The notes below the pieces were generated by a model. It searched no databases, was not told the DNA's origin, and was given only the letters and a program-made list of their open reading frames with translations. Both the position numbers and the translations under genes were made by a program. Below are positions 1 to 64,000 of a stretch of 64,000 nucleotides of DNA, in pieces. The number at the start of each line of letters is the position of its first letter. Within the stretch, counting starts at the first letter, position 1. The DNA is taken from positions 89,527 through 153,526 of the forward strand of contig JAYNIM010000001.1 in assembly GCA_038109055.1 (NCBI GenBank). The letters are read 5' to 3'. The stretch comes from a bacterium (GTDB lineage Bacteria > Margulisbacteria > Marinamargulisbacteria > GCA-2716485 > JAYNIM01).

Positions 1-558
1 ATTTAGACTGCTCTCCCAACTAGGTCCCCAACTTTGTTCAAAGCTGCCATAGCCAATAGCCCATTTTTTTATTTTTCTGATTATATAGCTATTATCATAA
101 GCTAGTTCTTTTTTGTTGTTCCAATCTTTTTGTATGTTTAGACTTAAATTCGCATGGTATTTTTTATAGGATTTTGGGAGGTTAATTTTTAGTCGGTTAT
201 TTACCTGTGTTGCGTTTAAAAAATAAGTAAAGAAATCCTGTGATTTATGTTGTATTTCTATGTTTCCTAAATTATTGTGAGGCTGATGGACTATTTTTTT
301 TAGTTTGTTGACTGCTTTTTTTTGATCGAAGTTTAAGTCGTTTTGATTGATGTTTTGATAGGCATCTCTTAAAACCGTTAGGTCTATGGGATAGCTGTTG
401 ATGTCTATTTTTATAATGTTTTGGTCGTTTAAATAATGGAGAAGATAGCGCTCAGAATAGGTGTTTGGGGTCCAGAAAAAAGCGTGATTATTTGCTTGTA
501 TTAGAACTGTATTTATTAATATGGATAGAACTAAAAAAAAAAAATTATGTTGTTTCAT
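1..558 (-). CDS. hypothetical secreted protein, 3' end cut by the window edge
   Basis: Hand translation of the minus strand is open from ATG (558-556) to base 1. It is absent from the ORF track because it has no stop in the window. Sequence: MKQHNFFFLVLSILINTVLIQANNHAFFWTPNTYSERYLLHYLNDQ...GYGSFEQSWGPSWESSLN. The N-terminus is hydrophobic and signal-peptide-like. The start overlaps the upstream ABC gene end by 14 nt. Confidence 0.55.
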   Translation of the reverse strand, partial: MKQHNFFFLVLSILINTVLIQANNHAFFWTPNTYSERYLLHYLNDQNIIKIDINSYPIDLTVLRDAYQNINQNDLNFDQKKAVNKLKKIVHQPHNNLGNIEIQHKSQDFFTYFLNATQVNNRLKINLPKSYKKYHANLSLNIQKDWNNKKELAYDNSYIIRKIKKWAIGYGSFEQSWGPSWESSLN

Positions 559-2284
559 TCTGAAATAATTCGTTATAGCTGCCTGTTTTGGAGATTTTTC
601 CTTGATCAAGAATGATGATTTTGTCTGCATGTTTGAGATTTGTGTGTCTATGTGAAATAGCAATTAAGGTATATTTTTCTTTAATGTTGTGCAGAGCTTC
701 TTGAATTTTTAAATCACTTTCATTATCTAATTGGGAGGTTGCTTCGTCAAATATCAGGCATTGAGGTTTTTTGAGTATAGCTCTTGCAATTGCGATTCGT
801 TGTTTTTGTCCGCCAGATAAACCACTGCCATTTTCTCCGAGGGGGGTATCGAGTTTGTTAGGGAGGGTTTCTATGAATTCCCAAGCATTTGCTATTTTGC
901 AGGCTTCAATTAGCTCCTTGTTGCTGGCATTTTCTTTTCCGATACATAGATTGTTTTTTATTGTTTCTTTAAATAGAAAAGGATTTTGTGGGACATATCC
1001 AAAATATTGTCGCCAGTTTTGTAGTTTGATGTCCTGGATAGGAATATTTTGACAGGTGATGTTTTGATTTTTTATGTGGTAGAAGCGTAATAGTAGGTAT
1101 ATAAGGGTGCTCTTTCCTGAGCCACTTTCTCCGATTATTCCTGTAAATTGCTTGTTTTTTATTGTTAATGAAATATTATTTAATGCTTTTTTTGTAGTAC
1201 TGTCGTATTGAAAGTAAAGATTCTTTATTTTTATGTCACCTAAGGTTTGTAGATCTTTTTTCCCTGTTATAACGTTTGATTTTGTTTCTAATATATCTTT
1301 AATTCGAAGAATACATGGAATGGTTTCTTGTATGTGTAGCCATTCTGCAATGAAGAGCTTGAGTGGGGCAGCTAAAAAGCCTATCATGGTGAAAAATTGT
1401 AATAATTCTTCTTTTGTTAATGTTTGGTTTTTTATTTGACTATTGCCACTGTATAAAATAAATAAAATAAATGGAAATATAATAAGTTCTTGAATAGGGG
1501 TACTGCTTATTTTTATTTTTATTCGTTTAAGTTCGGTTATGATGTAATCTTGATTAATTTTTTTAAAATTATTTATCATTTTATTTTCATAATTAAAGCC
1601 TTTGATTACTTGGATACCAAGTAACATTTCTTGTAACGTATGAAGCATTTTTGAATACATGCTTCGGATCATAGAAGCTTTTTTCTTAATGTATTGGCTG
1701 AGTATATAAATGATGATTCCAACGATGAGACTGCCAGAGAAACAGATTAAGGTTAACTTATAATTTATAATGCATAAGCTTGTGATTAAGCTTATGATGA
1801 CGAATGCGTTTAATATAAATTGTCTTCCGATGGTTTCAATTAAATTATTAAATAATTGAATGTCATCCATGAGAACGGCTAAGATTTTTCCAGAGTTTTT
1901 TTTGTCAAAATAATGAAAGTCTAATTGTATAATATGTTTGAATAATGTGATTCTGTACTTATATATTAGTTTTGTTCGGAACCATTGTAATAAATATTGG
2001 TATCCGAAGAAGCTTATATTTTTAATGAGTAGTATGGCGATTAAAAATATGGCTAAATTTAATAGAGTAGAGGTATTTATATGTAAAAAATTGTTTATGG
2101 TTTCTTGAATGTGGTTAGGAGTTAGTGGGATTGTAGTATTGTTTGTGCTTTGATGAAGGAAAGATCCAAGATAAAGACCTAATAACGCCGTAGATAAGCT
2201 ATAAATGATCCCTAGTATAAATATTAATAGAATATAGCCTTTAAATGCACTTATTTGTTGGATAAGATTTTTTTTAAAGTTCAT
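545..2284 (-). CDS. msbA: ABC exporter with fused permease and ATPase, MsbA-like lipid A/lipid flippase
   Basis: N-terminal 6-TM-type domain. Walker A GESGSGKST, ABC signature LSGGQKQR, Walker B LIFDEATSQLD, H-loop ISHRH. It lies directly downstream of kdsB-kdsD-kdsA and overlaps kdsA by 11 nt. The ABC call is firm; the msbA assignment rests on context. Confidence 0.75.
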   Translation of the reverse strand: MNFKKNLIQQISAFKGYILLIFILGIIYSLSTALLGLYLGSFLHQSTNNTTIPLTPNHIQETINNFLHINTSTLLNLAIFLIAILLIKNISFFGYQYLLQWFRTKLIYKYRITLFKHIIQLDFHYFDKKNSGKILAVLMDDIQLFNNLIETIGRQFILNAFVIISLITSLCIINYKLTLICFSGSLIVGIIIYILSQYIKKKASMIRSMYSKMLHTLQEMLLGIQVIKGFNYENKMINNFKKINQDYIITELKRIKIKISSTPIQELIIFPFILFILYSGNSQIKNQTLTKEELLQFFTMIGFLAAPLKLFIAEWLHIQETIPCILRIKDILETKSNVITGKKDLQTLGDIKIKNLYFQYDSTTKKALNNISLTIKNKQFTGIIGESGSGKSTLIYLLLRFYHIKNQNITCQNIPIQDIKLQNWRQYFGYVPQNPFLFKETIKNNLCIGKENASNKELIEACKIANAWEFIETLPNKLDTPLGENGSGLSGGQKQRIAIARAILKKPQCLIFDEATSQLDNESDLKIQEALHNIKEKYTLIAISHRHTNLKHADKIIILDQGKISKTGSYNELFQNETT

Positions 2285-3110
2285 CTAAATTTTTACAATA
2301 GTTGTGTATCTTTGTGAGTGTTTTGATGGTTGTTTCGCATTTTTTTAATGTTAACATGGTTGCTGCATCACTTTTAGCTTTTGTTGGATTTGGGTGTATT
2401 TCAAGAAAAAAACCTGAAACACCTATGCTTGCAGCTGCTTTTGCTAGATCTAATGACAGGTGAGGGTCTCCTAAACTGTGGCCTTGACCTTTTCCAGGTT
2501 TTTGGACGGCATGTGTGATGTCGTAAACAACCGGACAAAATGATTTCATGGTAGAAAGGGCTCTAAAGTCTACAACTAGATTTTGATAGCCGAAACATGT
2601 ACCACGTTCTGTGAGAAATATATTTTTATTGTTTGTGGAGTAAGCCTTTTCTAGTACATATTGCATGTCTTCTGCAGCCATAAATTGTCCTTTTTTGATG
2701 TTGACGGCTAAGTTACTTTGAGCAGCGGAGACGATTAAATCTGTTTGTCTGCATAGAAAGGCAGGTATTTGTATAATATCTATAATGTTTTTGATTTCGT
2801 TGACCTGCCATGTTTCGTGGATGTCAGTCATGATGGGAATTTGATACTTTTTTTTGATTTTTTCTAAGATTGATAATGCTTTTGAAAAACCAATACTTCT
2901 AAAGCTATTTATTGAGCTACGATTTGCTTTATCGAAGGATGCTTTAAACACGATATTTATTTGTTCTTCTTTTTGTAATTTAATTAAGAATTCTGCGATT
3001 TCGTCGCAAATACTCTCGGACTCAATTGCACATGGCCCACTGAAAAAAACCAGTTTATCTGTGCCTAAGGAAAGTTTTTTTGTTAAGGATATTTGTTTTA
3101 TTTGATTCAT
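2274..3110 (-). CDS. kdsA: 3-deoxy-8-phosphooctulonate (Kdo-8-P) synthase
   Basis: Full-length match to KdsA hallmarks: FFSGPCAIES, FKASFDKANRSS, MTDIHE, IPAFLCRQTDL, NIKKGQF, LTERG, YDITHAVQ. Confidence 0.9.
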   Translation of the reverse strand: MNQIKQISLTKKLSLGTDKLVFFSGPCAIESESICDEIAEFLIKLQKEEQINIVFKASFDKANRSSINSFRSIGFSKALSILEKIKKKYQIPIMTDIHETWQVNEIKNIIDIIQIPAFLCRQTDLIVSAAQSNLAVNIKKGQFMAAEDMQYVLEKAYSTNNKNIFLTERGTCFGYQNLVVDFRALSTMKSFCPVVYDITHAVQKPGKGQGHSLGDPHLSLDLAKAAASIGVSGFFLEIHPNPTKAKSDAATMLTLKKCETTIKTLTKIHNYCKNLDEL

Positions 3111-3114
3111 TTTC

Positions 3115-4086
3115 TTAGGTGTTTATTTTTCCTATGATATCGTGCAATCTAAGTAAACCGCAAAGTGTATTTTTTTTAGATATTACAGGAAGAATTGATA
3201 TCTCCGATGTTCTATTTTGCATTTTTTCTAAGGCTTCTTTAAGGGTTTCATTCTCTGTTGTTGTTAGTGGATTTACGGTCATGATGTCTTTTGCTTGAAG
3301 GTTTTCGAATTCTTTTTTCTTTTTAGCCATACGACGAATATCGCCATCTGTAATGATACCGAGTAATTTTTTATTTTTATCAGTAATGCATACAGCGCCT
3401 AAAGGTATTTTTGTTAAAATATCTAAGATTTCTTTACTCATACTGTTAGAGGTTAAACAGCATAAAGTATTTAATGGGTGCATGTTGTTTTTTACAGGTT
3501 TAAGTAAGTGGCCGAGTGTTCCAGCAGGATGATTCTTTTGAAAATCTGCTAAGGTTATTTTTTTCATTGACATGAGTGTGATGGCGATAGCGTCTCCCAT
3601 TGCTAATGTTGCAGTTGTGCTGCAACTTGGGAGAATGTTTAATGGGTCAGCTTCTTTTTTTACTTTTATTTCTATGTGATGCTGTGCCTTTTGTGCTAAA
3701 GGTGAGTTGTTATTATTTGTTAAGGCGATTGTCGTACAATTTTTGTGTTTAAGATAGATCAGTAAATCTAGGAGTTCTTGCGTTTTTCCGCTATTTGAAA
3801 GTAGCAGGCAACAACTTTTGTTTTCTATGATACCAATATCGCCATGTAAGGCTTCGTTTGGATGTAGGTAAATACTTTTTATACCTATACTTGTCAGAGT
3901 AGCGGTGATTTTTTTTGCAATGAGGCCAGATTTTCCTAAGCCCGAGAGTATGATAGGGTGCTTTGTTTTATTTAATAGTTCACAACAGGTAGTAAATGAG
4001 TGATCTAGATTATTGGCTAGGTCATTTAATACTCTTGCTTCAACTTTTATTACATTTTTTGCTATTTCTAAAAGGGTACTTGTCAT
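3115..4086 (-). CDS. kdsD: arabinose-5-phosphate isomerase (KpsF/GutQ/KdsD family; SIS domain plus CBS pair)
   Basis: SIS motifs GLGKSGLIAKKITATLTSIGIKSIYLHPNEALHGDIG and LLLSNSGKTQE. C-terminal tandem CBS-like region. Located between kdsB and kdsA. Confidence 0.88.
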   Translation of the reverse strand: MTSTLLEIAKNVIKVEARVLNDLANNLDHSFTTCCELLNKTKHPIILSGLGKSGLIAKKITATLTSIGIKSIYLHPNEALHGDIGIIENKSCCLLLSNSGKTQELLDLLIYLKHKNCTTIALTNNNNSPLAQKAQHHIEIKVKKEADPLNILPSCSTTATLAMGDAIAITLMSMKKITLADFQKNHPAGTLGHLLKPVKNNMHPLNTLCCLTSNSMSKEILDILTKIPLGAVCITDKNKKLLGIITDGDIRRMAKKKKEFENLQAKDIMTVNPLTTTENETLKEALEKMQNRTSEISILPVISKKNTLCGLLRLHDIIGKINT

Positions 4087-4091
4087 GCTAT

Positions 4092-4811
4092 TTAGATAGT
4101 TTTTAAATCTTCTGGAGAGTCTACTGCCTTGATATCCTTTTCATCGACTTCAAAGGTATGTATGGGGATAGTCATATCTAGAAATCTTAATTGTTCTAAC
4201 TTTTCTATATTTTCTAGTGAACTATTTTTATGCGTATTATATTTCTGTAAGATGTCTTTTGTATAGGCATATATACCGACATGCCCCCAATGTTGTTTTT
4301 TTTGTAGCCATTTTGTTTGTTCTAAATCTCTGAAGTAAGGGATACATTGTCTGGAAAAGTATAAGGCTTGGTTTTTGCTTGATTTTACTACTTTTACAAC
4401 ATTTTTATTTCTTAATTTTTCCAGGGTATTTATTTGATAGATAGGTGTTAAAATACGCTGTGTATTTTTTTTCCACTCTTGTGTAAAGCGGTTAATGAAA
4501 TCTAGATTACTTAGAGCTTCATCTGCTTGTATGTTTAAGATGTAAGGACTGTTTATTTCTTCTAAGTTGTTTGTAATTCGTTCTGTTCCACAACTACAAG
4601 GTTTGTCAGATAGAATGATGTTATCTACTTTGTTATGATATTTTTTTTTGATTTCATGGCTATCCGTTATGATGATACATTCTTTTTTAAAGGTGAATTT
4701 ATTTGTTTGATCTAAAAGGTAGTCTAATAAAGGTTTATCTTTTATTAATTGTATTATTTTATTGGGGAATCGTTTTGATTTTAAACGAATAGGGATTACG
4801 ATTGAAATCAT
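4092..4811 (-). CDS. kdsB: 3-deoxy-manno-octulosonate cytidylyltransferase (CMP-Kdo synthetase)
   Basis: N-terminal IVIPIRLKSKRFPNK (IPAR-S-R-P-K pattern), NIQADEAL (variant of QGDEP), EKLEQLRFL. First gene of the Kdo operon. Confidence 0.85.
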   Translation of the reverse strand: MISIVIPIRLKSKRFPNKIIQLIKDKPLLDYLLDQTNKFTFKKECIIITDSHEIKKKYHNKVDNIILSDKPCSCGTERITNNLEEINSPYILNIQADEALSNLDFINRFTQEWKKNTQRILTPIYQINTLEKLRNKNVVKVVKSSKNQALYFSRQCIPYFRDLEQTKWLQKKQHWGHVGIYAYTKDILQKYNTHKNSSLENIEKLEQLRFLDMTIPIHTFEVDEKDIKAVDSPEDLKTI

Positions 4812-4921
4812 AAATTTCAGTGTACTAATTTTATTGTTTATTTGTAAATTGATTTGGATAAAAAATATTGAGAATTAGATCTATGTTTTAATAGAGGGTA
4901 TTTTTTATTAAACATTTGATT

Positions 4922-4950
4922 TTGCGTTCGTTTTCGTTCTGTGTTATATA
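4922..4950 (+). promoter_or_regulatory. candidate sigma70-type promoter for the small + strand gene
   Basis: TTGCGT (4922-4927), 17-nt spacer, TATATA (4945-4950), about 45 nt upstream of ATG 4996. Pattern match only, in AT-rich DNA. Confidence 0.3.
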
Positions 4951-4995
4951 TGAGAATAAGCTTAATGGCTGAATAAAAAAAATATGGAGGATACA

Positions 4996-5172
4996 ATGGA
5001 ATTTTATAATGTTAAGTTGAAAAAGAAAGTAGAGGTTGATGAGGCTGATGTGGAAATAATTACCATGAAAAATGGTAGACCAGCTGCAAAAGCAGAGGTC
5101 ACTATTGAAGGTGAAACTCATAAAATGTTTAAGATCCTCTCAAAAGAAGAAGCTGCTAAAGTTTCAGGTTAA
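4996..5172 (+). CDS. small conserved-looking protein (58 aa), Cys-less relative of a small zinc-ribbon family
   Basis: GGAGG at 4986-4990 sits 5 nt before ATG 4996, so I prefer this start over the track start at 4984. Sequence: MEFYNVKLKKKVEVDEADVEIITMKNGRPAAKAEVTIEGETHKMFKILSKEEAAKVSG. The KNGR...F(K/R)I core resembles small CxxC...KNGR...CxxC proteins. Confidence 0.6.
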   Translation: MEFYNVKLKKKVEVDEADVEIITMKNGRPAAKAEVTIEGETHKMFKILSKEEAAKVSG

Positions 5173-5189
5173 TTTTTAGAGTTTGTTTA

Positions 5190-5198
5190 GGGGGGGGG
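5190..5198. repeat. G9 homopolymer tract in an intergenic region
   Basis: Direct reading: gtttag-GGGGGGGGG-cag, 18 nt after the stop of the 4996-5172 gene. Confidence 0.95.
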
Positions 5199-5463
5199 CA
5201 GTTATATCATCATAATGGATTTATTTAGGCATATAAATTAAGAAGTAATTATTTCCTTTTAATTTTTGACTCAATTTTATGTTGTTATTGTTAATGTTTG
5301 ATGCAAGGCAGTAGATGAATTTTGTATTTAAGAAAGTGCTTGAATTAGTGATATATCTTTTTTAGAGTTCTGGCTGTTTAGCTGTTGTTGGATTCTATAT
5401 TGTTAGTGATAACAGCTTCGCTGTATGTGGTTTTTTTGAAACTGATTGGGATTAATTTTATTT

Positions 5464-7857
5464 CTATTGGTTAATGATCCCTGCTTGTTTTCCGCTAATA
5501 ATTAAGTTGAATATTATTTGGGTTACATTTGTGACTATTTTTAGTATATTAGGGGGTGTTTTTATACGTTCTTCTATGTAAATAGAGTCACCTTGTTCAA
5601 TCACTCTTGGATTTATGATAATTTTTCCGTTAGCTTTAAAGACTAAGATTTTTCGTTTTAATGCAAAATAAGTGGTGTTTCCTGCTAATTTTATGTAGTA
5701 TTTTGTAGGTTTATTTTTTGTGTATAGGTAGTGCCCGGGTTTGTTTACACCACCTGCGATTTGTATAGTTTTTGGATGTTTAGGGATGAAGATGATGTCT
5801 CCATTATTTAGTTTGATATTAGATTCGGACGTTTTCAATTCTTTGAGTGTTTTAGGTGTGTGTAGGGATATTCTGTTTGTTTGTGATATTTTTAAGGATT
5901 CTAAATAGGCGATACTTGCTTGTTGTAACGGTATAAAGCTACTTGGATCCTTTAGTGGAGGCGACATTAAATATAAATGATTTAATTGTTCTTTGATTAT
6001 TTTGTTATATATATTTGACTTTTCTTTTTCAAGTTTTGGTCGATATAGTTCCAATCCGTATAGAAAACTATCTTTTTTTAGTCCGCCTGCTCGTTGTATT
6101 AGGCTGTATATTGTTTCATTTTGTTTTAGTGCATATTTACCAGGGTTTTGAATTTCCCCATCTAAAGTGACATATTTTGCTGTAGTGTACCCTTTGATTG
6201 TAGAAATGAATATAGCGTCGTTATTTTTTAATATAAAAGGCTTTTGTTCTTTGAGGTTGATTGTGTAAAGTCTTGTTTCTCCGTTTGTTTTGGTTCGTAA
6301 TATTTGTATGTTGCTTGTATCTGCATAAGGATGTAGTCTGGTTAGTTTTAGAGCCGTCTTTAGTGAGAGATCTTTGCTTAGATAGAATGAGCCTTCTTTT
6401 TTGATGGCGCCGTTAAGGGTTATTTTTACGTTCTCTCTTGATTCTTCTATGTTAGGGACCCGAATTATGTCCCATTCTTGTAATGTTATATTTTCTTCAG
6501 ATATGTTTGTAACAATGGTGTAGTAATTACCTTTTTTATCTCGTCTTAAAATTTCTATACTTTCTTTTTCTGCGTTTTGATTAAAGCCTTTACATTGTTT
6601 GATTAACTCTTTTAGGGTGAAGTTTGGTTGCAAGGGGTATATTCCAGGACTATGTATTTCTCCTAGTACTTTTACTGCGTTTGTTAAAGTATTAGTTTTT
6701 TTATGAACGATTACTCTGTCACCTGGGTGAATTTTTATGTTTTTGAGCACTTGATTGCTTTTGTTTTTTATATTTATGGCAATTGCTTGATTTTCTTCTT
6801 CTCGTAGAATGCTAAAATTTTGTGTATTTGCGTCTATTGTTGTCCCTGCACCGTATTTATATACCATGTCGTAAAGGCTTGTTTTATCATCTATTTCATA
6901 GATAGCTTCTCTGTTGATGGCTCCTTTTATTGAAGCTAATTTTTTAATGGGGGGGATATAGATGATATCGTTTTCTTTTAATGTTATATTATTTTTTATT
7001 TCTCCGTTAATTAAAAAATCGTATAAATCAATGACTCTGTTTTTGTTGCTTTTACGTTTAATTTGAATGTTTCGTAATGAGCCAACTTTTTTAGGGCCGT
7101 TTGCGTTGTAAAGTGTGTTTATTATGGAGGATTTGTCTTTTATTTCGTATGCACCAGGGTTATGAACCTCTCCTAATATAAATATAGTTATTGTTTTGTG
7201 TCCAACTAGGTTGATTGTTAGGTTTGTATTATTATATTTTTTATTTAATTTTTCTTTGATTATCCATTTTGCTGCTTTTATTGTTTTTTTTTGTAGTTTA
7301 ATAGCGCCTAATTGTGAAATATATATGGTATTGTGTGTATCTAAGGTGTAGGTTTGTTCTTGGTTAATTCCGCCCCAAAATCTTATTTTTATGCTGTCTC
7401 CTGGACCTAGTAGATAGTTTTCGTTTTCTGAGTTATGGATGTTATTGGGAGTATATTTTTTTAAGTACTCATATCCAAATTGTTTTATAATTGTTGAATT
7501 AGTTTCTGTGAGGTTAGATTTTGTTTCATTTGTTTCATTCTTTTTTAGAGTTCTTTTTTTTTGGGTATCAATCAATGTTTTTATGTCTTTAGGCGGTAAA
7601 GGTAGGTTTAGTTGAGTATTAAAGTATTGTTCGTGTTTTGATAGGTCAGTTTTATTTTGGTTTTTGGTGGGTGGGGTGCTTATTTTTTCTTTTACTTTTT
7701 TTTCTTTCTTATTTGATTGCTTACTGTAGAGCTCCTTTAATTTCATTATCTCCTTTAATTGAGAGGATGAAAATTCTTGGCTAATAGTGATTGTTTGGAT
7801 GCTTAAAATTAGTAATAGTGATAGGCTGAGTTGTTTTATTTTTGATATTTTTTTCAT
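5464..7857 (-). CDS. outer-membrane polysaccharide export (OPX) protein, Wza/KpsD family, with multiple SLBB domains
   Basis: Signal peptide. Poly_export-type motif LLGPGDSIKIRFWG...LGAIKL. At least four repeats of the SLBB pattern (V.V.GEV..PG.Y......TL..LI..AGG). At 797 aa it is much longer than Wza. Confidence 0.8.
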   Translation of the reverse strand: MKKISKIKQLSLSLLLILSIQTITISQEFSSSQLKEIMKLKELYSKQSNKKEKKVKEKISTPPTKNQNKTDLSKHEQYFNTQLNLPLPPKDIKTLIDTQKKRTLKKNETNETKSNLTETNSTIIKQFGYEYLKKYTPNNIHNSENENYLLGPGDSIKIRFWGGINQEQTYTLDTHNTIYISQLGAIKLQKKTIKAAKWIIKEKLNKKYNNTNLTINLVGHKTITIFILGEVHNPGAYEIKDKSSIINTLYNANGPKKVGSLRNIQIKRKSNKNRVIDLYDFLINGEIKNNITLKENDIIYIPPIKKLASIKGAINREAIYEIDDKTSLYDMVYKYGAGTTIDANTQNFSILREEENQAIAINIKNKSNQVLKNIKIHPGDRVIVHKKTNTLTNAVKVLGEIHSPGIYPLQPNFTLKELIKQCKGFNQNAEKESIEILRRDKKGNYYTIVTNISEENITLQEWDIIRVPNIEESRENVKITLNGAIKKEGSFYLSKDLSLKTALKLTRLHPYADTSNIQILRTKTNGETRLYTINLKEQKPFILKNNDAIFISTIKGYTTAKYVTLDGEIQNPGKYALKQNETIYSLIQRAGGLKKDSFLYGLELYRPKLEKEKSNIYNKIIKEQLNHLYLMSPPLKDPSSFIPLQQASIAYLESLKISQTNRISLHTPKTLKELKTSESNIKLNNGDIIFIPKHPKTIQIAGGVNKPGHYLYTKNKPTKYYIKLAGNTTYFALKRKILVFKANGKIIINPRVIEQGDSIYIEERIKTPPNILKIVTNVTQIIFNLIISGKQAGIINQ

Positions 7858-7970
7858 TTTTAGAATATGTTAGTATGTAAGAGAATAATTTTCAATTTAA
7901 ATTTTTTGTTTTTATAAACCTTGATTTTTTTTCTTGAAGTTAGTAACATTATTATTGTCCCGTTTGGGAT

Positions 7971-8007
7971 AAAGCTCTCGGAGATCCCCCCCCTATTCGA
8001 GAGCTTT
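7971..8007 (-). promoter_or_regulatory. intercistronic stem-loop with a 10-bp perfect stem and a 17-nt loop containing C8 (G8 in the transcript)
   Basis: aaagctctcg (7971-7980) pairs perfectly with cgagagcttt (7998-8007). The loop is gagat-CCCCCCCC-tatt. The stem starts at the last base of the secretin-like gene stop codon. No U-tract follows on the minus strand, so it is not a canonical intrinsic terminator. Confidence 0.6.
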
Positions 8008-8981
8008 TATAAAATCTCTGCTCTAACGAATATAAATATGGCAGAGTATGATATTTCTTCGTTGCTATAGTTAAAAATTTTTTTAAGTAATTTATTTTTT
8101 TTGAATTTTAAAATTCCCCCTGTATTTTTTTTCTTTTTGTTTTCAATTAATTTTGAAATTAATTTTGTCTCATTGTTTTGCAGAGTGAAATTATTTTTAA
8201 ATTCTCTTTTGGATAGTACGGGGTAGTTGTTTTCGCCTAATATTTTCCATAGTTTTACGTTGCTAATTTGGATGTTTTGTTTTATGTCAATTTCGGTTTC
8301 GTTTTTTATTTCGGCATAAATACTTATGTTTAGTCCATTTTCTATCTGTTTTATTTCTTGCCAGATGACGTCATTTTTTATGATGTTGTTTTGATAGGGA
8401 GTACTTTCACCGAACTTGATAGTATTTGTCTCACCTATTTTGCTAATAAAAGTAGGATTGGCGATCATTTTTGCTTCTCCTTCTTCTATTAAATTTTTTA
8501 GTTTTATATTAAATTCTGTTTTTATTTTTTCGTTTAAGGTGTTGGGATTGATGTAGAGGCCATTATTGAGTCGTGAAAGAGGGCCTTCGTTTTTTTTGTT
8601 GTTTTGAAAGGACGCTTCAATTATTTCTATGCTTATTTCTATAAATTTATCTTTTAGATCGATCGTTTTTATGAAACTTTCCAGGATATCTTTTTTTGTG
8701 TCGTTGTAGGTGATAAATAGTTGGTTTTGATTTTTATTTATAATGACGGATACATGGGGAAATTTTTCTAATATTAAACGTTTACATAGTGTTGGATTAA
8801 TGTATTTGATTTTGTAAAATAAGTTTTGCTGGTTGATTTTGTTTTCATCTAATTGAGAGAGTAGGCGTTGTTCTTCTTGATTTTGATAGGTTAGTACTGC
8901 AGTATTGGCATTCGTTTTTATGTTAAGTATCAGGATGCTTAATATAATGAGAAATATTACTGAATGTGTTTTGATGTGCAT
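8007..8981 (-). CDS. miniature secretin-family outer-membrane protein (324 aa)
   Basis: Signal peptide. By eye it aligns block by block with the secretin C-domain: IEISIEIIEAS; EAKMIANPTFISKIGETNTIKFGESTPY; GLNISIYAEIKNETEIDIKQNIQISNV; C-terminal SAIFIFVRAEIL (compare LMLFIRPTVI). Confidence 0.65.
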   Translation of the reverse strand: MHIKTHSVIFLIILSILILNIKTNANTAVLTYQNQEEQRLLSQLDENKINQQNLFYKIKYINPTLCKRLILEKFPHVSVIINKNQNQLFITYNDTKKDILESFIKTIDLKDKFIEISIEIIEASFQNNKKNEGPLSRLNNGLYINPNTLNEKIKTEFNIKLKNLIEEGEAKMIANPTFISKIGETNTIKFGESTPYQNNIIKNDVIWQEIKQIENGLNISIYAEIKNETEIDIKQNIQISNVKLWKILGENNYPVLSKREFKNNFTLQNNETKLISKLIENKKKKNTGGILKFKKNKLLKKIFNYSNEEISYSAIFIFVRAEIL

Positions 8982-8983
8982 GT

Positions 8984-9331
8984 TTATCTTTTAAATATAA
9001 GGGTTATATTGGGGTTATTTTTTTTAGAACTTATTTTTTCTATCTCATTCATGGATAGCCACTTTATAAGAAGCGATTTGTTTTTTTTGAGTTGATTTTT
9101 GTTTAATGTTATGACTATTCTTTTTTTTGTTTTATGTATTGATTCGGGGCTAATGATCTTTTTTAGATCTGACAGCATATTTTTTTTTATGATTGATTGG
9201 AGTTGTTGTTGATGGCTCGTATGTGTTTTTATTATGGTTTGTAATTTTTTTTTTGCTGTTTGCCAATCCTGAAAATGGCTTGCACATAGTAAGAATACGA
9301 TGGGGAGAGATATGTATTGATTAATTTTCAT
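8984..9331 (-). CDS. hypothetical small exported protein, possibly a lipoprotein (115 aa)
   Basis: N-terminus [20 protein letters not shown] (hydrophobic, with a Cys). Lies 2 nt from the secretin-like gene and is overlapped by 11 nt by the upstream gene. No recognisable domain. Confidence 0.5.
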   Translation of the reverse strand: MKINQYISLPIVFLLCASHFQDWQTAKKKLQTIIKTHTSHQQQLQSIIKKNMLSDLKKIISPESIHKTKKRIVITLNKNQLKKNKSLLIKWLSMNEIEKISSKKNNPNITLIFKR

Positions 9332-10079
9332 CTTTTGTAAGTTTAAATTGACTTTTTATTGTGATGGTTTGTTCTTTTTTTTTTGTTTCTAAATTTATTA
9401 ATGAGATCTTTTCGTTTTGTAATAGTTGTTTTATGGAATTTTTAAACTTTTTTATTCTTTTTAGGGGTATTGTTGAGGTAATTTCGGCGTTATTTTTGTG
9501 GTGATTTAGAGTTTCAATGGGTGTTGTATATTCGCTTAGTAATGTGATGAAGGCCTTGTTTTTTTGTTTTTGTTTGTTTGTATAGGTTTTATATTTTTCT
9601 TGTATTTGTAGGGTGTTTATACTGTGATTACTGAGTGTATGTATGTGGAGATGGATTGTTTTATTTGAAATTGATAGTAATAAGAGGGTTATTATAGCGA
9701 TATAATTATAGGGAGAAGGAAGTGGATGAAGGCTTTTGTCTAGGACTTTTTTTAGGGTAGTTTTGTTTTGTTTGGTGAGTATTTTGATTGTGTGTTCGTT
9801 AAATATTTCTTTTAGTTTGGCTTGAATTTTTTGTGTGTTTTGGCTGTGTTTTAGCTTGTTGTTGATTAAGTTTTGATTGATATATATGAGTAGTATGTTA
9901 TTTGTGTTGATTTTTGAGCAAAGTTTATGTTGTTGTTTTGGGTTATTAATAAAACAAAAAAAGGATAGGTTTGTTTTTTTGTTATTTACCGTGTGATAAT
10001 CCTTATTGAAATGTATAGTTTGATGCATAGCTAAATATTTTATTTTGTATATTTTATTGTAACTTTTATTATTTATCAA
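9321..10079 (-). CDS. hypothetical single-pass membrane protein (252 aa); the position would suit a PilN/PilO-like secretin accessory
   Basis: Central TM segment [14 protein letters not shown] followed by K/Q-rich helical sequence. First gene of the three-gene secretin module. The start is uncertain (M1 at 10079 or M18 at 10028). Confidence 0.45.
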
Positions 10080-10092
10080 TAAGGAGTGTTGG

Positions 10093-10509
10093 GTGAAATC
10101 ATATAGAAAGGTGTTGTGTTTACATATTGATAAACGAAGAGAGTTTGTTAATATTACGGGGCAGGTTCAAGAGGCTTTATTAGATAGTGGGGTTAAAGAG
10201 GGGTTGCTTCTCTGTAATGCGATGCATATTTCGGCCTCTGTATTTATTAATGATGATGAATCAGGCTTGCATGCGGATTTTGAGAAATGGCTGGAGGGCT
10301 TAGCTCCAGAAAAACCTTATGAACAGTATGCTCATAATGGTTATGAAGATAATGCAGATGCACATCTTAAGCGAACCATTATGGGGCGTGAGGTGGTTGT
10401 TGCTGTGACGGATGGACAATTAGATTTTGGGCCTTGGGAACAAATTTTTTATGGCGAATTTGATGGTAAGCGTGATAAACGTATTTTAATCAAGATTATT
10501 GGTGAATAA
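10093..10509 (+). CDS. yjbQ: YjbQ/UPF0047 family protein (secondary thiamine-phosphate synthase-like)
   Basis: Family-typical sequence: [93 protein letters not shown] start preceded by AAGGAG (10080-10085). Confidence 0.85.
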
Positions 10510-11206
10510 ATCAGATATTCGTTTTTTTGATTTATTTTCGCAACAGACTTTGGTTATATCGTCGAGTCGACCTACCAGGTGTTTTTTTTGTTCTTCTATT
10601 CATTCACGAAACGTTTTTCCGGACTCTAAGAAAGGTATTCCTAAACTATTTAATATGATTCATTCAGAATTGGATATTGATGAGACGATTTTGGATACGT
10701 TGAAAACTATTAAATCAACAGGTGCTAAATGTCGCTTATGGACGCCTTTATTATATTCATCTGATATTATTAATTCTTTTTTTGATTATGTGGATGAATG
10801 GGTGATTTATCTACCTGTTGCTAATCAGGCATTTTATCGTAAATTAACTGGATTTGATGCGTATGAACGGGTGCTCAAATCTTTGAATTTTTTAGGGGAT
10901 CATCAGCAAGCTTTTTCCTTGTATATGCCGATTAAATCTGAAACCGTTTCTTATGTTCCGGATGTACATGATTTGGCTTTTCATTTTTCTGTTCCTTTAT
11001 ATCTTTATTTTTCTTCGCAAGCATTTAGACAGAGGGATACGGTGAAGTTTATTTTACGTTATCGCTCTATTAAGGATGTGTATGTTTTTAAGATGGCACA
11101 ATCCGTGTTTTTTCCTTGCAGTGTAAAGAGGGGAACTTTGTTGGTTCCGCCTTGGCAGTGGGGGATGAATCGTTTGAGATATACATTATTTGGCTTTAAG
11201 AAATGA
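10499..11206 (+). CDS. hypothetical protein with weak radical-SAM/TIM-barrel-like layout but no CxxxCxxC
   Basis: Overlaps yjbQ by 11 nt. The region [19 protein letters not shown]...[37 protein letters not shown]...[11 protein letters not shown] resembles the core strands of MoaA/PqqE-type radical SAM enzymes. Only CFFC is present where the cluster motif is expected. Confidence 0.5.
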
Positions 11207-11287
11207 TGTTGAGGGTTCAGTTATTTACTGGTTATGGCTATTTTTTAAAGATAGTGCTTTTTTGTTTAAAACGCTATAATTTTTGAA

Positions 11288-12145
11288 ATGAGTATTCTAA
11301 CGTTTCAGGTTATTATTGAAAAACTTCAGCGGTTTTGGCAGGCGCGGGATTGTGTGATTGTTCAGCCTTATGATGTTGAAAAAGGAGCGGGGACCATGAG
11401 TCCACATACCTTTTTGCGGGCATTAGGGGATGATCCTTGGCGTGTGGCGTATGTAGAGCCGTGTCGACGACCTACCGATGGGCGTTATGCTGAAAACCCT
11501 AATCGTTTGCAGCATTATTTTCAGTATCAGGTTTTGTTAAAACCTTCGCCGAAAGATGTACAGGCTGTTTACATTGATAGTTTGATTGCGATTGGGATTG
11601 ATCCGAAACAGCATGATATTCGTTTTGTTGAAGATAATTGGGAATCCCCGACTTTGGGGGCTTGGGGCTTGGGCTGGGAAGTGTGGTTGGATGGAATGGA
11701 AATTACGCAGTTTACCTATTTTCAACAGTGTGGGGGCTTTCCTTGTGACCCTGTTTCGGTGGAATTGACCTATGGTTTAGAGCGTTTGGCGTGTTTTATT
11801 CAAGGCAAGGACAGTGTCTTTGATATTGTCTGGCAAACTCAGGGTGATAAAGAGATTTTATATTCGGATATTTATAAGCGATCAGAAATAGAACAGTGTC
11901 ATTATAATTTTGAGTTGGCTTCTAAAGACCGTTTAGGGATTTTTTTTGACGGGTATGAACAGGAATCCTTACGTTGTATTCAAAAATCATTGGTGTATCC
12001 AGCTTATGATGCCTGTTTGAAGTGTTCGCATCTTTTTAATTTATTGGATGCCCGTGCTGCGATTTCAGTGTCTGAACGCCAGCAGTATATTTTACGAATT
12101 CGTCAATTGGCCAAATCAATTGCGGAGGTCTATCTGAATGGTTAA
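11288..12145 (+). CDS. glyQ: glycine--tRNA ligase alpha subunit
   Basis: Near-invariant blocks [81 protein letters not shown]. Confidence 0.95.
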
Positions 12146-14189
12146 GTATGTCTTTGAATTGGGACTTGAAGAAGTTCCGGCTCGTTTTTGTCGTTCATTG
12201 ACAACTTTGGTTGACGAGCGAATACGGCAGTCATTATCTGATGCGCGTCTTTCTTTTGACGGGGTGTCGGTGATGATGACGTATCGGCGTTTGGTTATTT
12301 GTATTGATGGGTTGGCGGAGTCACAGACGGATATTTCTCAGCAGGTGATGGGGCCGCCATGTCAGGTTGCGTATGATGCTGAGGGGCAGTTAACTGCTGC
12401 AGGACAGGGGTTTTTAAGAAAAATTGGAGTGGATATTTCGCAGGTGCAAACCAAGCAGGATGCGAAAGGTCGGGATGTGTTGTTCGTAGAAAAATCCGAG
12501 TTGGGTTCTCCTACCTCTCAATGTTTAGGCGCGTTGATTCAGACACTGGTCGAGAACTTACCTTTGTCGATTGCGATGCGTTGGGGTCAGGGGCAGGGGC
12601 CTTTTGTTCGTCCTGTGCAGTGGGTATTGAGTCTGCTGAATGATCAGCTACTGCCGATAACTTTGTTTGGGGTGACCGCAGATCTCTATACTTTTGGACA
12701 TCGCTTTTTGTCTGAGGATAGGTCTGATCATTGGTTAGGATTGAGGATCTCTGTAAGATCGGCAGAGACCTTTATTCAGCAATTGCAAGATGAAGGGCAG
12801 GTAATTTTAGATCCGACACAGCGCAAGCAGGTGATTTGTGATGCTTTGCCTGATGGGGCTATGTTCGTGGATGATACTTTGTTGGAGGAATTAGTGTATT
12901 TGTCGGAATGTCCAGGGGTGTTGAGGGCTAAGATCACCGATGATTTTTTGACCTTGCCTCATGTTGTCGTTGAAACCTGTTTGACCAAGCATCAAAAATA
13001 TATTCCTCTTAAAGATGCAGATGGGCGTTTGACGGGGGACTATGTTCTTGTATCGGATAATTTGACTGCGGATAATGATGCAACGATACGTCAAGGTAAT
13101 GAACGGGTGTTGGTGGCACGATTACGGGATGCACAGTTTTTTTGGGAACAGGATCAGAAAGTAGGTTTGATGGCCTATGCACAGCGTTTGGAGGGATTGG
13201 TTTATCAAGCTGGTTTGGGGAGTATGGCGGATAAGCAGCGACGACTATTGGCTATATCTAGACAGTTAGCTGAGGCTTATTTTTCCTGTGATACAGCAAG
13301 TTTGGAGGCGTTGTGTGCCTGTTCGAAGGCGGATTTGATGTCGTTGATGGTGCAGGAGTTTCCGTCACTTCAAGGATATATGGCGGAGGCGTATGCCCGT
13401 TTGGAGGGGGCTCCAGAGTTACTTTGTGTTGCTTTGAGAGAACAATATGAACCACGCACAGCTTCAGGGACATTACCGCAAAGTGATTTGGGAGTGATGC
13501 TTGCGATGGCGGATCGTTTAGATCATTGTGTTGCGGCTTTTATTTTGGAACAAAATCCCAGTGGCTCGCGTGATCCATTGGGGATACGACGTTCGGTGGT
13601 GGCTCTGCTGCGTATTGCTTTGGATCGGGATTTGGATGTGAATTTTTCTGAGTTGTTTCGCTGTGTATATGAGGTTTATGGAAAGGAGTCACTTTATGCG
13701 GCACATGCAGAGGTGATAGAAACCTTTGTGTTGCAGCGCATTCAGTCGCAGTTTGAGGCTTTGGGATTGGCTTATGATGTGGTGGCAGCGGTGTTGCCGC
13801 TTTCGTATGTGTCTCTTGTTACGGCTTATCGCCGCGCTTTGGATTTGGCTGATTTTAAAGCAAAGGATGTATCGGGGTATAAAGCCTTTGTTGAAACAGG
13901 CCTTCGTGTTAGACGTTTATTACAAAAGCAGGATTCCTTTGTCTTAGATGAGGGCTTATTTGAGATGGATATTGAGCGAGATGCTTATCTTGGTTTACAG
14001 AATTGTGTTACACAAGAGGTGCTATCTTTACAGGCTTTAACGCCTTTTGTGACTGTTATGACGCGTTATTTTGAAGATGTGTTGGTGATGCATGATAAAC
14101 GTGATATCCAGCAAAATCGTTTGGCGTTTTTACAGCAGTGTCATGCTGTGTTTGCTACTTGGGGAGACTTAGAAACATTAGTATTGTAG
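12138..14189 (+). CDS. glyS: glycine--tRNA ligase beta subunit
   Basis: Overlaps glyQ by 8 nt. N-terminus [11 protein letters not shown], plus [26 protein letters not shown] and QAGLGSM, all typical of GlyS. 683 aa. Confidence 0.93.
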
Positions 14190-15190
14190 CTCGTTCGTTA
14201 ATTTTACAGAGTCATGAACAAGGTTGGGCGGGTATTTCGCTGCAGACCTCTGAGCTCTCACCGCCTCAATCGATGGAGTTACAGTTGCGTTTGATTTCTG
14301 CGGCAGTGAATCCAGCTGATATTAATATGATCGAAGGGCGCTATTTGATTCAACCGCCATTGGGATTTTGTTTGGGGAATGAAGGTGTCTTTGAGGTGAT
14401 TACTGTTGGGGAGGATGTGCATGGTTTTAAGGTAGGGGATCGTGTTATTTTGCCCTTTAAGGATGAACAGTCTTGGGTGGGGGGATGGTGTAGTCATTGT
14501 GTGGTATCGGCTGAGTCGGCGGTCAAGGTACCTGAAGGCATATCAGATCATTTAGCGGGCATGTCGACGGTGAACCCTTTGACCGCGTTATTGTTATTGA
14601 CGCGTTTTGTGACTTTGGACCCTACATTGCCGATGATTCAAAATGCGGCAAATAGTAACTTGGGCCGTTGGGTAGCCGCATTTGTGAAACGTTTGGGGGT
14701 GACTTGTATTCATATTGTCCGTTCACAACGGGCGCTTGAGAGTTTGTCGGAGGCTGATCAACGGACGGCCTTGGTCTATGAAAAAGGGATAGAAACACAG
14801 GTGTTGGATCGTTATGGCTATTGTCAGTTGGCGTTAAACGGGGTAGGGGGTGATCAGGCTAAATCCTTGGCCAAGGTATTGGCCCCTCATGCGTCATTGG
14901 TGACCTATGGCGCGATGGCAAAGCAACCCTTATCTTTTGGAAATGGGCTGTTTATTTTTCAGAATATTGTTTTAACAGGCTTTAATAGAAGTCGTTTCTT
15001 GCAGGAACATCCTGTTGCTGAAATTCGAGAGTTGTATGAGTGTGTCTTTGAATGGATGTTGGACGTGGATCCGTCTTTTTTTCCTGTTTCTAAGACGTTT
15101 TCATTAGATTCGTATAACCAGGCCTTGGATCATGTGTTGTCGAATGAGCGTTTAGCTAAGGTTCTTTTTGTTGGGGATGGGGTTAAGTAG
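14138..15190 (+). CDS. MDR-superfamily NAD(P)H-dependent enoyl reductase / quinone oxidoreductase-like protein
   Basis: VNPADINMIEGRY...LGNEGVFEVITVGEDVHGFKVGDRVI plus a C-terminal Rossmann half. The start is uncertain. The track ATG at 14138 overlaps glyS by 52 nt, and the next ATG (about 14273) would remove the first conserved strand. Confidence 0.72.
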   Translation: MSCCVCYLGRLRNISIVARSLILQSHEQGWAGISLQTSELSPPQSMELQLRLISAAVNPADINMIEGRYLIQPPLGFCLGNEGVFEVITVGEDVHGFKVGDRVILPFKDEQSWVGGWCSHCVVSAESAVKVPEGISDHLAGMSTVNPLTALLLLTRFVTLDPTLPMIQNAANSNLGRWVAAFVKRLGVTCIHIVRSQRALESLSEADQRTALVYEKGIETQVLDRYGYCQLALNGVGGDQAKSLAKVLAPHASLVTYGAMAKQPLSFGNGLFIFQNIVLTGFNRSRFLQEHPVAEIRELYECVFEWMLDVDPSFFPVSKTFSLDSYNQALDHVLSNERLAKVLFVGDGVK

Positions 15191-15427
15191 TTTTTGTGGT
15201 TTATTTTCGTTAAGAAGCCGGAGAAGATCTGTGTTAACTTGCTAAAGGAGCTGGAGCGATTATACATCTAACAATTACATTTAGTGGATCACAGATAATA
15301 AAGAATGGGAAGTCAATTAAGGTCATTCTTGATTTGCTAGAAGGAGAAGGTTCAACTGATGCTCTATTGAACATTTTTTCATAGTGTGATGATCAGACTG
15401 TTTCGTATTAATAGTAGTTATATTTTT

Positions 15428-16270
15428 TTATGATAAATGTTGGTCTAGACCAGGAAAGGGTGTGATATTGCCTGCTAGAGTGGCCTGTAATTTGGGGAGG
15501 TTTTTATTTTTCTCTTCCTCAGATCTGAAGCTTGTTTTGTGGTGAAGGTGATAGACAAAACATGAATATTTGGCTGATTTACGGAAGATGTTTTTTGCTA
15601 GGAGTCTGACTAGTAGATCACTATCTTCATATCCCCAATCTTGGTAATTTTCATTAAATCCATTTACAAGAAGGAGATCTTTTTTCCATATGGCAAAGCA
15701 GCTTGCTGTTTTTTTCCATTCTGTTTTTTGTGTATAACGTAGTTTTCCTAAAGGAAGGTTGATACTGGCTAAATATTTGTTGAGGTTTCCTTTTATTCGT
15801 TCTTTTAATACCCATAATGTTTTTTTCTTGGCTAAGGAAAAAGGTTTTTTTAAAAATAAATCAGTTAGGTCTTTATTGATAAAGATACGTTGATGGAGGC
15901 AAAAATAATTTTTTTGGGCATGTTTTCGATGGTTTGCAATGAAATGTTCGTTGCATATGTTGTCTTGATCAAGAAAAATAATGTAGTCGCCTTTAGCCTT
16001 TGCAATGCCTTTATTGCGTGTTTTTGAAATGTGGAAGCGGATATGTTTTTGCCATAAAAATGTGAGCGTATAGCCTAAATTTTTCTTTAGTTTATTGATC
16101 ATGTTTTCTGTTTCTTTGTTTGACCCATCATCTGATACAATTACTTCAAAGTTAGTGTCTGTTTGTTCATTAAGCGCGATTAAGCATTGCTCGAGTGCCT
16201 CTGGCCAATTGAAGCTTGTAATTACCACGGAGATGAGCATGGTTTTGGGATTAATGTTCGTTTTGTTCAT
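15428..16270 (-). CDS. family 2 glycosyltransferase
   Basis: ISVVITSFNWPEALEQCLIALNEQTDTNFEVIVSDDGS, plus the DxD-type motif FLDQDN. Confidence 0.85.
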   Translation of the reverse strand: MNKTNINPKTMLISVVITSFNWPEALEQCLIALNEQTDTNFEVIVSDDGSNKETENMINKLKKNLGYTLTFLWQKHIRFHISKTRNKGIAKAKGDYIIFLDQDNICNEHFIANHRKHAQKNYFCLHQRIFINKDLTDLFLKKPFSLAKKKTLWVLKERIKGNLNKYLASINLPLGKLRYTQKTEWKKTASCFAIWKKDLLLVNGFNENYQDWGYEDSDLLVRLLAKNIFRKSAKYSCFVYHLHHKTSFRSEEEKNKNLPKLQATLAGNITPFPGLDQHLS

Positions 16271-16301
16271 GTCTTGATGGTAGATCGAAGTGATGCTTGC
16301 G

Positions 16302-17405
16302 TCAATTTTGATTGTTTGATTGATTCGTATTTAAATCGGGAAATCGGTTAAATAAGGATTGTGTAAATAAGTTCTCAAGTTCTTCGGTGGATTCTGGGGA
16401 TGAGCCGAAGACATGTTCGAACATATCCCAGCGTTCCATGCATAAATATAGCATAGGTTGAGAGGGGGATTGGGCATGATGGGGGCCTAGATGAGCGACC
16501 TGTAATGTGCGGCAGAGTTTTTTGTATATATGGGTGTAGAGCTCTTTTCTTAGGGGTTTGAGGTAGCGCATTTTGCCGTCTGGGCCGGTGACCATTTCGT
16601 TTTCTAGGGCCTTGGATTTGGGATAGAGGCTTTGCATACTGAGGCGCATTTTTGGATTAAAACGTAAACTTCCCATGGATATCCACGCGATTGTTTCGGG
16701 ACGAATCTCAGCGAAAATAGCGTCAATCATGTTGTTATAGCCTTGTTGCCAGTTTTGGTAGAGCATTAAGGGTTCGAAATGTAGGCCAATTTTGTAACCG
16801 GCTTCTTGGCAGCGTTTAGCGGCAGTGAGTCGTTTTGTAAGAGAGGCTGTTTTATATTCTTCTTTTTGACATATCTCTTCACTGTTCATGGACCAAGAGA
16901 CCACTGTTTTTCCTTTGTGATTTAGCGGGAGTATCCTGTCTACACAATCTGATTTGGTCTTCAGTTCTAGAATGGCGCGTGGGATTTTTGCGAATTCTTT
17001 TATCAGTTTTCCTGCTTGCCCTGTTTGATTTTCTAAGGCAAGTGAATCTCCCAGTTCCCAGGTGCCAACGCGGATAAATGCGTGGGGGTTTTTTTCGAGA
17101 TAATCTGTGACCTCTTTGACAAGTGCGGGGATGTCCTTGGTGACTTGGAGCTGGGTATTGCTGAGGTAATCTTGTAAAAAACAGTAGCTGCATTCGTAGG
17201 GGCAGTTGCTGACGGTTTTAAGGACTTTGACATTGCAACAGATGTAATCGTCTCCTTTGGCAGAACAGGTATCAAAGGCCTGGCCTTTTTTGGCGACGAA
17301 TTGAATGCTTTTTTTACCTATGCGTAGATCCTTTTTTTGCAGTGTGTCGGAACTGCTTTGGATGGGAAGGGTGTCTTTTTCTTTTATTTTTTTGCTCTCT
17401 GTCAT
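16302..17405 (-). CDS. radical SAM protein of the spore photoproduct lyase (SPL/SplB) family
   Basis: CPYECSYCFLQDY gives Cys68-x3-Cys72-x2-Cys75 in the CxxxCxYC(F/Y)LQ context typical of SPL. The C-terminal GSLRFNPKMR...GKMRYLKPLRKELY is also SPL-like. Confidence 0.78.
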   Translation of the reverse strand: MTESKKIKEKDTLPIQSSSDTLQKKDLRIGKKSIQFVAKKGQAFDTCSAKGDDYICCNVKVLKTVSNCPYECSYCFLQDYLSNTQLQVTKDIPALVKEVTDYLEKNPHAFIRVGTWELGDSLALENQTGQAGKLIKEFAKIPRAILELKTKSDCVDRILPLNHKGKTVVSWSMNSEEICQKEEYKTASLTKRLTAAKRCQEAGYKIGLHFEPLMLYQNWQQGYNNMIDAIFAEIRPETIAWISMGSLRFNPKMRLSMQSLYPKSKALENEMVTGPDGKMRYLKPLRKELYTHIYKKLCRTLQVAHLGPHHAQSPSQPMLYLCMERWDMFEHVFGSSPESTEELENLFTQSLFNRFPDLNTNQSNNQN

Positions 17406-17424
17406 ATTTCTATCTGTTGATTAT

Positions 17425-18375
17425 TTATAACATGTCTAATAAGCGGTCTATTTTCGTTAGTTGGGTCGTATTGACTGAGTTTAGTGTGTCTGAGAGCATG
17501 TTTTTTTTGTGGGTGTGGATCTGTAAGGTAAGCGCGTGTGTTTCGAGGCTTTTGTCCCAGATTAGGTCGATATTTTTAGGAAGGTTTAAGGCGTGGATTT
17601 GGCGCTTAATTTCCTTGTGATAGTAATGAAGAGTTGGTTTGGCATTCATTTTTAATTTTTCAAGGAAGGCGTTTTGGAGGCGTTTATTTTGTGAGGCTAG
17701 TTGGGGGTTGTTTGTTAGAATATCCTTTAGTTCGTCTGTTATCGAGACTGTATGTTGTTTGCTTTGTTCGATATAGCTTGCGGCTAGGATAAAGTTTGAG
17801 GCGGTCCATTGTAGTTGGGGATTTAATGCAATAAGTTGTTCTAGGGTGCTTTTTTTGAAGGTGATGATTTTTTTGCAGTGGGTAAAGCTGAATTTTTTTT
17901 CGCGGCAAAAGTGAAGGATGTTGGGGCTGAGTTGACTAAGTTTTTTGAGGTTGTGGAAATAACTTTTTTTCTGGGAGCTTGTTTCCAGGTTTTGTGTGTT
18001 TGAAGAGAGGGGGTGGGTTTCTTGTGTTAGGAGTGGGCTGTGTTCTCTGCCGAGTGTTTGTAAGAGTAGTGCTTGAATGATGGGGTTTTGGATCTGTTTG
18101 CTTTTGAGGGCGTGTATGAGCTGAAAAAGTTCTTTTGGAGTTTGGCAGGGGTGGGTACATGCGGGGACCTTTGTCATGTTTTGTTGCTGGGCCCAATATA
18201 GGCGTTTGAATCCGTCGATCAGGAGGGGTGTCTCTTTGTATATGGCGATATGTAAGGGGCTAAGGATGCCGTGTTGAGTAAGGGCGTGAGTGAGTAGGGG
18301 GTCTTTTTCTTGGGAAAGGCAGTATTTGAGTAGGACAGAAATTTGATGTGTAGGCATACTTAAGACTGTTTTCAT
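17425..18375 (-). CDS. ParB/sulfiredoxin-like N-terminal domain protein
   Basis: GILSPLHIAIYKETPLLIDGFKRLYWAQQQNMTKVP matches the ParB-N pattern (P..V.....L.DG.-R..A......VP). The rest is helical with no assignable domain. Lies 19 nt upstream of the SPL-like gene. Confidence 0.55.
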   Translation of the reverse strand: MKTVLSMPTHQISVLLKYCLSQEKDPLLTHALTQHGILSPLHIAIYKETPLLIDGFKRLYWAQQQNMTKVPACTHPCQTPKELFQLIHALKSKQIQNPIIQALLLQTLGREHSPLLTQETHPLSSNTQNLETSSQKKSYFHNLKKLSQLSPNILHFCREKKFSFTHCKKIITFKKSTLEQLIALNPQLQWTASNFILAASYIEQSKQHTVSITDELKDILTNNPQLASQNKRLQNAFLEKLKMNAKPTLHYYHKEIKRQIHALNLPKNIDLIWDKSLETHALTLQIHTHKKNMLSDTLNSVNTTQLTKIDRLLDML

Positions 18376-18450
18376 GCCTTTTATATTAGCATAAGTACAT
18401 TTAGGCCTCTTTTCTTGACTTTCTTCTAAAGCTATACAAGCATATAGAGT

Positions 18451-19812
18451 ATGACAATAGATGATTATTTAAAGACTCAGCGTGTTAAACATCTTGATGA
18501 TTTGCAGCCTTTTTTAAAGATAGCCTCTGTTTCTGCAGACCCTAAGTTTAAACAACAGGTTCTTGACTGTGCAGATTATCTTAAGGGCTATTGTGAAAAG
18601 ATGGGTTTTGACGAGGTATCTGTGTTGAATACGGAGGGTTTTCCGGTGGTTTTTGCGCGCTTGGGAGAGGATACTGCTAAGCCAACGGTCTTGTTTTATG
18701 GGCATTATGATGTTCAGCCTGCGGATCCCTTGGATTTATGGCATAGTTCTCCGTTTGACCCTACTATTCGAGATGGGTATATCTACGCACGGGGTGTGGC
18801 AGATGATAAAGGTCAGGTATTTTGTCATTTATTGGCGATTCAGGCCTTGATTGAGCAAAAGATTGAGCTGCCCGTAAATATTAAGATCCTTATTGAAGGT
18901 GAAGAAGAAATTGGCAGTCCTCATTTAGCAGATTTACTGGAACGTGAACAAGAGCGTTTGTCGGCTGATTATATTGTGATTTCTGATACGCCGATGTTTT
19001 CAAAGGAACAACCGTCTTTATGTACGTCATTACGGGGCTTGGTGCATAGTGAAATTAAAATTGCGGCATTATCGGGTGATTTGCATTCGGGGCAGCATGG
19101 CGGGGCTGTTCATAATCCCATTGATGTTTTGGCTCATTTATTAACACAGTTAAAAGATAAAAAGGGGCGTATTCAGATTCCGGGTTTTTATGAGGATGTT
19201 TTAGCTATTAGTGAAGCTCAAAAAGAAGCACTTTCTAGTTTGGATTTCTGCCAAGATACGTATTATCAGTCTTTGGGTGCTGGTAAGGGCTTTGGTGAAG
19301 AGGGGTATAATTGTTTAGAACGCCGTTGGTATCGGCCGACCTTGGATTGTAATGGAATTTGGGGAGGCTATACGGGTGAGGGCTCTAAGACGGTATTGCC
19401 GGCAGAAGCTTCGATGAAGCTCTCATTGCGATTGGTTGCCAATCAGGATCCACAGCGCATTAAAGAGGCGTTGGATCGTTTTGTGATAGCCTGCTGTCCG
19501 CCCCATGTGTCGTTGTCGATACAGACAGAAGCTGATGGGCATGCCTATCATTGTAATCTTGATAGTAAGGCGATGTCTGCCGCGTCTGTTGCGATTGAAA
19601 AGTCTTTTGGTAAGCGCCCTTTATTAACTGGCGAAGGGGGCTCGATTCCGATTGTGCCGATGATGGCGACGCTTTTGCAGGCTGATGTGGTGTTGATGGG
19701 TTTTAATTTACCCGATGATGCTATTCATGCGCCGAATGAACGCTTTTTGTTGGATCATTTTTATAAAGGGATCAACGCTGCGGTCGTGTTTTATAAGGAT
19801 TTTGGACAATAG
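18451..19812 (+). CDS. M20-family metallo-dipeptidase
   Basis: FYGHYDVQPADPLDLWHSSPFDPTIRDGYIYARGVADDKGQ, IEGEEEIGS, HAPNE. Typical of the M20A dipeptidase group. Confidence 0.85.
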   Translation: MTIDDYLKTQRVKHLDDLQPFLKIASVSADPKFKQQVLDCADYLKGYCEKMGFDEVSVLNTEGFPVVFARLGEDTAKPTVLFYGHYDVQPADPLDLWHSSPFDPTIRDGYIYARGVADDKGQVFCHLLAIQALIEQKIELPVNIKILIEGEEEIGSPHLADLLEREQERLSADYIVISDTPMFSKEQPSLCTSLRGLVHSEIKIAALSGDLHSGQHGGAVHNPIDVLAHLLTQLKDKKGRIQIPGFYEDVLAISEAQKEALSSLDFCQDTYYQSLGAGKGFGEEGYNCLERRWYRPTLDCNGIWGGYTGEGSKTVLPAEASMKLSLRLVANQDPQRIKEALDRFVIACCPPHVSLSIQTEADGHAYHCNLDSKAMSAASVAIEKSFGKRPLLTGEGGSIPIVPMMATLLQADVVLMGFNLPDDAIHAPNERFLLDHFYKGINAAVVFYKDFGQ

Positions 19813-19833
19813 TTGACGTTTTAATTGACTAAC

Positions 19834-20508
19834 TTACCAAGGAAGTGACTCTCCATTACTATGTAAAAATTGGCCACTATTTTCTAAATTTAAGGCTTCG
19901 ATGCGTGTGATTAAATTCTTGGCAGACTCCTGAACTGTTAATGGACCAGAATACCCTGTCATTTGGGTTTGGACCCAGCCGGGATGAAAAATGCCTACCG
20001 CAATGCCTTGTTCTTTTAGATCAATACTTAAGGATTTTCCAGCAGCATTTAGGGCGGCTTTGCTCATTCGATAACCATAGCGACCGCCTGAATCATTATC
20101 CGCAATAGAGCCCATACGGCTGGTGATTAAAATAAGTTTGCTGTTTTCTTTAAGGGTGTCTAAAAAGTGGTGTGTGATGAGTAATGGCGCTAGGCTATTG
20201 GTGATGAATTGATTTTTGATTTGAAAGACAGAGGTTGAATCTAGGTGTTGGATGTTTTCGTTTTGTAAGACCCCGGCATTGTTAATAAGGATATCAAAGC
20301 TGTTACATTCGCAGCTGTTTTTGGCGCTTTGAATATCTTTTTTTTCTCTTATATCGATATTAGAGATGACTTGGCTTGCGATGGCCTCTATGTCTGGGCT
20401 GCTATGTCGGCAGATGGCGGTAATTTTATGTCCTTGTGTATGGAGTTGTTTGGCGAGTTCAAGACCAATACCTCGATTTGCACCAGTGATAAGTATCTGA
20501 TTGCTCAT
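19834..20508 (-). CDS. short-chain dehydrogenase/reductase (SDR)
   Basis: MSNQILITGANRGIGLELAKQL (TGxxxGIG), NNAG, and Y..SKAAL catalytic motifs. Start moved to the ATG at 20508 because AAGGAG lies 5 nt upstream. The track start at 20541 adds 11 unsupported residues. Confidence 0.85.
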   Translation of the reverse strand: MSNQILITGANRGIGLELAKQLHTQGHKITAICRHSSPDIEAIASQVISNIDIREKKDIQSAKNSCECNSFDILINNAGVLQNENIQHLDSTSVFQIKNQFITNSLAPLLITHHFLDTLKENSKLILITSRMGSIADNDSGGRYGYRMSKAALNAAGKSLSIDLKEQGIAVGIFHPGWVQTQMTGYSGPLTVQESAKNLITRIEALNLENSGQFLHSNGESLPW

Positions 20509-20608
20509 TTTTACTCCTTTTTTTTTATTTGAGTATAGCAAAGTCTTTATTTTTATATCTAGGTATTTGATATTGTTCCCTTTTTTTAAACCATATATGA
20601 TGTCATGA

Positions 20609-21835
20609 ATGAGTCATGATGTTCTTGTGGTAGGTGCTGGATTAGCGGGCTTGCGTGTTGCAGATCTTTTGGAACAAAAGGGATTGGATGTTTGTATTTT
20701 AGAGGCAGAGGAACGTATTGGGGGCCGTATTCAGACGGATGAGGTAGATGGATTTTTGTTGGATCGTGGTTTTCAAGTTTTTTTACCTCATTATCCTGCG
20801 GCTCGGAACTGTTTTGATTATCCATCTTTGGATCTATGTTTTTTTGATCGTAGCGCAAGATTGTGTAGTGATTCTCAGTGTGTCACTGTCGCAAGTCCGT
20901 TTCATCATCCTATTCAGTCTTTGGCTTCATTTTCTTTTTTTAAAAATTATTTAGCCGATTTTATTCGGATGGGGTTGGATTTTTTTTCAGGTTATACGCA
21001 GGACCCTAGCGCCTATGCATGTCGATTTAAGGAAGAGCCTTTGCGCTCTTTTTTTGAGGCACGTTTTTCAGCTGAATTTACAGATACATTCTTGGGGCCA
21101 TTTTTTAGAGGTATCTTATCAGATTCATCTTTGCAATCTTCTTCACGTTTATATTATTTTTATATGCTTTGTTTTATTTTTGGGGGCTCTGCTGTGCCTC
21201 GAGGAGGTATGCACGTATTAGTGGATCAATTGTTCCAGCGTTTATCGTCTACTCAGCTTTATTTGAACGAAAAAGTTCTGGCATGTGATAAAGGGGTTGT
21301 GAAGACTGTTTCAGGACACTCATTTTCTGCGAAGCAGATTGTTTTTACTTGTCCACACGCTTGTTTAGCGCCGGATTTGGAACTGCCATCTGATTATTCT
21401 TCCTTGTGTACCTATTATTTTTCTGTAGATACGTTGCCATATTCGTGTAAATCGTTGATTTTGTCCTCAAAAGTAGGTTCATTGATTAATCATGTCGCAA
21501 TCATGTCTCACATTTCGTCAGCTTATGCAAAGAAGGGAGAGTTGATTTCGGTTACTGTCCTTGGACAAACAGAGACTCCAGATGTGTATGTCGAAAAGGT
21601 GCAGCGTGAGCTTGCGGCTCTTCTTGAGTTAGAGAGCTCTTTGTTGACCTTTATTAAGGCCTATCCAATTAAGAAAGTTTTGCCATATCCTCAGTTTTTT
21701 TCAGGTCGTTTGTTAGCCTATGATCATGCGTATATTGATATTGCGGGTGATTGGTGTTACCAAGGTTCTATACATGGGGCCTTATATTCTGCGGAGTGTT
21801 GTGCAGAGCGAGTCTATGAAAAAGTTAGAGGTTAG
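20609..21835 (+). CDS. FAD/NAD(P)-binding amine-oxidase / desaturase-like oxidoreductase
   Basis: N-terminal dinucleotide fold DVLVVGAGLAGLRVADLLEQKGLDVCILEAEERIGGRI. C-terminal IAGDWCYQGSIHGALYSAE. Confidence 0.8.
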   Translation: MSHDVLVVGAGLAGLRVADLLEQKGLDVCILEAEERIGGRIQTDEVDGFLLDRGFQVFLPHYPAARNCFDYPSLDLCFFDRSARLCSDSQCVTVASPFHHPIQSLASFSFFKNYLADFIRMGLDFFSGYTQDPSAYACRFKEEPLRSFFEARFSAEFTDTFLGPFFRGILSDSSLQSSSRLYYFYMLCFIFGGSAVPRGGMHVLVDQLFQRLSSTQLYLNEKVLACDKGVVKTVSGHSFSAKQIVFTCPHACLAPDLELPSDYSSLCTYYFSVDTLPYSCKSLILSSKVGSLINHVAIMSHISSAYAKKGELISVTVLGQTETPDVYVEKVQRELAALLELESSLLTFIKAYPIKKVLPYPQFFSGRLLAYDHAYIDIAGDWCYQGSIHGALYSAECCAERVYEKVRG

Positions 21836-22499
21836 TAACGGGCTTAGGATTATACGTAGTCAACGCCGCACTTTGAGTATTGAGGTTGTGTCTGAATCTG
21901 AGGTTAAAATTAGGGCACCTTGGTATTGTTCTGATCGGCGTGTCAGGGCTTTTATTGAAGAAAAATCTGATTGGGTAGCTAAAAAGCAGCAGCAGTTATC
22001 GGAAGAAGAAAAGATTAACCATTCGATAGTTGATCAGGGGTCTTTTAGTTATTTAGGAAGGTTGTATCGTATTGAACATCGGGCGGTCAAAGCGATTGGA
22101 TTAGAAGGGGATTGTCTGTGTTTGCCAGAGGGATGGTCTGATGCACGTTGTCATACTCGTTTAGTTGCATGGTTTAAGGAGCGGGCCTTGGATATTTTGC
22201 TGGATCGGGTAGAATGTTATTCGCAAAAGATGCAGCTTTTTCCCTCAGAGGTTTTGTTAAGTAATGCCAAACGACGTTGGGGGTCCTGTAGTAGTGAAAG
22301 GGTTTTACGTTTTAATTGGCGATTATTGTCGTGTCCGATGTCTGTGATTGATTATTTGGTGGTTCATGAGCTGGCTCATATTCAAGAAATGAATCACTCT
22401 CAGCGCTTTTGGGAACTCGTGCAACACTTTGATCCATTCTACAAAGATGCGGAAGCATGGTTGAAGACTCATAGAAATGTATTGGATAGTTTTAGGTAG
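21816..22499 (+). CDS. YgjP-like (DUF45/M48-type) zinc metallohydrolase
   Basis: HELAHIQEMNHSQRFW (HExxH plus NHS..FW), RWGSC. Start placed at MKKLEVS (21816), overlapping the upstream gene by 20 nt. The residues the track places before it look like read-through of that gene's 3' end. Confidence 0.8.
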   Translation: MKKLEVSNGLRIIRSQRRTLSIEVVSESEVKIRAPWYCSDRRVRAFIEEKSDWVAKKQQQLSEEEKINHSIVDQGSFSYLGRLYRIEHRAVKAIGLEGDCLCLPEGWSDARCHTRLVAWFKERALDILLDRVECYSQKMQLFPSEVLLSNAKRRWGSCSSERVLRFNWRLLSCPMSVIDYLVVHELAHIQEMNHSQRFWELVQHFDPFYKDAEAWLKTHRNVLDSFR

Positions 22500-22900
22500 T
22501 TTTATTTTAGAAGGATATATTTTTTTAATATCAACGTTATACTTTGTAATTGTTTTTAAGGGTATTATCTTTTATTTAGGCTATTTTTGTGGTGTTTGAG
22601 TTAAGCTGAAGTCTGTTGTTTCTAATCATTTAGGCCAAAGGGGTGAATGTTTTTCTAGAAGGTTTAGTAAGATAAGTGACAAGGTCAAAAAATAATTATT
22701 CATATCAAATAAATTAGCTTTGATCACAAGCAGAAGTTAATAGAGTTTATAAATGTATAAGTGAGTATGCTCAACTTAGAAAAAAATAATAAAATAAATG
22801 AAATTTTTTGATAACTTTAATCGTTAACTAATTTTATGTTTAAAAATACTTTTATTAATTATAAAAAGTATTAAAACTGATTATAAAGGATGAGGGAATT

Positions 22901-25705
22901 ATGACAAAAGAATACTATGCAGGATTAAATAGAAAGACTGTCATTGGAGCTATAGCTATGTGTGCATTAGGGATAGCAGCTGCTCCAACAGCAGCTGCAT
23001 TCACAGGGGTCATTGGTATCTCAGCTTTAGGAACAGCAGCAACTGTAATAGTGGGCATGGGTATGGCACCTTTAGGCCAGCCAGTAGGAGTCGAGGATGC
23101 TGACTCATTGGGAATGATTCTAAACGCAGGTGAAAAACAATCAGAAGACCAGGGAAATGTTGATACACAATTTAATTTAGGCATTAAGTATGCATTTGGG
23201 CAAGGTGTTGAACGAAATGATACTCGGGCATTTGAGTATTATAAACTAGCAGCCGATCATGGACATGCTAAAGCACAATTTAATGTAGGAGTGATGTATG
23301 AAATTGGACAAGGTGTTGAACAAAGTGACACTCAGGCAGTTTACTTTTATAAACAAGCAGCAGCTTTGGGACAAGCTGACGCAGAATATAATTTAGCAGA
23401 TAGGTATATGACTGGACGGGGTGTTAAACGAAACTATACAAAGGCATTTGAATTAATAAAAAAAGCAGCAAAACAGAGAAATCGTGGCGCGCAAAATGCT
23501 TTAGGTACTATGTATGCATTTGGGCAAGGTGTTGAACAAAGTGACACTCAGGCATTTCAGTATTATAAACTAGCAGCAGATCAGGGACATGCTAAAGCAC
23601 AATTTACTGTAGGAGTGATGTATGAAATTGGACAAGGTGTTAAACAAAATTATACTCAGGCATTTCAGTATTTTAAACTAGCCGCAGATAAGGGACATGC
23701 TGAAGCACAATTTAATGTAGGAATGATGTATAACACTGGTAGAGGTGTTAGACTAAACACTAGCAAGGCATTTGAATTCATAAAAAAAGCAGCACAACAG
23801 GAAAATGCTGGCGCGCAAAATACATTAGGTTATATGTATGCAATTGGGAAAGGTGTTAAACAAAGTGACACTCAGGCAGTTGAGTTTTATAAACGAGCAG
23901 CAGACCAGGGACATGCTGACGCACAATTTAATTTAGGAGTGATGTATGCAACTGGACAAGGTGTTAAGCAAAGTGTTACTCAGGCAGTTGATTATTTTAA
24001 ACTAGCAGCAGATCAGGGACATGCTGAAGCACAAAATAATTTAGCTGAGTATGAAGCTTGGCGAGGTGTTAAACTAAGAGACACTCTGTCTAGGTTAGTA
24101 ATGCCCGGAATCGGTGTTATAGGTACAGTATTAGCTGCATTTAAGTGTAGGAAAAAAGAAGAAGTACACCCTAAGGCTATGCAAGATATTCGAAATACCT
24201 TAAAAAAAATCAACGATTTCCACATTAAGGATCGAAAATTTTGGGAGGATAAACAGGGTCTTACTTATTTTGAATATAAAAACGGATGTGTTGTTTTTAA
24301 AAAACAAGATAAAAATGTCTGTCGATCCTTCAATGTTCGTACGGTCAAAATCGCCAAAAAAGAAATAGATGAGTTATATACTCATTGTGATAACTATTAT
24401 CAGTATAATAAGAAAATTGCTGATGACAAGAAGCGCGCCGAAAATTTAGCAAAGAGACAAATATCGAGTGAAGATAATGAACAACGCCGTCAATCTGTAA
24501 GAAAAGATCCAAAAGCAGGCGGTGAAGTTGGCATGAGGCAAGATCCTACAAAAGACTTGAGTAAGAAAGATGAAGTAAGATCTAAACGAAAGGAAGACAA
24601 TAAAACATTTATAGAGACAAAAATGGAGTTGAAGCGTAAGATTGAGGATGTCTTGAATAGACATGGTAACTTAGATATATCTTTCAAAAAAGAGTTAAAG
24701 AAACTTGAAAGAATTTGTAAGGCGATAACGAGTAAAGATAAAGATAATAAATTCAAACAGCTTTCTGATGATTTAAGGAAAATAGAAGAAGCTATAGAAA
24801 ATTCTCTATCTAATGCAGAAACGCAGCTAGAGCAACAAGCAGCAGAAAAACGTATGTTTGAACAAAAAAGTAGAGGTATCGTGTTGGCGAAAAAATTGCA
24901 CACATTGACCACGAAGTATGACGTTGTAGGAATGAAATATACAAATGTTGAAAGACAACGTCATCAGTTTGATGGAAAAGATATAAGTTCAGAAGAAGAG
25001 GTGTGGGATCAGTTTAGATTGAAGATGCTCTCTGTAATGAGTAGAAAGTGGCCTGATTTTTCAGAAATTGAACAAGGTGAATTATTTCCTGAAGATCTAC
25101 CTGAGGATCTAAAAGAAGACACACTGGATAGGATAGAAAAATATTTAGAATTTAGGCAAAAGGTAGAGGAATCATCTATTGCTCAAACGATCTTATTTTA
25201 TATGCAAGATAAAGATGGTGGAGATGATGATAGAAGAGAAAAAAACTTTGCAAACTGGCTTAAGCATACTCAGGAGGGATTAACATATGAAGGTGAAGAT
25301 CTGGCTGCAAAAGTAAGAGAACAATTAAATCCATTATCAGGTTTAATGGAGTTACCATCTTTAGGTTCTTCAGTTCCTTCAAAGCGTTGCATAGTCTATG
25401 CAAAACAGGCATTGGATATTGTACTAAAAGTACAGTTATCACAGAATACTTCGTTAGACTTAATGGGTTTGAAGCCTGTTCTTAAAATGTATCGTTTAGT
25501 TCAAATTTTAAAAGAGTATGATGATGATGTATCACATAGTCCATTCCGTGATTTGTATAATGCTCGTAATTCTGTGACGCATAATAAAGGTGCGTTTAAT
25601 GCTGACAACTTTAGTTTATTGAAGGGTTTTGTTAAAAAACATCAGGATGCAATATCCGCTAGATTAGATGAACTATATAGTAAAAAGCAAACTAAGCAAG
25701 ATTAA
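22901..25705 (+). CDS. membrane-anchored Sel1-repeat protein with a K/E-rich coiled-coil region and a C-terminal HEPN-like (RNxxxH) module
   Basis: Residues 14-57 form two adjacent Ala/Gly-rich hydrophobic helices. Residues 86-395 hold about 8.5 36-residue Sel1 repeats (A.A(Q/E)(F/Y)N(L/V)G.MY..G.GV..(D/N)...A..(Y/F)(Y/F)K.AA..G). A third TM spans 400-415. A charged region follows. The C-terminus reads ...LYNARNSVTHNKGAF.... Preceded by 400 bp of AT-rich non-coding DNA and GAGGG 4 nt before the ATG. Confidence 0.85.
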   Translation: MTKEYYAGLNRKTVIGAIAMCALGIAAAPTAAAFTGVIGISALGTAATVIVGMGMAPLGQPVGVEDADSLGMILNAGEKQSEDQGNVDTQFNLGIKYAFGQGVERNDTRAFEYYKLAADHGHAKAQFNVGVMYEIGQGVEQSDTQAVYFYKQAAALGQADAEYNLADRYMTGRGVKRNYTKAFELIKKAAKQRNRGAQNALGTMYAFGQGVEQSDTQAFQYYKLAADQGHAKAQFTVGVMYEIGQGVKQNYTQAFQYFKLAADKGHAEAQFNVGMMYNTGRGVRLNTSKAFEFIKKAAQQENAGAQNTLGYMYAIGKGVKQSDTQAVEFYKRAADQGHADAQFNLGVMYATGQGVKQSVTQAVDYFKLAADQGHAEAQNNLAEYEAWRGVKLRDTLSRLVMPGIGVIGTVLAAFKCRKKEEVHPKAMQDIRNTLKKINDFHIKDRKFWEDKQGLTYFEYKNGCVVFKKQDKNVCRSFNVRTVKIAKKEIDELYTHCDNYYQYNKKIADDKKRAENLAKRQISSEDNEQRRQSVRKDPKAGGEVGMRQDPTKDLSKKDEVRSKRKEDNKTFIETKMELKRKIEDVLNRHGNLDISFKKELKKLERICKAITSKDKDNKFKQLSDDLRKIEEAIENSLSNAETQLEQQAAEKRMFEQKSRGIVLAKKLHTLTTKYDVVGMKYTNVERQRHQFDGKDISSEEEVWDQFRLKMLSVMSRKWPDFSEIEQGELFPEDLPEDLKEDTLDRIEKYLEFRQKVEESSIAQTILFYMQDKDGGDDDRREKNFANWLKHTQEGLTYEGEDLAAKVREQLNPLSGLMELPSLGSSVPSKRCIVYAKQALDIVLKVQLSQNTSLDLMGLKPVLKMYRLVQILKEYDDDVSHSPFRDLYNARNSVTHNKGAFNADNFSLLKGFVKKHQDAISARLDELYSKKQTKQD
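23156..24085 (+). repeat. coding tandem repeat array: 108-bp Sel1 units organised into a 324-bp higher-order unit present about 3 times
   Basis: Repeat starts at codons Q90, Q126, E162, Q198, Q234, Q270, Q306, Q342 and Q378 (strict 36-aa period). Units 1/4/7, 2/5/8 and 3/6/9 resemble each other more than their neighbours. DNA from 23168 and from 23492 is near-identical over more than 140 nt. Confidence 0.9.
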
Positions 25706-25745
25706 CTATTCGTAAAGAATGACCTTTACTTATACGAACAGTAGG

Positions 25746-27035
25746 CTATTGGGAGAGTTGGGGGCCATCGTTTTTAAAACAGCAAAATGTCTCGGCTTCT
25801 TTGGGTAAATAATGTTGGTGTTTTGCCGCTTCAGAATGGCTATGGGGGTAAATATAGTTTTTTCCAAAGCCTAAGCTTTTTGCGGCGGGATAATGGGCGT
25901 CGCGTAGGTGATCTGGGATAGAGTAAATATGGCCGTCATCAATATGGGCCATGGCCTGGTTGATGGCCATATAGCTTTTGTTGCTTTTGGGGGCTTGTGC
26001 TAAATAACATACCACATGGCTTAAATTAATACGTACTTCGGGCATACCAATCGTTTGAGCCGCTTGATATGCGGCAGTGGCTAAGGGCAGGGCCTGTGCA
26101 TCTGCCAATCCAACATCTTCAGAGGCAAAAATAACCAAGCGTCTGGCAATAAATCGTGGGTCTTCACCGCCCTTTAGCAGACGTGCTAGCCAGTAAACCG
26201 AGGCATTAGCATCCGAGCCTCGCATGCTTTTAATGAGGGCGGAGGCCAAATCGTAGTGACTGTCTTGATTGATGGCAAGTCCCTGATCTTGGCTAATGTC
26301 GCTGATGGTTGTTTCGGTGATGCTTGTTGTGGGTAGTTGGTTGCAAATTTCTAGGATATTAATCAGTTTTCTGGCATCCCCTTTGGCATGTTGGATGATG
26401 CCTGTCTTGGCTGGCTCTGTATATGTTTTATGCCTGTGTTTGTTGTTGGAGGAGGCCGTACATTTTTTGAGGGCATTTTCTAGAATTAATGCTAGGTCTT
26501 TTTCACTGTGGCGATGTAATTCAAAAATCTGACAACGGGAACATAAGCCAGAGATGACATGAAAGTAAGGGTTTTCGGTGGTGGCGCCAATTAAGATGAT
26601 TTGGCCATTTTCAACCGAGGGTAAGAGGGCATCTTGTTGTGTTTTTGAGAAGCGATGAATTTCGTCGATAAAGAGGATGGTTTTGTTTTGTAAATGACTT
26701 TGTTCTATTGCGTTTTTGATATCGATTATTTTGGCCATAACCGCATTTAAGGTGATGAATTGAGCCTGGCTATGTGTGGCAATACATTGGGCAAGCGCTG
26801 TTTTACCACAGCCTGGAGGGCCCCAGAGTATCAAGGAGGGAAGGGTGTCGTTTTCGATGAGCTTGCGTAGGGGTTGGTTGGGGCCTAGTAGATGGGGTTG
26901 GCCGATGTAGTCGTCTAAGTGTTTGGGTTTGAGTTGCCAGGCTAAGGGGGTGTTGAAGGATGGCGTTGCGTTGTTTTTGCTTGTTTTTGTATTCAGTTCG
27001 AATAAACCTACTGTGTTATTCTGTAATTTTGTCAT
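25746..27035 (-). CDS. rarA: replication-associated recombination protein A (AAA+ ATPase)
   Basis: LILWGPPGCGKTALAQ, ILFIDEIHRFSKTQQDALLP, GATTENP, YWLARLLKGGEDPRFIARRLVIFASEDVGLAD. Confidence 0.92.
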   Translation of the reverse strand: MTKLQNNTVGLFELNTKTSKNNATPSFNTPLAWQLKPKHLDDYIGQPHLLGPNQPLRKLIENDTLPSLILWGPPGCGKTALAQCIATHSQAQFITLNAVMAKIIDIKNAIEQSHLQNKTILFIDEIHRFSKTQQDALLPSVENGQIILIGATTENPYFHVISGLCSRCQIFELHRHSEKDLALILENALKKCTASSNNKHRHKTYTEPAKTGIIQHAKGDARKLINILEICNQLPTTSITETTISDISQDQGLAINQDSHYDLASALIKSMRGSDANASVYWLARLLKGGEDPRFIARRLVIFASEDVGLADAQALPLATAAYQAAQTIGMPEVRINLSHVVCYLAQAPKSNKSYMAINQAMAHIDDGHIYSIPDHLRDAHYPAAKSLGFGKNYIYPHSHSEAAKHQHYLPKEAETFCCFKNDGPQLSQ

Positions 27036-27064
27036 GGTTAATTTTTTTGATTGTCTATTTTATT

Positions 27065-27922
27065 TTAGCATAATTCTGGTAAAGGTATTTGCTCTGTAGG
27101 AAAAAAATAATCCCAAGGACCAAGAGGGTAAGGGGGAAGTTCTTCATAATTAAGAAACTGTCTGTTGAATTCAAATTGAATGGTCCGCCATACTGTCCAA
27201 TTCGAATAAATATTTTTTGTTATTGCGCTTGTTTTGAGGGTACTTATGCATACTCTATCACCTTTTTGTGTGATGTTTAGAAATACATATTTTCCCGGGT
27301 CTTGAGTTCCATATCTTGGGTGAATACTTGTGGGAAGTTGATTATTGCTGGGGTCATAGGCACTACTGTTAATGTGATTTGTTGTACATATTTGGCATTG
27401 ATTATATTGTGAGGTGTCCCAAGTAGGTTTAACAGGACGTGCTAAGCAAGCAAGATAATGCGGGAAATTTCGTGCTTGTAAACACATATTTGTTAGCGCC
27501 ATTCGGAATAATGTAATATTAAAAGTGTCATTTCTAAGAAAAGGACGATTACTTAGATTATTTGTGGGAGCAGTTAATGTGGCGGGTTCATTTGTGGTAT
27601 GTGTGGGTAAAATGTTCGATGTTAAGAGACCTTGATTGTTGTATGTAGTCGCATTGGTAGAATTTTCTTGAATGTTTGTGGAATTATGATTCTCCTGACC
27701 GCTTGAGTCGTTGTTTTCTGTCCACCATAGATATAAGTGATACGTTGCAAGACCTAAGAGTATAGCTATTAATGTTAAGATTATTTGGTTTAAGACATGT
27801 TTACATGTACGGAGTACTTGATTGTCCTTTTGTGTCTTTGGGTCAAATGCTTTAGCCCTTTGTTTTTGTGATGTGCTATGTGGTTGCTTTGGATCTGCAA
27901 TATACGGAGATATTTTAGGCAT
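27065..27922 (-). CDS. hypothetical single-pass (type II-like) membrane protein with a Cys-containing extracytoplasmic domain
   Basis: Long ORF with TM ILTLIAILLGLATYHLYLWW after a basic N-terminus, then an N/T/S-rich linker. No recognisable domain. Confidence 0.5.
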   Translation of the reverse strand: MPKISPYIADPKQPHSTSQKQRAKAFDPKTQKDNQVLRTCKHVLNQIILTLIAILLGLATYHLYLWWTENNDSSGQENHNSTNIQENSTNATTYNNQGLLTSNILPTHTTNEPATLTAPTNNLSNRPFLRNDTFNITLFRMALTNMCLQARNFPHYLACLARPVKPTWDTSQYNQCQICTTNHINSSAYDPSNNQLPTSIHPRYGTQDPGKYVFLNITQKGDRVCISTLKTSAITKNIYSNWTVWRTIQFEFNRQFLNYEELPPYPLGPWDYFFPTEQIPLPELC

Positions 27923-28122
27923 TTTTTTTAGCTTAGCTTTTGTTTTTTTGGAGGTAGTTTAATAAAGCTAAAGCAATTCTTTTATATTATCAATTTTTTG
28001 AACCTTTCTTATTTGTGTCTTATTTTAGTGATTGATTGACCTTGTTTGCCACAATGTTTGTCATTTTGTAAACTTGTACTCACGGTGTATCGTGTAGAGT
28101 GTGTTTTACAAAAGGAGTGGTC

Positions 28123-29934
28123 ATGACAACAAAAGAAAAAACGGGTGCGGAAGAGATTATTTGGGATTTGTCAGATTTATTTCTATCTGAAACAGATCCT
28201 CAGATTGATCTTGTGTTTAAACAGATTCAGAAGGATGCGCAAAGTTTTTCAACTCAGTATAAAGACAAGGTGGCAACGTTAGATGCCTTGGCATTAAAAA
28301 CTGCTTATGAACAGTATGAGAGGATCAAAAAACCTTTATACAAGTTGTGTCAGTATGCGTCTTTACGTACGGCGATAGACAGTGCTGATGATACGCTTAA
28401 AGCGTTTGATTCTAAAGTGGATACTTTTGCCTCTGAGATGAGTAATGTGATGTTGTTTTTTGGTTTGGAGCTTTCGGCTCTTTCAAAAGACACTCAGCAA
28501 GCGTTATTAGATGATCCTGTTTTAGAGGATTTACGTTATGCCTTACAACGTTCTTTTTATTTGGGGCAATATGATTTGAGTGAAAAAGAGGAGCAGTTGA
28601 TTAATATTAAAGATTTGACGGGTGCTGATGCGATGGAAAAATTGTATGAACAGTTTACCTCTGATTTTTCTTTTGATATTGAGATTAAAGGTGAAATGAA
28701 AACCTTGAACGGGTCTCAATTACGAGCCTTGCGTCAAGATCCAGACCCAGATGTTAGGAAACGTGCTATGGAGTTGTTTTTTTCACGTTATAAGAGTCAT
28801 GGTCTTGTGTTTAGTCATCTGTATAACCATTTATTAAAAGATCATCATTTGGAAGGAAGTTTGCGTGGATATAAGACGCCTTTGGCTCAACGTGCTGAAG
28901 CGCAGGATTTGTCAGAATCCTTGATTAATACTTTAGAGTCTGTCACGACTAGCTCCTATCACTTGGTTCAGCGGTATTATCGTTTAAAATCGACTCTGTT
29001 GAATATGCCTTTAACATTGTCTGATATTTATGCGCCTTTGCCTCAGGCGATGAGTCAGTATTCGTATGAAGAATCTAAAAAAATTGTCTTAGATAGTTTT
29101 GAGGCCTTTGATCAGGATTTTTATCAGGGGGCTAAACTCATGTTTGATCAAAACCGTATTCATGCCCCTGTATTATCTGCGAAGCGCGGAGGTGCTTTTT
29201 GTTCGTCTTCAGTGCCCGAGGTTAATCCCTATGTAATGTTAAATTTTTTAGGACGAGCACGTGATGTATCTACTATGGCGCATGAATTAGGACATGCCAT
29301 TCATGATATCTTGGCTTCAAAGCAGCCATTGACCTATTATCATCCTATTTTACCGTTGGCAGAAACAGCGTCTGTTTTTTCAGAAATGTTGGTTACAGAT
29401 CGTTTGAAAAAACAGGAGACTGATCCTTTGGCCAAATGTAATTTGTTGTGTAATCAATTAGAAGATTGTTTTGCGACCAGTCATCGCCAAAATATGTTTT
29501 ATCGTTTTGAGCGTTATGCTCATGGTGAGATGGCGAAGGGGTTACTATCCTCTGAGCAATTATGTACTGCGTATAAGAACGAACTGGCGCTGATGTTTGG
29601 TGATACAGTGGCTGTCCCTGAAAGTTATCATTGGGAATGGGCAACGATTCCTCATATTTTTGTGTCTCCTTTTTATGTGTATGCCTATAATTTTGGGAAT
29701 TTATTGGTGATGGCCTTGTATCAATTATGGTTGGAACGAGGAGATACCTTTACTAGTCAAATTAAGGCTATATTAGCGGCGGGGTCTTCTGCGTCTCCAT
29801 TAGAGATCGCGCGCTTGGCGGAGGTGGACTTATCCCAAGCATCTTTTTGGAAAAAAAGTTTGGCCTATATCGAGCATGTTTTAGATGATTTAGAGGCCTT
29901 GATACAAGCGAATCCGGATCTTTGTCAGCGTTAG
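28123..29934 (+). CDS. pepF: oligoendopeptidase F (M3B family)
   Basis: HELGHAIHD zinc motif with the downstream E (LAETASVFSE). Family-typical length. Start set at ATG 28123 because AGGAG (28113-28117) precedes it; the track GTG at 28099 lies upstream of the SD. Confidence 0.88.
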   Translation: MTTKEKTGAEEIIWDLSDLFLSETDPQIDLVFKQIQKDAQSFSTQYKDKVATLDALALKTAYEQYERIKKPLYKLCQYASLRTAIDSADDTLKAFDSKVDTFASEMSNVMLFFGLELSALSKDTQQALLDDPVLEDLRYALQRSFYLGQYDLSEKEEQLINIKDLTGADAMEKLYEQFTSDFSFDIEIKGEMKTLNGSQLRALRQDPDPDVRKRAMELFFSRYKSHGLVFSHLYNHLLKDHHLEGSLRGYKTPLAQRAEAQDLSESLINTLESVTTSSYHLVQRYYRLKSTLLNMPLTLSDIYAPLPQAMSQYSYEESKKIVLDSFEAFDQDFYQGAKLMFDQNRIHAPVLSAKRGGAFCSSSVPEVNPYVMLNFLGRARDVSTMAHELGHAIHDILASKQPLTYYHPILPLAETASVFSEMLVTDRLKKQETDPLAKCNLLCNQLEDCFATSHRQNMFYRFERYAHGEMAKGLLSSEQLCTAYKNELALMFGDTVAVPESYHWEWATIPHIFVSPFYVYAYNFGNLLVMALYQLWLERGDTFTSQIKAILAAGSSASPLEIARLAEVDLSQASFWKKSLAYIEHVLDDLEALIQANPDLCQR

Positions 29935-29947
29935 TGGGTATAGTGAA

Positions 29948-31303
29948 ATGACGATTCAGAAGCAAAAGGATGCAGTATTAAAGGCTTTATCGGCAATTAT
30001 TGATCCTGATTTGAACCAGGATATTGTATCTTTGGGTTTTGTAAAGGATTTAGTTGTGACAGACAAGGGGGCAGTGTCTTTTGCTATCGAATTAACGACC
30101 CCTGCTTGTCCGGTGAAAGATGAGTTTAAAGCGGAGGCGCAGCGTTTGGTTGACGCTTTGGATTGGGTAACAGCTGTTTCAATCACGATGACGGCTCAGA
30201 CCCCTAAGGCCAGAGCGGATCAAATGAAGGGCTTTGCTAAGGTTGGAAGTATTATTGCAGTAGCGAGTTGCAAGGGTGGGGTAGGAAAATCAACCGTAGC
30301 CGTTAATTTGGCAGCGGCCTTATCTAAAAAAGGGGCGAAGGTAGGCCTTTTTGATGCTGATATTTATGGACCGAGTTTTTCAATGATGCTTCGTCTTGAT
30401 GATACCCAACCTAAATTGGAGGGGAAGTATTTACTGCCCTATGATTACGAAGGGATGAAGCTGATGTCTTTGTCATATTTAAAACAAGGAGCAGAGGATG
30501 ATGCGCCGGCTATCTTGCGTGGTCCGATGGTAAGTCAGTTGATCACACAATTATTGTCTCAGACAAAGTGGGGCGAATTGGATTATTTGATTTTAGATAT
30601 GCCGCCAGGAACGGGAGATATTCAGTTAACAATAGGACAATTATTGAAATTATCTGCCGCTGTGATGGTTACAACCCCTCAGATGGTGTCTATGATTGAT
30701 GTTGTTAAAGGGATTGAGATGTTTGATACCCTGAAGGTACCTACGATAGCAGCGGTTGAAAATATGAGTTTTATGAGAGTAGCTGGCAGTGATACGCCTA
30801 TACACCCTTTTGGACAGGGGGCATTGTATTCTTTACGTTCTCAATATGGTTTTGAAAATACAGTTGCATTGCCTGTATTAGAGCTTGTTTCTCAGGCGGG
30901 AGATTCTGGTCGACCTTTATTTTTTCAAGATCCAGATTCAGAGTTTTCAAGCTTGATTAAACGTTTGGCGGATCAAGTTGTGACAGAGTTAGCGAAACTT
31001 TTATATCATAAAATACCTTTACCCAAAATCGGTTATGCTGAGAAGCAGGGAGTTTTGTTTAAATATGAAGGGCGTGAAGGTTTTGCTATACCGGTTGATC
31101 GATTACGTGCTGCCTGTTGTTGTGCGCATTGTAAAGATGAATTAACTGGCAAACAACTTTATGATCCGTCCACAATGCCGGCAGATTTACATCCTTTAAG
31201 TATGAATCCTGTGGGTAATTATGCTTTGGGTGTTAATTGGAGTGATGGACATGCCTCTTTATATCCCTATAAGTCTGTGGAAGCATTGTTAGTCTCTCCA
31301 TAA
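29948..31303 (+). CDS. apbC: Mrp/ApbC/NBP35-family Fe-S cluster carrier ATPase with an N-terminal DUF59-like domain and a C-terminal DUF971-like domain
   Basis: N-terminal ALSAIIDPDLNQDIVSLGFV. Deviant Walker A ASCKGGVGKSTVAVNLA. DMPPGTGD. C-terminal CCCAHCKDELTGKQ...GNYALGVNWSDGH. Confidence 0.86.
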   Translation: MTIQKQKDAVLKALSAIIDPDLNQDIVSLGFVKDLVVTDKGAVSFAIELTTPACPVKDEFKAEAQRLVDALDWVTAVSITMTAQTPKARADQMKGFAKVGSIIAVASCKGGVGKSTVAVNLAAALSKKGAKVGLFDADIYGPSFSMMLRLDDTQPKLEGKYLLPYDYEGMKLMSLSYLKQGAEDDAPAILRGPMVSQLITQLLSQTKWGELDYLILDMPPGTGDIQLTIGQLLKLSAAVMVTTPQMVSMIDVVKGIEMFDTLKVPTIAAVENMSFMRVAGSDTPIHPFGQGALYSLRSQYGFENTVALPVLELVSQAGDSGRPLFFQDPDSEFSSLIKRLADQVVTELAKLLYHKIPLPKIGYAEKQGVLFKYEGREGFAIPVDRLRAACCCAHCKDELTGKQLYDPSTMPADLHPLSMNPVGNYALGVNWSDGHASLYPYKSVEALLVSP

Positions 31304-31307
31304 ATAG

Positions 31308-31338
31308 AGATCTTCAGGTGCTAAACACCTGAAGATCT
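31308..31338. terminator. perfect 13-bp hairpin between convergent genes (probable bidirectional terminator)
   Basis: agatcttcaggtg (31308-31320), loop ctaaa, cacctgaagatct (31326-31338). Begins 5 nt after the apbC stop. The flanking T/A runs are short. Confidence 0.65.
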
Positions 31339-31369
31339 TTATGGTTAGTTAATGATGTTGAGTATTACT

Positions 31370-31615
31370 CTAGGTATCAAAATGATTATATAGATATCCT
31401 AAGAAGTAAAATAATACAAAGCCTAGAATGAATCCATAAACCAAACCTAAAATTGCTCCCACAAAACTTACGGAATATACAGGGAATAAGCCTGCTAGTA
31501 TGTTGATATAGGCTAAGCCGTAGCCGGATATAACACCTAAAAGAGTAATAATAAATATAAAAACACCATACAGGACACCGCCTGCCATACCGAGTGACAT
31601 TGGGTTTAATTTCAT
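31370..31615 (-). CDS. small Gly/Tyr/Phe-rich integral membrane protein (81 aa, 2-3 TM)
   Basis: MKLNPMSLGMAGGVLYGVFIFIITLLG...GFVLFYFLGYLYNHFDT. Strong SD (GGGGGAAAGG) just upstream of the ATG. Its composition does not follow the local minus-strand bias. Confidence 0.6.
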   Translation of the reverse strand: MKLNPMSLGMAGGVLYGVFIFIITLLGVISGYGLAYINILAGLFPVYSVSFVGAILGLVYGFILGFVLFYFLGYLYNHFDT

Positions 31616-31720
31616 TACCTTTCCCCCTTAGATCAGTGTAGTTAAAGCTGACCTTATATTGTTATACCCATTTATTGCTCTAATTAAACATTTTTATTAT
31701 TTTGCTTGGTAAATGTGTGA

Positions 31721-32068
31721 TTAGTTTGAATTATATTGATGCCAAAATGACTGTGGATTGGATATATCTAATTCTTCATTGTTGGTATTTCTCGCATTTT
31801 TATTCATGTAATTTTCAGGTGGCTCGTTATAATAATAGTCATCAATATTTTCTTCTGTGATTTCGGGATGATCATAATCTCTACGTTCAGACTGTTCTTG
31901 ACTGTCATTGGGATACGTATTTATAGGTTCTTCAGCAATATTTTGCTGAATAAGGTCTTTATTGTTTTTTAAAATTTCTTCATCGTATACATTTTGTTGA
32001 AATTGAGCGACGCTAGATATATGGTTTAAGACGATTAGAATACAAATAAGAATAGCGATTTTTCCCAT
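31721..32068 (-). CDS. hypothetical acidic secreted protein (115 aa)
   Basis: Signal-like N-terminus MGKIAILICILIVLNHISSVAQ. Its start overlaps the pstS stop in a TAATG junction (32066-32070), suggesting translational coupling. Confidence 0.5.
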   Translation of the reverse strand: MGKIAILICILIVLNHISSVAQFQQNVYDEEILKNNKDLIQQNIAEEPINTYPNDSQEQSERRDYDHPEITEENIDDYYYNEPPENYMNKNARNTNNEELDISNPQSFWHQYNSN

Positions 32069-33087
32069 TATTTAATGGGTTTTTTATTATATGTCAGTGT
32101 TTCTAGTTGCTTAAGCGCATTTTTTCGTACATTCTTAGGTAATCTTTTGTAGCCGAGTAAGGTTTTTGTCTTTTCATCGTTGATTAACCATAGGAGTAGT
32201 TTTTTTAGCTCAATTGCTTCTTTTTTTGACATTTCTTTAGAGCTCAAGTTTTGTTTAAGTATAATCCAAGAAAAAGAGGTGATGGGGTAGGCGGTTGGTT
32301 GTTTTGCATTAGTAAGAATAAGTTTACTGTCCATGATGTCTTTATCTTCGAATGATTTTTCTAATGCGTCTCTTGTTGGTTTAATATAATTCCCATGGTT
32401 ATTTTTTATATTAGCTGTGTAGGTGTTCTGTTTTTTTGTGTAATCAAGTCCAACATAGGTGATGCCTCCCTGAATTTGGTGAAGTAGATCTATTGACTCT
32501 TGGCTGTCATTAGATCCTAACCCTACTGGAAAGTCGTGTTTTGCTTTTGTTCCCATTTGAGAGTTCCATTGTGAATCTGATTCACTAAGATAGTGTGAAA
32601 ATATAAACGTACTGCCACTATTATTTTTTCGATAGATAGGAATTATTTTTATATGAGGTAGATTTGTGTGAGGATTAATTTTTTTTATTAATGGATGATC
32701 CCAATAACGAATTTTACCTCTAAAAATTTTAGATAATAGCTCACTTGTTAAATTTAGTGTTGGAATATTCTCTAATTGATAGCAAATAGCAATCGCTGAA
32801 AAAGTAGAAGGGATCTGTAATATAGCGGTGTTTAAATGTTTTTGTAATGTTTTATTAATGATTAAATCTGAACCGGCAAAGTGTGTTTGATTGTTCTTTA
32901 GTGCTAAATAGCCTTGCCCTGACCCTATTCCTTTATAGTGTATTGTTACCTCAGAGTCGGGATAGTTTTTAAATAATTCGTTATAATAAATGGCCGGGTA
33001 AGTTGCCCCTTTTCCTATAATTCTGACACTACCATATGTGTGAATATTGATTATTAATAAAACCAAAAGGATTGCTTTTGTTCTCAT
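32068..33087 (-). CDS. pstS: periplasmic phosphate-binding protein PstS (minus-strand paralogue)
   Basis: Signal peptide. GKGATYPAIYYNELF...IHYKGIGSGQG, IPIYRKNNSGSTFIFSHYL, GGITYVGLDY. This is the PstS/PBP pattern. Confidence 0.8.
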   Translation of the reverse strand: MRTKAILLVLLIINIHTYGSVRIIGKGATYPAIYYNELFKNYPDSEVTIHYKGIGSGQGYLALKNNQTHFAGSDLIINKTLQKHLNTAILQIPSTFSAIAICYQLENIPTLNLTSELLSKIFRGKIRYWDHPLIKKINPHTNLPHIKIIPIYRKNNSGSTFIFSHYLSESDSQWNSQMGTKAKHDFPVGLGSNDSQESIDLLHQIQGGITYVGLDYTKKQNTYTANIKNNHGNYIKPTRDALEKSFEDKDIMDSKLILTNAKQPTAYPITSFSWIILKQNLSSKEMSKKEAIELKKLLLWLINDEKTKTLLGYKRLPKNVRKNALKQLETLTYNKKPIK

Positions 33088-33134
33088 TGTGGGATTCTAA
33101 CATTCTACGTTTATTGTTTCAATCTTAAACAACA

Positions 33135-33158
33135 AAACCTCATCTTTCGATGAGGTTT
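33135..33158 (-). terminator. 10-bp hairpin downstream of the porin gene
   Basis: aaacctcatc (33135-33144), loop tttc, gatgaggttt (33149-33158). On the minus strand it is followed by tgttgtttaa (T-rich). Confidence 0.5.
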
Positions 33159-33200
33159 ATGTTGTTAAGGTTTACTTAAACTTGGTGAGTTAAGTGAAAC

Positions 33201-34262
33201 TTAGAAATTTGTACGAAGACCAAAACGAATTGACTCTTCTTTACTTGCGTCTACTTTAGGATCTGATTCGTAGCTTTGGTAAACAAGATAGGCATTTGTT
33301 TTTTTCGTAAGGCCTGTTTCTGCAGCAACTTTGATTCCTTCATATGCTGAACCAGTAATAAAGGCTGTGTCATCTTCGAAAGAAAGTTTTGTGCTGGCAT
33401 CGTTTGGTGTTCCAAATGAATTTGCTTCTACTTTTCTAGATTCAATTCTAGCATTCCAGCTGCCTAAACCTTGTACTTTTTTGTCACCAACTACAACACC
33501 AATCGCTTGGCTTTTACCTTTTGTTGTAGCTTTTCCGTTTTCGTTCATTTCTGCATAAACACTTACGTTGTTTACACCTGGAGAAGCGAAGTCACCTTTA
33601 ATACCAAAAACGGTACTTTCTAGTTTGTTAGCTTCTGCAGCAGTGTCGCCGTCAAGTGTTTGGTAGATGGCAACATAACCTTCTGCTTTGATTGTGGGAG
33701 AAATTTCATAAGATACTTGTGGTTGGATACCGAAGAACTTTTCACCTTTAGTAGTGCTGCTGCCCACTGTTTGATATTCATCTAGTACACTGTAAGCAAC
33801 ATTTATTGAAAAATCAGCTTGAGGCGTGATTTTTGTTGTGTAGCTTCCACCAAGTATATCCAATTTCAAATCTGGATCGAATAAGACAGTGCTGTATGAA
33901 GTGAAAGGAAGTGCAGCGCGACCTAAAGTGACCTGTAGGCCAGGTGCTGCTTTCCATTCGATGTTTAATTCGTTTATGTTAACTGGTATTTGAGTTGTTT
34001 TTGTTGTGCTAGCCCAAGTTGATCTTCTATCACTTCCTGTGCCGATTTCGTAATTTACTTTGAATCCATCAGGTAAACGTTTGCTACCATTTAATTTTAG
34101 TGACTGCTGAATGCTTACTGTGCTGTCTAGGCTGCCTATTTTTAGGCTTGTAATTCGGGCTTCGTGCTCGCCGTTAAAGTTTAAAAAACCCGCTTGAGCT
34201 TGTGTGGATAACAATGCTGTTGCAAGTAATCCTAATAATATTTTTTTATTTTGTTTAATCAT
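33201..34262 (-). CDS. outer-membrane beta-barrel porin; the context suggests a phosphate-selective (OprO/P-like) role
   Basis: Signal peptide ending AQA. Alternating beta-strand pattern. C-terminal FGLRTNF with terminal Phe. Sits between pstS and the divergent pstCAB-phoU. Codon and base composition deviate from neighbouring minus-strand genes. Confidence 0.6.
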   Translation of the reverse strand: MIKQNKKILLGLLATALLSTQAQAGFLNFNGEHEARITSLKIGSLDSTVSIQQSLKLNGSKRLPDGFKVNYEIGTGSDRRSTWASTTKTTQIPVNINELNIEWKAAPGLQVTLGRAALPFTSYSTVLFDPDLKLDILGGSYTTKITPQADFSINVAYSVLDEYQTVGSSTTKGEKFFGIQPQVSYEISPTIKAEGYVAIYQTLDGDTAAEANKLESTVFGIKGDFASPGVNNVSVYAEMNENGKATTKGKSQAIGVVVGDKKVQGLGSWNARIESRKVEANSFGTPNDASTKLSFEDDTAFITGSAYEGIKVAAETGLTKKTNAYLVYQSYESDPKVDASKEESIRFGLRTNF

Positions 34263-34445
34263 TATTTCTCCTTGTTAGTTTGAAATAGGTTTTTTTCTCT
34301 GTACATCACCTCTTTGTGGATACTATTGTGCAATCATACACTATTTTGTTTTTTAAACAAAGTTTTAGATATTTACCGGCTACTGTGTATGTTGATTAAT
34401 GTTTTTTAATCTACTATATTTGGATTCAATTATGTACGGATCAAT

Positions 34446-35330
34446 TTGCTCATGCCACATCTGAAACAAGAAAAATTGTTTGCCTTCCTTATTAAAGGGT
34501 CTGCATATCTGGGTATTTTGATTTTATGTTTGTTTTTTGTTACCTTGTTTTACCAGTCTTGGCTTTCTTTAACGTCCATGGGTTTTTCTTTTTTTACCCG
34601 AGGTGTTTGGGACCCTCTTAACCAGCATTTTGGTTCACTCCCTTTTTTGTATGGTACCTTGCTGACGTCATTATTATCCATATTTTTGTCATTGCCAGTG
34701 GCTTTGGCAGTAGCGTTGTTTTTGGGGTATTTTGTTAAGACTGGTTTTATCCGTTTTTTATTTTCAACGATGATTGAACTTTTGGCGGGAATTCCGTCTG
34801 TTATTTATGGGTTTTGGGCCTTGTTTGTTTTAGTGCCCTTGGTTCGTCAATTAGCTTTCTTTTTAGATGCACCTCCTTTTGGCGTATCTTTATTGTCTGC
34901 GTCTTTGGTTCTTGCAATTATGATTATTCCTTATGCGGCTTCTTTTTCGAGAGAAGTTATTTCTTTGGTCCCTGCTGAGTTAAAGGAGGCGGCTATTTCC
35001 TTGGGGGCAACTAGATTTGAAGTTGTTCGTTATGTGATCTTTCCTTATGCTAAATCGGGTATTTTATCGGGTATTTTACTTTCATTTTCACGTGCTTTGG
35101 GCGAAACCATGGCGGTGACGATGGTCATTGGGAATGCGAATCGTATTGTTTTTTCCCTTTTTGAACCAGGTAATACTATTGCTAGTCTTATAGCGAATGA
35201 ATTTGCTGAAGCCACTAGTGATATGTATATTTCTGCGCTGATGCAGTTGGGATTTTTATTGTTGTTTGTGACGGTAGGGGTTAATTTCTTGGGTTTATTG
35301 TTGATTAAAAAATGGAAAGTTAAGTCATGA
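34446..35330 (+). CDS. pstC: phosphate ABC transporter permease PstC
   Basis: Six-TM permease with EAA-type loop EAAISLGATRFEVVRYVIFPYAKSGILSG. Start is TTG 34446 or ATG 34452. Confidence 0.88.
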   Translation: MLMPHLKQEKLFAFLIKGSAYLGILILCLFFVTLFYQSWLSLTSMGFSFFTRGVWDPLNQHFGSLPFLYGTLLTSLLSIFLSLPVALAVALFLGYFVKTGFIRFLFSTMIELLAGIPSVIYGFWALFVLVPLVRQLAFFLDAPPFGVSLLSASLVLAIMIIPYAASFSREVISLVPAELKEAAISLGATRFEVVRYVIFPYAKSGILSGILLSFSRALGETMAVTMVIGNANRIVFSLFEPGNTIASLIANEFAEATSDMYISALMQLGFLLLFVTVGVNFLGLLLIKKWKVKS

Positions 35331-36169
35331 AAGCTGGCTCTGAAGTTTCTGTTCGAAAAGCGTTTGATCTATGTTTTGTGGGGCTGGTTTATCTTTTTTC
35401 TTCTCTTATTTTTTTACCGTTGATTGCTATTTTTGTTTATATGGTTATGAAAGGCTTGCCTGCGCTTTCTTTTGATTTGTTGACTCATTTGCCACGTCCG
35501 GTTGGGAGTGAATATTCGGGGATTTCTAATGCGATTGTAGGATCATTGATATTGATCGCTATTGCCTCATTGATCGCTGTTCCGTTAGGAATTTTGATTG
35601 GAATACATTTATATGAATATAAACAAGCCCGTATGACGGATATTTTGCGTTTATGTATGGATGTGTTGCAAGGAGTTCCTTCTATTATAGTGGGTATTGT
35701 GGTGTATGTATGGGTTGTGTTGCCTTTAAATTCTTTTTCAGCTTTGTCTGGTGGAATTGCATTGGCCTTGATGATGCTCCCTGTGATAGCACGTAGTACC
35801 GAAGAAACCATGAATTTAATTTTACCTACGTATAAAGAAGCAGCTTTAGCTTTGGGCGTACCTTATTATACGGCTGTTTTTAAAGTGGTTTTACGTAGTG
35901 CGGGGAGTGGTGTGCTCACCGGGATTGTTTTGTCTGTTGCGCGTATTGCGGGTGAAACAGCTCCCTTGTTGTTTACTGCATTTGGTAACCAATTTATGTC
36001 TTATAATGTTTTTAAACCTATTTTGGCCTTACCTTTATTGATTTTTAATTATGCAACGAGTCCTTATGAAGAGTGGCAAGCGATTGCCTGGGGGGCAGCC
36101 TTGTTATTGATTTTGTTTATCTTTATGCTTAGTATTGGAGTAAAATTACTTAGTTATGAAAAAAAATAA
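35327..36169 (+). CDS. pstA: phosphate ABC transporter permease PstA
   Basis: 4-nt overlap with pstC. EAALALGVPYYTAVFKVVLRSAGSG, ARIAGETAPLLFTA. Confidence 0.88.
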   Translation: MKAGSEVSVRKAFDLCFVGLVYLFSSLIFLPLIAIFVYMVMKGLPALSFDLLTHLPRPVGSEYSGISNAIVGSLILIAIASLIAVPLGILIGIHLYEYKQARMTDILRLCMDVLQGVPSIIVGIVVYVWVVLPLNSFSALSGGIALALMMLPVIARSTEETMNLILPTYKEAALALGVPYYTAVFKVVLRSAGSGVLTGIVLSVARIAGETAPLLFTAFGNQFMSYNVFKPILALPLLIFNYATSPYEEWQAIAWGAALLLILFIFMLSIGVKLLSYEKK

Positions 36170-36923
36170 TCGTGTTATTTTAGATATACAACATTTAAGT
36201 GTTTCTATACATGGTCAGCCTATTTTGAAAGATATTTCCATGCAGGTTTTGGAAAATAAAGTGACGGCTATTATGGGGCCGTCAGGTTGTGGGAAAAGTA
36301 CGATGATTCGTTGTATTAATCGTATGGACTTGTTGACTGAGGGGATGCTTCGTCGGGGACTTGTAACTTTGGATGGGCGTTCGATTGATGAGATTGATCC
36401 TATTCTTTTGCGTCGTCAGGTTGGGATGGTATTTCAGAGGCCGAATCCCTTTCCAACTATGAGTATCTTTGAGAATGTCTTGGCTGCTTATTTATTAAAT
36501 GGTATTAAATTATCTGTTTCAGAGAAAGAGGAAATTGTTCAGGAATGTTTAGAGTCTGTCGGTTTGTGGGATGAGGTTAAAGACAATTTGAAACGCAAGG
36601 GAACATTTTTATCTGGAGGGCAACAACAGCGTTTGTGTATTGCTCGTTCCTTGGCTTGTAAACCTAAGGTGTTATTACTTGATGAACCTACCTCTGCTCT
36701 AGATCCTAAAGCAACCGCAAGGAATGAGCAGTTAATTAAAAAACTTAAAAATACAGTGACAATTTTATTGGTTACACATAACATTTCGCAGGCAGCACGT
36801 GTGTCGGATAGAACTGCCTTTTTATATTTAGGTGAGTTGGTTGAATATGATAAAACATCGATTATGTTTACCTCGCCTAAGGATCCTCGTACGGATCAAT
36901 ATTTAACAGGAAAATTTGGCTGA
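36156..36923 (+). CDS. pstB: phosphate ABC transporter ATP-binding protein PstB
   Basis: GPSGCGKST, VGMVFQRPNPFP.SIFENV, LSGGQQQRLCIARSLA, LLLDEPTSALDP, LVTHN. Confidence 0.92.
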   Translation: MKKNNRVILDIQHLSVSIHGQPILKDISMQVLENKVTAIMGPSGCGKSTMIRCINRMDLLTEGMLRRGLVTLDGRSIDEIDPILLRRQVGMVFQRPNPFPTMSIFENVLAAYLLNGIKLSVSEKEEIVQECLESVGLWDEVKDNLKRKGTFLSGGQQQRLCIARSLACKPKVLLLDEPTSALDPKATARNEQLIKKLKNTVTILLVTHNISQAARVSDRTAFLYLGELVEYDKTSIMFTSPKDPRTDQYLTGKFG

Positions 36924-36953
36924 TAACCTTGTTATATCATTTAAGGAGTGTAT

Positions 36954-37616
36954 ATGTTATTAGAAAAAGAACTTAAAAAACTAGAATCTAAATTATCCGT
37001 CCTAGCAGACGCTGTTGAAGAAAATTTTAGGCAGGCGATTCGTGCTATGCTTGATCATGATGTTCCTTTGGCGGATCGTGTCATTGCCAAAGATGCTGAA
37101 ATTGATCAGTTAGAAATTGAAGTTGAGGAAGAATGTTTGAAAGTTTTGGCCTTGTATCAGCCAGTGGCGATGGATTTACGTTTTATTATTGCTATTCTAA
37201 AAATTAACAATGATTTAGAGCGCATTGGGGATTTGTCTGAAAGTGTGGCGAAGAGAGCTAAAACGATTATGGTGTCTAAAGATACCTTTGAAAATACGGA
37301 TTATAATATGATGTTAGAAAAAGCTTTTGATATGTTCAAACAAAGTTTAACTGCTTTTTCATCTAAGGATGTTGCCATTTCTAGGAAGGTGATTGGTATG
37401 GATTTTGAAGTGAATGAGTACAGAGGGCGGCTTTTTTCAGAGCTTCGAGAGAGTATTGATCAACAGAATTTATCGGGTGACTTGACCTTGGCGCTGTTCT
37501 CTTTTGTTAATTGTGCTGAACGTATTGCGGATTTGTCTGTGAATATTGCCGAGGATACGATTTATTTGGTTGAAGGGAAAATTGTTCGACATAAAGACGT
37601 TGGTGTATTAGGTTAA
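36954..37616 (+). CDS. phoU: phosphate signalling complex protein PhoU
   Basis: Two PhoU repeats (DxxxD and ERIGD: INNDLERIGDLSE / NCAERIADLSVNIAED). Start set at ATG 36954, 5 nt after AAGGAG (36943-36948). Confidence 0.9.
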   Translation: MLLEKELKKLESKLSVLADAVEENFRQAIRAMLDHDVPLADRVIAKDAEIDQLEIEVEEECLKVLALYQPVAMDLRFIIAILKINNDLERIGDLSESVAKRAKTIMVSKDTFENTDYNMMLEKAFDMFKQSLTAFSSKDVAISRKVIGMDFEVNEYRGRLFSELRESIDQQNLSGDLTLALFSFVNCAERIADLSVNIAEDTIYLVEGKIVRHKDVGVLG

Positions 37617-39143
37617 TCGTTTATTGAGCCACGTTTTTTTATTCTTTTTTTGTTGAATATAACCAAGATAGGCATTGTTTATTTCTGGATAGTCGCTGCG
37701 ATAATGGGTGCCACGGCTTTCTTGTCTGATCAAAGCAGATTCGCAGATGAGTTTTGATAGCTCAAGGTAAACCTTTGTGTTGAATGACGTGTGTATAGAG
37801 TTGGGGAAAGTGTCGAGTTTGTTTTGAAGTGTGCTTAGACTTTTTTTATCTTTGAAAAGGCCGTTATATGTCCAATTTAGGTTTTTTATTTCTTTGATTA
37901 TGTCTGCTTGATCTGTGTGTGTGTGGCGTGTTTTGGCTGATCTGAGTGAAGGATTGATGGGGCTGTGATTATTTTTGATAATATGTTCACTGGCTTGTTT
38001 TGCAAATACGATTCCTTCTAAAAGTGAATTTGAGGCTAGGCGATTAGCTCCGTGCACTCGGGTCGAGGCGCATTCACCGATGGCGTATAGATTTTTTATA
38101 TTGGTATTTGCGTGGGTGTCTGTTTTGATGCCCCCGATGCTGTAATGGGCGGCAGGGTGGATGGGTAATAGGTCTTTTTCTAATGTGTAACCGTGTTTTT
38201 TGGCGTTTTTATAAAAATTTGGAAAACGCTTTTCTAGGTTTTTTAGATGTCGAGTATCTAGTACTATGGGGCCATTATGTTTAGATTCTATTGCGATAGC
38301 TCTGGAGAGGACGTCTCTGGGGCCTAGTTCTTCTTGGAGGGTGTAATTTTTTAAAAATTGTTTTCCTTGTCTGTTTCTAATAATACCGCCTGCACCTCGT
38401 ATGACTTCTGATATTAAAAAAGGCTTGTCTTCTTCTGTTTCTAAATAGACTGTGGGGTGAAATTGTGTGAATTCTAAATTTTCTAGTATGGCACCCGCTT
38501 GATAGGCTAAGTAAATACCGTCCCCTTGGAGATCGCTAGGGGTACTACTGTATTTATAGAGTTGACTGTAACCACCTGTGGCTAAAATGGTATGGTTGGC
38601 AGATAGTTGGAGGCGAGAGTGTGATTTTGTGTGTGAGGCTATGATCCCCTGACATTGGTTGTTGTTGATGCATAAGTTTGTGACTTGGTAATGGTCATAA
38701 AGGGTGATATTGGGCTTTTTACTAAAATTTTTGTCTAGAGCCTCTTTGATTGAGGCACCTGTTTTATCTTTGTAATGGATAATGCGAGCTTTGCTATGGC
38801 CTGCTTCTAGTGCTAAGGTGAGATTGTTTTTTTCTGATGTGTCTAATTGAACGTTGATGTCTCTTAAAAATTCCAGTGCAGAGGGACTTTCTGAGATCAT
38901 TAATTGAACCTGTTTTTCATCGCACAGATTACGACCTACATTGAGGGTGTCTTGTATATGCAGATTTATTTCGTCTTTATTTTTAGTTGAAATAGCCATG
39001 CCACCCTGTGCCCATGAAGTGGCTGTTTTGTTTAGATCGTTTTTGCAAATGACTGCGATATTGAATTTTGCATCTGCTAAGGTGAGTGCTGCACAGAGTC
39101 CTGAAATTCCGGCACCAATGATGATGACATCCACATGTTTCAT
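37608..39143 (-). CDS. nadB: L-aspartate oxidase
   Basis: DVIIIGAGISGLCAAL, WAQGGMA, FHPT, GLYAIGECA.TRVHGANRLASNSLLE, ESRGTHYR. Confidence 0.92.
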   Translation of the reverse strand: MKHVDVIIIGAGISGLCAALTLADAKFNIAVICKNDLNKTATSWAQGGMAISTKNKDEINLHIQDTLNVGRNLCDEKQVQLMISESPSALEFLRDINVQLDTSEKNNLTLALEAGHSKARIIHYKDKTGASIKEALDKNFSKKPNITLYDHYQVTNLCINNNQCQGIIASHTKSHSRLQLSANHTILATGGYSQLYKYSSTPSDLQGDGIYLAYQAGAILENLEFTQFHPTVYLETEEDKPFLISEVIRGAGGIIRNRQGKQFLKNYTLQEELGPRDVLSRAIAIESKHNGPIVLDTRHLKNLEKRFPNFYKNAKKHGYTLEKDLLPIHPAAHYSIGGIKTDTHANTNIKNLYAIGECASTRVHGANRLASNSLLEGIVFAKQASEHIIKNNHSPINPSLRSAKTRHTHTDQADIIKEIKNLNWTYNGLFKDKKSLSTLQNKLDTFPNSIHTSFNTKVYLELSKLICESALIRQESRGTHYRSDYPEINNAYLGYIQQKKNKKTWLNKRLT

Positions 39144-39145
39144 GA

Positions 39146-40723
39146 TTAATACGTTTTTTTCGCGATGGGAATTCGTCGGCCGCTACCAAATGCTTTTGAT
39201 GACACACGAAGTATGAGGGGGGCTTGTTGACGTTTATATTCAGATTGTTGTGTTTTTACGATGAGAAATGGATCGGAGGTGCGGTCTGTTTGTCTTGTTT
39301 CAACTAAATCTTCCAGTTGTTTGTCGATCTCGTTGTAGGAGGGGAGGGAATCTTGATCTTTTTGATTTGGACGTAGCTCTGCACTAGGTGCTTTGTTGAG
39401 GATGCGATTGGGGATGCAGTTGGGGTATTTTTTGTTTAGTTGTGTCGCTAATGCGTATACCTGTGTTTTGCTTAGGTCTCCAATGGGACTGAGTGCTCCA
39501 CATAAATCTCCGTATAATGTTGTGTAACCTAAGCATAGTTCGCTTTTGTTTCCGGTACTCACCACTAAGGCGTTGTTTTCATTAGCAAGCGCCATTAAAA
39601 GGGTGCCTCTGATTCGTGCTTGTATATTTTCTTGTGTTAGCGTTATTTTTGTTTGATTTATTGTTTCGTTGAGTGTTTCTTTAAATTGTTCGTATAGAGG
39701 AGTGATTGATAGAGAATGTAGGTTTTTTCCGACTAGTTTCTCTGCATCTTCTATACTTTCTTTAGAGGTATAAGGGGAGGGGAGCATACAGGGGATAATG
39801 GCCTCTTTTGTTAATGCTAAACAACATAGTACGTAGGTGAGTGCTGAATCAATCCCTCCAGATATGCCAATAACCGCCTTGGAAAAGCCTGTTTTTTTAA
39901 AATAATCTTGAATTCCTAAGGTTAAGGCAGCTTCTAGGTTGTCCATGGCGGAAAAATGTAAACAGGGTAGCTGTGTTGGTTTTGTTTTCAAGTTTATGGT
40001 TTTTATGGCAGATTGAAAGCCTGGAAGCAGAGTGTGGCATTCTTGATCTTGATTCATATAAAAGCTATGACCGTCAAAAATGATGGCATCGTTGGTACCG
40101 ACTTGATTGACACATACTAAGGGGAGTTTATATTTTTTTGTTATTCTTTTTGCTTTTTGTAGGCGTTTTTCTACTTTTTTTTCTTCGAATGGGGAGGCTG
40201 AAATATTGATCAGAATGCTAGCGTTTTTTTTGATTAGGTGGGGGATGGGGGAGAGGTGATCCTCCGTTGTCCATAAATCTTCGCATATTGTGATTCCTAA
40301 TGTTTCATTTTTGAATGAAAAGGTCTCATGTTGTGTGTTTTCAGAGAAATAACGTTTTTCGTCAAAAATGTCATTATTAGGTAGCAATGTTTTTCGTTTG
40401 TTAAAGAGTTGTTTGCCTTCAAATAGGAATAAAGCACTGTTGAAGAGTTGGCTGTTTGTTTCTTCTACGTATCCGATGAGTAAAGCAATATTTTTGCATG
40501 ATTGACTAAGTTGGAAGAGTTGGGTAATAAATTTTTTGTGTAAATTTAGGAAATGGTGATCAAATAAAAGATCTTGGGGAGGGTAACCTGTACTGAAGAG
40601 TTCGGGAAATATAATGAGGTCACTTTTGTCTTTTTTAGCGTGATTGATTGCTTTTTTGATCTCCTCTAGGTTGCCTTCGAAGTCAGCTATGGTAGGATTA
40701 CATTGTGCTAGTGTTATTTTCAT
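39146..40723 (-). CDS. nadE: glutamine-dependent NAD+ synthetase
   Basis: N-terminal CN-hydrolase domain (FPELFSTGYPPQDL, ICEDLW). C-terminal NAD synthase domain (ISGGIDSAL, STGNKSELCLGYTTLYGD). 2-nt gap to nadB. Confidence 0.9.
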   Translation of the reverse strand: MKITLAQCNPTIADFEGNLEEIKKAINHAKKDKSDLIIFPELFSTGYPPQDLLFDHHFLNLHKKFITQLFQLSQSCKNIALLIGYVEETNSQLFNSALFLFEGKQLFNKRKTLLPNNDIFDEKRYFSENTQHETFSFKNETLGITICEDLWTTEDHLSPIPHLIKKNASILINISASPFEEKKVEKRLQKAKRITKKYKLPLVCVNQVGTNDAIIFDGHSFYMNQDQECHTLLPGFQSAIKTINLKTKPTQLPCLHFSAMDNLEAALTLGIQDYFKKTGFSKAVIGISGGIDSALTYVLCCLALTKEAIIPCMLPSPYTSKESIEDAEKLVGKNLHSLSITPLYEQFKETLNETINQTKITLTQENIQARIRGTLLMALANENNALVVSTGNKSELCLGYTTLYGDLCGALSPIGDLSKTQVYALATQLNKKYPNCIPNRILNKAPSAELRPNQKDQDSLPSYNEIDKQLEDLVETRQTDRTSDPFLIVKTQQSEYKRQQAPLILRVSSKAFGSGRRIPIAKKTY

Positions 40724-41802
40724 GGACTAATTTTATACGAAAGCACTTTGTTTGGCCAAGCTTGTTTGTGTGTGGACTTAGTTTTTTTTCTGTGTCGTCT
40801 TTTCTCTATTCTTTTGATGAAAGGTATTGGCAGAAAGAGCTACCGAAACTGTTCGTGGTTGCCAGCTCTCAGCGCTCACCTTTAGCCGACATTAATGTGT
40901 GGATTAAATCGCATAATGTTGCGGGTGTTTTTTTATTGGGGTCGTCATTTTCTAAGGCGTCACATGTGAAATCCTATGTTGATTTTTTGCAGCAGGGGCG
41001 TGAGCTACCGTTATTGGTGGGAGTTGATCAAGAAGGGGGCCGGGTGCGGCGTATTAAACGAGGTATTTTGAGCTTAGATGCGGCGGCTGTTTATGGAGAG
41101 TCGTTTTCTGCAGGATATATGTATCGTCTGGGTAAACAATTAGGAGATGAGTTGCAGGCTTTGGGAGTTAATCTATGTTTGGGACCTAGTTATGATGTTG
41201 ATTTTTCTGATTCAGCTAAGATTATTGGTGATCGCAGTTATTCAAGTAATCCCTATGTGGTAGCTAAATTTGCTTCTGCCTTTACCTTAGGATTGCAATC
41301 GTCAGGTGTTTATAGTGTTGCGAAACATTTTCCAGGTCATGGAGGCACATCTACGGATTCACATCTTTCCTTACCCACGTTGGATGTTTCGTTGGCTGAG
41401 TTGTGGCATGATGATTTACTTCCTTTTCGTTATGCTATCCGACATGATGTTTCGATGGTGATGATTGGGCATTTGTTTTTTCCACAGATTGATGTGTCAT
41501 ATCCAGCGTCTATGTCTTCGTTTTTTATTGAAGATGTATTAAGAATTCGTATGGGATTTCAGGGAGTAGTGATGACGGATGATTTGAATATGAAGGCGAT
41601 TACGCAACGTTATTCCATAGAGGAGGCTTGCTTGCGCTCTTTACAGGCAGGTGTTGATCTTTTATTGATTTCTCAAAATTCGTTCGTGTTAGACCGTTGT
41701 GTAGAGTATTTGCTGGAGGCTATGAGGCAAGGGCAGCTTTCTGAAGAACTTTTACGTAGTAAAATACATCGTGTTCAATTTTTTCAAACAGCTAGGAGGT
41801 AA
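40705..41802 (+). CDS. nagZ: GH3 beta-N-acetylhexosaminidase (NagZ-like) with an N-terminal membrane anchor
   Basis: VGVDQEGGRVRR, KHFPGHGGTSTDSH, VMTDDLNM. The GTG start at 40705 would overlap the divergent nadE start by 19 nt, so the start is uncertain. Confidence 0.8.
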   Translation: MLVLFSWTNFIRKHFVWPSLFVCGLSFFSVSSFLYSFDERYWQKELPKLFVVASSQRSPLADINVWIKSHNVAGVFLLGSSFSKASHVKSYVDFLQQGRELPLLVGVDQEGGRVRRIKRGILSLDAAAVYGESFSAGYMYRLGKQLGDELQALGVNLCLGPSYDVDFSDSAKIIGDRSYSSNPYVVAKFASAFTLGLQSSGVYSVAKHFPGHGGTSTDSHLSLPTLDVSLAELWHDDLLPFRYAIRHDVSMVMIGHLFFPQIDVSYPASMSSFFIEDVLRIRMGFQGVVMTDDLNMKAITQRYSIEEACLRSLQAGVDLLLISQNSFVLDRCVEYLLEAMRQGQLSEELLRSKIHRVQFFQTARR

Positions 41803-41856
41803 TTTTGTTTTTTTTTGTTATAATTGACTTTAAGTCCTTTATTTTATTGATTTCTT

Positions 41857-42606
41857 ATGACTAATTATTTTTATACCTTGCTTGATTCTTTTGGATCGTT
41901 TATCTTGTTTTCTTTACGTGTTGTGAAGGGGGTGTTTGAGCGCCTTTTTGATTGGGATCGTGTGTTTGATGAAATGTATCGTTTGGGTGTTCAAACCTTG
42001 CCTGTTGCGTGTTTGACTCTCCTTTTTGTGGGCATGGCGTTTACGTTTCAAATTATTCAGGAATTTATTAAATTTGGGGCAACAAAATTGATTGGGGGTG
42101 TGGTTATTTTAGCGATTGTGCGTGAATTGTCCCCCTTATTGTTAGGCGTAGTTGCTAGTGGTCGTATTGCGGCATCTATTGCAGCTGAATTGGGGAGTAT
42201 GAGTGTTACGGATCAGATGGATGCCTTGAAGTTATTGGGTAAAAACCCTGTTTCTTTTTTGGTGCCACCTAAGTTGGTAGGAGTGGCCCTTATGTTACCT
42301 TTGTTGGTTTGTTTATGTCATTTTTTGGGGTTTTTAGGAGGTTTTTTGATTGTTTTTTCTAGTAATAGAATTAATCCTTTTAGTTATTTTCAATCTGCTC
42401 AGGTGATGTTAAGTTTTCATGATATTTTTAGTAGTTTGATTAAAGTTTTTTGTTTTGCGATTGTGATTGTTTTAGTGAGCAGTTATTTTGGATTAGCTTG
42501 TAAAGAGGGCGCTGCGAGTGTCGGAAAAAATACAACAAGAGCGGTGGTAGTTTCGTTGGTTTGTGTGTTTATTTTAAATTATTTTTTATCTAATTTATTG
42601 TTTTAG
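41857..42606 (+). CDS. mlaE: MlaE-family ABC transporter permease
   Basis: LGVQTLPVACLTLLFVGMAFTFQ, REL.PLL..VV.SGRIAASIAAELGSM.VT.Q.DAL. Typical of MlaE/YrbE. Confidence 0.82.
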   Translation: MTNYFYTLLDSFGSFILFSLRVVKGVFERLFDWDRVFDEMYRLGVQTLPVACLTLLFVGMAFTFQIIQEFIKFGATKLIGGVVILAIVRELSPLLLGVVASGRIAASIAAELGSMSVTDQMDALKLLGKNPVSFLVPPKLVGVALMLPLLVCLCHFLGFLGGFLIVFSSNRINPFSYFQSAQVMLSFHDIFSSLIKVFCFAIVIVLVSSYFGLACKEGAASVGKNTTRAVVVSLVCVFILNYFLSNLLF

Positions 42607-42608
42607 AT

Positions 42609-43343
42609 ATGATTTCTATAAATAATTTGTATAAAAGGTTTGATCAGAAGGTTGTTGTGGATGATCTTACTTTGACGGTTGATTCTGGTGATCGAGTGGC
42701 GATTATTGGCCCTTCTGGCTGTGGTAAAAGTACCTTGCTTAAATTAATTACGGGCTTGGTACCTTTGGATCGTGGTAGGGTTGTCTTAAATTCGCAAACA
42801 TTAACGGTGGATGATTATGGCGATGTTCCCAGTACTTTTTTGGAGCAATTAGGTTTTTTGTTTCAATCTTCGGCCTTATTTGATTCGATGACGGTTAAGG
42901 AAAATGTGGCCTTTTATCATCGAGAAACATTGCAAGAACAGGATGAGTCTCTGATTAATCGTGTTGTGAGGGATAAATTGGCTATGGTGGATATGGCGGG
43001 GTATGAAAATGAAATGCCTTCATCATTGTCAGGAGGGCAGTGTAAACGTATAGCTTTAGCAAGAGCTTTGGCTAAAGACCCTAAAATAATGTTGTATGAT
43101 GAGCCGACCACAGGCTTGGATCCTTTTTTGTCTAATAATATCGAAAATTTGATTGTTGATTTATCTGACACCTTGAAAGTAACGTCTCTGATTATTACGC
43201 ATCAGCATTCTACTATTTTTCGTACCGCCAAAAAAATATATTATATGGATGATGGTAAGCTGATTGGGCCTGAAACACCGGAGTCTATTCTTTTGAGTAC
43301 ACATCCTAAAATTAGGGAATTTTTTTCTGCGGAGGTAAAATAG
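42609..43343 (+). CDS. mlaF: MlaF-like ABC transporter ATP-binding protein
   Basis: GPSGCGKST, LSGGQCKRIALARALA, MLYDEPTTGLDP, ITHQ. Confidence 0.85.
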   Translation: MISINNLYKRFDQKVVVDDLTLTVDSGDRVAIIGPSGCGKSTLLKLITGLVPLDRGRVVLNSQTLTVDDYGDVPSTFLEQLGFLFQSSALFDSMTVKENVAFYHRETLQEQDESLINRVVRDKLAMVDMAGYENEMPSSLSGGQCKRIALARALAKDPKIMLYDEPTTGLDPFLSNNIENLIVDLSDTLKVTSLIITHQHSTIFRTAKKIYYMDDGKLIGPETPESILLSTHPKIREFFSAEVK

Positions 43344-43347
43344 ATAT

Positions 43348-44652
43348 ATGAAATCTCAAAATCGTTTTGTTGTGGGCTTTGTATCATTGGCTATACTCGT
43401 GATGCTTTCATTGGTGGTTTTATGGAAGGGCCATTTTCAGGTGCGTCAGTCAGGATATATATTGACCTGTAAATTTAAGAATGTTTCTGGCTTGCTTAAA
43501 GGATCAGATGTTCGTTATCGAGGTTATAAGGTCGGAGCTGTCTTGGATGTGATTCCCAGTGCTGAGGATATCCGTGTTACTTTTATGGTTAAAAAGGGCG
43601 TTTATATTCCTAAAGGCTCTAAATTAACGGTTAAATTTGATGGTATAGTGGGTCAAACATATTTGTTTATTGATCCTAATGAATTGTCTGATGTTATGCA
43701 TAGAGCAGGGGATGTGTTGAGTGGCAGTCATTCGTCGGATTTGTCCTTGTTTTTGGATGCAGGATCTAAAGGTCTTGTTCAAGCGGAAGAAATTTTACAG
43801 CGATTAAATATACTTTTTAATTCAAAAGATGTTCAAGCTAAATTGGCCAATATCTTAGATAATTTTAATGAGATTTCAAATGGAGCGTCTGAGTTTTTTA
43901 AAGTGTTTGGGGATTCCTCTAATAAGGAAGCTATTTCTGAGATGCTGGGGCATCTTCAAAATGTGAGCTATCGTTTAGATAAAGTGACTGAAGTATTATT
44001 GGATGGTGAGGGATCAGAGTCAGATTTGCTTGCCTTTAAAACGGATGTTCTGGCAGCATTTGCTAATGTTAATCGTGTGAGTAAACGCCTTGATGGTTTG
44101 GTTTCTGATCATAATATCGATCATCTTTCAAATGTCTTGTCTAATGCGAGTGAGGTCTCCGATGAATTAAAGTCTTTACTTGTGGATACGGAGGCAGCTG
44201 TGGGTGAGGATCGTTCGTTAGGGTTTAGGTTTATACGGACGTTGTCTAAACTTGATTTTGATGCTGAGACGCGTATTTTTCAGGCGAATGTTGAGGAGGT
44301 TGCTTTTTATCAAGCAGATGTTTATTTAAATATGGATCATCGTTTTTTTAGAATTGGTTTTGGTGATCGTTATGGTAAGACAAAGTTTTTACATTTTCAG
44401 CAGGGGCTATCTTTAAGTTCTTCTTTTGATGTTCGTTTAGGCTTGTATAATGAGCTTCCTAGTTTTGGAATGGATTATTCCTGGAGGCGCAGCTCGTTTA
44501 ATATTGACTTGTATGATTTAAATGACTTGAAATACCAATTGTTGACCTCCTTTCGTATAGGAAGACATGTGTCTGTATTTGCGGGCGGTGGTAGTAGTAT
44601 TAACCCTTTATTATCTGATAATGTGCTGGCTGGAATGGCCTTGAGATTTTAA
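43348..44652 (+). CDS. mlaD: MCE-domain (MlaD-like) protein with a long helical region and a beta-rich C-terminus ending in Phe
   Basis: N-terminal TM plus MCE core (GLLKGSDVRYRGYKVGAVLDV...GIVGQTYLFIDP). About 160 aa of helical sequence follows, then alternating-pattern sequence ending ...LAGMALRF. 434 aa. Confidence 0.7.
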   Translation: MKSQNRFVVGFVSLAILVMLSLVVLWKGHFQVRQSGYILTCKFKNVSGLLKGSDVRYRGYKVGAVLDVIPSAEDIRVTFMVKKGVYIPKGSKLTVKFDGIVGQTYLFIDPNELSDVMHRAGDVLSGSHSSDLSLFLDAGSKGLVQAEEILQRLNILFNSKDVQAKLANILDNFNEISNGASEFFKVFGDSSNKEAISEMLGHLQNVSYRLDKVTEVLLDGEGSESDLLAFKTDVLAAFANVNRVSKRLDGLVSDHNIDHLSNVLSNASEVSDELKSLLVDTEAAVGEDRSLGFRFIRTLSKLDFDAETRIFQANVEEVAFYQADVYLNMDHRFFRIGFGDRYGKTKFLHFQQGLSLSSSFDVRLGLYNELPSFGMDYSWRRSSFNIDLYDLNDLKYQLLTSFRIGRHVSVFAGGGSSINPLLSDNVLAGMALRF

Positions 44653-44747
44653 TTTTTTTTCACTCCCCTGTTACTGTATTGTACATAATATATATTATGC
44701 GACATTGTAATGAGGGTTATGTTGTAATATCTAGGTCAATTATTGTT

Positions 44748-46793
44748 TTAGCTGTAACCGGCTCTTTCAATTCCTTCTAGTATAGTTATTAACTCATTTC
44801 TGGTTACTGTTGTTATCTCCCAAGTTGGTAAATTTAATACTTTTATTTCTAGCCTGTATAGATACGGGTTTTGACTGTCTTGTGTGTACTTAATAATAGG
44901 ACCTTGTTGTCTTTGGTCGTCCCTTAGGACATTTATTGCCTTTGTCAGTAATTTTTGTATATCATGTTCTGTATTATTAGGTCCTTGTGCTATGGTGCTT
45001 AGTTCAGTTTTTAATCTCTGCAATACATCTTCTCTTGTTTCTTCACTTGCATGTTTGGGTAGACTAACGCCTCTATTTTTACGAAATGGGTCTCCCATCG
45101 GTGTATGGAGATGACTTTTTAGCCCGACTCCTTTAACGCGTTCCGGTGTGTCACTTGACTCTAGTCTAAAACCTGACATTTTTGCCGTGCCATCTGCACA
45201 TTGCTCTTTGGTTTCTTTATTTGTTGAACCTATTTCGTATGTTCCTGCTAATAATGTAGTTAAATCATCTGTATAACTTTGTTTAGCCGTGCTTAAGGCT
45301 GATTTAGCATTAGGTAATCTGGCTTGGTATGTCTCTATACTAGCTATTAGACAATCTATTTCTATTGCTATCCTTTCACTTAGTTCTATTAGTCTTTCTT
45401 CAGTTAAGGGGGAGCCTTCCCTAAGTAGCGTGTGTAAGTGTGTCTTACTATAAATGTCTACTAAGGTTGTTTTATCTGGGAAAGTTTCAATTGTCTCTAT
45501 TGCTATTTCTAGCATGTCTTTTGTTGTTAATTGATAACCGTTATCACCTGATTCTCTATATTCAGTCTCATATTCACGTCTAAGTTCATGCAATAAATCG
45601 AGTTTTTCTTGTGATGCATCGTTTTTATTAAGGCCCTTGGTTCTATATTTAGGTTCTGTAGCTTCTCTTACCCTTTGTTTCTCTTCGGGAGTGAGACTGG
45701 GGTTGGTTTTTAACTCTTTCAACCTGTGTACTACTTTCCATTCACTAGCTTCTTTTGCTAGCATGTCAATGTTTTTTTTGTAAAAAGGAGTTGTTATTCC
45801 AGCTGCACCTATATATTGACCGTCCATTTTTACTGTGAGATTTTCACCCATTATCCAGTCAGTTAAATCCCAATCCTCTAGTCCCCCTATATGGCCATTG
45901 AAAAAGACATTTCCTATTAGTGCTCTAAATAACTCTTTTTTTTGGTTACCATTTAATTTTTCTACTAATGGGTCAAAATCATCGACTTCGCCTCCACGAT
46001 CCCTGCCGCGATATTCTTCTGTTTTACCTCGACTAGTAGGAAATGCGTCTGGTTCATAAAGATCTCCAAGAATTCCGACTAGGTTTCCATCTGAATCTGT
46101 AGTTAGATCTCCCCATACCTTTGTCGTACCTTTCAGTGCGGGTTCTAGTTGTTTTTCTATATGATCTTTTGCGTCTCCACTAAAGCGTACGTTTATAATG
46201 TTTCTAGTTGGATCTTGCAATCGCTTTGTGAGTTCGTGGTTTTCTACTCGTGCAAATTTTACTCTTACCGGTGTATCGGCTTTTAGATTGTCAGGGTTTA
46301 AAAATGTACCTGGGTTTTTGGCATGTTGTTCTGTTAAGAAGCTTCTATACACGTGTTTTGTGTCTTCATCAAGTAGTCGAAACTCTATATCTATAGCTCG
46401 TTGTGCTCTGCCATAGCCCTCCGTCGAGTGTAGTCCATCTATACGTTCAATGTTTTGTGTCGTTGTACGTATCCTTGTTTTCGCGGCAACTCCTAGAGCC
46501 TCCATTGAGTTTGCTTTAGCTTCTGCTTCTTTTAGATCGACTATGCGTATACCCTTGCTGTCTATTTGTGCGGCTCCACCTGTTATTAATGGTGCTGTTC
46601 CTCCTGTTAATGTTCTTTGTCCGGTTAGAGCTGGTGGTTGTGGGGGATGCGCTGGTGGTTGTGGGGGCGAGAATGCTGCTGCTGCGTTTGTTCCTACTGC
46701 TACTATTGCTGCCATTTGTGCCATTTCATAGTAGCCAGAGGTTAAAGCCACTAGGGCTATAGCTCCAAAAACAATGGCTCTTGTACTAGGCAC
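44748..46793 (-). CDS. hypothetical large protein (681 aa) with an N-terminal Ala-rich hydrophobic module and a Pro-rich linker; effector-like
   Basis: GTG start 6 nt after AAGGAG. N-terminus AIVFGAIALVALTSGYYEMAQMAAIVAVGTNAAAAF, then PPQPPAHPPQPPA. The rest has ordinary E/K/T/G/L/D-rich composition, unlike every other minus-strand protein here. No domain recognised. Confidence 0.7.
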   Translation of the reverse strand: MPSTRAIVFGAIALVALTSGYYEMAQMAAIVAVGTNAAAAFSPPQPPAHPPQPPALTGQRTLTGGTAPLITGGAAQIDSKGIRIVDLKEAEAKANSMEALGVAAKTRIRTTTQNIERIDGLHSTEGYGRAQRAIDIEFRLLDEDTKHVYRSFLTEQHAKNPGTFLNPDNLKADTPVRVKFARVENHELTKRLQDPTRNIINVRFSGDAKDHIEKQLEPALKGTTKVWGDLTTDSDGNLVGILGDLYEPDAFPTSRGKTEEYRGRDRGGEVDDFDPLVEKLNGNQKKELFRALIGNVFFNGHIGGLEDWDLTDWIMGENLTVKMDGQYIGAAGITTPFYKKNIDMLAKEASEWKVVHRLKELKTNPSLTPEEKQRVREATEPKYRTKGLNKNDASQEKLDLLHELRREYETEYRESGDNGYQLTTKDMLEIAIETIETFPDKTTLVDIYSKTHLHTLLREGSPLTEERLIELSERIAIEIDCLIASIETYQARLPNAKSALSTAKQSYTDDLTTLLAGTYEIGSTNKETKEQCADGTAKMSGFRLESSDTPERVKGVGLKSHLHTPMGDPFRKNRGVSLPKHASEETREDVLQRLKTELSTIAQGPNNTEHDIQKLLTKAINVLRDDQRQQGPIIKYTQDSQNPYLYRLEIKVLNLPTWEITTVTRNELITILEGIERAGYS
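46630..46667 (-). repeat. 21-bp tandem duplication inside the CDS, encoding PPQPPA(H/L)
   Basis: gctggtggttgtggggg occurs at 46630-46646 and again at 46651-46667 (+ strand text), separated by atgc. Confidence 0.9.
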
Positions 46794-47017
46794 TTGTCAC
46801 TCCTTTTTAGGTTATTGAGGATTTTTTTTTGTAATTTCTTAATAAATTTGTTCCCTATATAGGGTATGCCCTCATAAACATAAAATTAAACATCACTTAA
46901 TACAAAGGCGTTATCTATGATTGAACATTATTCGTGCGTATGTGGATATGTAAGTGTTTACATATTTTTTTGGGTATGTTTTAGTATCTTTGATAAATAG
47001 TTTTTGAGAGGTTGTTG

Positions 47018-48079
47018 ATGAAAAAATGCATTAATATCTTGTGGATTTTGACGGTTTCATGCTTGTGTTTAGTGGGTTGTTCAGGGCCTGCTACAACAGT
47101 AGATTCGGGGACTGAAGCCAAAGAGACGAAGGTAATTATGGGGGCTGGTGCAACTTTTCCCTACCCTCTTTATGCCAAGATGTTTGATGCGTATTATCAA
47201 CAAACCGGTTATCAGGTGAATTATCAATCGATTGGTTCTGGTGGAGGTGTTAGGCAGTTGTTAAAGAAAACCGTTGATTTTGGTGCCACCGATGCATTTA
47301 TTACAGATCAGAAAATGCGTGATTTTCCTGCTGAGATTGTACATATACCTACCTGTTTAGGTGCTGTTGCGGTGAGTTATCATGTTCCGGGTGTAAAGAG
47401 CCAATCACTTCGCATTTCAGCGGCCGTTTTAGCGGATATATTTTTGGGAAAGATTCGTTATTGGAATGATGCGCGTATTGTAAAAGATAATCCTGGGGTT
47501 TCTTTACCTAAACTTAAAATTACCCCTGTATATCGTTCGGATGGCAGTGGGACTACGGCAATTTTTACGGATTATTTGACGAAAGTGAGTGGTGAATGGA
47601 AAGCCAAGGTTGGTATGGGGAAATCTGTGAACTGGCCTATGGGTGTGGGTGCAAAAGGAAATGCAGGTGTTGCGGGTGTTTTAAAGCAAATGCCCGGGGG
47701 GATTGCCTATATTAATTTGGCCTATTGTATACAGAATTCACTGCCGCTTGCTGCGGTTGAAAATGGGCGTGGTGATTTTGTTGTTCCTACGATTGAAAGT
47801 ACGACTTTGGCGGCAAGCGCTAAGATACCTGCGGATACGCGTGTATCCATTACGAATTCTTCTGTTAAAAACTCCTACCCTATTTCGGGCTTTACCTGGT
47901 TAATCATTTATAAAGCTTTACCTGAATCTTCTAACTCTACACGTATTTCGGAAATAAAAGATTTATTTTCTTGGATGGTTTCTGATGCTCAATCTTATGT
48001 GGCGCCTTTGCATTATGCGCCATTGCCCTCTAATGTTCGGGTTCAGGCGCAAAAAATTATTGATAGTATTATTGATTAA
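47018..48079 (+). CDS. pstS: phosphate-binding lipoprotein PstS (plus-strand paralogue)
   Basis: Lipobox LVGCSG. GAGATFPYPLYAKMFDAYY...VNYQSIGSGGGVRQL, TPVYRSDGSGTTAIFTDYL, GGIAYINLAY. Start at ATG 47018 after GAGAGG. Confidence 0.88.
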   Translation: MKKCINILWILTVSCLCLVGCSGPATTVDSGTEAKETKVIMGAGATFPYPLYAKMFDAYYQQTGYQVNYQSIGSGGGVRQLLKKTVDFGATDAFITDQKMRDFPAEIVHIPTCLGAVAVSYHVPGVKSQSLRISAAVLADIFLGKIRYWNDARIVKDNPGVSLPKLKITPVYRSDGSGTTAIFTDYLTKVSGEWKAKVGMGKSVNWPMGVGAKGNAGVAGVLKQMPGGIAYINLAYCIQNSLPLAAVENGRGDFVVPTIESTTLAASAKIPADTRVSITNSSVKNSYPISGFTWLIIYKALPESSNSTRISEIKDLFSWMVSDAQSYVAPLHYAPLPSNVRVQAQKIIDSIID

Positions 48080-48187
48080 TGTTTAATTCTCTTTTTTTTC
48101 GGGAATGACATATATAGAGTAGGCCTTTCTAAGAATCACTTATAGAGGTTTGTTCTTTTTTAAATGTTGTTTTCAAGGGGGGTATGT

Positions 48188-49816
48188 ATGATGATCTTGG
48201 CAGAGCTTTTGATTGAGGTGTTGCTGCAGAGAAATGTGGGACATGTTTTTGGTGTACCGGGTGATTTTGTTTTAAGCTTTTATAAAGCACTTGAAGATTC
48301 TGATCTTGAAATTATTAATACCTGTGATGAGCAAGGTGCTGGTTTTGCAGCCGATGCATATGCGCGGATGCATGGGTTGTCGTGCTTGTGTGTGACTTAT
48401 GGGGTTGGTGCTTATAAAGTCGTGAATGCGATTGCCGAAGCATATGCAGAAAAATCGCCTGTGGTGTTGATTAGTGGTGCGCCGGGTCTTTTTGAACGTG
48501 AACAGTGTGAGATGATTCATCATAAAAGTGTGGCCTATGATACTCAGTTTAAAATTTTTTCAGAGCTGACGTGTTATTCGGCTGTTTTGGATAATCCTGA
48601 AACGAATGCTCAAGCTATTTTATCTGCGATTTATCATGCCATGCTGTATAAGCGGCCCGTGTATTTAGAGTGCCCCAGAGATATGTTCTTGTCTAAAATT
48701 AAGAGACCTGGTTCTATGACATTTAAGCGTCCTAAATCGAAGACTGTTTCATTGTTAGCGGCTAAAAAAGCCTTGTATCGGCGCTTGGATTCTGCGAAGA
48801 AATCAGCCATTTTATTGGGGACGGATATCCAGCGTTACTCTTTTCAGGATCAAGTTTTGGCCTTTGCGACACGTTTAGGTTTACCTATTTTTTCGACGAT
48901 TATGGCCAAATCTGTTATTTCTGAGCAACATCCTTTGTTTTGTGGGGTCTATCAAGGACATTTGGCGGATGAAGAGATTGCTGATGATTTGGAATCTTGT
49001 GATTGTATTTTGAGTCTGGGAGCGTGGATGAGTGATGTTAATTTGGGGATTTATTCCTCTAAATTAAACCAGAAACAGCTTGTAGAATTTAACTCAGATA
49101 GCTTGGTCATTGATGGTCATTGTTATGATACGGTTTTATTAGAAGATAGTTTGTCCTTGTTGTCTGATTATCAGCCTAAAACACCTGTTTTTGAGTCGTC
49201 ATTTTCTAAGCCTTTAACTTCCAGGGGCTTTGTGGCCGAAGAAGGTGTTGAGATGACGACACAGCGTTTATTTGCTTGTTTGTCGCAGTTTATTGATGGG
49301 AATTATTGTGTTCTTTGTGATGTTGGGGATGTGTTGTTTTCGTCCTTGTCGATGCCGATGCCTGAGAGAAGTCAGTTTTTGTCGCCGGCCTATTATACCT
49401 CGATGGGCTTTGCGGTTCCGGCAGCTTTGGCCGCGGGCGCGTTGTATCCCAATAAGCGGCTTTTGGTCTTGGTTGGCGATGGTGCCTTTCAGATGACTGG
49501 GATGGAGTTGTCTACTTTGCAGCGTTTTGGTATGGCGCCAATTGTGGTCGTGTTGAATAATCAGGGGTATGGAACGGAGCGGCCGATTCAGGATGGAAAA
49601 TTTAATGATATTTTAAATTGGGACTATCATCGATTACCAGAGCTTTTGGGTTGTGGACAGGGTTTTTTGGTGAAGGATGAAGCGCGTTTGGTGCATGCCT
49701 TGGCTATGGCGGATATTTCTACAGATTCGTTTACGATATTAAATGTTTCTGTTCCTAAGCATGACCATTCACCATTGTTAAAACAGTTGGCAGCTGGCTT
49801 GCATGATCAGTTATAG
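48188..49816 (+). CDS. thiamine-diphosphate-dependent 2-ketoacid decarboxylase (indolepyruvate/phenylpyruvate decarboxylase family)
   Basis: HVFGVPGDFVLSFY, DEQGAGFAADAYAR, VTYGVGA, and the TPP motif GDGAFQMTGMELST...NN.GY. Start set at ATG 48188, 5 nt after AAGGGGGG. Confidence 0.8.
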   Translation: MMILAELLIEVLLQRNVGHVFGVPGDFVLSFYKALEDSDLEIINTCDEQGAGFAADAYARMHGLSCLCVTYGVGAYKVVNAIAEAYAEKSPVVLISGAPGLFEREQCEMIHHKSVAYDTQFKIFSELTCYSAVLDNPETNAQAILSAIYHAMLYKRPVYLECPRDMFLSKIKRPGSMTFKRPKSKTVSLLAAKKALYRRLDSAKKSAILLGTDIQRYSFQDQVLAFATRLGLPIFSTIMAKSVISEQHPLFCGVYQGHLADEEIADDLESCDCILSLGAWMSDVNLGIYSSKLNQKQLVEFNSDSLVIDGHCYDTVLLEDSLSLLSDYQPKTPVFESSFSKPLTSRGFVAEEGVEMTTQRLFACLSQFIDGNYCVLCDVGDVLFSSLSMPMPERSQFLSPAYYTSMGFAVPAALAAGALYPNKRLLVLVGDGAFQMTGMELSTLQRFGMAPIVVVLNNQGYGTERPIQDGKFNDILNWDYHRLPELLGCGQGFLVKDEARLVHALAMADISTDSFTILNVSVPKHDHSPLLKQLAAGLHDQL

Positions 49817-49858
49817 CTTAAGACCTATAAATATAGGTTGGTTTAGTGTGTGGTAGGT

Positions 49859-50192
49859 CTAATTTAATTTGTTTAAGCCTTTATTTATATATCGTATATT
49901 TTCTTCTAGTTTGAGCTTATCATTTATGGATGTATTTTGTGATTCTTTAATGAGTTGAATCATTTTATGTGAGATGCATTGTGCGATGATAGGCGTTAAG
50001 GATGCAAGTATTTTTGGCCATTTATCAGTCAATAGTATTTTCGCAAGTATGTGGGCGATCCCCTCCCCTCGCCGTTTTTCTTTTCTTTTTCCAATAATGA
50101 AGCTTGGTCGTAGTATGATATAATTGAGTGAGTAATAAGGACTCACAAAGACCTGTTACGCCTATAAATAAGGCCGTTTTTTTGCTGCTCAT
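49859..50192 (-). pseudogene. remnant of an NAD(P)H-binding atypical SDR (HTATIP2/YraR-like) with an internal deletion and frameshift
   Basis: The hand-translated frame from ATG 50192 gives MSSKKTALFIGVTGLCESLLL (Rossmann GxTGxx start), then runs out of frame to a stop. The +1 frame (track ORF 49859-50146) gives only the family C-terminus YIILRPSFIIGKRKEKRRGEGIA.... The total span of about 111 codons is too short for the fold. Confidence 0.5.
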
Positions 50193-50224
50193 TGTATTAT
50201 TTTCATATAATTAAATGGAAACGA

Positions 50225-50527
50225 TTACTGATGATGGATATAATCAACAACCGTTGAGCGATCACAATGAGATTTGATTATGTCTACAACCTTCAAATGT
50301 TCGGGGTGGTCGCGATATATCTCAAGATCATTCTTATTTTTAAAGGTGCATATCAATACCATATCGGCAGCACGTGGACTTTCAATGCTATTTAGGCCGA
50401 CTGTTATATTTATTAAACCGTCTATTTTTTCTTTAAGACTTTCTAATTTTTGCTTGCATTCATCTAATGCCAATTTTTTATTTGGATGATTTTCTTTGAT
50501 GTGAAACATAACCACGTGAGTAAGCAT
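50225..50527 (-). CDS. Dabb-family stress-responsive alpha/beta-barrel protein
   Basis: THVVMFHIKE...LESLKEKIDGL...FKNKNDLEIYRDHPEHLKV...VVDY. 100 aa, the typical size. Confidence 0.8.
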   Translation of the reverse strand: MLTHVVMFHIKENHPNKKLALDECKQKLESLKEKIDGLINITVGLNSIESPRAADMVLICTFKNKNDLEIYRDHPEHLKVVDIIKSHCDRSTVVDYIHHQ

Positions 50528-50613
50528 GGGTTTATGTTATCTTTTTATGCTTGTTTTTTGTAGTCTTTTTGCTCTTTTGGTTTTTATGTTTGGTATTGAG
50601 TATACTGAGAGTG

Positions 50614-51309
50614 ATGCTTGCTATTCGTTTATATCAACAAACAGATTGTCATTACAGTGCGGCTGAATTTTTGAAAGCAGACGAGCTGATGTCTAAAATC
50701 TATGGGGTGAGTGTGCAGCAATTGATGGAAGTGGCGGGGCTACGTTTGGCGGAGTTTGTGAAGGAGCTTGTAACAGCGAAAGGCAAGATTGTTGTTGTTT
50801 GTGCTAAGGGGAATAATGCGGGGGATGGCTTGGTGGCGGCGCGGTATTTGAGCCATTGGGGCTTGGAGGTTCAGATTGTTTTATGTTCGGATGAGTCTGA
50901 ATTGACCTCCCTACCCTTGCAGCATTTGGCGTCTGCTAGGGCCTTTGGTATTGAGGTTTTGGCGTATGATCAGGGGTTATTTTCTGCTTTGACTAAAGAG
51001 GATGTGCTGATAGACGCGTTGTTTGGTTGTGGCTTGCAAAGAGCGCCAGAGGGCATATATGCGCAGGCCATCGTAGCGATGAATAATGCTGAGGCAGCGA
51101 TTGTTGCGGTGGATGTGCCGAGTGGGTTGGATGCGAGTACGGGACAGTGCTATCAGCCCATGGTTCAGGCGGATTTTACCTTGAGTTTTGCAGCGGCTAA
51201 ACAGGCATTTTTGACGGTTCCCCTGCCCCAGTTGTATATTGCGGATATTGGGATTAATGAGGACTTATTTCGCGAGTCGAGTGCCGATATATACCAGGCT
51301 GATACCTAG
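50614..51309 (+). CDS. nnrE: NAD(P)H-hydrate epimerase (YjeF N-terminal domain only)
   Basis: LMEVAGLRLAEFV, VVVCAKGNNAGDGLVAARYL, ALFGCGL, VAVDVPSGLDASTG. I prefer ATG 50614. The 21 extra residues from the track start (50551) are a T-rich hydrophobic run not expected for this cytosolic family. Confidence 0.75.
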   Translation: MLAIRLYQQTDCHYSAAEFLKADELMSKIYGVSVQQLMEVAGLRLAEFVKELVTAKGKIVVVCAKGNNAGDGLVAARYLSHWGLEVQIVLCSDESELTSLPLQHLASARAFGIEVLAYDQGLFSALTKEDVLIDALFGCGLQRAPEGIYAQAIVAMNNAEAAIVAVDVPSGLDASTGQCYQPMVQADFTLSFAAAKQAFLTVPLPQLYIADIGINEDLFRESSADIYQADT

Positions 51310-51633
51310 AATGTTGCTTGTAAGGATATAGCTTAGGGCGAGCATCCATTGGCCTTTTTGAATGAGAGTGAAGCTTTCGAGTCCGAAAGCTGAAAAGGTG
51401 GTGAAAGCAGCGAGTAAACCTGCAAAGAGAATAAGGCGGCTGTGGTAGGGCCAATGGAATTGTTCGCTCCATGTCCAACATAAGCCGGCGAGTAAACAGC
51501 CGAGTAGATTGACTGTTAGGGTGCCCCAGGGAAACGAGGAGGATAGGTGTTTGCTGATGAATTGTGAGATGAGTACTCGTAAGACTGTGCCGACACTTCC
51601 GGCTATACATAAGGAGAGTGTTAATTTGATCAT
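51265..51633 (-). CDS. crcB: fluoride ion channel CrcB/FluC
   Basis: IAGSVGTVLRVLIS, FPWGTLTVNLLGCLLAG, GLLAAFTTFSAF. 122 aa. Its 3' end overlaps nnrE by 45 nt (convergent). Confidence 0.88.
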   Translation of the reverse strand: MIKLTLSLCIAGSVGTVLRVLISQFISKHLSSSFPWGTLTVNLLGCLLAGLCWTWSEQFHWPYHSRLILFAGLLAAFTTFSAFGLESFTLIQKGQWMLALSYILTSNILGISLVYIGTRLAK

Positions 51634-51731
51634 GGTATGATTTTAGCAGCTTGTTTTTTATCTTGATAGCATAGTGGATTCTTGAATGAATGGGGGCGGT
51701 TATTTTGAGTAGTATCTGTTAAAATGAGTGG

Positions 51732-52268
51732 ATGTACGGTGATCAGGTTGAACGCTACTTAAGCCTTTTGAAAGAGTATAATGAGCATACCAATATTTAT
51801 TCGAAGAAGGCCTATGATAAATTGGATTTTCATGTCAAAGATAGCTGTGTTTTGGCAGGTTTAATTGGTAATAAGTCGTGTCGGGTGTTGGATATTGGTT
51901 CAGGTTCTGGATTTCCTTCTGTGATTATTGCTATTTGCAACCCTAAAAATAAGGTTCGGGCAGTCGAGTCTAAATCTCGTAAAACGCGTTTTTTAGAGCA
52001 GGTTAAAATAGACCTTTGCTTGGATAATTTTGAGGTGGTTCAGGCGAATATTGTGGAGTATGGCCGTTGTGATGTGCCAAAAGCAGATGTAATAACAGCT
52101 AAGGCGTTTGCTTCTTTGGAACGTGTAAAGCACGTGTCAAAGCCTCTCAGAAAGGCGCGACATTGTATTTGGATTCCGATTCATTATGATCAATTTGATG
52201 AGATTGAGGATACGAAAACCTGTCGTATCGAAAAAGACGGATTTTATTATTTGAAACGAGAGGGTTAG
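51732..52268 (+). CDS. rsmG: 16S rRNA (guanine527-N7)-methyltransferase
   Basis: SAM motif VLDIGSGSGFPSVIIAI, ESKSRKTRFL, ITAKAF. Size is typical of GidB/RsmG. Confidence 0.82.
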   Translation: MYGDQVERYLSLLKEYNEHTNIYSKKAYDKLDFHVKDSCVLAGLIGNKSCRVLDIGSGSGFPSVIIAICNPKNKVRAVESKSRKTRFLEQVKIDLCLDNFEVVQANIVEYGRCDVPKADVITAKAFASLERVKHVSKPLRKARHCIWIPIHYDQFDEIEDTKTCRIEKDGFYYLKREG

Positions 52269-52694
52269 ATGACGCTTAAGGTATATCGTTTGGCTGAAAG
52301 TGATGAATTGAATTTGCCTGTGTATAGTAGTCAGGTTTCTGCTGGGTTCCCCTCCCCTGCGGATGATTATTTAGAGGGACATTTAGATTTGAATGTGCAT
52401 TTGATTCAAAATAAAGAAGCGACGTTTATTGTTCGTGCGTCGGGTGATTCGATGCAGGGGGCGGGAATATTTGATCATGATTTGTTGTTGGTGGATCGTA
52501 GTTTAAGGCCTGTTTCTGGGAATGTGATTATTGCTTGTTTGCATGGTGAATTACTGGTGAAACGTTTACATATCCAAAATGGCTGTTATCAACTTTTGGC
52601 TGAAAATTCGGCTTATGCGCCTATTAAAATACATAAAAGTGATGATTTTTTAGTTTGGGGTGTGGTGATTCATGTCATTCATAAGCTGTGTTAG
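52269..52694 (+). CDS. umuD: UmuD-like S24 self-cleaving peptidase (translesion polymerase V accessory subunit)
   Basis: SAGFPSPADDYLEGHLDLN, RASGDSM (Ser nucleophile), LVKRL (Lys). The ATG immediately follows the rsmG stop (TAGATG). Confidence 0.85.
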   Translation: MTLKVYRLAESDELNLPVYSSQVSAGFPSPADDYLEGHLDLNVHLIQNKEATFIVRASGDSMQGAGIFDHDLLLVDRSLRPVSGNVIIACLHGELLVKRLHIQNGCYQLLAENSAYAPIKIHKSDDFLVWGVVIHVIHKLC

Positions 52695-52748
52695 ATGGTT
52701 TTGATGGAGACTATTCGTATGCTTTATAAAGCTTGTTAGGCATTTTTG

Positions 52749-54005
52749 ATGTTTGCTTTAGTTGATGCGAATAATTTTTATGTGTCTTGTGAACGGGTTT
52801 TTCAGCCTGATTTGGAGGGGAAACCTGTTCTGGTCTTATCTAATAATGATGGGTGTGTGATTGCACGTTCTGATGAAGTGAAAGCTTTGGGTTGTAAGAT
52901 GGGTGAGCCTTATTTTAAGGTGAAAGAAAGGTTGAGTGGGCATGGTGTACGGGTGTTTTCCTCTAATTACGCCTTGTATGGAGATATGTCAGCACGATTG
53001 ATGGCTCTGTTGATGGCTGGGTCTGCTGATGTAGAGGTGTATTCGGTGGACGAGGCGTTTTTGTTTTATCGAGATAGGCAGGATTGGAAGACGGAGGGGG
53101 CATCGTTAGTTGCGAAAATTCGACAGTATTTAGGGTTGCCGATTAGTATTGGTTTTGCTGCGACGAAGACCTTGGCTAAAGTAGCTAATCGCTTGGCGAA
53201 ACAGGATAAGGAGCGGTATCAGGGAGTGTGTGTTTTAGATGACACCAATGTGGATCGAGGATTATCGGCGTTGCCGTTAACAGACTTGTGGGGGGTTGGA
53301 CGTCGTCATGCGCGTTATTTGCATGCCCAGGGATTTTCGACGGCTTATGATGTGAAATATGCGCCCACTGCTATGATCAAAAAACAATTGAAATCGCCGG
53401 GGCTTCAGTTGCAACATGAATTGAAGGGTCATGTTTGTCATGATTTAGAGTATGAGCCTGCTTTGCGTAAAAGTATTTGTGCGTCTAAAAGCTTTGGACG
53501 TAAGTTGTCAGATGTGGATGTTGTGTTAGGAGCGCTGTTAAGTAATGTGGATCGTGCTCATGAAAAACTTCGTCAACAGGGGCTTTATGCAGGGTTTATG
53601 TTGGTGTTTGTTCATAGTTCACCTTTTAAGGGCGGGTATGTGTTTCATCGGGCACAATGTTCCTTGTCTGATCATGAACAATCATTGTTGTCTTTGAGTG
53701 GGATTGCAAAGAGGGCCTTGCTGTCTTGTTTTGATTCTAAAGTGAGGTATTGTAAATCAGGGGTTTTGCTTTGGGGCTTGTATTCCAAGGATTGTGTGCA
53801 GCCATCGTTGTTTGAAGATAAAGTAGGTAATAGTAAGCAGTCAGAAAAACTTGATCAGGCTTTAGAGGCGGTGCGAAAGCGCTATGGAAAGAACAGTGTG
53901 GGGCTGGCAAGCACAGGGTGTTATGCGGCTGAGTATCAGATGAATTCTGCGCAACGATCGCCACGTTATAGCACGCGTTGGGATGAATTGTTAGAGGTGA
54001 GTTAA
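52749..54005 (+). CDS. umuC: UmuC, Y-family DNA polymerase V catalytic subunit
   Basis: [57 protein letters not shown] is collinear with the E. coli UmuC N-terminus. SVDEAF. Start at ATG 52749 (the track TTG is one codon earlier). Confidence 0.9.
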
Positions 54006-55766
54006 GCTGGGTTTTTTGGGTGATTTTGCTGTATGTGTGTAGGCCGTTTTTCCCTTTGCTGTCTTTCTAAATATATGTTCTAAACTTTTTGCTATAAGCC
54101 ATATCGCTAAGCCAAGAATGAGCGAGTTAATCACAAGTAAGCCCCAGGATCCTTGCTTGAAAAACTGCCATTGATTTGCGAGTGATGCCCATAATGTGAT
54201 GGCTAATATAGCGACACAAGGAAGAAAGCTGACCCATACATAGCCTTTTTTTTCTTTTTTAAGAAACATTGTCACAAGGAGTAAGGCAAGGGCTGCTAAT
54301 AGTTGATTGACTGTACCAAATAATGGCCAGAGAGCTAAAGCCCCTTTTCCATTAAGCCCTGACGAAAAGGCAAGTATTGCAGCTGAACATACGGCGATGC
54401 CACAACTCTTTGTGGGTGTTATCCAATTTTTAAGAGGGCTATTTTGACAAAGTTCAGTGATCATATATCGTTGAACTCGTGTTGCAGAGTCTAAGGTAGT
54501 TCCTGCGAAGGAGGCGATTAATACCCCCATAATTGCGCTGGCAAAAGATGAGGATATCCCAATGCCAGACATGAAGTTAGCACAGCCAGTTACTACGGCG
54601 ACTAATTTTGATCCAAGCCCTGAGGAGGATTGCCATGATCCATAGTGGGTATTCCAAGCCTGGATTCCAATAAGTGTTTGACCTTCATTATCGGTATAGG
54701 CAAGACTTAAACCTGCACATACAGCAATAATGATTAATACGGCTAAAAACCCCTCTCCTATCATAGATCCATACCCCACTGCTTTAGCGTCTATTTCGTT
54801 ATTTATTTGTTTAGATGTGGTACCTGAACAGATTAAACTATGAAAACCTGAAATGGCGCCGCAAGCAATGGTGATACATAAAAAAGGCCATATTGAAGGT
54901 GCTCCTATGGGTGAAGGGTTAATGGCGGGAGCATGCATTATTAAGGGATTTCCTTGAAGGGCTATAGCGATCATACCAAGTAAAATTAATGCTAGAGCTA
55001 TGTATAGTTGCCAGGCATTTAAAAAATCTCTTGGTTGTAACAATGTATTTACGGGTATACGTGCAGCTACAAAGGCGTAGATTAGTAATATGAACGCCCA
55101 AATACCACTTGAAGGCATACTCCCCCAGTTAGGAAGTGTCAAAGGAAAGACTTGCCCCAGATATACGCAAACATACATGCCAGAAACACTTAGTATGGTT
55201 GCAAGGATTAAATTACCTTTTTTTTTAAACACCCAGTAGCCCATTCCGATAGCAATAGGGATTTCAAGCCAAATAGCGATAACTGAAGTTGGAAATTGGG
55301 TAAAAATGAGTCCCATAATTAAGGCAAAAATAGCAATCACAATCCAGAGTGCTAAACAAATAATCATAAAAAAAGCATATTTTAGCTGAGGACCCAGGTA
55401 TTGCTCGCTTATTTGAGCAATAGATTGGCCTTTGTTTCGAATGGAAAGCATTAGAACGGAAAAATCATGGACGGCTCCTAAAAAGATCGAGCCAAAGATG
55501 ACCCATAACAAGGCGGGTAACCAGCCCCAAATGACCCCAATAGCTGGGCCTACAATCGGACCAGTTCCCGCAATAGAGGTAAAATGATGCCCAAACATCA
55601 CACTTTTTTTTGAGGCGATGAATTCTTTACCATCTGCCAGAGTATGGGAAGGTACAGAGGCCAGTATGTTGCAGTTAAAGATCTTTTTTTCTAGAAATCT
55701 TCCATAAAATTTGTAACCTGAACCCAGTAGAATTCCGCTGATAATTAAAATGAGTAAAGCAGACAT
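53991..55766 (-). CDS. cstA: carbon starvation protein CstA family transporter (peptide/pyruvate)
   Basis: [20 protein letters not shown], polytopic, 591 aa. Its 3' end overlaps umuC by 15 nt (convergent). Confidence 0.9.
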
Positions 55767-55924
55767 AAGTGCATAGTTTAACGTATTGTAATGACTTTGT
55801 TGAGTTTAAAGTTCGAGTGAGAATTTTTATTTATCGACTGAGTTTCTTTTATGTTTGTATGTAGGTTATTTTTGGTTAATGGTTAGATATTCAATTTCTC
55901 TTTTTATTTGTATAATGAGTCCGT

Positions 55925-56218
55925 ATGAAAGAATTGGGCATCGTTCATTTACGTATTATATCTCTTGTAGAAGGAATTTCTTTTTTATTGTTGCTTTTTG
56001 TGGGGATGCCGTTGAAGTATGGCTTAGGTATACGTTCGGTTAATATGTTTTTGGGGCAAACGCACGGGTTTCTGACTATTATTTTCTTTTTTGTATTGGT
56101 GATGGTCTGGAGTAAACAGCTGTTGAGTACGCGTTTTAGTTTGGGGGTTTTTGTGGCCTCTTTGATTCCTTTTGGGGCCTTTGTTGCGGAAAGAAAATTA
56201 AAAAAATTGAAGGGCTAA
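55925..56218 (+). CDS. DUF3817-type small integral membrane protein
   Basis: LRIISLVEGISFLLLLFVGMPLKY......GQTHGFL pattern. 3 TM, 97 aa. Confidence 0.65.
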   Translation: MKELGIVHLRIISLVEGISFLLLLFVGMPLKYGLGIRSVNMFLGQTHGFLTIIFFFVLVMVWSKQLLSTRFSLGVFVASLIPFGAFVAERKLKKLKG

Positions 56219-56245
56219 CGTCAAGACTTCTTTAGCTTTTTTTGA

Positions 56246-58093
56246 CTATTTTTTTGTTTTTTGTTGTTTCTTGCTATCTAAATAGACCAATAAAATCATA
56301 ATGTCTGCTGGGTTAATGCCTGCGATACGTTTGGCTTCGTAGATGGTTTTAGGTTGTTCACTTTTTAATTTTTCACGACTTTCGTTACGTAAGCCTAAAA
56401 TGCTGTCATAATTGATGGAGCTGGGGATTTCTTTTTTTTCTTGTTTGTTTATTTTTTCGATATCTTGGGCTTGTTTTTTAATGTAGCCCTCGTATTTGGC
56501 CATGACAAGCGCTTGATGTTGTCGTTCTTTTTCTGATTCGGTACATGTATCAGGCAAGTCAAGATGTTTGAGGGTGAAATCAGGGCGTTTGACCAAGTGT
56601 GCAAGACGGCATTGATGATCTAAATTGAATGTTGAGAGATGTTGGGGGGTACAGGGTGTTTTTTGCCATGATTTAAGAATCTGATGTATTCGTGTTTCAT
56701 TGTTTTGAATTAGCGTGATTTGTGTCTTTGTTAAAAGATCATAGTCATGTGCTTTTTTACTTAAGCGATACCAGGGATTATCTTGGCGTAATAATAAACG
56801 GTACTCTGAACGGGACGAAAGCATGCGATAGGGTTCGTAAATGGGCTTGGTTATCAAATCATCAATCAATGTACCAATATAGGAATCTTGACGAGTTAAA
56901 ATAAAAGGCTTTCGTTTTTGGCAGTTAGCGGCAGCGTTAATTCCTGCTATAACCCCCTGCCCTGCGGCTTCTTCATAGCCTGAGGTGCCATTGATTTGAC
57001 CTGCTGAAAAGAGGTTTTTAATCTGTTTACATTCTAAGGTGGCCTTGAGTTGATTGGGATAAATAAAATCATATTCAACTGCATAGCCATAGCGAATGAC
57101 TTTTACGTCTTCTAGGCCTACCATGCTTTTTAAAAGGGCTAATTGAATATCGGCTGGAAGTGACGTATTTAGTCCTTGTGGATAAATTTCATTTGTATGT
57201 AGACTTTCGGGTTCGATGAAAATATGGTGTTGATCTTTGTCTTTAAAGCGAACAATTTTATCTTCAATAGAGGGACAATAACGTGGGCCTACCCCTTTGA
57301 TTACTTTCTGGTATAAAGGAGATCGATCTAGGTTGTTTAAAATTAGATTATGGGAGTCTTTGTTGGTATAGCTTAGATAGCATGGGACTTGGTTTTGGTA
57401 GCGGGTGTTATAGGTGGTTTCAAAAGAAAAATGTAGCCATTGATCATCGCCGGGTTCGATACGTAGTTTCTTGTAGTTAATACTATCTTTGTCTAAACGT
57501 GGTGGGGTGCCGGTTTTAAGTCGGCCGAGTTTGAGGTGTTTTTTGAGGCTATCAGATAGGGAGCTTGCGGGGGGTTCTCCGACTCTTCCCCCTTTTTTTT
57601 GTTCGTTTCCGGTATGCATCAATCCTTTTAAAAAGGTGCCAGAGGTGATGATTACGGCTTTGGCTTTGTAGGTTTTCTGACTAGCTTTGACGCCTTGAAT
57701 GTGATTGTTTTCAATGAGTAATTCATCCACGCTGGCCTCTATAACTGTGATGTTGATGTTGTTTTGAATGATGCGTTGCATGTAGCGTTGATACTCGATT
57801 TTGTCGTTTTGAGATCGTAGACACTGTACGGCTGGTCCTCGTGATCGGTTCAAGACTTTCATTTGCAGCATGGTGGCATCTGCAGCTTTGCCCATTTCTC
57901 CCCCTAATGCATCAATTTCACCTACGATTTGACCTTTTGCAGGGCCTCCTATAGACGGATTACAGGGCATGAGACCAATATTTTCTTTATTAATAGTAAA
58001 CATGATGACCTTGCAGCCCATTCGGCTAGCAGCAAGGGCCGCTTCTATGCCGGCGTGGCCGGTGCCAATGACAATGATGTCTGTTTTATTCAT
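56246..58093 (-). CDS. mnmG: tRNA uridine-5-carboxymethylaminomethyl modification enzyme MnmG (GidA)
   Basis: DIIVIGTGHAGIEAALAASRMG, MPCNPSIGGPAKGQIVGEIDALGG, GPRYCPSIEDK, AGQINGTSGYEEAAGQG. 615 aa. Confidence 0.96.
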   Translation of the reverse strand: MNKTDIIVIGTGHAGIEAALAASRMGCKVIMFTINKENIGLMPCNPSIGGPAKGQIVGEIDALGGEMGKAADATMLQMKVLNRSRGPAVQCLRSQNDKIEYQRYMQRIIQNNINITVIEASVDELLIENNHIQGVKASQKTYKAKAVIITSGTFLKGLMHTGNEQKKGGRVGEPPASSLSDSLKKHLKLGRLKTGTPPRLDKDSINYKKLRIEPGDDQWLHFSFETTYNTRYQNQVPCYLSYTNKDSHNLILNNLDRSPLYQKVIKGVGPRYCPSIEDKIVRFKDKDQHHIFIEPESLHTNEIYPQGLNTSLPADIQLALLKSMVGLEDVKVIRYGYAVEYDFIYPNQLKATLECKQIKNLFSAGQINGTSGYEEAAGQGVIAGINAAANCQKRKPFILTRQDSYIGTLIDDLITKPIYEPYRMLSSRSEYRLLLRQDNPWYRLSKKAHDYDLLTKTQITLIQNNETRIHQILKSWQKTPCTPQHLSTFNLDHQCRLAHLVKRPDFTLKHLDLPDTCTESEKERQHQALVMAKYEGYIKKQAQDIEKINKQEKKEIPSSINYDSILGLRNESREKLKSEQPKTIYEAKRIAGINPADIMILLVYLDSKKQQKTKK

Positions 58094-58196
58094 AGGCCAT
58101 AGTTTAACATTTTTTGTTTGATTATATTATGACTAAACTTTATATTTATCATTTAAGTATCTTTATAGATTTTTTGAATGTGTGTATGTTTTTTAT

Positions 58197-59942
58197 TTAA
58201 AACCTAAACTTAAATTCTCTGTATTTGCCTTTCTTTATTTTTGAGTAGCGTTTTCTTTTTTTCTTTTTTTTCTTTTTATCTTTATCTTTATTATCTTCTT
58301 CGTGTTCTATAGGCTTTATTTTGCTGTTATTGAGTTGCATAAAAACGTCGATGACTTTGTAGGTGATGCGCCATATGTCGAGGATATTGCTTACGGTTCG
58401 GGCGGCACTGCCGCTGCTGAGTATGCTTTGTGAAGGAATGGCGTAGTATAGCCCGATACTTATATGATAGTTGTTAAAATTGATACTAGATTTTTCTTTT
58501 GTTTCTAAAAGTTCAAACAAGGCCTTCGAGGTTAATTGTTTGGAAAATTGGGAGTAAATGTACCAGTTTTCATTGATAGCTTTGCGGTAATTGAGGCCGA
58601 ATGTGAGTAAAAAAGCGCTGTTTTTCTCGAGCCAGCCAAACTGCCAGTTTTGTGTACGTAGCTGTTGACCATAGGCGCGTTCTTGGATGCCTAGGCCTCC
58701 TAAGAGGCCGATGCTGTGCCTCTTGAACCAATAACGTTTTTCTAGCATTAAGGTCCAGTGGGTGAGACGTTTGAGGTGGATGGTATAGTGTGGTGTTTGG
58801 GCGATGTTGATATTGGAGAGGGAAAGATCCGCGTGTATGGATAAGAACCAGTTGGGTTTGTTGAGTATTTTTGCTAAAGGGAATGTGATGCTACTTGAAA
58901 AGCTAGAGATATTTTTGCCTTCTATATTGAGTATTTGGCCATAACTTGCTAAAAAGTCGAGGCCTAAACGTGGATAGCTTTCTGCCCAGCTACCTACAGT
59001 TTGCCAGTCGCCCCATAGTTGTTTGGCTTGGTTGGGGGCTGTTGGTGTCGATTTTACCTTTGTGATTTGGATGAGACCTTGTTTTTGGATTTTTATTCCT
59101 GTGTTGTTTTGTTCGTAGCCTTTGAGTAAAAATTCGTCGCCAATCCTGATTGTTTGTAAGGGAGATGGGGCGAGTTCATAATAATCATTTAAGGCATAGG
59201 TGATGGTTTGACGCTGTTTGAGTTCGGGGATTGTTTTACTTTTGTTTTGGGCTGCGGCAGCGAATTCCTCGTAGATATCTAAGTGTATCCAGCGTGATGC
59301 ATCATGGACGTTGATGGGGATTTTTTTTAAAAAATGTAGGGTGATGCTATTGTCGGGCTGTGTGAGGATTTGAAACCATAATACTCCGCCAGAGAGGCTT
59401 GTTTTTAGGGGTTTTATGTTGTTTTTTATAGGTATTTGTGTGATTTTTGTGATGAAAGGTAGATACATAAAACTGCTATTTTGTAACAACACTAAATCTT
59501 CTTTTGTGAGGGCTTTACTTTTGCCCTTTGTTTCGGCGAAGTTTGTTTTTGAGGTATTTTTTGTAAGGATATCTTTGTTTTTTTGAAGATTTTCTTTGTT
59601 TGTTATAAGTTGCTGAAAGCTGTTTTGGTAATGTGTTTGGATGAGTGTTTGGATATTTGGTGTATTTATTGCTTGAAGAGTATTTAACTTTTTTTGAAAG
59701 GGCTTCGTGATATTTTGGCTGACTGTTTTTGTTTGATAATTGTAGAGGGTTAATTTTTTATTTAGCTTTTGAGTTAATTTTTTCTGGTCATAGGCTGTAT
59801 GAGATTGTGTATGCGTATTGATGATGACCGTGCGGGTATCGATAAGATATTTGGGGATGTTGAAGGGGTTTAGTGAGGCTGGGAGTGAAGGTTTTTCCAA
59901 TCCTAATACGAGTAGTAATGTTAGAGCATATTTTTTTTTCAT
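58197..59942 (-). CDS. hypothetical exported protein, possibly an outer-membrane beta-barrel, with a poly-Lys insert before a C-terminal F-x-F
   Basis: Signal-like N-terminus. The C-terminal half has an alternating aromatic/polar pattern. Ends ...DKDKKKKKKKRKRYSKIKKGKYREFKFRF. No family recognised. Confidence 0.45.
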   Translation of the reverse strand: MKKKYALTLLLVLGLEKPSLPASLNPFNIPKYLIDTRTVIINTHTQSHTAYDQKKLTQKLNKKLTLYNYQTKTVSQNITKPFQKKLNTLQAINTPNIQTLIQTHYQNSFQQLITNKENLQKNKDILTKNTSKTNFAETKGKSKALTKEDLVLLQNSSFMYLPFITKITQIPIKNNIKPLKTSLSGGVLWFQILTQPDNSITLHFLKKIPINVHDASRWIHLDIYEEFAAAAQNKSKTIPELKQRQTITYALNDYYELAPSPLQTIRIGDEFLLKGYEQNNTGIKIQKQGLIQITKVKSTPTAPNQAKQLWGDWQTVGSWAESYPRLGLDFLASYGQILNIEGKNISSFSSSITFPLAKILNKPNWFLSIHADLSLSNINIAQTPHYTIHLKRLTHWTLMLEKRYWFKRHSIGLLGGLGIQERAYGQQLRTQNWQFGWLEKNSAFLLTFGLNYRKAINENWYIYSQFSKQLTSKALFELLETKEKSSINFNNYHISIGLYYAIPSQSILSSGSAARTVSNILDIWRITYKVIDVFMQLNNSKIKPIEHEEDNKDKDKKKKKKKRKRYSKIKKGKYREFKFRF

Positions 59943-60181
59943 TTTGTTTATTATTGGTTTCTTTTATTATTTCTGCAATATCTTTGTTCTTAACTATCTT
60001 CTTAAGATTCTTGTTTTAAGGTATCGCATTGTTAATTTTTATGAGTTAGTGTGGTCGCCATGCTTTTATTTCCCAGTGCTTTATTTTTCGGCTGCCATGT
60101 TGCGCAGGGTTTATCTTCATTCTGTTGTCTTTATTTTGTATGCCAGGACCTAATTTCAGAGGAGTTCTATCAAGGGATAGC

Positions 60182-62998
60182 TTAGTGTGTTGCCATAAAC
60201 AGTTCTAAGGGATGTTTTGGAGTGTGTGCGTGTAATGTGAGTTTGTGTGCACAGGAAAAACCGGTGACTAAGATGTTCGTTTTGACTTGTCTATTCCATC
60301 CTTTTTGAAAAATGTCGTTGCTAGCGTTTTGGTTTTGAGATTGATACCCATAAAGGCCTGCTTGACCGCAGCAGCCTAAAGGAAGGTAGTTTGTTTGAAT
60401 GTTGAGTTGTTTAAATAATGTTAGCCAGTCTTGAATGTCTTTTGGATGGCTTTGTTCCATACAATGGGCGAAGAATTGCCATGTTATGTTTAGGTTTTTG
60501 GGGCTTAGCTTTGGGAGATCTTTGTGGTTGTTGAGTAAAAAACGTTGTAGGCTAATGAGGGGTTTTTTAAGTGCGGCATTTGCGTATCTGTATTCGTCGT
60601 GGAAGCAATAAAATATACTGGGTTCTATACAGAGTATGGCCCCTTTTTGATGGAGTGAATCAAGCATTGTTTTGTTTTTTTGTGCGATTTTTTTGAAGGT
60701 CTGGGGATGACCTAGGATCTCCTGTGTTTTGCCAATTTCAAAATATCTAATCAGCTGAGGATTTTTATTTAATTTTTCACATAAGATAAACAATGTTTCG
60801 ATATATTTAGGGGTGTATAATCGGGTGAAGGGGTCTTGGATAATAAATACCTTTTCTTTGTTCGTGGAGGACTTTTTTTTGGGGATTTTTAGTTGACTTG
60901 TGCTTGGGATTGGCAAGTTTTCAAGTTTGAGAAGGTGTTTGATCCATGTTTTGATTATTGAATTTTTGAGGAGTGTACTTAGAACATATCGAAGTGTGAT
61001 TTGTAAGGGAATACTGCGTTCAAATTGACGGAGTAGTTTATCCCTTAAGGGGCGTTTGAAATACTGATAGTACCAGTTGAGGTAATGACTTTTATATCTT
61101 GGTATATCGATAGCGACTGGGCAGGTTTCACTACAGGCTTTGCAGCTAAGGCAGTTTGTAAGGCTTGCTTTAATGTCCTGTAGGAGTTGTTTGTGCTTAT
61201 AGATGTTTGTTTTGCTTGTATGTTTGATGTTTTGTAGCCAATGTTTAAGTAGCATGGCGCGGCCTTTTGGGCTGTGTAGTTTGTGGCGGCTGTATTTATA
61301 TGAAGGACACATGTTCTGAGTGAGACTACTGCTGTGGCAGAGTCCATTACCATTGCAATGAAAGATATTTTGGAAATGATTATGGTCGTGTTTGCTTAGT
61401 GTGGATGTTTGGTTATATCGTAAAGGGCCTAGGCTATTGAATGTATTGAGGCTATACCCTTCTGGAGCAACAATTTTTCCAGGGTTGAGTTTGTTATGTG
61501 GATCCAGCAGTGTTTTTATTTGTTTAAGTAAGGGATAACAAGGTCCAAATATATCTGGGAGAGCTTCGTGTCTAAAGCCTTTGCCATGTTCAGCCCAGAC
61601 AATACCGTGATATTTTTGTACGATTTTGATGGCTTCTCTTTGTAGATGGTTCAATTTTTGTCTGTCTTCTTCGTTGTTTAGATTGAGCCGGGGTCGCATG
61701 TGAATACAGCCGACGTCAGCGTGTCCATACATGGCAGCAGTGACCTTTTGTTTCTTAAACAAGTCTTTGATGTCATTGATATATTCAACGAGGTGTTTGG
61801 GGTCGACAGCATGATCTTCCATAAAAGGAATGGCTTGTGTATTGTTGATGACCTTGCTGATGGCCCCGACGCTTTCTTTTCGCAGCTGCCAATACTTTTT
61901 TATGTCGTTTTTTTCTGTGATATGTATGCTTCTGATGATCTGTGCCTTGAGACTTTTTGTGAGTGTATGGAGGGGTGTTTTTATGCTTTCTTGATCAATT
62001 TCTATGTAGGTTATGGCTTTTGTTGCTTCTTTTTTGGTGTTGCTTAGTTGGGAGATTAAGGGATTTTCTTGGCTGTGTTCTAATACCTGTTCATCGATGA
62101 TTTCAATGGCAATGGGCCGTTGTTTTTTGAGAGTAGTTATACAGTTTAAGGCGGCGTCAAAGCTTGGATGGCTTAAGATGATTAAGGAGGTGTTTTGAGG
62201 TAGTTTTGTTAGTTTACAGCGTAGTTTTGTCACAATACCTAAAGTGCCTTCTGACCCTGAAAATAAAGGGATTAAAGATAGCGTATTTTTTTCTTTATTT
62301 AGGATATGCTTTAAATTATATCCACTTAAAAACCGTGTTGTATCTTTGAATACCTTCTGGATGATTGCTTGTTTGTTAATCGCGATGTTGTAGAGGCTTT
62401 GATGGAGTGTAGGTTGTGTTTGTAATTGATTTATTGGAATCGATGAGAGGGTATGTTTTTCACCGTTTGCTAACACAATGTCACAGCTTAGAATGTGTTG
62501 GCTTGTTTTGCCGTAGCGTAGACTGCCTTTTCCACTGGCATCTGTGCTGAACATTCCGCCAATGGTTGCACGATCGGCTGGTGAAACGTTGGGGGCAAAG
62601 TGATAGTTATAGGGGCTGAGGTAGTTGTTAAGTTCGGCTAGGGTGACGCCGGGATCTACGTCTACCCACTCTTCCTCTATGTTTAGTTTACCAATATGAT
62701 GCATAAAGCGAGAGAGATCAAGAATGATACTGCTATTAAGGGATTGACCGTTACATCCGGTTGCTCCGCCTTTTGCAGTGATGCTAAGATCATGGAATTT
62801 TTTGTTGTTTAAAAGAGTAAGTGTTTCTTTTATGGCGCTTTCATTTTTTGGATAAATAATGGCCTCTGGCACTACTTCATAGATAGAATTATCTGTGGCG
62901 GAGATGATTTTTTCTGCCTTGCTGCTACTGATTTCAGCGTCGATGTTTTTTGTTTTTAGTGTGTCTAAAAAGAGTGTTACTGTTGGATTATCTGTCAT
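60182..62998 (-). CDS. fused FAD-binding (GlcD/FAD_binding_4) oxidase and Fe-S/CCG-domain oxidoreductase, YdiJ-like
   Basis: N-terminal GGATGCNGQS and FAD-linked oxidase blocks (GHADVGCIHMRP). Central ferredoxin motif CLSCKACSETCP. C-terminal Cys-rich CCG-type motif (PLGCCGQAG). 938 aa. Confidence 0.85.
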   Translation of the reverse strand: MTDNPTVTLFLDTLKTKNIDAEISSSKAEKIISATDNSIYEVVPEAIIYPKNESAIKETLTLLNNKKFHDLSITAKGGATGCNGQSLNSSIILDLSRFMHHIGKLNIEEEWVDVDPGVTLAELNNYLSPYNYHFAPNVSPADRATIGGMFSTDASGKGSLRYGKTSQHILSCDIVLANGEKHTLSSIPINQLQTQPTLHQSLYNIAINKQAIIQKVFKDTTRFLSGYNLKHILNKEKNTLSLIPLFSGSEGTLGIVTKLRCKLTKLPQNTSLIILSHPSFDAALNCITTLKKQRPIAIEIIDEQVLEHSQENPLISQLSNTKKEATKAITYIEIDQESIKTPLHTLTKSLKAQIIRSIHITEKNDIKKYWQLRKESVGAISKVINNTQAIPFMEDHAVDPKHLVEYINDIKDLFKKQKVTAAMYGHADVGCIHMRPRLNLNNEEDRQKLNHLQREAIKIVQKYHGIVWAEHGKGFRHEALPDIFGPCYPLLKQIKTLLDPHNKLNPGKIVAPEGYSLNTFNSLGPLRYNQTSTLSKHDHNHFQNIFHCNGNGLCHSSSLTQNMCPSYKYSRHKLHSPKGRAMLLKHWLQNIKHTSKTNIYKHKQLLQDIKASLTNCLSCKACSETCPVAIDIPRYKSHYLNWYYQYFKRPLRDKLLRQFERSIPLQITLRYVLSTLLKNSIIKTWIKHLLKLENLPIPSTSQLKIPKKKSSTNKEKVFIIQDPFTRLYTPKYIETLFILCEKLNKNPQLIRYFEIGKTQEILGHPQTFKKIAQKNKTMLDSLHQKGAILCIEPSIFYCFHDEYRYANAALKKPLISLQRFLLNNHKDLPKLSPKNLNITWQFFAHCMEQSHPKDIQDWLTLFKQLNIQTNYLPLGCCGQAGLYGYQSQNQNASNDIFQKGWNRQVKTNILVTGFSCAHKLTLHAHTPKHPLELFMATH

Positions 62999-63058
62999 TT
63001 TTGGGTATTTTTGTTCTTATTTATTAGGATATACCCTTTTTTGATAGTTTTTATACAT

Positions 63059-63436
63059 TCATTTATCTGACATCTTATGTTTTTTTTTTAAATAGTCGAT
63101 TAAGCGTAGATTTTTAATAAATAGACGTGTTTTTTGGGAGGTCCTAACGGGGTTTGTGGTGATGAGATGGATGTCTTTGGAATTTGAGACCTGTGTTTTT
63201 ATAGAGTAGCTGTTGTACCTTTTTCCTTCTTTAATTTTAACGATTTGCAGGTCTTTTAGGTAGTGGGTATAGTTGTTTTTGATTACTAAGGTGTTTGAAT
63301 TTATGATGTCTACTGGGATACTGAGTACGATACGTTTATTCAGTAAATAGCTTAGGGTAGCAAATAAGAGACATAAATGTATTATTAGGCTTAGTTTGAT
63401 CAAGTTGTGTTTTTTCTTTTCTTTTTTGTTGGTCAT
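63059..63436 (-). CDS. hypothetical single-pass membrane protein (about 125 aa)
   Basis: TM LIKLSLIIHLCLLFATLSYLL. I prefer the internal ATG at 63436 because it forms an ATGA start/stop overlap with the upstream ABC gene (63433-63436). No domain recognised. Confidence 0.45.
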   Translation of the reverse strand: MTNKKEKKKHNLIKLSLIIHLCLLFATLSYLLNKRIVLSIPVDIINSNTLVIKNNYTHYLKDLQIVKIKEGKRYNSYSIKTQVSNSKDIHLITTNPVRTSQKTRLFIKNLRLIDYLKKKHKMSDK

Positions 63437-64000
63437 GTTTTTTGGGGTTGTTTTGATAGTAGAGTTTGGCAACAGTCGAAGGGGCTATTGTTGTGATTAT
63501 CTGTTTGGAGTGTATAGCTTAATTTTAAGTTCGTATATTGTTTTTTGAACAGGTTTTTTTCTATAGTATGGCAGGCATGATCAAGGTCTTGGCGTGCTTT
63601 TTGTGTGGATGTGTCAATAAAAAGTATCCACCATTGTTCTTGATTCTTATGGCAAAGGATGTGTTTGTTTTCTAAGATCAGGTCTAAAGTTGTACTTAGT
63701 TCGTAATTGAGGTTCTCTTCAATGTTAGTTACATTATGCGTGAGTAAGGCTAGCTCTAAGTTATGCTTGTTTAAGCGAAGGTCATTGTAACGGGTTAGGA
63801 AGTGTTGAAAGGAGCCAAATTGTTGTTCGTAGAGTTTGTGAAAAGGTCCGCGGCGCTGAAGTAATTCTTCGAGACTCCCTTCTTCAACGACGGAACCTTG
63901 ACTTCCGATGACGACTATTTTATCAAGTCCTTGGAGACTAGATAAACGATGTGTCATGATGATCATTGTTTTCTCTTTTTTTAATTCTTGAATAATACGA
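63433..64000 (-). CDS. ABC transporter ATP-binding protein, 5' end outside the window, with a C-terminal extension of about 130 aa and unknown function
   Basis: The frame stays open to base 64000 (hand check: ...RIIQELKKEKTMIIMTHRLSSLQGLDKIVVIGSQGSVVEEGSLEELLQRRGPFHKLYEQQ), which is the H-loop and C-terminal end of an ABC ATPase. About 130 further residues follow before the stop at 63433. Confidence 0.75.
   Translation of the reverse strand, partial: RIIQELKKEKTMIIMTHRLSSLQGLDKIVVIGSQGSVVEEGSLEELLQRRGPFHKLYEQQFGSFQHFLTRYNDLRLNKHNLELALLTHNVTNIEENLNYELSTTLDLILENKHILCHKNQEQWWILFIDTSTQKARQDLDHACHTIEKNLFKKQYTNLKLSYTLQTDNHNNSPFDCCQTLLSKQPQKT

Follow-up and report, generated by a model that had tools for sequence, protein, structure and literature searches.

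A strongly G+T-rich DNA strand and strand-dependent amino-acid usage in a 64-kb segment from a probable relative of Marinamargulisbacteria

In the 64,000-nt stretch of DNA analysed here (the window), which comes from a probable relative of Candidatus Marinamargulisbacteria, one strand has so large an excess of G and T that the proteins encoded on it differ in amino-acid composition from those encoded on the other; this strand is probably the leading strand. The skew is tied to the DNA strand and not to transcription. We consider it very probable that it reflects a strong replication-linked asymmetry of the transition type (C→T and/or A→G, on the side of the leading strand), which has come close to equilibrium, and that the segment is free of an origin and belongs entirely to one replichore.

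The window contains 23833 T, 15921 A, 14987 G and 9259 C (GC content 37.9%), which gives the + strand a GC skew of +0.236, a TA skew of +0.199 and a k, defined as (G-C+T-A)/N, of 0.213. For a sequence of this length we calculate a binomial SD of about 0.005-0.006 for either skew, so that each is more than 35 SD away from zero. An earlier note, based on the letters alone, had proposed that the + strand is enriched in G+T over the whole window and that the polarity never changes; both points hold, and its hand counts of four 60-nt samples were all exact on recount. G exceeds C in 32 of 32 two-kb bins (bin GC skew 0.064 to 0.409) and T exceeds A in 29 of them, the exceptions being located at 22-26 kb and 54-56 kb. 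Neither a polarity switch nor an origin or terminus was seen within the 64 kb or in the 3.15 kb that a Logan contig adds on the left side (k of 0.166); together, the window and this extension make up 67 kb of a contig whose length is 709 kb or more. Intergenic DNA of the window is skewed as well (GC +0.226, TA +0.195).

The gene set consists of 51 ORFs of at least 100 aa, of which those on the + strand cover 27.2 kb and those on the - strand 31.2 kb. Expressed in the sense of the + strand, the GC3 skew is positive in 51/51 ORFs, whichever strand encodes them, and the pooled values are very similar for + genes (+0.569) and - genes (+0.544); a change of sign with gene orientation was absent from all 51. 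This bears out the proposal of a bias tied to the DNA strand and not to transcription, and the four-fold degenerate sites, for which the earlier note had suggested the same computation, give positive values for both orientations (GC skew +0.39 for + genes and +0.66 for - genes; TA skew +0.33 and +0.27, respectively). The replication component is graded by codon position, being about 0.56 (GC) and 0.27 (TA) at position 3, 0.15 and 0.23 at position 1, and 0.03 and 0.08 at position 2, with 0.53 and 0.30 at four-fold sites. Such a gradation with codon freedom matches what is predicted for mutation pressure filtered by selection, and the cause of the skew is probably mutational. Four-fold sites of the + strand consist of 40% T, 29% G, 22% A and 9% C; in absolute terms the two excesses are almost the same (G-C = 0.198, T-A = 0.186), as expected if one strand undergoes C→T and/or A→G changes. 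The dinucleotide strand ratios are 0.96-1.21 times the product of the single-base ratios, and no marked sequence-context signature was seen among the dinucleotides of the window.

Table 1. Positions of the features discussed in the text (window coordinates).
Feature	Coordinates	Strand	Evidence and properties
G+T-rich strand of one replication arm	1..64000	+	Skews, 2-kb bins, GC3 skew sign; probable leading strand
kdsA, conserved enzyme keeping strand signature	2274..3110	-	NCBIfam KDO8P synthase E=1e-106; four-fold GC skew +0.64
Most extreme minus-strand ORF, 26% GC	9321..10079	-	GC skew +0.62 (+ strand), four-fold +0.91; axis 1 -0.68
Sel1-repeat gene	22901..25705	+	Pfam Sel1 E=1.2e-80
PstS paralogue, internal control	32068..33087	-	Pfam PBP_like_2; VGADFMRCW 23.0%, NKITHQP 49.0%
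nadE, conserved enzyme keeping strand signature	39146..40723	-	Pfam NAD_synthase + CN_hydrolase; four-fold GC skew +0.67
PstS paralogue, internal control	47012..48079	+	Pfam PBP_like_2; VGADFMRCW 42.5%
rsmG (gidB)	51732..52268	+	Pfam GidB E=5.8e-32
umuD + umuC, translesion polymerase V pair	52269..54005 (umuD 52269-52694, umuC 52746-54005)	+	Pfam Peptidase_S24; IMS/IMS_C/DUF4113
cstA, membrane-protein gene	53991..55766	-	Pfam CstA E=1.9e-131
mnmG (gidA)	56246..58093	- (C+A-rich, lagging-sense)	Pfam GIDA E=4.7e-157
Minus-strand ORF cited in the earlier note	58197..59942	-	Four-fold GC skew +0.84; axis 1 -0.29

The strand bias extends to the proteins. Pooled amino-acid usage differs between + and - genes (chi-square 958 on 19 df), and the first axis of a correspondence analysis of amino-acid usage, accounting for 42% of the inertia, separates the coding strands: 25/25 + genes score at least 0.08 and 23/26 - genes at most 0.02 (MWU p=1.2e-9). 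The two compositions that had been described by eye are thereby recovered. Proteins encoded on the + strand are enriched in V, M, R, D, F, A and G, and those on the - strand in N, I, T, K and H; valine makes up 7.7% of residues on + and 2.9% on -, and asparagine 2.9% and 7.3%. Most of the residues listed in the earlier note behave as described there, except that W, P and L show no significant strand difference among the 51 ORFs, Q is marginal, and M had been missed. The shifts in - genes match coding-sense G→A and T→C changes, V, A, D, M, R and G being down and I, T, N, K and H up. The two PstS paralogues, which are 31.5% identical, indeed serve as an internal control: both peptides quoted previously are present, the + copy is much richer in residues with G/T codons (VGADFMRCW; Table 1), and the aligned differing sites have the G/T-type residue in the + copy at 55 positions and the reverse at 12.

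Per-gene four-fold skews are uniformly high, also in the two minus-strand ORFs that had been singled out, for which no family match (9321..10079, NCBIfam search) and no Pfam match (58197..59942) were obtained. The signature is weak in a few genes, namely the Sel1-repeat gene, cstA and the gene at 44748-46793. The Sel1-repeat gene, which contains 108/324-bp tandem repeats at 23135-24086, is the only one without a strand signature (four-fold GC skew +0.07, TA -0.05). In cstA the skew is weakened (overall GC +0.04, four-fold GC +0.42, four-fold TA +0.03) and the amino-acid usage is plus-like (axis 1 = +0.10).

The G+T-rich strand carries 25/51 genes and 47% of the coding bases. The roughly even split noticed earlier, estimated then at about 28 kb (+) and 33 kb (-), is therefore real; it had also been regarded as odd for a strong replication skew, and this part needs qualifying, because an ordinary 60% leading-strand gene bias is compatible with 51 genes (binomial p=0.12) and a strong skew does not need a gene bias. 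In a survey of 185 chromosomes, a CDS skew near zero leaves the skews to arise from the replication component alone (PMC2031905).

That mnmG and rsmG, often close to the origin, are located in the window without a skew inversion had likewise been found puzzling. The observation is correct (the four-fold GC skew of mnmG is +0.77 in + strand sense). The two genes do not form an operon here, since they are in opposite orientation and 4 kb apart, with umuDC and cstA in between, and tblastn with DnaA and DnaN of a relative (E<=1e-20) gave no dnaA or dnaN match in the window. The sole ParA-like match is a protein of the Mrp/NUBPL type, and an origin-proximal cluster of dnaA-dnaN, mnmG-rsmG and parAB was not found in the window. 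The puzzle thus dissolves, as relatives that keep dnaN-dnaA beside mnmG-rsmG do reverse their skew there, and mnmG is not adjacent to an origin in the window.

The mnmG product is 100% identical to NCBI MEK9656871.1 (709,387-bp contig). Its closest named relatives are species representatives of Marinamargulisbacteria/UBP8 (55-62% identical), identity to Gastranaerophilales and Clostridia being 50% or less, and a neighbour-joining tree of this single marker places the window inside the Marinamargulisbacteria/UBP8 group; rRNA and tRNA genes were not found in the window. In five Margulis-type relatives (L027, L031, L023, L024, L044), and weakly in L017, the skew changes sign from - to + at dnaN-dnaA, so that in this clade it is anchored at the replication origin and the G+T-rich strand is the leading one. 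The G+T skew is a clade-wide trait: 28 Margulis-type loci have a median |k| of 0.06, against 0.0275 for 46 loci not of this type (MWU p=1.5e-6). The relative L035 matches the window in strength (sigmaG_R 0.247, sigmaA_R -0.190, same Val/Asn split), and six more loci reach 0.09-0.18. The record titles of the skewed relatives name marine, lake and groundwater samples. In the relative L002, whose MnmG is 77% identical, the strand status of the syntenic block mnmG-DUF3817-cstA...TPP is reversed. At the four-fold sites of mnmG that the two share, the window mostly has C/A where L002 has T, and the TPP enzyme has G/T-type residues in the window and A/C-type residues in L002 at 61 sites and the reverse at 9, a comparison confounded by the lower GC content of L002 (30%); there is no net residue asymmetry in MnmG (20:18) or CstA (14:24). 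Composition in this block appears to follow the strand and not the gene.

Based on these data, we envisage the following scenario. The window would be a normal part of the chromosome of an uncultivated relative of Marinamargulisbacteria, situated wholly within one replichore with its + strand leading. The strand that stays single-stranded for longer would acquire an excess of C→T and/or A→G, which would drive neutral sites close to a strand-specific equilibrium, and the same pressure would leak into codon positions 1 and 2, so that GNN and T-rich codons (V, A, G, D, F, M, R) would accumulate in leading-strand genes, and ANN codons and those containing C (N, K, I, T, H) in lagging-strand genes. 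If only transitions are considered, the equilibrium on the + strand corresponds to a T/C of 4.4 and an A/G of 0.75, an approximately six-fold strand difference. The dominating transition would be either C→T or A→G, and equilibrium composition alone fits an excess of the one or the other alike; it also fits equally a higher mutational asymmetry and genes that have stayed on one strand for an unusually long time.

The latter possibility, in which a mutational asymmetry of ordinary strength leads to an equilibrium never attained by frequently rearranged genomes, because gene order and orientation have been exceptionally stable in the long term, is unlikely in our opinion. It would account for the uniformly high per-gene four-fold skews, expected near equilibrium, and it has a precedent in Wolbachia, where gene-order stability was proposed as the reason for the strongest skew among the genomes (PMC3514676). 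However, the L002 block of opposite leading/lagging status implies that strand-changing rearrangements occur in the lineage and that composition has re-equilibrated since. The window itself has two rearrangement markers, the separation of mnmG/rsmG from dnaA and the insertion of umuDC, which is missing at the syntenic position in L002. Moreover, the equilibrium values are themselves a measure of rate asymmetry, T/C and A/G being six-fold apart. That the sequence is an artefact or foreign DNA (a chimeric or strand-biased assembly, a large plasmid, a phage or a one-way rolling-circle element) is very unlikely, and we give it next to no weight. Its source is a MAG, and the same sequence was found in no second, independent sample; against this stand two Logan contigs (run SRR26337569) that align to 11.5 kb and 2.6 kb of the window without a single mismatch, intact ORFs at a coding density of about 91%, a housekeeping gene content (glyQS, mnmG, rsmG, kdsABD, msbA, nadBE, pstSCAB-phoU, mlaEFD) and the presence of the trait in separately assembled relatives from many projects.

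Transcription-coupled asymmetry, that is, biased deamination or repair on the non-transcribed strand, is highly improbable as the origin of the skew. A small coding-sense term does exist, as seen from the different four-fold GC skews of + and - genes (C>G by about 0.14) and from transcription terms of 0.023 (sigmaG_T) and 0.051 (sigmaA_T), but these are 4-10 times below the strand terms (sigmaG_R 0.239, sigmaA_R -0.194). As the main cause it is ruled out by the sign, which is constant in 51/51 ORFs on either strand and in intergenic DNA. Selection instead of mutation, acting on strand-oriented oligomers (KOPS/Chi-like) or through strand-specific codon preference, could be invoked because four-fold sites (replication component 0.53, 0.30) are more skewed than intergenic DNA (0.23, 0.20), and codon selection may make some contribution. 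Yet the skew is spread almost multiplicatively over all dinucleotide contexts and affects every gene class, hypothetical ORFs included, and the amino acids of conserved enzymes are shifted along the base bias, which is a cost and not a benefit; we therefore attach very little probability to it.

Among known systems, Borrelia burgdorferi and Treponema pallidum come closest, having a G+T-rich leading strand and a codon and amino-acid usage whose first correspondence axis distinguishes the genes of the two replication strands (McInerney 1998; Lafay et al. 1999, as summarised in PMC2671203 and PMC2089121). The window resembles them in its G+T-rich strand, in the amino-acid split on axis 1 and in an effect that is strongest at third positions. 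Its k of 0.21 is about twice that of the Borrelia type (~0.1; PMC2089121), and its replication component (0.24, -0.19) is about 2.5 times the spirochaete mean of the 185-chromosome survey (sigmaG_R 0.096+/-0.047, sigmaA_R -0.075+/-0.047; PMC2031905 Table 1). In spirochaetes the transcription term (0.096) is as large as the replication term, whereas it is 0.023 in the window, which, unlike spirochaetes, has no leading-strand gene excess and belongs to an unrelated phylum. Strand-specific mutational bias, the main source of codon-usage variation in Chlamydia trachomatis/muridarum, Buchnera, Blochmannia, Bartonella, Tropheryma and Lawsonia (PMC2671203; k ~0.07 in Chlamydia, PMC2089121), would be shared with the window; these organisms are mostly obligately host-associated with reduced genomes, whereas the skewed relatives of the window are from marine, lake and groundwater samples. 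Firmicutes, which use PolC, have a leading strand with a purine excess (G>C, A>T), and their genes are mostly co-oriented with replication (PMC2031905); the window has G>C in common with them but T>A, and 25/51 genes on its G-rich strand. Margulisbacteria have been described as close phylogenetic neighbours of Cyanobacteria (PMC6349859), which have essentially no replication skew (sigmaG_R 0.001, sigmaA_R 0.000; PMC2031905 Table 1). Little or no gene-strand bias is common to Cyanobacteria and the window, but sigmaG_R is 0.24 in the latter. In vertebrate mitochondria, the G+T-rich strand is attributed to deamination of C and A while single-stranded in replication, and amino-acid composition depends on the encoding strand. 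These are organelles with another replication mode, so that the mechanism would be shared by analogy only, without membership of the same class. The kind of effect is already known, and the window is a new and unusually strong instance of it.

The earlier note had claimed a G+T enrichment of the + strand across the whole window, independent of gene orientation. The bias is confirmed and its interpretation is supported; all four 60-nt hand counts given for it were exact on recount. Over 64,000 nt, the + strand contains 23,833 T, 15,921 A, 14,987 G and 9,259 C (GC 37.9%), giving a GC skew of +0.236, a TA skew of +0.199 and a k, defined as (G-C+T-A)/N, of 0.213. Sampling alone would give either skew an SD of only about 0.005-0.006 (about 24,000 G+C and 40,000 A+T), so that chance is excluded as the source of these values. 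Every one of the 32 two-kb bins has G in excess of C (GC skew 0.064-0.409) and T exceeds A in 29 of them, while the intergenic DNA has a GC skew of +0.226 and a TA skew of +0.195. Logan contigs of run SRR26337569, which are identical to the window and extend it by 3.15 kb to the left and 0.38 kb to the right, still show a k of +0.166 in the left extension.

A bias of this kind could follow either the DNA strand or the direction of transcription. In the gene set, which covers the 51 non-nested ORFs that reach 100 aa or more, the + strand has 25 (27.2 kb) and the - strand 26 (31.2 kb), in line with the near-even split tallied before (about 28 and 33 kb). Read in the sense of the + strand, third-position GC skew is +0.569 in + genes and +0.544 in - genes and is positive in 51 of 51 ORFs, so that the sign does not flip with gene orientation, as a transcription-coupled effect would have it do. 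At four-fold sites, again in + strand sense, the GC skew is +0.39 in + genes and +0.66 in - genes, which splits into a strand term of 0.53 and a coding-sense term of -0.14, and the TA skew is +0.33 and +0.27, respectively. For whole CDSs, the replication terms (sigmaG_R 0.239, sigmaA_R -0.194) compare with transcription terms of 0.023 (sigmaG_T) and 0.051 (sigmaA_T), and the GC strand term is about 0.56, 0.15 and 0.03 at codon positions 3, 1 and 2. The bias is thus a property of the DNA strand, and it has the pattern of mutation pressure under a selective filter. The small coding-sense term at four-fold sites, which favours C over G and lies between -0.1 and -0.3 in many relatives, is more likely a codon preference, since its sign opposes that of deamination of the non-transcribed strand.

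At four-fold sites, the + strand frequencies are T 0.403, G 0.289, A 0.217 and C 0.091, and in absolute terms the excess of G over C (0.198) is close to that of T over A (0.186), which is the signature of transitions on one strand, C→T and/or A→G. A transitions-only equilibrium would put T/C at 4.4 for the leading strand and its counterpart at 0.75 for the lagging strand, about six-fold apart. In the standard account, C (and A) is deaminated on the template that is single-stranded for longest during replication (PMC2089121), and such deamination would fit the skew of the window; the composition fits dominance of C→T or of A→G, with or without loss of repair, equally well. A deaminase-like context signature (e.g. 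TC versus GA) was considered as the main cause and rejected, as the departure from multiplicativity is only about 20%: the strand ratios of dinucleotides are 0.96-1.21 times the values obtained by multiplying the single-base ratios, and thus no specific motif-directed process is indicated. The window is a new, unusually strong instance of replication-strand mutational asymmetry, not a new mechanism.

The asymmetry extends to the proteins. Pooled amino-acid usage differs between + and - genes (chi-square 958, 19 df), and in a correspondence analysis, which the earlier note had suggested as a check, axis 1 (42% of the inertia) splits the coding strands almost perfectly (MWU p=1.2e-9). Compared with - genes, + genes are richer in V (7.7% vs 2.9%), M (2.2% vs 1.2%), R (4.8% vs 3.0%) and D (6.1% vs 3.9%) and poorer in N (2.9% vs 7.3%), I (5.4% vs 9.9%), Thr (4.0% vs 7.2%) and K (5.7% vs 9.8%); valine is 2.6-fold and asparagine 2.5-fold apart, conserved enzymes included. 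Of the residues listed before as strand-specific, V, R, D, N, I, Thr and K are borne out, whereas W, P and L show no difference. The shifts are those expected if, in coding sense, G→A and T→C changes accumulate in - genes, which is equivalent to C→T and A→G on the + strand. The PstS paralogues, proposed as an internal control, share 31.5% identity and behave as such a control: residues of the G/T-codon type (VGADFMRCW) account for 42.5% of the protein encoded on + and 23.0% of the one encoded on -, and the asymmetry at differing aligned sites is 55 to 12. Three - genes do not follow the trend (see the table).

A comparison with L002, the locus of a relative with 77% identical MnmG, shows what happens when genes change strand. 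The block from mnmG through DUF3817 and cstA to a TPP enzyme is syntenic in the two. In L002 the mnmG strand is T-rich (four-fold TA skew +0.30 and +0.22), and the opposite leading/lagging status of the block implies a strand-switching rearrangement since the two diverged. Synonymous sites have re-equilibrated fully after the switch; at four-fold sites under identical residues in mnmG, the window mostly has C or A where L002 has T. In the TPP enzyme, which is leading in the window and lagging in L002, a G/T-type residue in the window faces an A/C-type residue in L002 at 61 sites and the reverse holds at 9, an asymmetry that is due in part to the lower GC of L002. For MnmG and CstA the residue asymmetry is roughly balanced, as expected if the GC and strand effects oppose each other. 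Thus, composition follows the strand that a gene currently occupies.

By MnmG, the nearest species representatives (55-62% identity) are MAGs of Candidatus Marinamargulisbacteria, Margulisiibacteriota and UBP8_UBA817, Gastranaerophilales and Clostridia reach at most 50%, and closer relatives (77%) are found in metagenomes on short contigs only. Four species-representative MAGs titled "Actinomycetota bacterium" or "Rickettsiales bacterium" (L035, which is PBBE01000045.1, L014, L007 and L009) are probably mislabelled, since their MnmG sequences group them with Marinamargulisbacteria. When the skew statistics were recomputed on 75 loci around mnmG, the median absolute k was 0.06 for the 28 Margulis-type loci versus 0.0275 for the 46 others (MWU p=1.5e-6). 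L035 matches the window (k -0.21, sigmaG_R 0.247, sigmaA_R -0.190; Val 8.4% vs 3.7% and Asn 2.6% vs 5.5% between strands), sigmaG_R is 0.09-0.18 in six further loci (L008, L009, L010, L018, L022 and L024), and a single-gene tree places the window among the more strongly skewed members. The trait is common, in varying degree, to the Marinamargulisbacteria-like clade, which shows little gene-strand bias: leading and lagging genes number 66 and 53 in uniformly skewed relatives and 25 and 26 in the window.

Several genomes of this clade (L027, L031, L023, L024, L044 and L017) carry recF-dnaN-dnaA head-to-head with mnmG-rsmG(-parB), and in these relatives the skew changes sign from - to + at dnaN-dnaA, as seen gene by gene in L027, likewise in L031, L023, L024 and L044, and weakly in L017. 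The skew is therefore tied to the replication origin in the clade, the G+T-rich strand is the leading strand, and the reversals locate candidate origins precisely in these MAGs and SAGs. The earlier observation that mnmG and rsmG lie in the window without a skew inversion is correct; it is not an anomaly, because the genes have been rearranged. They are separated and oppositely oriented, and neither dnaA nor dnaN was found in the window.

The window has the gene content of a housekeeping chromosome, with msbA, kdsA, kdsD, kdsB and polysaccharide export genes, glyQ and glyS, rarA/mgsA, a Mrp/NUBPL-type ATPase, two pstS genes, pstCAB-phoU, nadB and nadE, mlaEFD, rsmG, umuD, umuC, cstA and mnmG; searches across it for tRNA genes and Rfam families found none. 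NCBI holds identical copies of its MnmG (MEK9656871.1) and GlyS (MEK9656832.1), encoded on a 709,387-bp contig of a MAG. The M3 peptidase used as query had no relative among species-representative genome contigs, which means that the genome is not among the GTDB species representatives. The Sel1-repeat gene is the sole gene without the strand signature, which suggests recent acquisition or repeat homogenisation. Besides umuDC, the radical SAM protein and RarA/MgsA are the only DNA-damage-related genes, and no ung, mutY or nth homologues are among the annotated ORFs of the window. The place syntenic to umuDC in L002, where the GC skew is much weaker, lacks these genes; a link between umuDC and the mutation bias is pure speculation.

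Features of the window and of related loci
Feature	Locus	Position	Strand	Observation
LPS/surface-polysaccharide cluster	window	1-10079	-	msbA, kdsA, kdsD, kdsB, polysaccharide export protein, secretin-like protein, two unknown ORFs; GC 28-34% vs 35-46% elsewhere; highest TA skew
Spore-photoproduct-lyase-like radical SAM protein	window	16302-17405	-
Sel1-repeat gene	window	22901-25705	+	934 aa; four-fold GC skew +0.07, TA -0.05; A>T overall
Sel1 gene repeats	window	23135-24086		108-bp units within 324-bp super-units, 85% matches
RarA/MgsA recombination ATPase	window	25746-27035	-
M3 peptidase	window	28099-29934
Off-trend gene	window	33201-34262	-	axis 1 at least +0.02; no Pfam match
Off-trend gene	window	44748-46793	-	axis 1 at least +0.02; no Pfam match
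mnmG to TPP enzyme block	window	48164-58093
mnmG to TPP enzyme block	L002	197-6924
umuD-umuC (error-prone polymerase V)	window	52269-54005	+	directly follow rsmG
Place syntenic to umuDC	L002	2376-5093		DUF3995, cstA, crcB
Off-trend gene, cstA	window	53991-55766	-	axis 1 at least +0.02; polytopic membrane protein
recF-dnaN-dnaA/mnmG-rsmG	L027	5798-8491

A skew this large shows the reach of mutation pressure alone on protein composition. In this clade, one genome will look like two "genomes" to composition-based binning, to detectors based on codon usage or horizontal transfer, and to substitution models, and protein phylogenies can be biased where the strand of a gene differs between taxa, as for the mnmG block on opposite strands in two relatives. 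In MAGs of the clade, the skew should also locate the origin and terminus very sharply and serve as a sensitive test for misassembly.

Codon and amino-acid usage separated by strand is a kind of phenomenon known since 1998 (list in PMC2671203), and the strand-skew trait is not described in the examined literature that mentions Margulisbacteria. The k of the window compares with published values of about 0.1 for both B. burgdorferi and T. pallidum, of about 0.07 for Chlamydia and of less than 0.02 for E. coli (PMC2089121). The highest phylum mean of sigmaG_R is that of Spirochaetes, 0.096+/-0.047, with a mean sigmaA_R of -0.075+/-0.047, and the means of Cyanobacteria are 0.001 and 0.000 (PMC2031905 Table 1). 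By k, the window thus reaches about double the textbook extremes, and its sigma values are about 2.5 times the means for spirochaetes. These published values serve as the benchmark of magnitude in place of the right arm of the Borrelia plasmid lp54 (GC skew 0.12, TA skew 0.07), because a plasmid is a poor proxy for a chromosome. A literature search for extreme GC skew, Endolissoclinum included, gave no usable benchmark of magnitude. Very strong skew is also described for some reduced symbiont genomes, and "strongest known" is therefore unproven for the window. It is a tentative and rather doubtful proposal that a subclade of Marinamargulisbacteria-like bacteria, to which the genome of the window and L035 belong, has the strongest replication-linked mutational asymmetry yet seen in a bacterial chromosome, arising from a lineage-specific change in replication or repair; the figures behind it are a sigmaG_R of about 0.24 and a neutral-site GC skew component of about 0.5, without gene-strand bias. 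Candidate causes would be that the excision of uracil/hypoxanthine has been lost or weakened, or that the lagging-strand template stays single-stranded for unusually long. If the proposal is true, these genomes would be a natural experiment in deamination-driven divergence of the proteome. Phylogenetically, the lineage lies close to the Cyanobacteria, which, in contrast, are nearly free of skew, and the clade therefore provides a contrast for identifying the replication and repair genes that set the strength of the asymmetry.

Follow-up and report, generated by a model that had tools for sequence, protein, structure and literature searches.

A conserved three-gene mini-secretin operon next to a KpsD-like polysaccharide exporter gene in a Marinamargulisbacteria genome

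On the minus strand of the window (the entire 64,000-nucleotide stretch of DNA analysed), four co-directional genes encode a 252-aa bitopic protein (p252), a 115-aa anchored protein (p115), a 324-aa secretin and a 797-aa OPX polysaccharide exporter; the open reading frames (ORFs) lie exactly where the original prediction, made from the sequence alone, placed them. The reading that we prefer, with a probability of about 0.7, is that the mini-secretin trio and a Class 2B OPX protein are independent envelope units that happen to adjoin. In a Marinamargulisbacteria/UBP8-type lineage the trio forms an operon that is conserved and self-contained, and its juxtaposition with the OPX gene is specific to this genome and gives no evidence of a composite translocon. 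The interest of the locus, which is modest, lies in the trio itself. The features are as follows.

9321..10079 (-), p252, trio gene 1: ORF, 252 aa, TTG start
8984..9331 (-), p115, trio gene 2: ORF, 115 aa
8007..8981 (-), mini-secretin, trio gene 3: ORF, 324 aa; Pfam Secretin
7971..8007 (-), hairpin: RNA fold and sequence reading
5464..7857 (-), OPX gene: ORF, 797 aa; Pfam Poly_export, SLBB, SLBB_2
5470..5553 (-), OPX C-terminal amphipathic helix, aa 769-796: DSSP on the AF2 model
4984..5172 (+), 62-aa ORF: called on a Logan contig
545..4811 (-), envelope gene block past the OPX gene: Pfam, NCBIfam
4092-4811 (-), KdsB: Pfam, NCBIfam
3115-4086 (-), KdsD/KpsF: Pfam, NCBIfam
2274-3110 (-), KdsA: Pfam, NCBIfam
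545-2284 (-), MsbA/HepA-type fused ABC exporter: Pfam, NCBIfam
1..558 (-), possible Wzi-like gene, N-terminal 186 aa, running off the window: Pfam Caps_assemb_Wzi, below cutoff
10093..14189 (+), synteny anchors, divergent from the trio: tblastn
10093-10509 (+), yjbQ: synteny anchor
10499-11206 (+), p235: synteny anchor
11288-12145 (+), glyQ: synteny anchor
12138-14189 (+), glyS: synteny anchor

The mini-secretin is a genuine but minimal secretin, with a signal peptide, one N3-like domain and a full barrel. The 324-aa protein matches the Pfam Secretin family (51.4 bits; cutoff 27.5), and the profile of its family retrieves from the PDB the solved GspD (E=1.6e-45), PilQ (E about 1e-31), phage pIV (E=6e-30, aligned over almost the whole length), RcpA (E=3e-26) and InvG. 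In the AlphaFold2 (AF2) model (pLDDT 86, pTM 0.70), the signal peptide (approximately aa 1-25) and a helix (aa 35-46) are followed by a single N3-like domain with the beta-alpha-beta-beta-alpha succession (aa 52-107, nt 8661-8828) and a barrel of long strands (aa 113-323, nt 8013-8645), in agreement with the predicted architecture of one N-domain plus the core; the N0, N1, N2 and S domains are absent. Every top Foldseek match of this model is a secretin. The short architecture is the norm among the relatives (96 clusters at E<1e-10, nearly all 300–350 aa), and the trio represents an uncharacterised family: its secretins, roughly 320 aa in length, fall into about 100 sequence clusters, and the named members come from Marinamargulisbacteria or UBP8.

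Judged by sequence, the two partner proteins of the secretin match no known family: neither has a match in Pfam or the PDB, and no relation of either to PilN/O/P or GspL/M is detectable by sequence and profile comparison. The first gene of the trio is predicted to encode a bitopic inner-membrane protein, in line with the single-pass membrane protein originally proposed: a short hydrophobic segment of p252 (aa ~135-150) aligns with a clear transmembrane (TM) segment of its positional homologues, and the predicted layout consists of an N-terminal cytoplasmic part of ~130 aa, the short TM segment, and a periplasmic coiled-coil and alpha/beta region. A profile built from 11 positional homologues at other loci ranks p252 first among the 194 ORF segments of the window, with E=4e-10, a value to be read with caution given the high composition bias. 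An in-frame ATG at codon 18 (position 10028) provides an alternative start that yields a 235-aa product, and this is the version called on an independent Logan contig. The small protein p115 begins with a hydrophobic anchor, after which ~90 aa are predicted to form a periplasmic domain; its F-L-L-C is not a lipobox of the canonical type, nor is the Cys conserved across the family. The positional homologues of p115 (13 loci) are 114–162 aa long with an N-terminal TM segment; the profile search places p115 at rank 1 with E=0.17, that is, without significant sequence homology.

The proposal of a miniature three-gene secretin module holds well, given that the trio is present as a conserved unit in 13 related loci from metagenome-assembled genomes of Marinamargulisbacteria / UBP8, with a TM protein of 197–294 aa, an N-anchored protein of 114–162 aa and a secretin of 319–359 aa. 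In each case, two genes for bitopic membrane proteins come before that of the mini-secretin, and the junctions are tight or overlapping. The trio partly shares one syntenic site across relatives: in tblastn searches, YjbQ (72% identical) adjoins the trio in two loci (L004 and L009), and p235, GlyQ (67%) and GlyS do so in two others (L010 and L017). The genes past the secretin vary by locus and include folP/folK/tsaE (L004, by product similarity), DAHP synthase and an rluD-like gene, and those preceding the trio vary as well. No T4P/T2SS neighbour of the trio is conserved in the 13 loci (~10 kb of flank per locus). Conservation of the OPX-secretin adjacency in relatives, which the original prediction set as its own test, was not found: the OPX profile HMM matches none of the 15 mini-secretin loci, and the secretin profile HMM matches none of the four OPX-homologue loci, which hold Wzz/GNVR, Bac_transf, YjbH or Wzi instead. 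An interaction between the OPX protein and the secretin in trans would be compatible with non-adjacency in other loci.

In the window, the junctions within the trio measure -11 nt (the overlap of the p252 and p115 genes) and +2 nt (the distance by which p115 ends short of the secretin gene), compared with 149 bp between the secretin and OPX genes. This gap contains a G+C-rich hairpin whose first base is the final one of the secretin stop codon and which has a perfect 10-bp outer stem (AAAGCUCUCG/CGAGAGCUUU), a G8 tract in the loop region and no clean U-tract. The RNA fold has a dG of -21.6 kcal/mol and a z of -3.3, with 2 of the 200 shuffles equally stable; a consensus terminator scan missed the hairpin because of its loop limit of 3–8 nt. 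The hairpin is a candidate terminator, attenuator or 3' stabiliser at the end of the trio transcript.

The 797-aa protein is an ordinary Class 2B (KpsD-like) OPX protein that probably needs no secretin, with a terminal amphipathic helix that is putatively membrane-spanning. The Pfam matches (Poly_export, 49.4 bits; SLBB, 109 bits; SLBB_2, 105 bits) exceed the curated thresholds, so that, with the Secretin match, the HMM check agrees with the original assignments. The SPI-type signal peptide is followed by a low-complexity linker (aa ~53-121), the Poly_export domain (aa 144-217, nt 7207-7428), several consecutive SLBB domains of the beta-grasp type (aa ~225-605) and a GfcC-like C-terminal region with a helical hairpin (aa ~560-765). 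The OPX profile matches Wza (3e-35) and GfcC (3e-5) in the PDB, and Foldseek with the AF2 model (pLDDT 76.6) finds Wza, the Class-3 WzaB and GfcC; the 124 homologues at E<1e-10, mostly 750–1000 aa long, come from many phyla. The original prediction saw no obvious Wza-type amphipathic helix at the C-terminus, but the GfcC-like region is followed by just such a helix of 28 residues, NILKIVTNVTQIIFNLIISGKQAGIINQ (aa 769-796 by DSSP on the AF2 model), with a hydrophobic moment of 0.52 that only 0.2% of shuffles attain. A comparable hydrophobic/amphipathic tail is found past the conserved GDTIxVP motif in 29 of 30 OPX homologues. The helix is modelled at low pLDDT (46–59), which we take to reflect the modelling of a monomer. 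It is a putative outer-membrane-spanning element and an analogue of Wza_C; an element of this kind has been proposed for the Class 2B architecture (Saidi et al., bioRxiv 10.1101/2022.02.11.480155). With a conserved helix of its own in the OPX protein, the stated need for a partner pore is gone.

A scan of the window ORFs of at least 150 aa turned up no pilin, T4P/T2SS ATPase, Wzx, Wzy or KpsMT, as originally noted, and also no T4P/T2SS platform and no PCP; there is no KpsE partner for the OPX protein in the window either. The original inventory of partners was, however, incomplete, because genes for KdsB, KdsD/KpsF, KdsA and an MsbA/HepA-type exporter and a possible Wzi gene lie directly downstream of the OPX gene. 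The NCBIfam matches are to KdsA (356 bits; cutoff 242), the KpsF/GutQ family (242 bits; cutoff 204), the KdsB subfamily (227 bits; cutoff 193) and, for the exporter, MsbA (369 bits, short of the 602 required for the equivalog) and the HepA family (310 bits). The truncated product of the gene at 1..558, with E=7.9e-4 and 19 bits against Caps_assemb_Wzi (cutoff 30.1), is possibly a Wzi-like capsule-assembly outer-membrane protein. A Geobacter OPX homologue also has a Wzi gene nearby. The co-directionality of the OPX gene and the Kdo genes is broken by the 62-aa ORF, which lies on the opposite strand before kdsB and has no Pfam match and only a weak PHROG match of unknown function. Compared with the remainder of the window, all ten genes in 1-10079, the trio included, are unusually low in G+C (0.26–0.35) and encode N/K/I-rich products, and the trios of the relatives differ by ~8 points or less from the mean G+C of their own flanks. 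The shared low G+C hints that the trio and the OPX block have some common history in this genome.

Under the preferred reading of two independent units, the mini-secretin would assemble as the usual gated 12- to 15-mer outer-membrane pore, and p252 and p115 may make up a periplasmic alignment complex, anchored in the inner membrane, that sits on the N3 ring by analogy with the docking of PilN/PilO or GspL/GspM. The machine that the trio would serve is of the type IV filament type (a pilus, a DNA-uptake system or a T2SS-like apparatus), with the ATPase, platform and pilins encoded elsewhere in the genome, a step that we purely infer, given that neither the window nor the flanks retrieved showed a gene of a pilus or T2SS. 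The OPX protein would oligomerise like Wza, its C-terminal helices forming the outer-membrane passage for the polysaccharide, and CMP-Kdo synthesis, the MsbA/HepA-type exporter and the possible Wzi point to export of a Kdo-linked glycolipid, a capsule or an LPS-related product. Counting against this reading are the composition shared by the trio and the OPX block, the absence of N0, by which classical secretins reach the platform in the inner membrane, the lack of sequence relation between the partners and PilN/O or GspL/M, the low model confidence of the OPX terminal helix, and the lack of a PCP or KpsE partner in the window.

The strongest of the rival explanations, although still improbable, is that the trio is a minimal secretin machine in its own right, belonging to no pilus or T2SS, for instance a gated nozzle that releases a polymer (slime, DNA) or a few proteins, with p252 and p115 as its sole partners. 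The invariably compact operon, the lack of a T4P/T2SS neighbour conserved across the 13 loci, the absence of the classical docking domain N0 and partners that fall in no known family all favour this possibility, and secretin-dependent slime secretion (PMC12475490) provides a precedent; however, no gene for an energy source or a substrate is linked to the trio, and the flanks inspected span ~10 kb per locus, so that partners may sit elsewhere. Moreover, all characterised secretins, to our knowledge, work with a filament or needle machine. Distinctly less likely is the composite translocon suggested originally, in which the OPX protein would pass the polymer through the periplasm to the mini-secretin as the outer-membrane pore; in it, p252 and p115 would position the secretin, which would replace a Wzp/PgaA-type beta-barrel. 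The adjacent, co-directional genes, the aberrant composition common to the 10-kb block but absent from the trios of relatives, and the lack of a PCP in the window to bridge the OPX protein to the inner membrane speak for such a translocon, as do the reported necessity of secretins for slime secretion in cyanobacteria and myxobacteria (PMC12475490), which partly forestalls the novelty originally claimed for a secretin in polysaccharide export, and the listing of Margulisbacteria among the close phylogenetic neighbours of Cyanobacteria (PMC6349859). Nevertheless, the OPX protein has its own conserved helix, the two genes do not co-occur in either set of loci (0/15 and 0/4), the hairpin and the 149-bp gap part the two units, and the trio keeps its ancestral syntenic site whether or not the OPX gene is present.

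Slightly less probable still, the window trio could be a decaying, non-functional copy of what was formerly a larger operon of the PilMNOPQ or Gsp type. The original alternative of a PilN/O-PilP-PilQ-like remnant is apt as far as gene order and topologies go, which resemble PilN-PilO-PilQ, but the accessory proteins are unrelated in sequence and the tightly packed operon is conserved in many genomes. The window secretin is the most divergent member of its family, having lost several near-invariant residues of the C-terminal motif (P291L, P297K, G300K, D314A, P321A), it ranks near the bottom by profile score (271 bits, compared with 326–382 for the ten best-scoring loci), and its AT bias is extreme; and yet, none of the three ORFs is broken, their lengths and junctions are conserved, all five invariant family residues are retained, AF2 confidently folds a complete barrel, and the short architecture, being the family norm, is no truncation. 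The least probable origin, and a very unlikely one, is a pIV-like export pore from a filamentous prophage: the best PHROG match is M13 protein IV (E=2.9e-16, aa 29-324), and pIV is also short and aligned over nearly all of its length, but GspD scores far above pIV, IMG/VR yielded no relative, no Zot/pI ATPase or other inovirus gene occurs among the scanned flanking genes, and the chromosomal synteny is stable across species.

Among known systems, KpsD-type Class 2B proteins (Saidi et al. 2022) share with the window OPX protein the Poly_export domain, several SLBB domains, the GfcC-like region and terminal alpha-helix, the Sec/SPI signal peptide without a lipobox, and the size (797 aa, near the class median of 824 aa). 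Unlike these, the window protein has no direct Pfam Caps_synth_GfcC or Wza_C match at E<=0.1, its relation to GfcC being seen only at the profile and fold level, and no KpsE/KpsMT/KpsC/KpsS genes lie nearby, the exporter there being of the fused MsbA/HepA type. Escherichia coli Wza (2J58), the group 1 capsule translocon, is the top fold match and aligns through the PES and first SLBB domains (E=3e-35), and the C-terminal helix is analogous to its D4 helix; the window protein is, however, not a lipoprotein, is twice as long, with extra SLBB domains and the GfcC-like module, and is encoded near neither Wzc nor Wzx/Wzy genes. The Myxococcus OPX/Wzp translocons embody the concept of an OPX protein that cannot span the outer membrane and pairs with an adjacent channel gene, but the OPX proteins there belong to the short Class 3 (class median 256 aa) and lack any C-terminal helix, and their partner is an 18-stranded beta-barrel, whereas here a long, helix-bearing protein neighbours a secretin and the adjacency is not conserved. 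The slime nozzles described in 2025 for cyanobacteria and myxobacteria (PMC12475490) implicate secretins in exopolymer secretion, including in a lineage related to Margulisbacteria, but are the T4P/T2SS secretins PilQ/GspD, with no OPX partnership proposed. With GspD, PilQ, HofQ, pIV and RcpA, the mini-secretin shares the complete barrel and one N3-type domain, but at 300–350 aa it is shorter than any of them (E. coli HofQ, 412 aa; the shortest solved chains among the matches listed, constructs or proteins, GspD-type 387, pIV 414 and RcpA 426 aa), lacks N0, N1, N2, AMIN and S, and has partners unrelated by sequence. The trio resembles PilN/PilO (HofN/HofO) and GspL/GspM in the order of a bitopic protein, a smaller bitopic protein and a secretin, in the overlapping genes, and in the topology of a TM segment, a coiled coil and a small alpha/beta periplasmic domain; it differs from them in showing no detected sequence or profile similarity and in coming without a PilM or PilP gene. 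PilN has an N-terminus of the INLLP type, and the p252-type proteins instead carry a cytoplasmic domain of ~100–130 aa with an FLN(D/N) motif of their own.

The mini-secretin trio and the neighboring gene for the OPX polysaccharide exporter represent separate gene sets, both of a known kind, and one of the two is conserved in the absence of the other. ORF calling places the four genes on the minus strand at exactly the positions of the original prediction, and an independent Logan contig of 6.2 kb shows them in identical order; a small plus-strand ORF, also called on that contig, is listed with them.

9321-10079, minus strand: ORF of 252 aa (p252, first gene of the trio)
8984-9331, minus strand: ORF of 115 aa (p115, second gene of the trio)
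8007-8981, minus strand: ORF of 324 aa (the mini-secretin)
5464-7857, minus strand: ORF of 797 aa (OPX)
4984-5172, plus strand: ORF of 62 aa, MEFYNVKLKKKVEVDEADVEIITMKNGRPAAKAEVTIEGETHKMFKILSKEEAAKVSG, between the OPX gene and kdsB

The two main identity calls are upheld by HMM searches. The 324-aa protein, annotated by NCBI as a hypothetical protein, exceeds the gathering threshold of the Pfam family Secretin (PF00263, 51.4 bits vs a cutoff of 27.5), and the 797-aa protein exceeds those of Poly_export (49.4 bits, cutoff 28), SLBB (109 bits) and SLBB_2 (105 bits). The window was also claimed to lack pilin, ATPase, Wzx/Wzy and KpsMT partners, and this is the case: among the scanned ORFs of at least 150 aa, none contains a domain of a pilin, a T4P/T2SS ATPase or platform protein, a PCP, Wzx, Wzy or KpsMT.

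The AlphaFold2 model of the mini-secretin (pLDDT 86, pTM 0.70) shows the secretin fold, with a signal peptide, a short helix, an N3-type domain (aa 52-107) and a full barrel with eight long strands (aa 113-323). The model contains no N0, N1, N2, AMIN or S domain, and N0 is ruled out because 324 aa leaves no room for it. The top Foldseek matches of the model are all secretins (probability of 1.00 to PilQ, GspD, InvG and pIV), and a profile of 55 mini-secretin sequences matches, among the PDB structures, GspD (E=1.6e-45), PilQ (~1e-31) and phage pIV (6e-30), as well as RcpA and InvG. The NCBIfam scores are far under the cutoffs for PilQ (30.8 bits, cutoff 284), HofQ (27.8, cutoff 554), MshL (27.0, cutoff 250), GspD (14.4, cutoff 351) and also SctC, so that the protein is a member of the secretin superfamily but of no named machine.

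Relatives of the mini-secretin had to be collected by exhaustive HMMER search, because a word-indexed search with the window protein retrieved only the protein itself, and the version using the 55-sequence profile was swamped by low-complexity candidates. Among 1.84 billion representatives, 336 relatives were detected, 96 of these at E<1e-10; nearly all of the latter are 300-350 aa long, so short length is the norm of the family, and the initial description of one N-domain plus the core, far shorter than typical secretins, is accurate. The ~320-aa secretins form ~100 sequence clusters from aquatic metagenomes and from Marinamargulisbacteria and UBP8 MAGs. A literature search found no description of this family or of its two partners, and nothing relevant on Margulisbacteria in combination with secretins or pili, nor did any account of secretion or pilus biology in this candidate phylum turn up.

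A 14-sequence subset of the family, used to scan GTDB genomes and JGI metagenomes, yielded 15 mini-secretin loci, and an ENA contig provided an additional one; where the source has a name, it is Candidatus Marinamargulisbacteria or ‘bacterium UBP8_UBA817’. In all 13 loci with upstream sequence, two genes directly precede the secretin gene, the first encoding a protein of 197-294 aa with a transmembrane segment detectable at residue ~90-150 in most of the loci, and the second encoding a protein of 114-162 aa with an N-terminal transmembrane segment. The genes of the trio overlap or nearly so across the loci; in the window, the internal junctions are -11 and +2 nt, compared with a gap of 149 nt between the secretin and OPX genes. 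The profile of the 11 other large trio proteins ranks p252 best among 194 window ORF segments (E=4e-10, with strong composition bias), and the small-protein profile ranks p115 first among the window ORF segments, without significance.

The topology of p252 and p115 is compatible with that of bitopic proteins of the PilN/PilO or GspL/GspM type. None of the 12 + 12 members of the two accessory families matches the Pfam families PilN, PilO, PilP, T2SSL or T2SSM at E<=1, sequence and profile searches against Pfam, PDB and PHROGs returned no match, and hhalign against Escherichia coli HofN and HofO, a weak test with a single-sequence target, gave probabilities below 1%. No relation was found between the p252-type and p115-type profiles when these were compared as possible paralogues.

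The trio occupies a conserved, ancestral chromosomal site. In two relatives (loci L004 and L009), YjbQ (72% identical) is encoded divergently beside it, and in two more (L010 and L017) this position is held by p235, a synteny-anchor gene, with GlyQ (67%) and GlyS, as in the window. What follows the secretin gene varies by locus and includes genes for FolP-, FolK- and TsaE-like products (L004), a DAHP synthase and a pseudouridine synthase. The adjacency of OPX and secretin is absent in relatives: the OPX profile HMM has no match in the 15 mini-secretin loci, with flanks of up to 10 kb per side, and the secretin HMM has none in the four OPX-homologue loci, which carry Wzz/GNVR, Bac_transf, YjbH or Wzi genes, or unrelated genes. 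The 149-nt spacer in the window opens, at the last base of the secretin stop codon, with a G+C-rich hairpin (dG -21.6 kcal/mol, z -3.3) that was spotted by eye and then folded; because it has no U-tract, a role as a terminator is only suggested. A scan for consensus promoters and terminators was of no help: fewer hits were counted than expected from shuffles. Coupling of OPX and secretin is unsupported at this locus.

Other genes were noted near the trio. In a UBP8_UBA817 MAG (L005, 436-8051, minus strand), the trio is divergent from a run of FlgI, FlgH, FlgG-like, FlgF-like and FliK-like genes; this adjacency occurs in L005 only and is probably coincidental, and a flagellar link was rejected as a one-off.

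The OPX protein belongs to Class 2B (KpsD-like), with an SPI signal peptide, Poly_export followed by multiple SLBB domains, a GfcC-like module and a terminal helix, at a length of ~800 aa. The family profile matches Wza (E=3e-35) and, at profile positions 664-790, GfcC (3P42, E=3.2e-5), and a Foldseek search with the model retrieves Wza, Class-3 WzaB and GfcC (3P42 at E=4e-8, TM(target) 0.59); Pfam PF06251 is unmatched in the window protein and precomputed for some homologues. No obvious Wza-type C-terminal amphipathic outer membrane helix was originally found in the protein, and this must be revised. In the AlphaFold2 model (31-sequence alignment, mean pLDDT 76.6), aa 769-796 form a single helix after the last beta-grasp domain, beyond the GfcC-like module (~25-38 residues is the range in this class), with a low local confidence that we attribute to packing of the helix only in the oligomer. 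The tail, NILKIVTNVTQIIFNLIISGKQAGIINQ, has a muH of 0.52, equalled by 0.2% of shuffles (p about 0.002), and inspection of the sequence places K772, T775/N776, Q779, N783, S787 and Q790 on one face. A hydrophobic or amphipathic tail of ~30 residues follows the conserved GDTIxVP motif in 29 of the 30 homologues inspected, the single exception being a protein that ends directly behind its last domain. Long OPX proteins with a terminal helix have already been classified by Saidi et al. (bioRxiv 10.1101/2022.02.11.480155), who argue that the Class 2B helix might span the outer membrane, and helix 769-796 may be such a span. Class 3 proteins (WzaX/S/B of Myxococcus), which need a separate outer membrane channel, differ in having no appreciable sequence after the last SLBB domain and a median length of 256 aa. 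The premise that this OPX requires a partner channel therefore does not apply, because its architecture is that of Class 2B with a terminal helix.

With at least 124 homologues at E<1e-10, mostly of 750-1000 aa, in Margulisbacteria, Firestonebacteria, Riflebacteria, Geobacter, Shewanella, Pseudoalteromonas, Verrucomicrobia and Bacteroidota, the window protein is an ordinary member of a widespread long-OPX family. A family of 41-nt direct repeats with a spacing of ~507 nt inside its gene (6119-7173) most likely reflects the tandem SLBB domains (the region of the conserved PG-Y motif) rather than a DNA element; bar these, repeats around the gene are at chance level, and a mobile-element boundary was rejected.

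Downstream of the OPX gene, a 650-bp spacer is followed by kdsB, kdsD/kpsF, kdsA, a gene for an MsbA/HepA-type ABC exporter and a truncated, weakly Wzi-like gene. The 62-aa ORF has no Pfam match and only a weak match to a PHROG family of unknown function. The 64 kb contain just two G/C homopolymers of at least 8 bases, and these stand on either side of the OPX gene, one (7986-7993) in the hairpin loop upstream and the other (5190-5198) just after the 62-aa ORF downstream, a placement that would suit slipped-strand phase variation of the exporter, with a count that is not significant compared with shuffles (11/100). Elsewhere in the window are MlaE-MlaF-MlaD genes (41857-44652, plus strand) and a putative porin gene (33201-34262, minus strand). 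Combined with the Kdo and MsbA-like genes, they are consistent with a diderm organism whose outer membrane is of the LPS type.

All ten genes in positions 1-10079 (possible Wzi, MsbA-like, KdsA, KdsD, KdsB, the 62-aa ORF, OPX, secretin, p115 and p252) have a G+C content of 0.26-0.35, are rich in N, K and I, and have a FYMINK fraction of 0.30-0.50, compared with 0.36-0.47 and 0.15-0.33, respectively, for most other window genes. In eleven relatives, the G+C of the trio is within ~8 points of the mean of its own flanks. Thus, although the trio is at its ancestral site, in this genome it resembles the OPX/Kdo block in composition as though the two were a single unit; possible causes are the replacement of a whole envelope segment by one from a relative of lower G+C, and AT drift in the region. 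This shared composition is the only positive hint of a shared history of the trio and OPX and does not demonstrate a functional link. Across the entire 64 kb, every 2-kb bin has a positive GC skew (0.06-0.41) regardless of which way the genes run, AT skew is below zero for the most part, and the cumulative skew climbs monotonically. The window as a whole appears to belong to a single replichore, in a genome whose strand asymmetry is very strong.

With a probability of about one half, the trio serves a type IV filament-like machine encoded elsewhere in the genome. The secretin would form a gated multimeric pore, of 12-15 subunits as is usual in the superfamily, in the outer membrane, with p252 and p115 as an inner membrane-anchored periplasmic scaffold docking on the N3 ring. 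It is unlikely that the secretin is a stand-alone gate that depends on no pilus machine. Less probable again is a self-sufficient minimal gate, without pilus or pseudopilus, that has been co-inherited with the OPX/Kdo block and cooperates with it in releasing a polymer at the cell surface; on this reading, a secretin of the lineage would act directly with OPX, as a nozzle for polysaccharide or slime. Cyanobacteria and myxobacteria are reported to require PilQ/GspD secretins in order to secrete slime (PMC12475490, 2025), so a link between secretins and polysaccharides as such would no longer be unprecedented, partly against the initial expectation of novelty. The composite translocon, with the mini-secretin as the outer membrane channel for OPX, ranks lower still: it gains from the low G+C shared by the trio and OPX, but OPX has a terminal helix of its own, and an OPX gene occurs in 0/15 mini-secretin loci and a secretin gene in 0/4 OPX-homologue loci. 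For this locus, the secretin can be set aside as an outer membrane partner of OPX, which saves follow-up effort. OPX itself would form a Wza-like oligomer with the terminal helices as the passage for the polysaccharide, and the Kdo, ABC-exporter and possible Wzi neighbors would relate that polymer to a Kdo-linked glycolipid, capsule or LPS.

That the trio is a decaying remnant is highly improbable, more so than the composite translocon. The window secretin is indeed the most divergent member of its family, and several prolines and glycines that are almost invariant in the C-terminal motif are lost in it, but its model is still confident. Of the original alternative of a PilN/O-PilP-PilQ-like remnant, gene order and topology stand; sequence kinship was not detected, and decay fits poorly with short length being the family norm and the trio being present in 13/13 loci. 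Derivation from phage pIV, the best PHROG match of the secretin, is the least credible of these explanations and was rejected, as there are no IMG/VR relatives and the chromosomal synteny is stable.

None of these findings overturns current understanding. Nevertheless, a secretin that consists of N3 and barrel only, with two bitopic partners, may show how few parts are enough for the construction, docking and gating of a secretin pore, and would serve conveniently as a minimal model of assembly without N0, S-domain or recognizable pilotin. A Sel1-repeat protein (934 aa, 8 Sel1 repeats, 263 bits) is encoded at 22901-25705 on the plus strand of the window, and one of 1212 aa near the trio of a distant relative (L002, 1218-4856). 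Sel1 proteins are typical of host-associated bacteria. An intracellular placozoan symbiont belongs to Margulisbacteria (PMC6349859), and the trio provides a handle on the envelope machinery of a candidate phylum with host-associated members.

Compared with known systems, a group 2 (kps) capsule locus combines KpsM/KpsT (ABC-2), KpsE and KpsC/KpsS with KpsD, KpsF and KpsU, whereas the window holds only the KpsF/KdsD-like, KdsB/KpsU-like and KdsA genes and the MsbA-type exporter; ABC-2, KpsE and Capsule_synth domains are absent from the scanned ORFs, and the locus falls outside group 2. The mini-secretin is shorter than every solved or annotated secretin compared here, and the GspD and PilQ equivalogs of T2SS and T4P differ from it in having N0 with N1/N2 or AMIN domains and in their full-length cutoffs. 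By sequence and profile, the accessory proteins are not members of the PilN/PilO/PilP or GspL/GspM families; because they match no Pfam family, no solved structure and neither HofN nor HofO, the likeness of the trio to PilN-PilO-PilQ and GspL-GspM-GspD is one of gene order and topology only.
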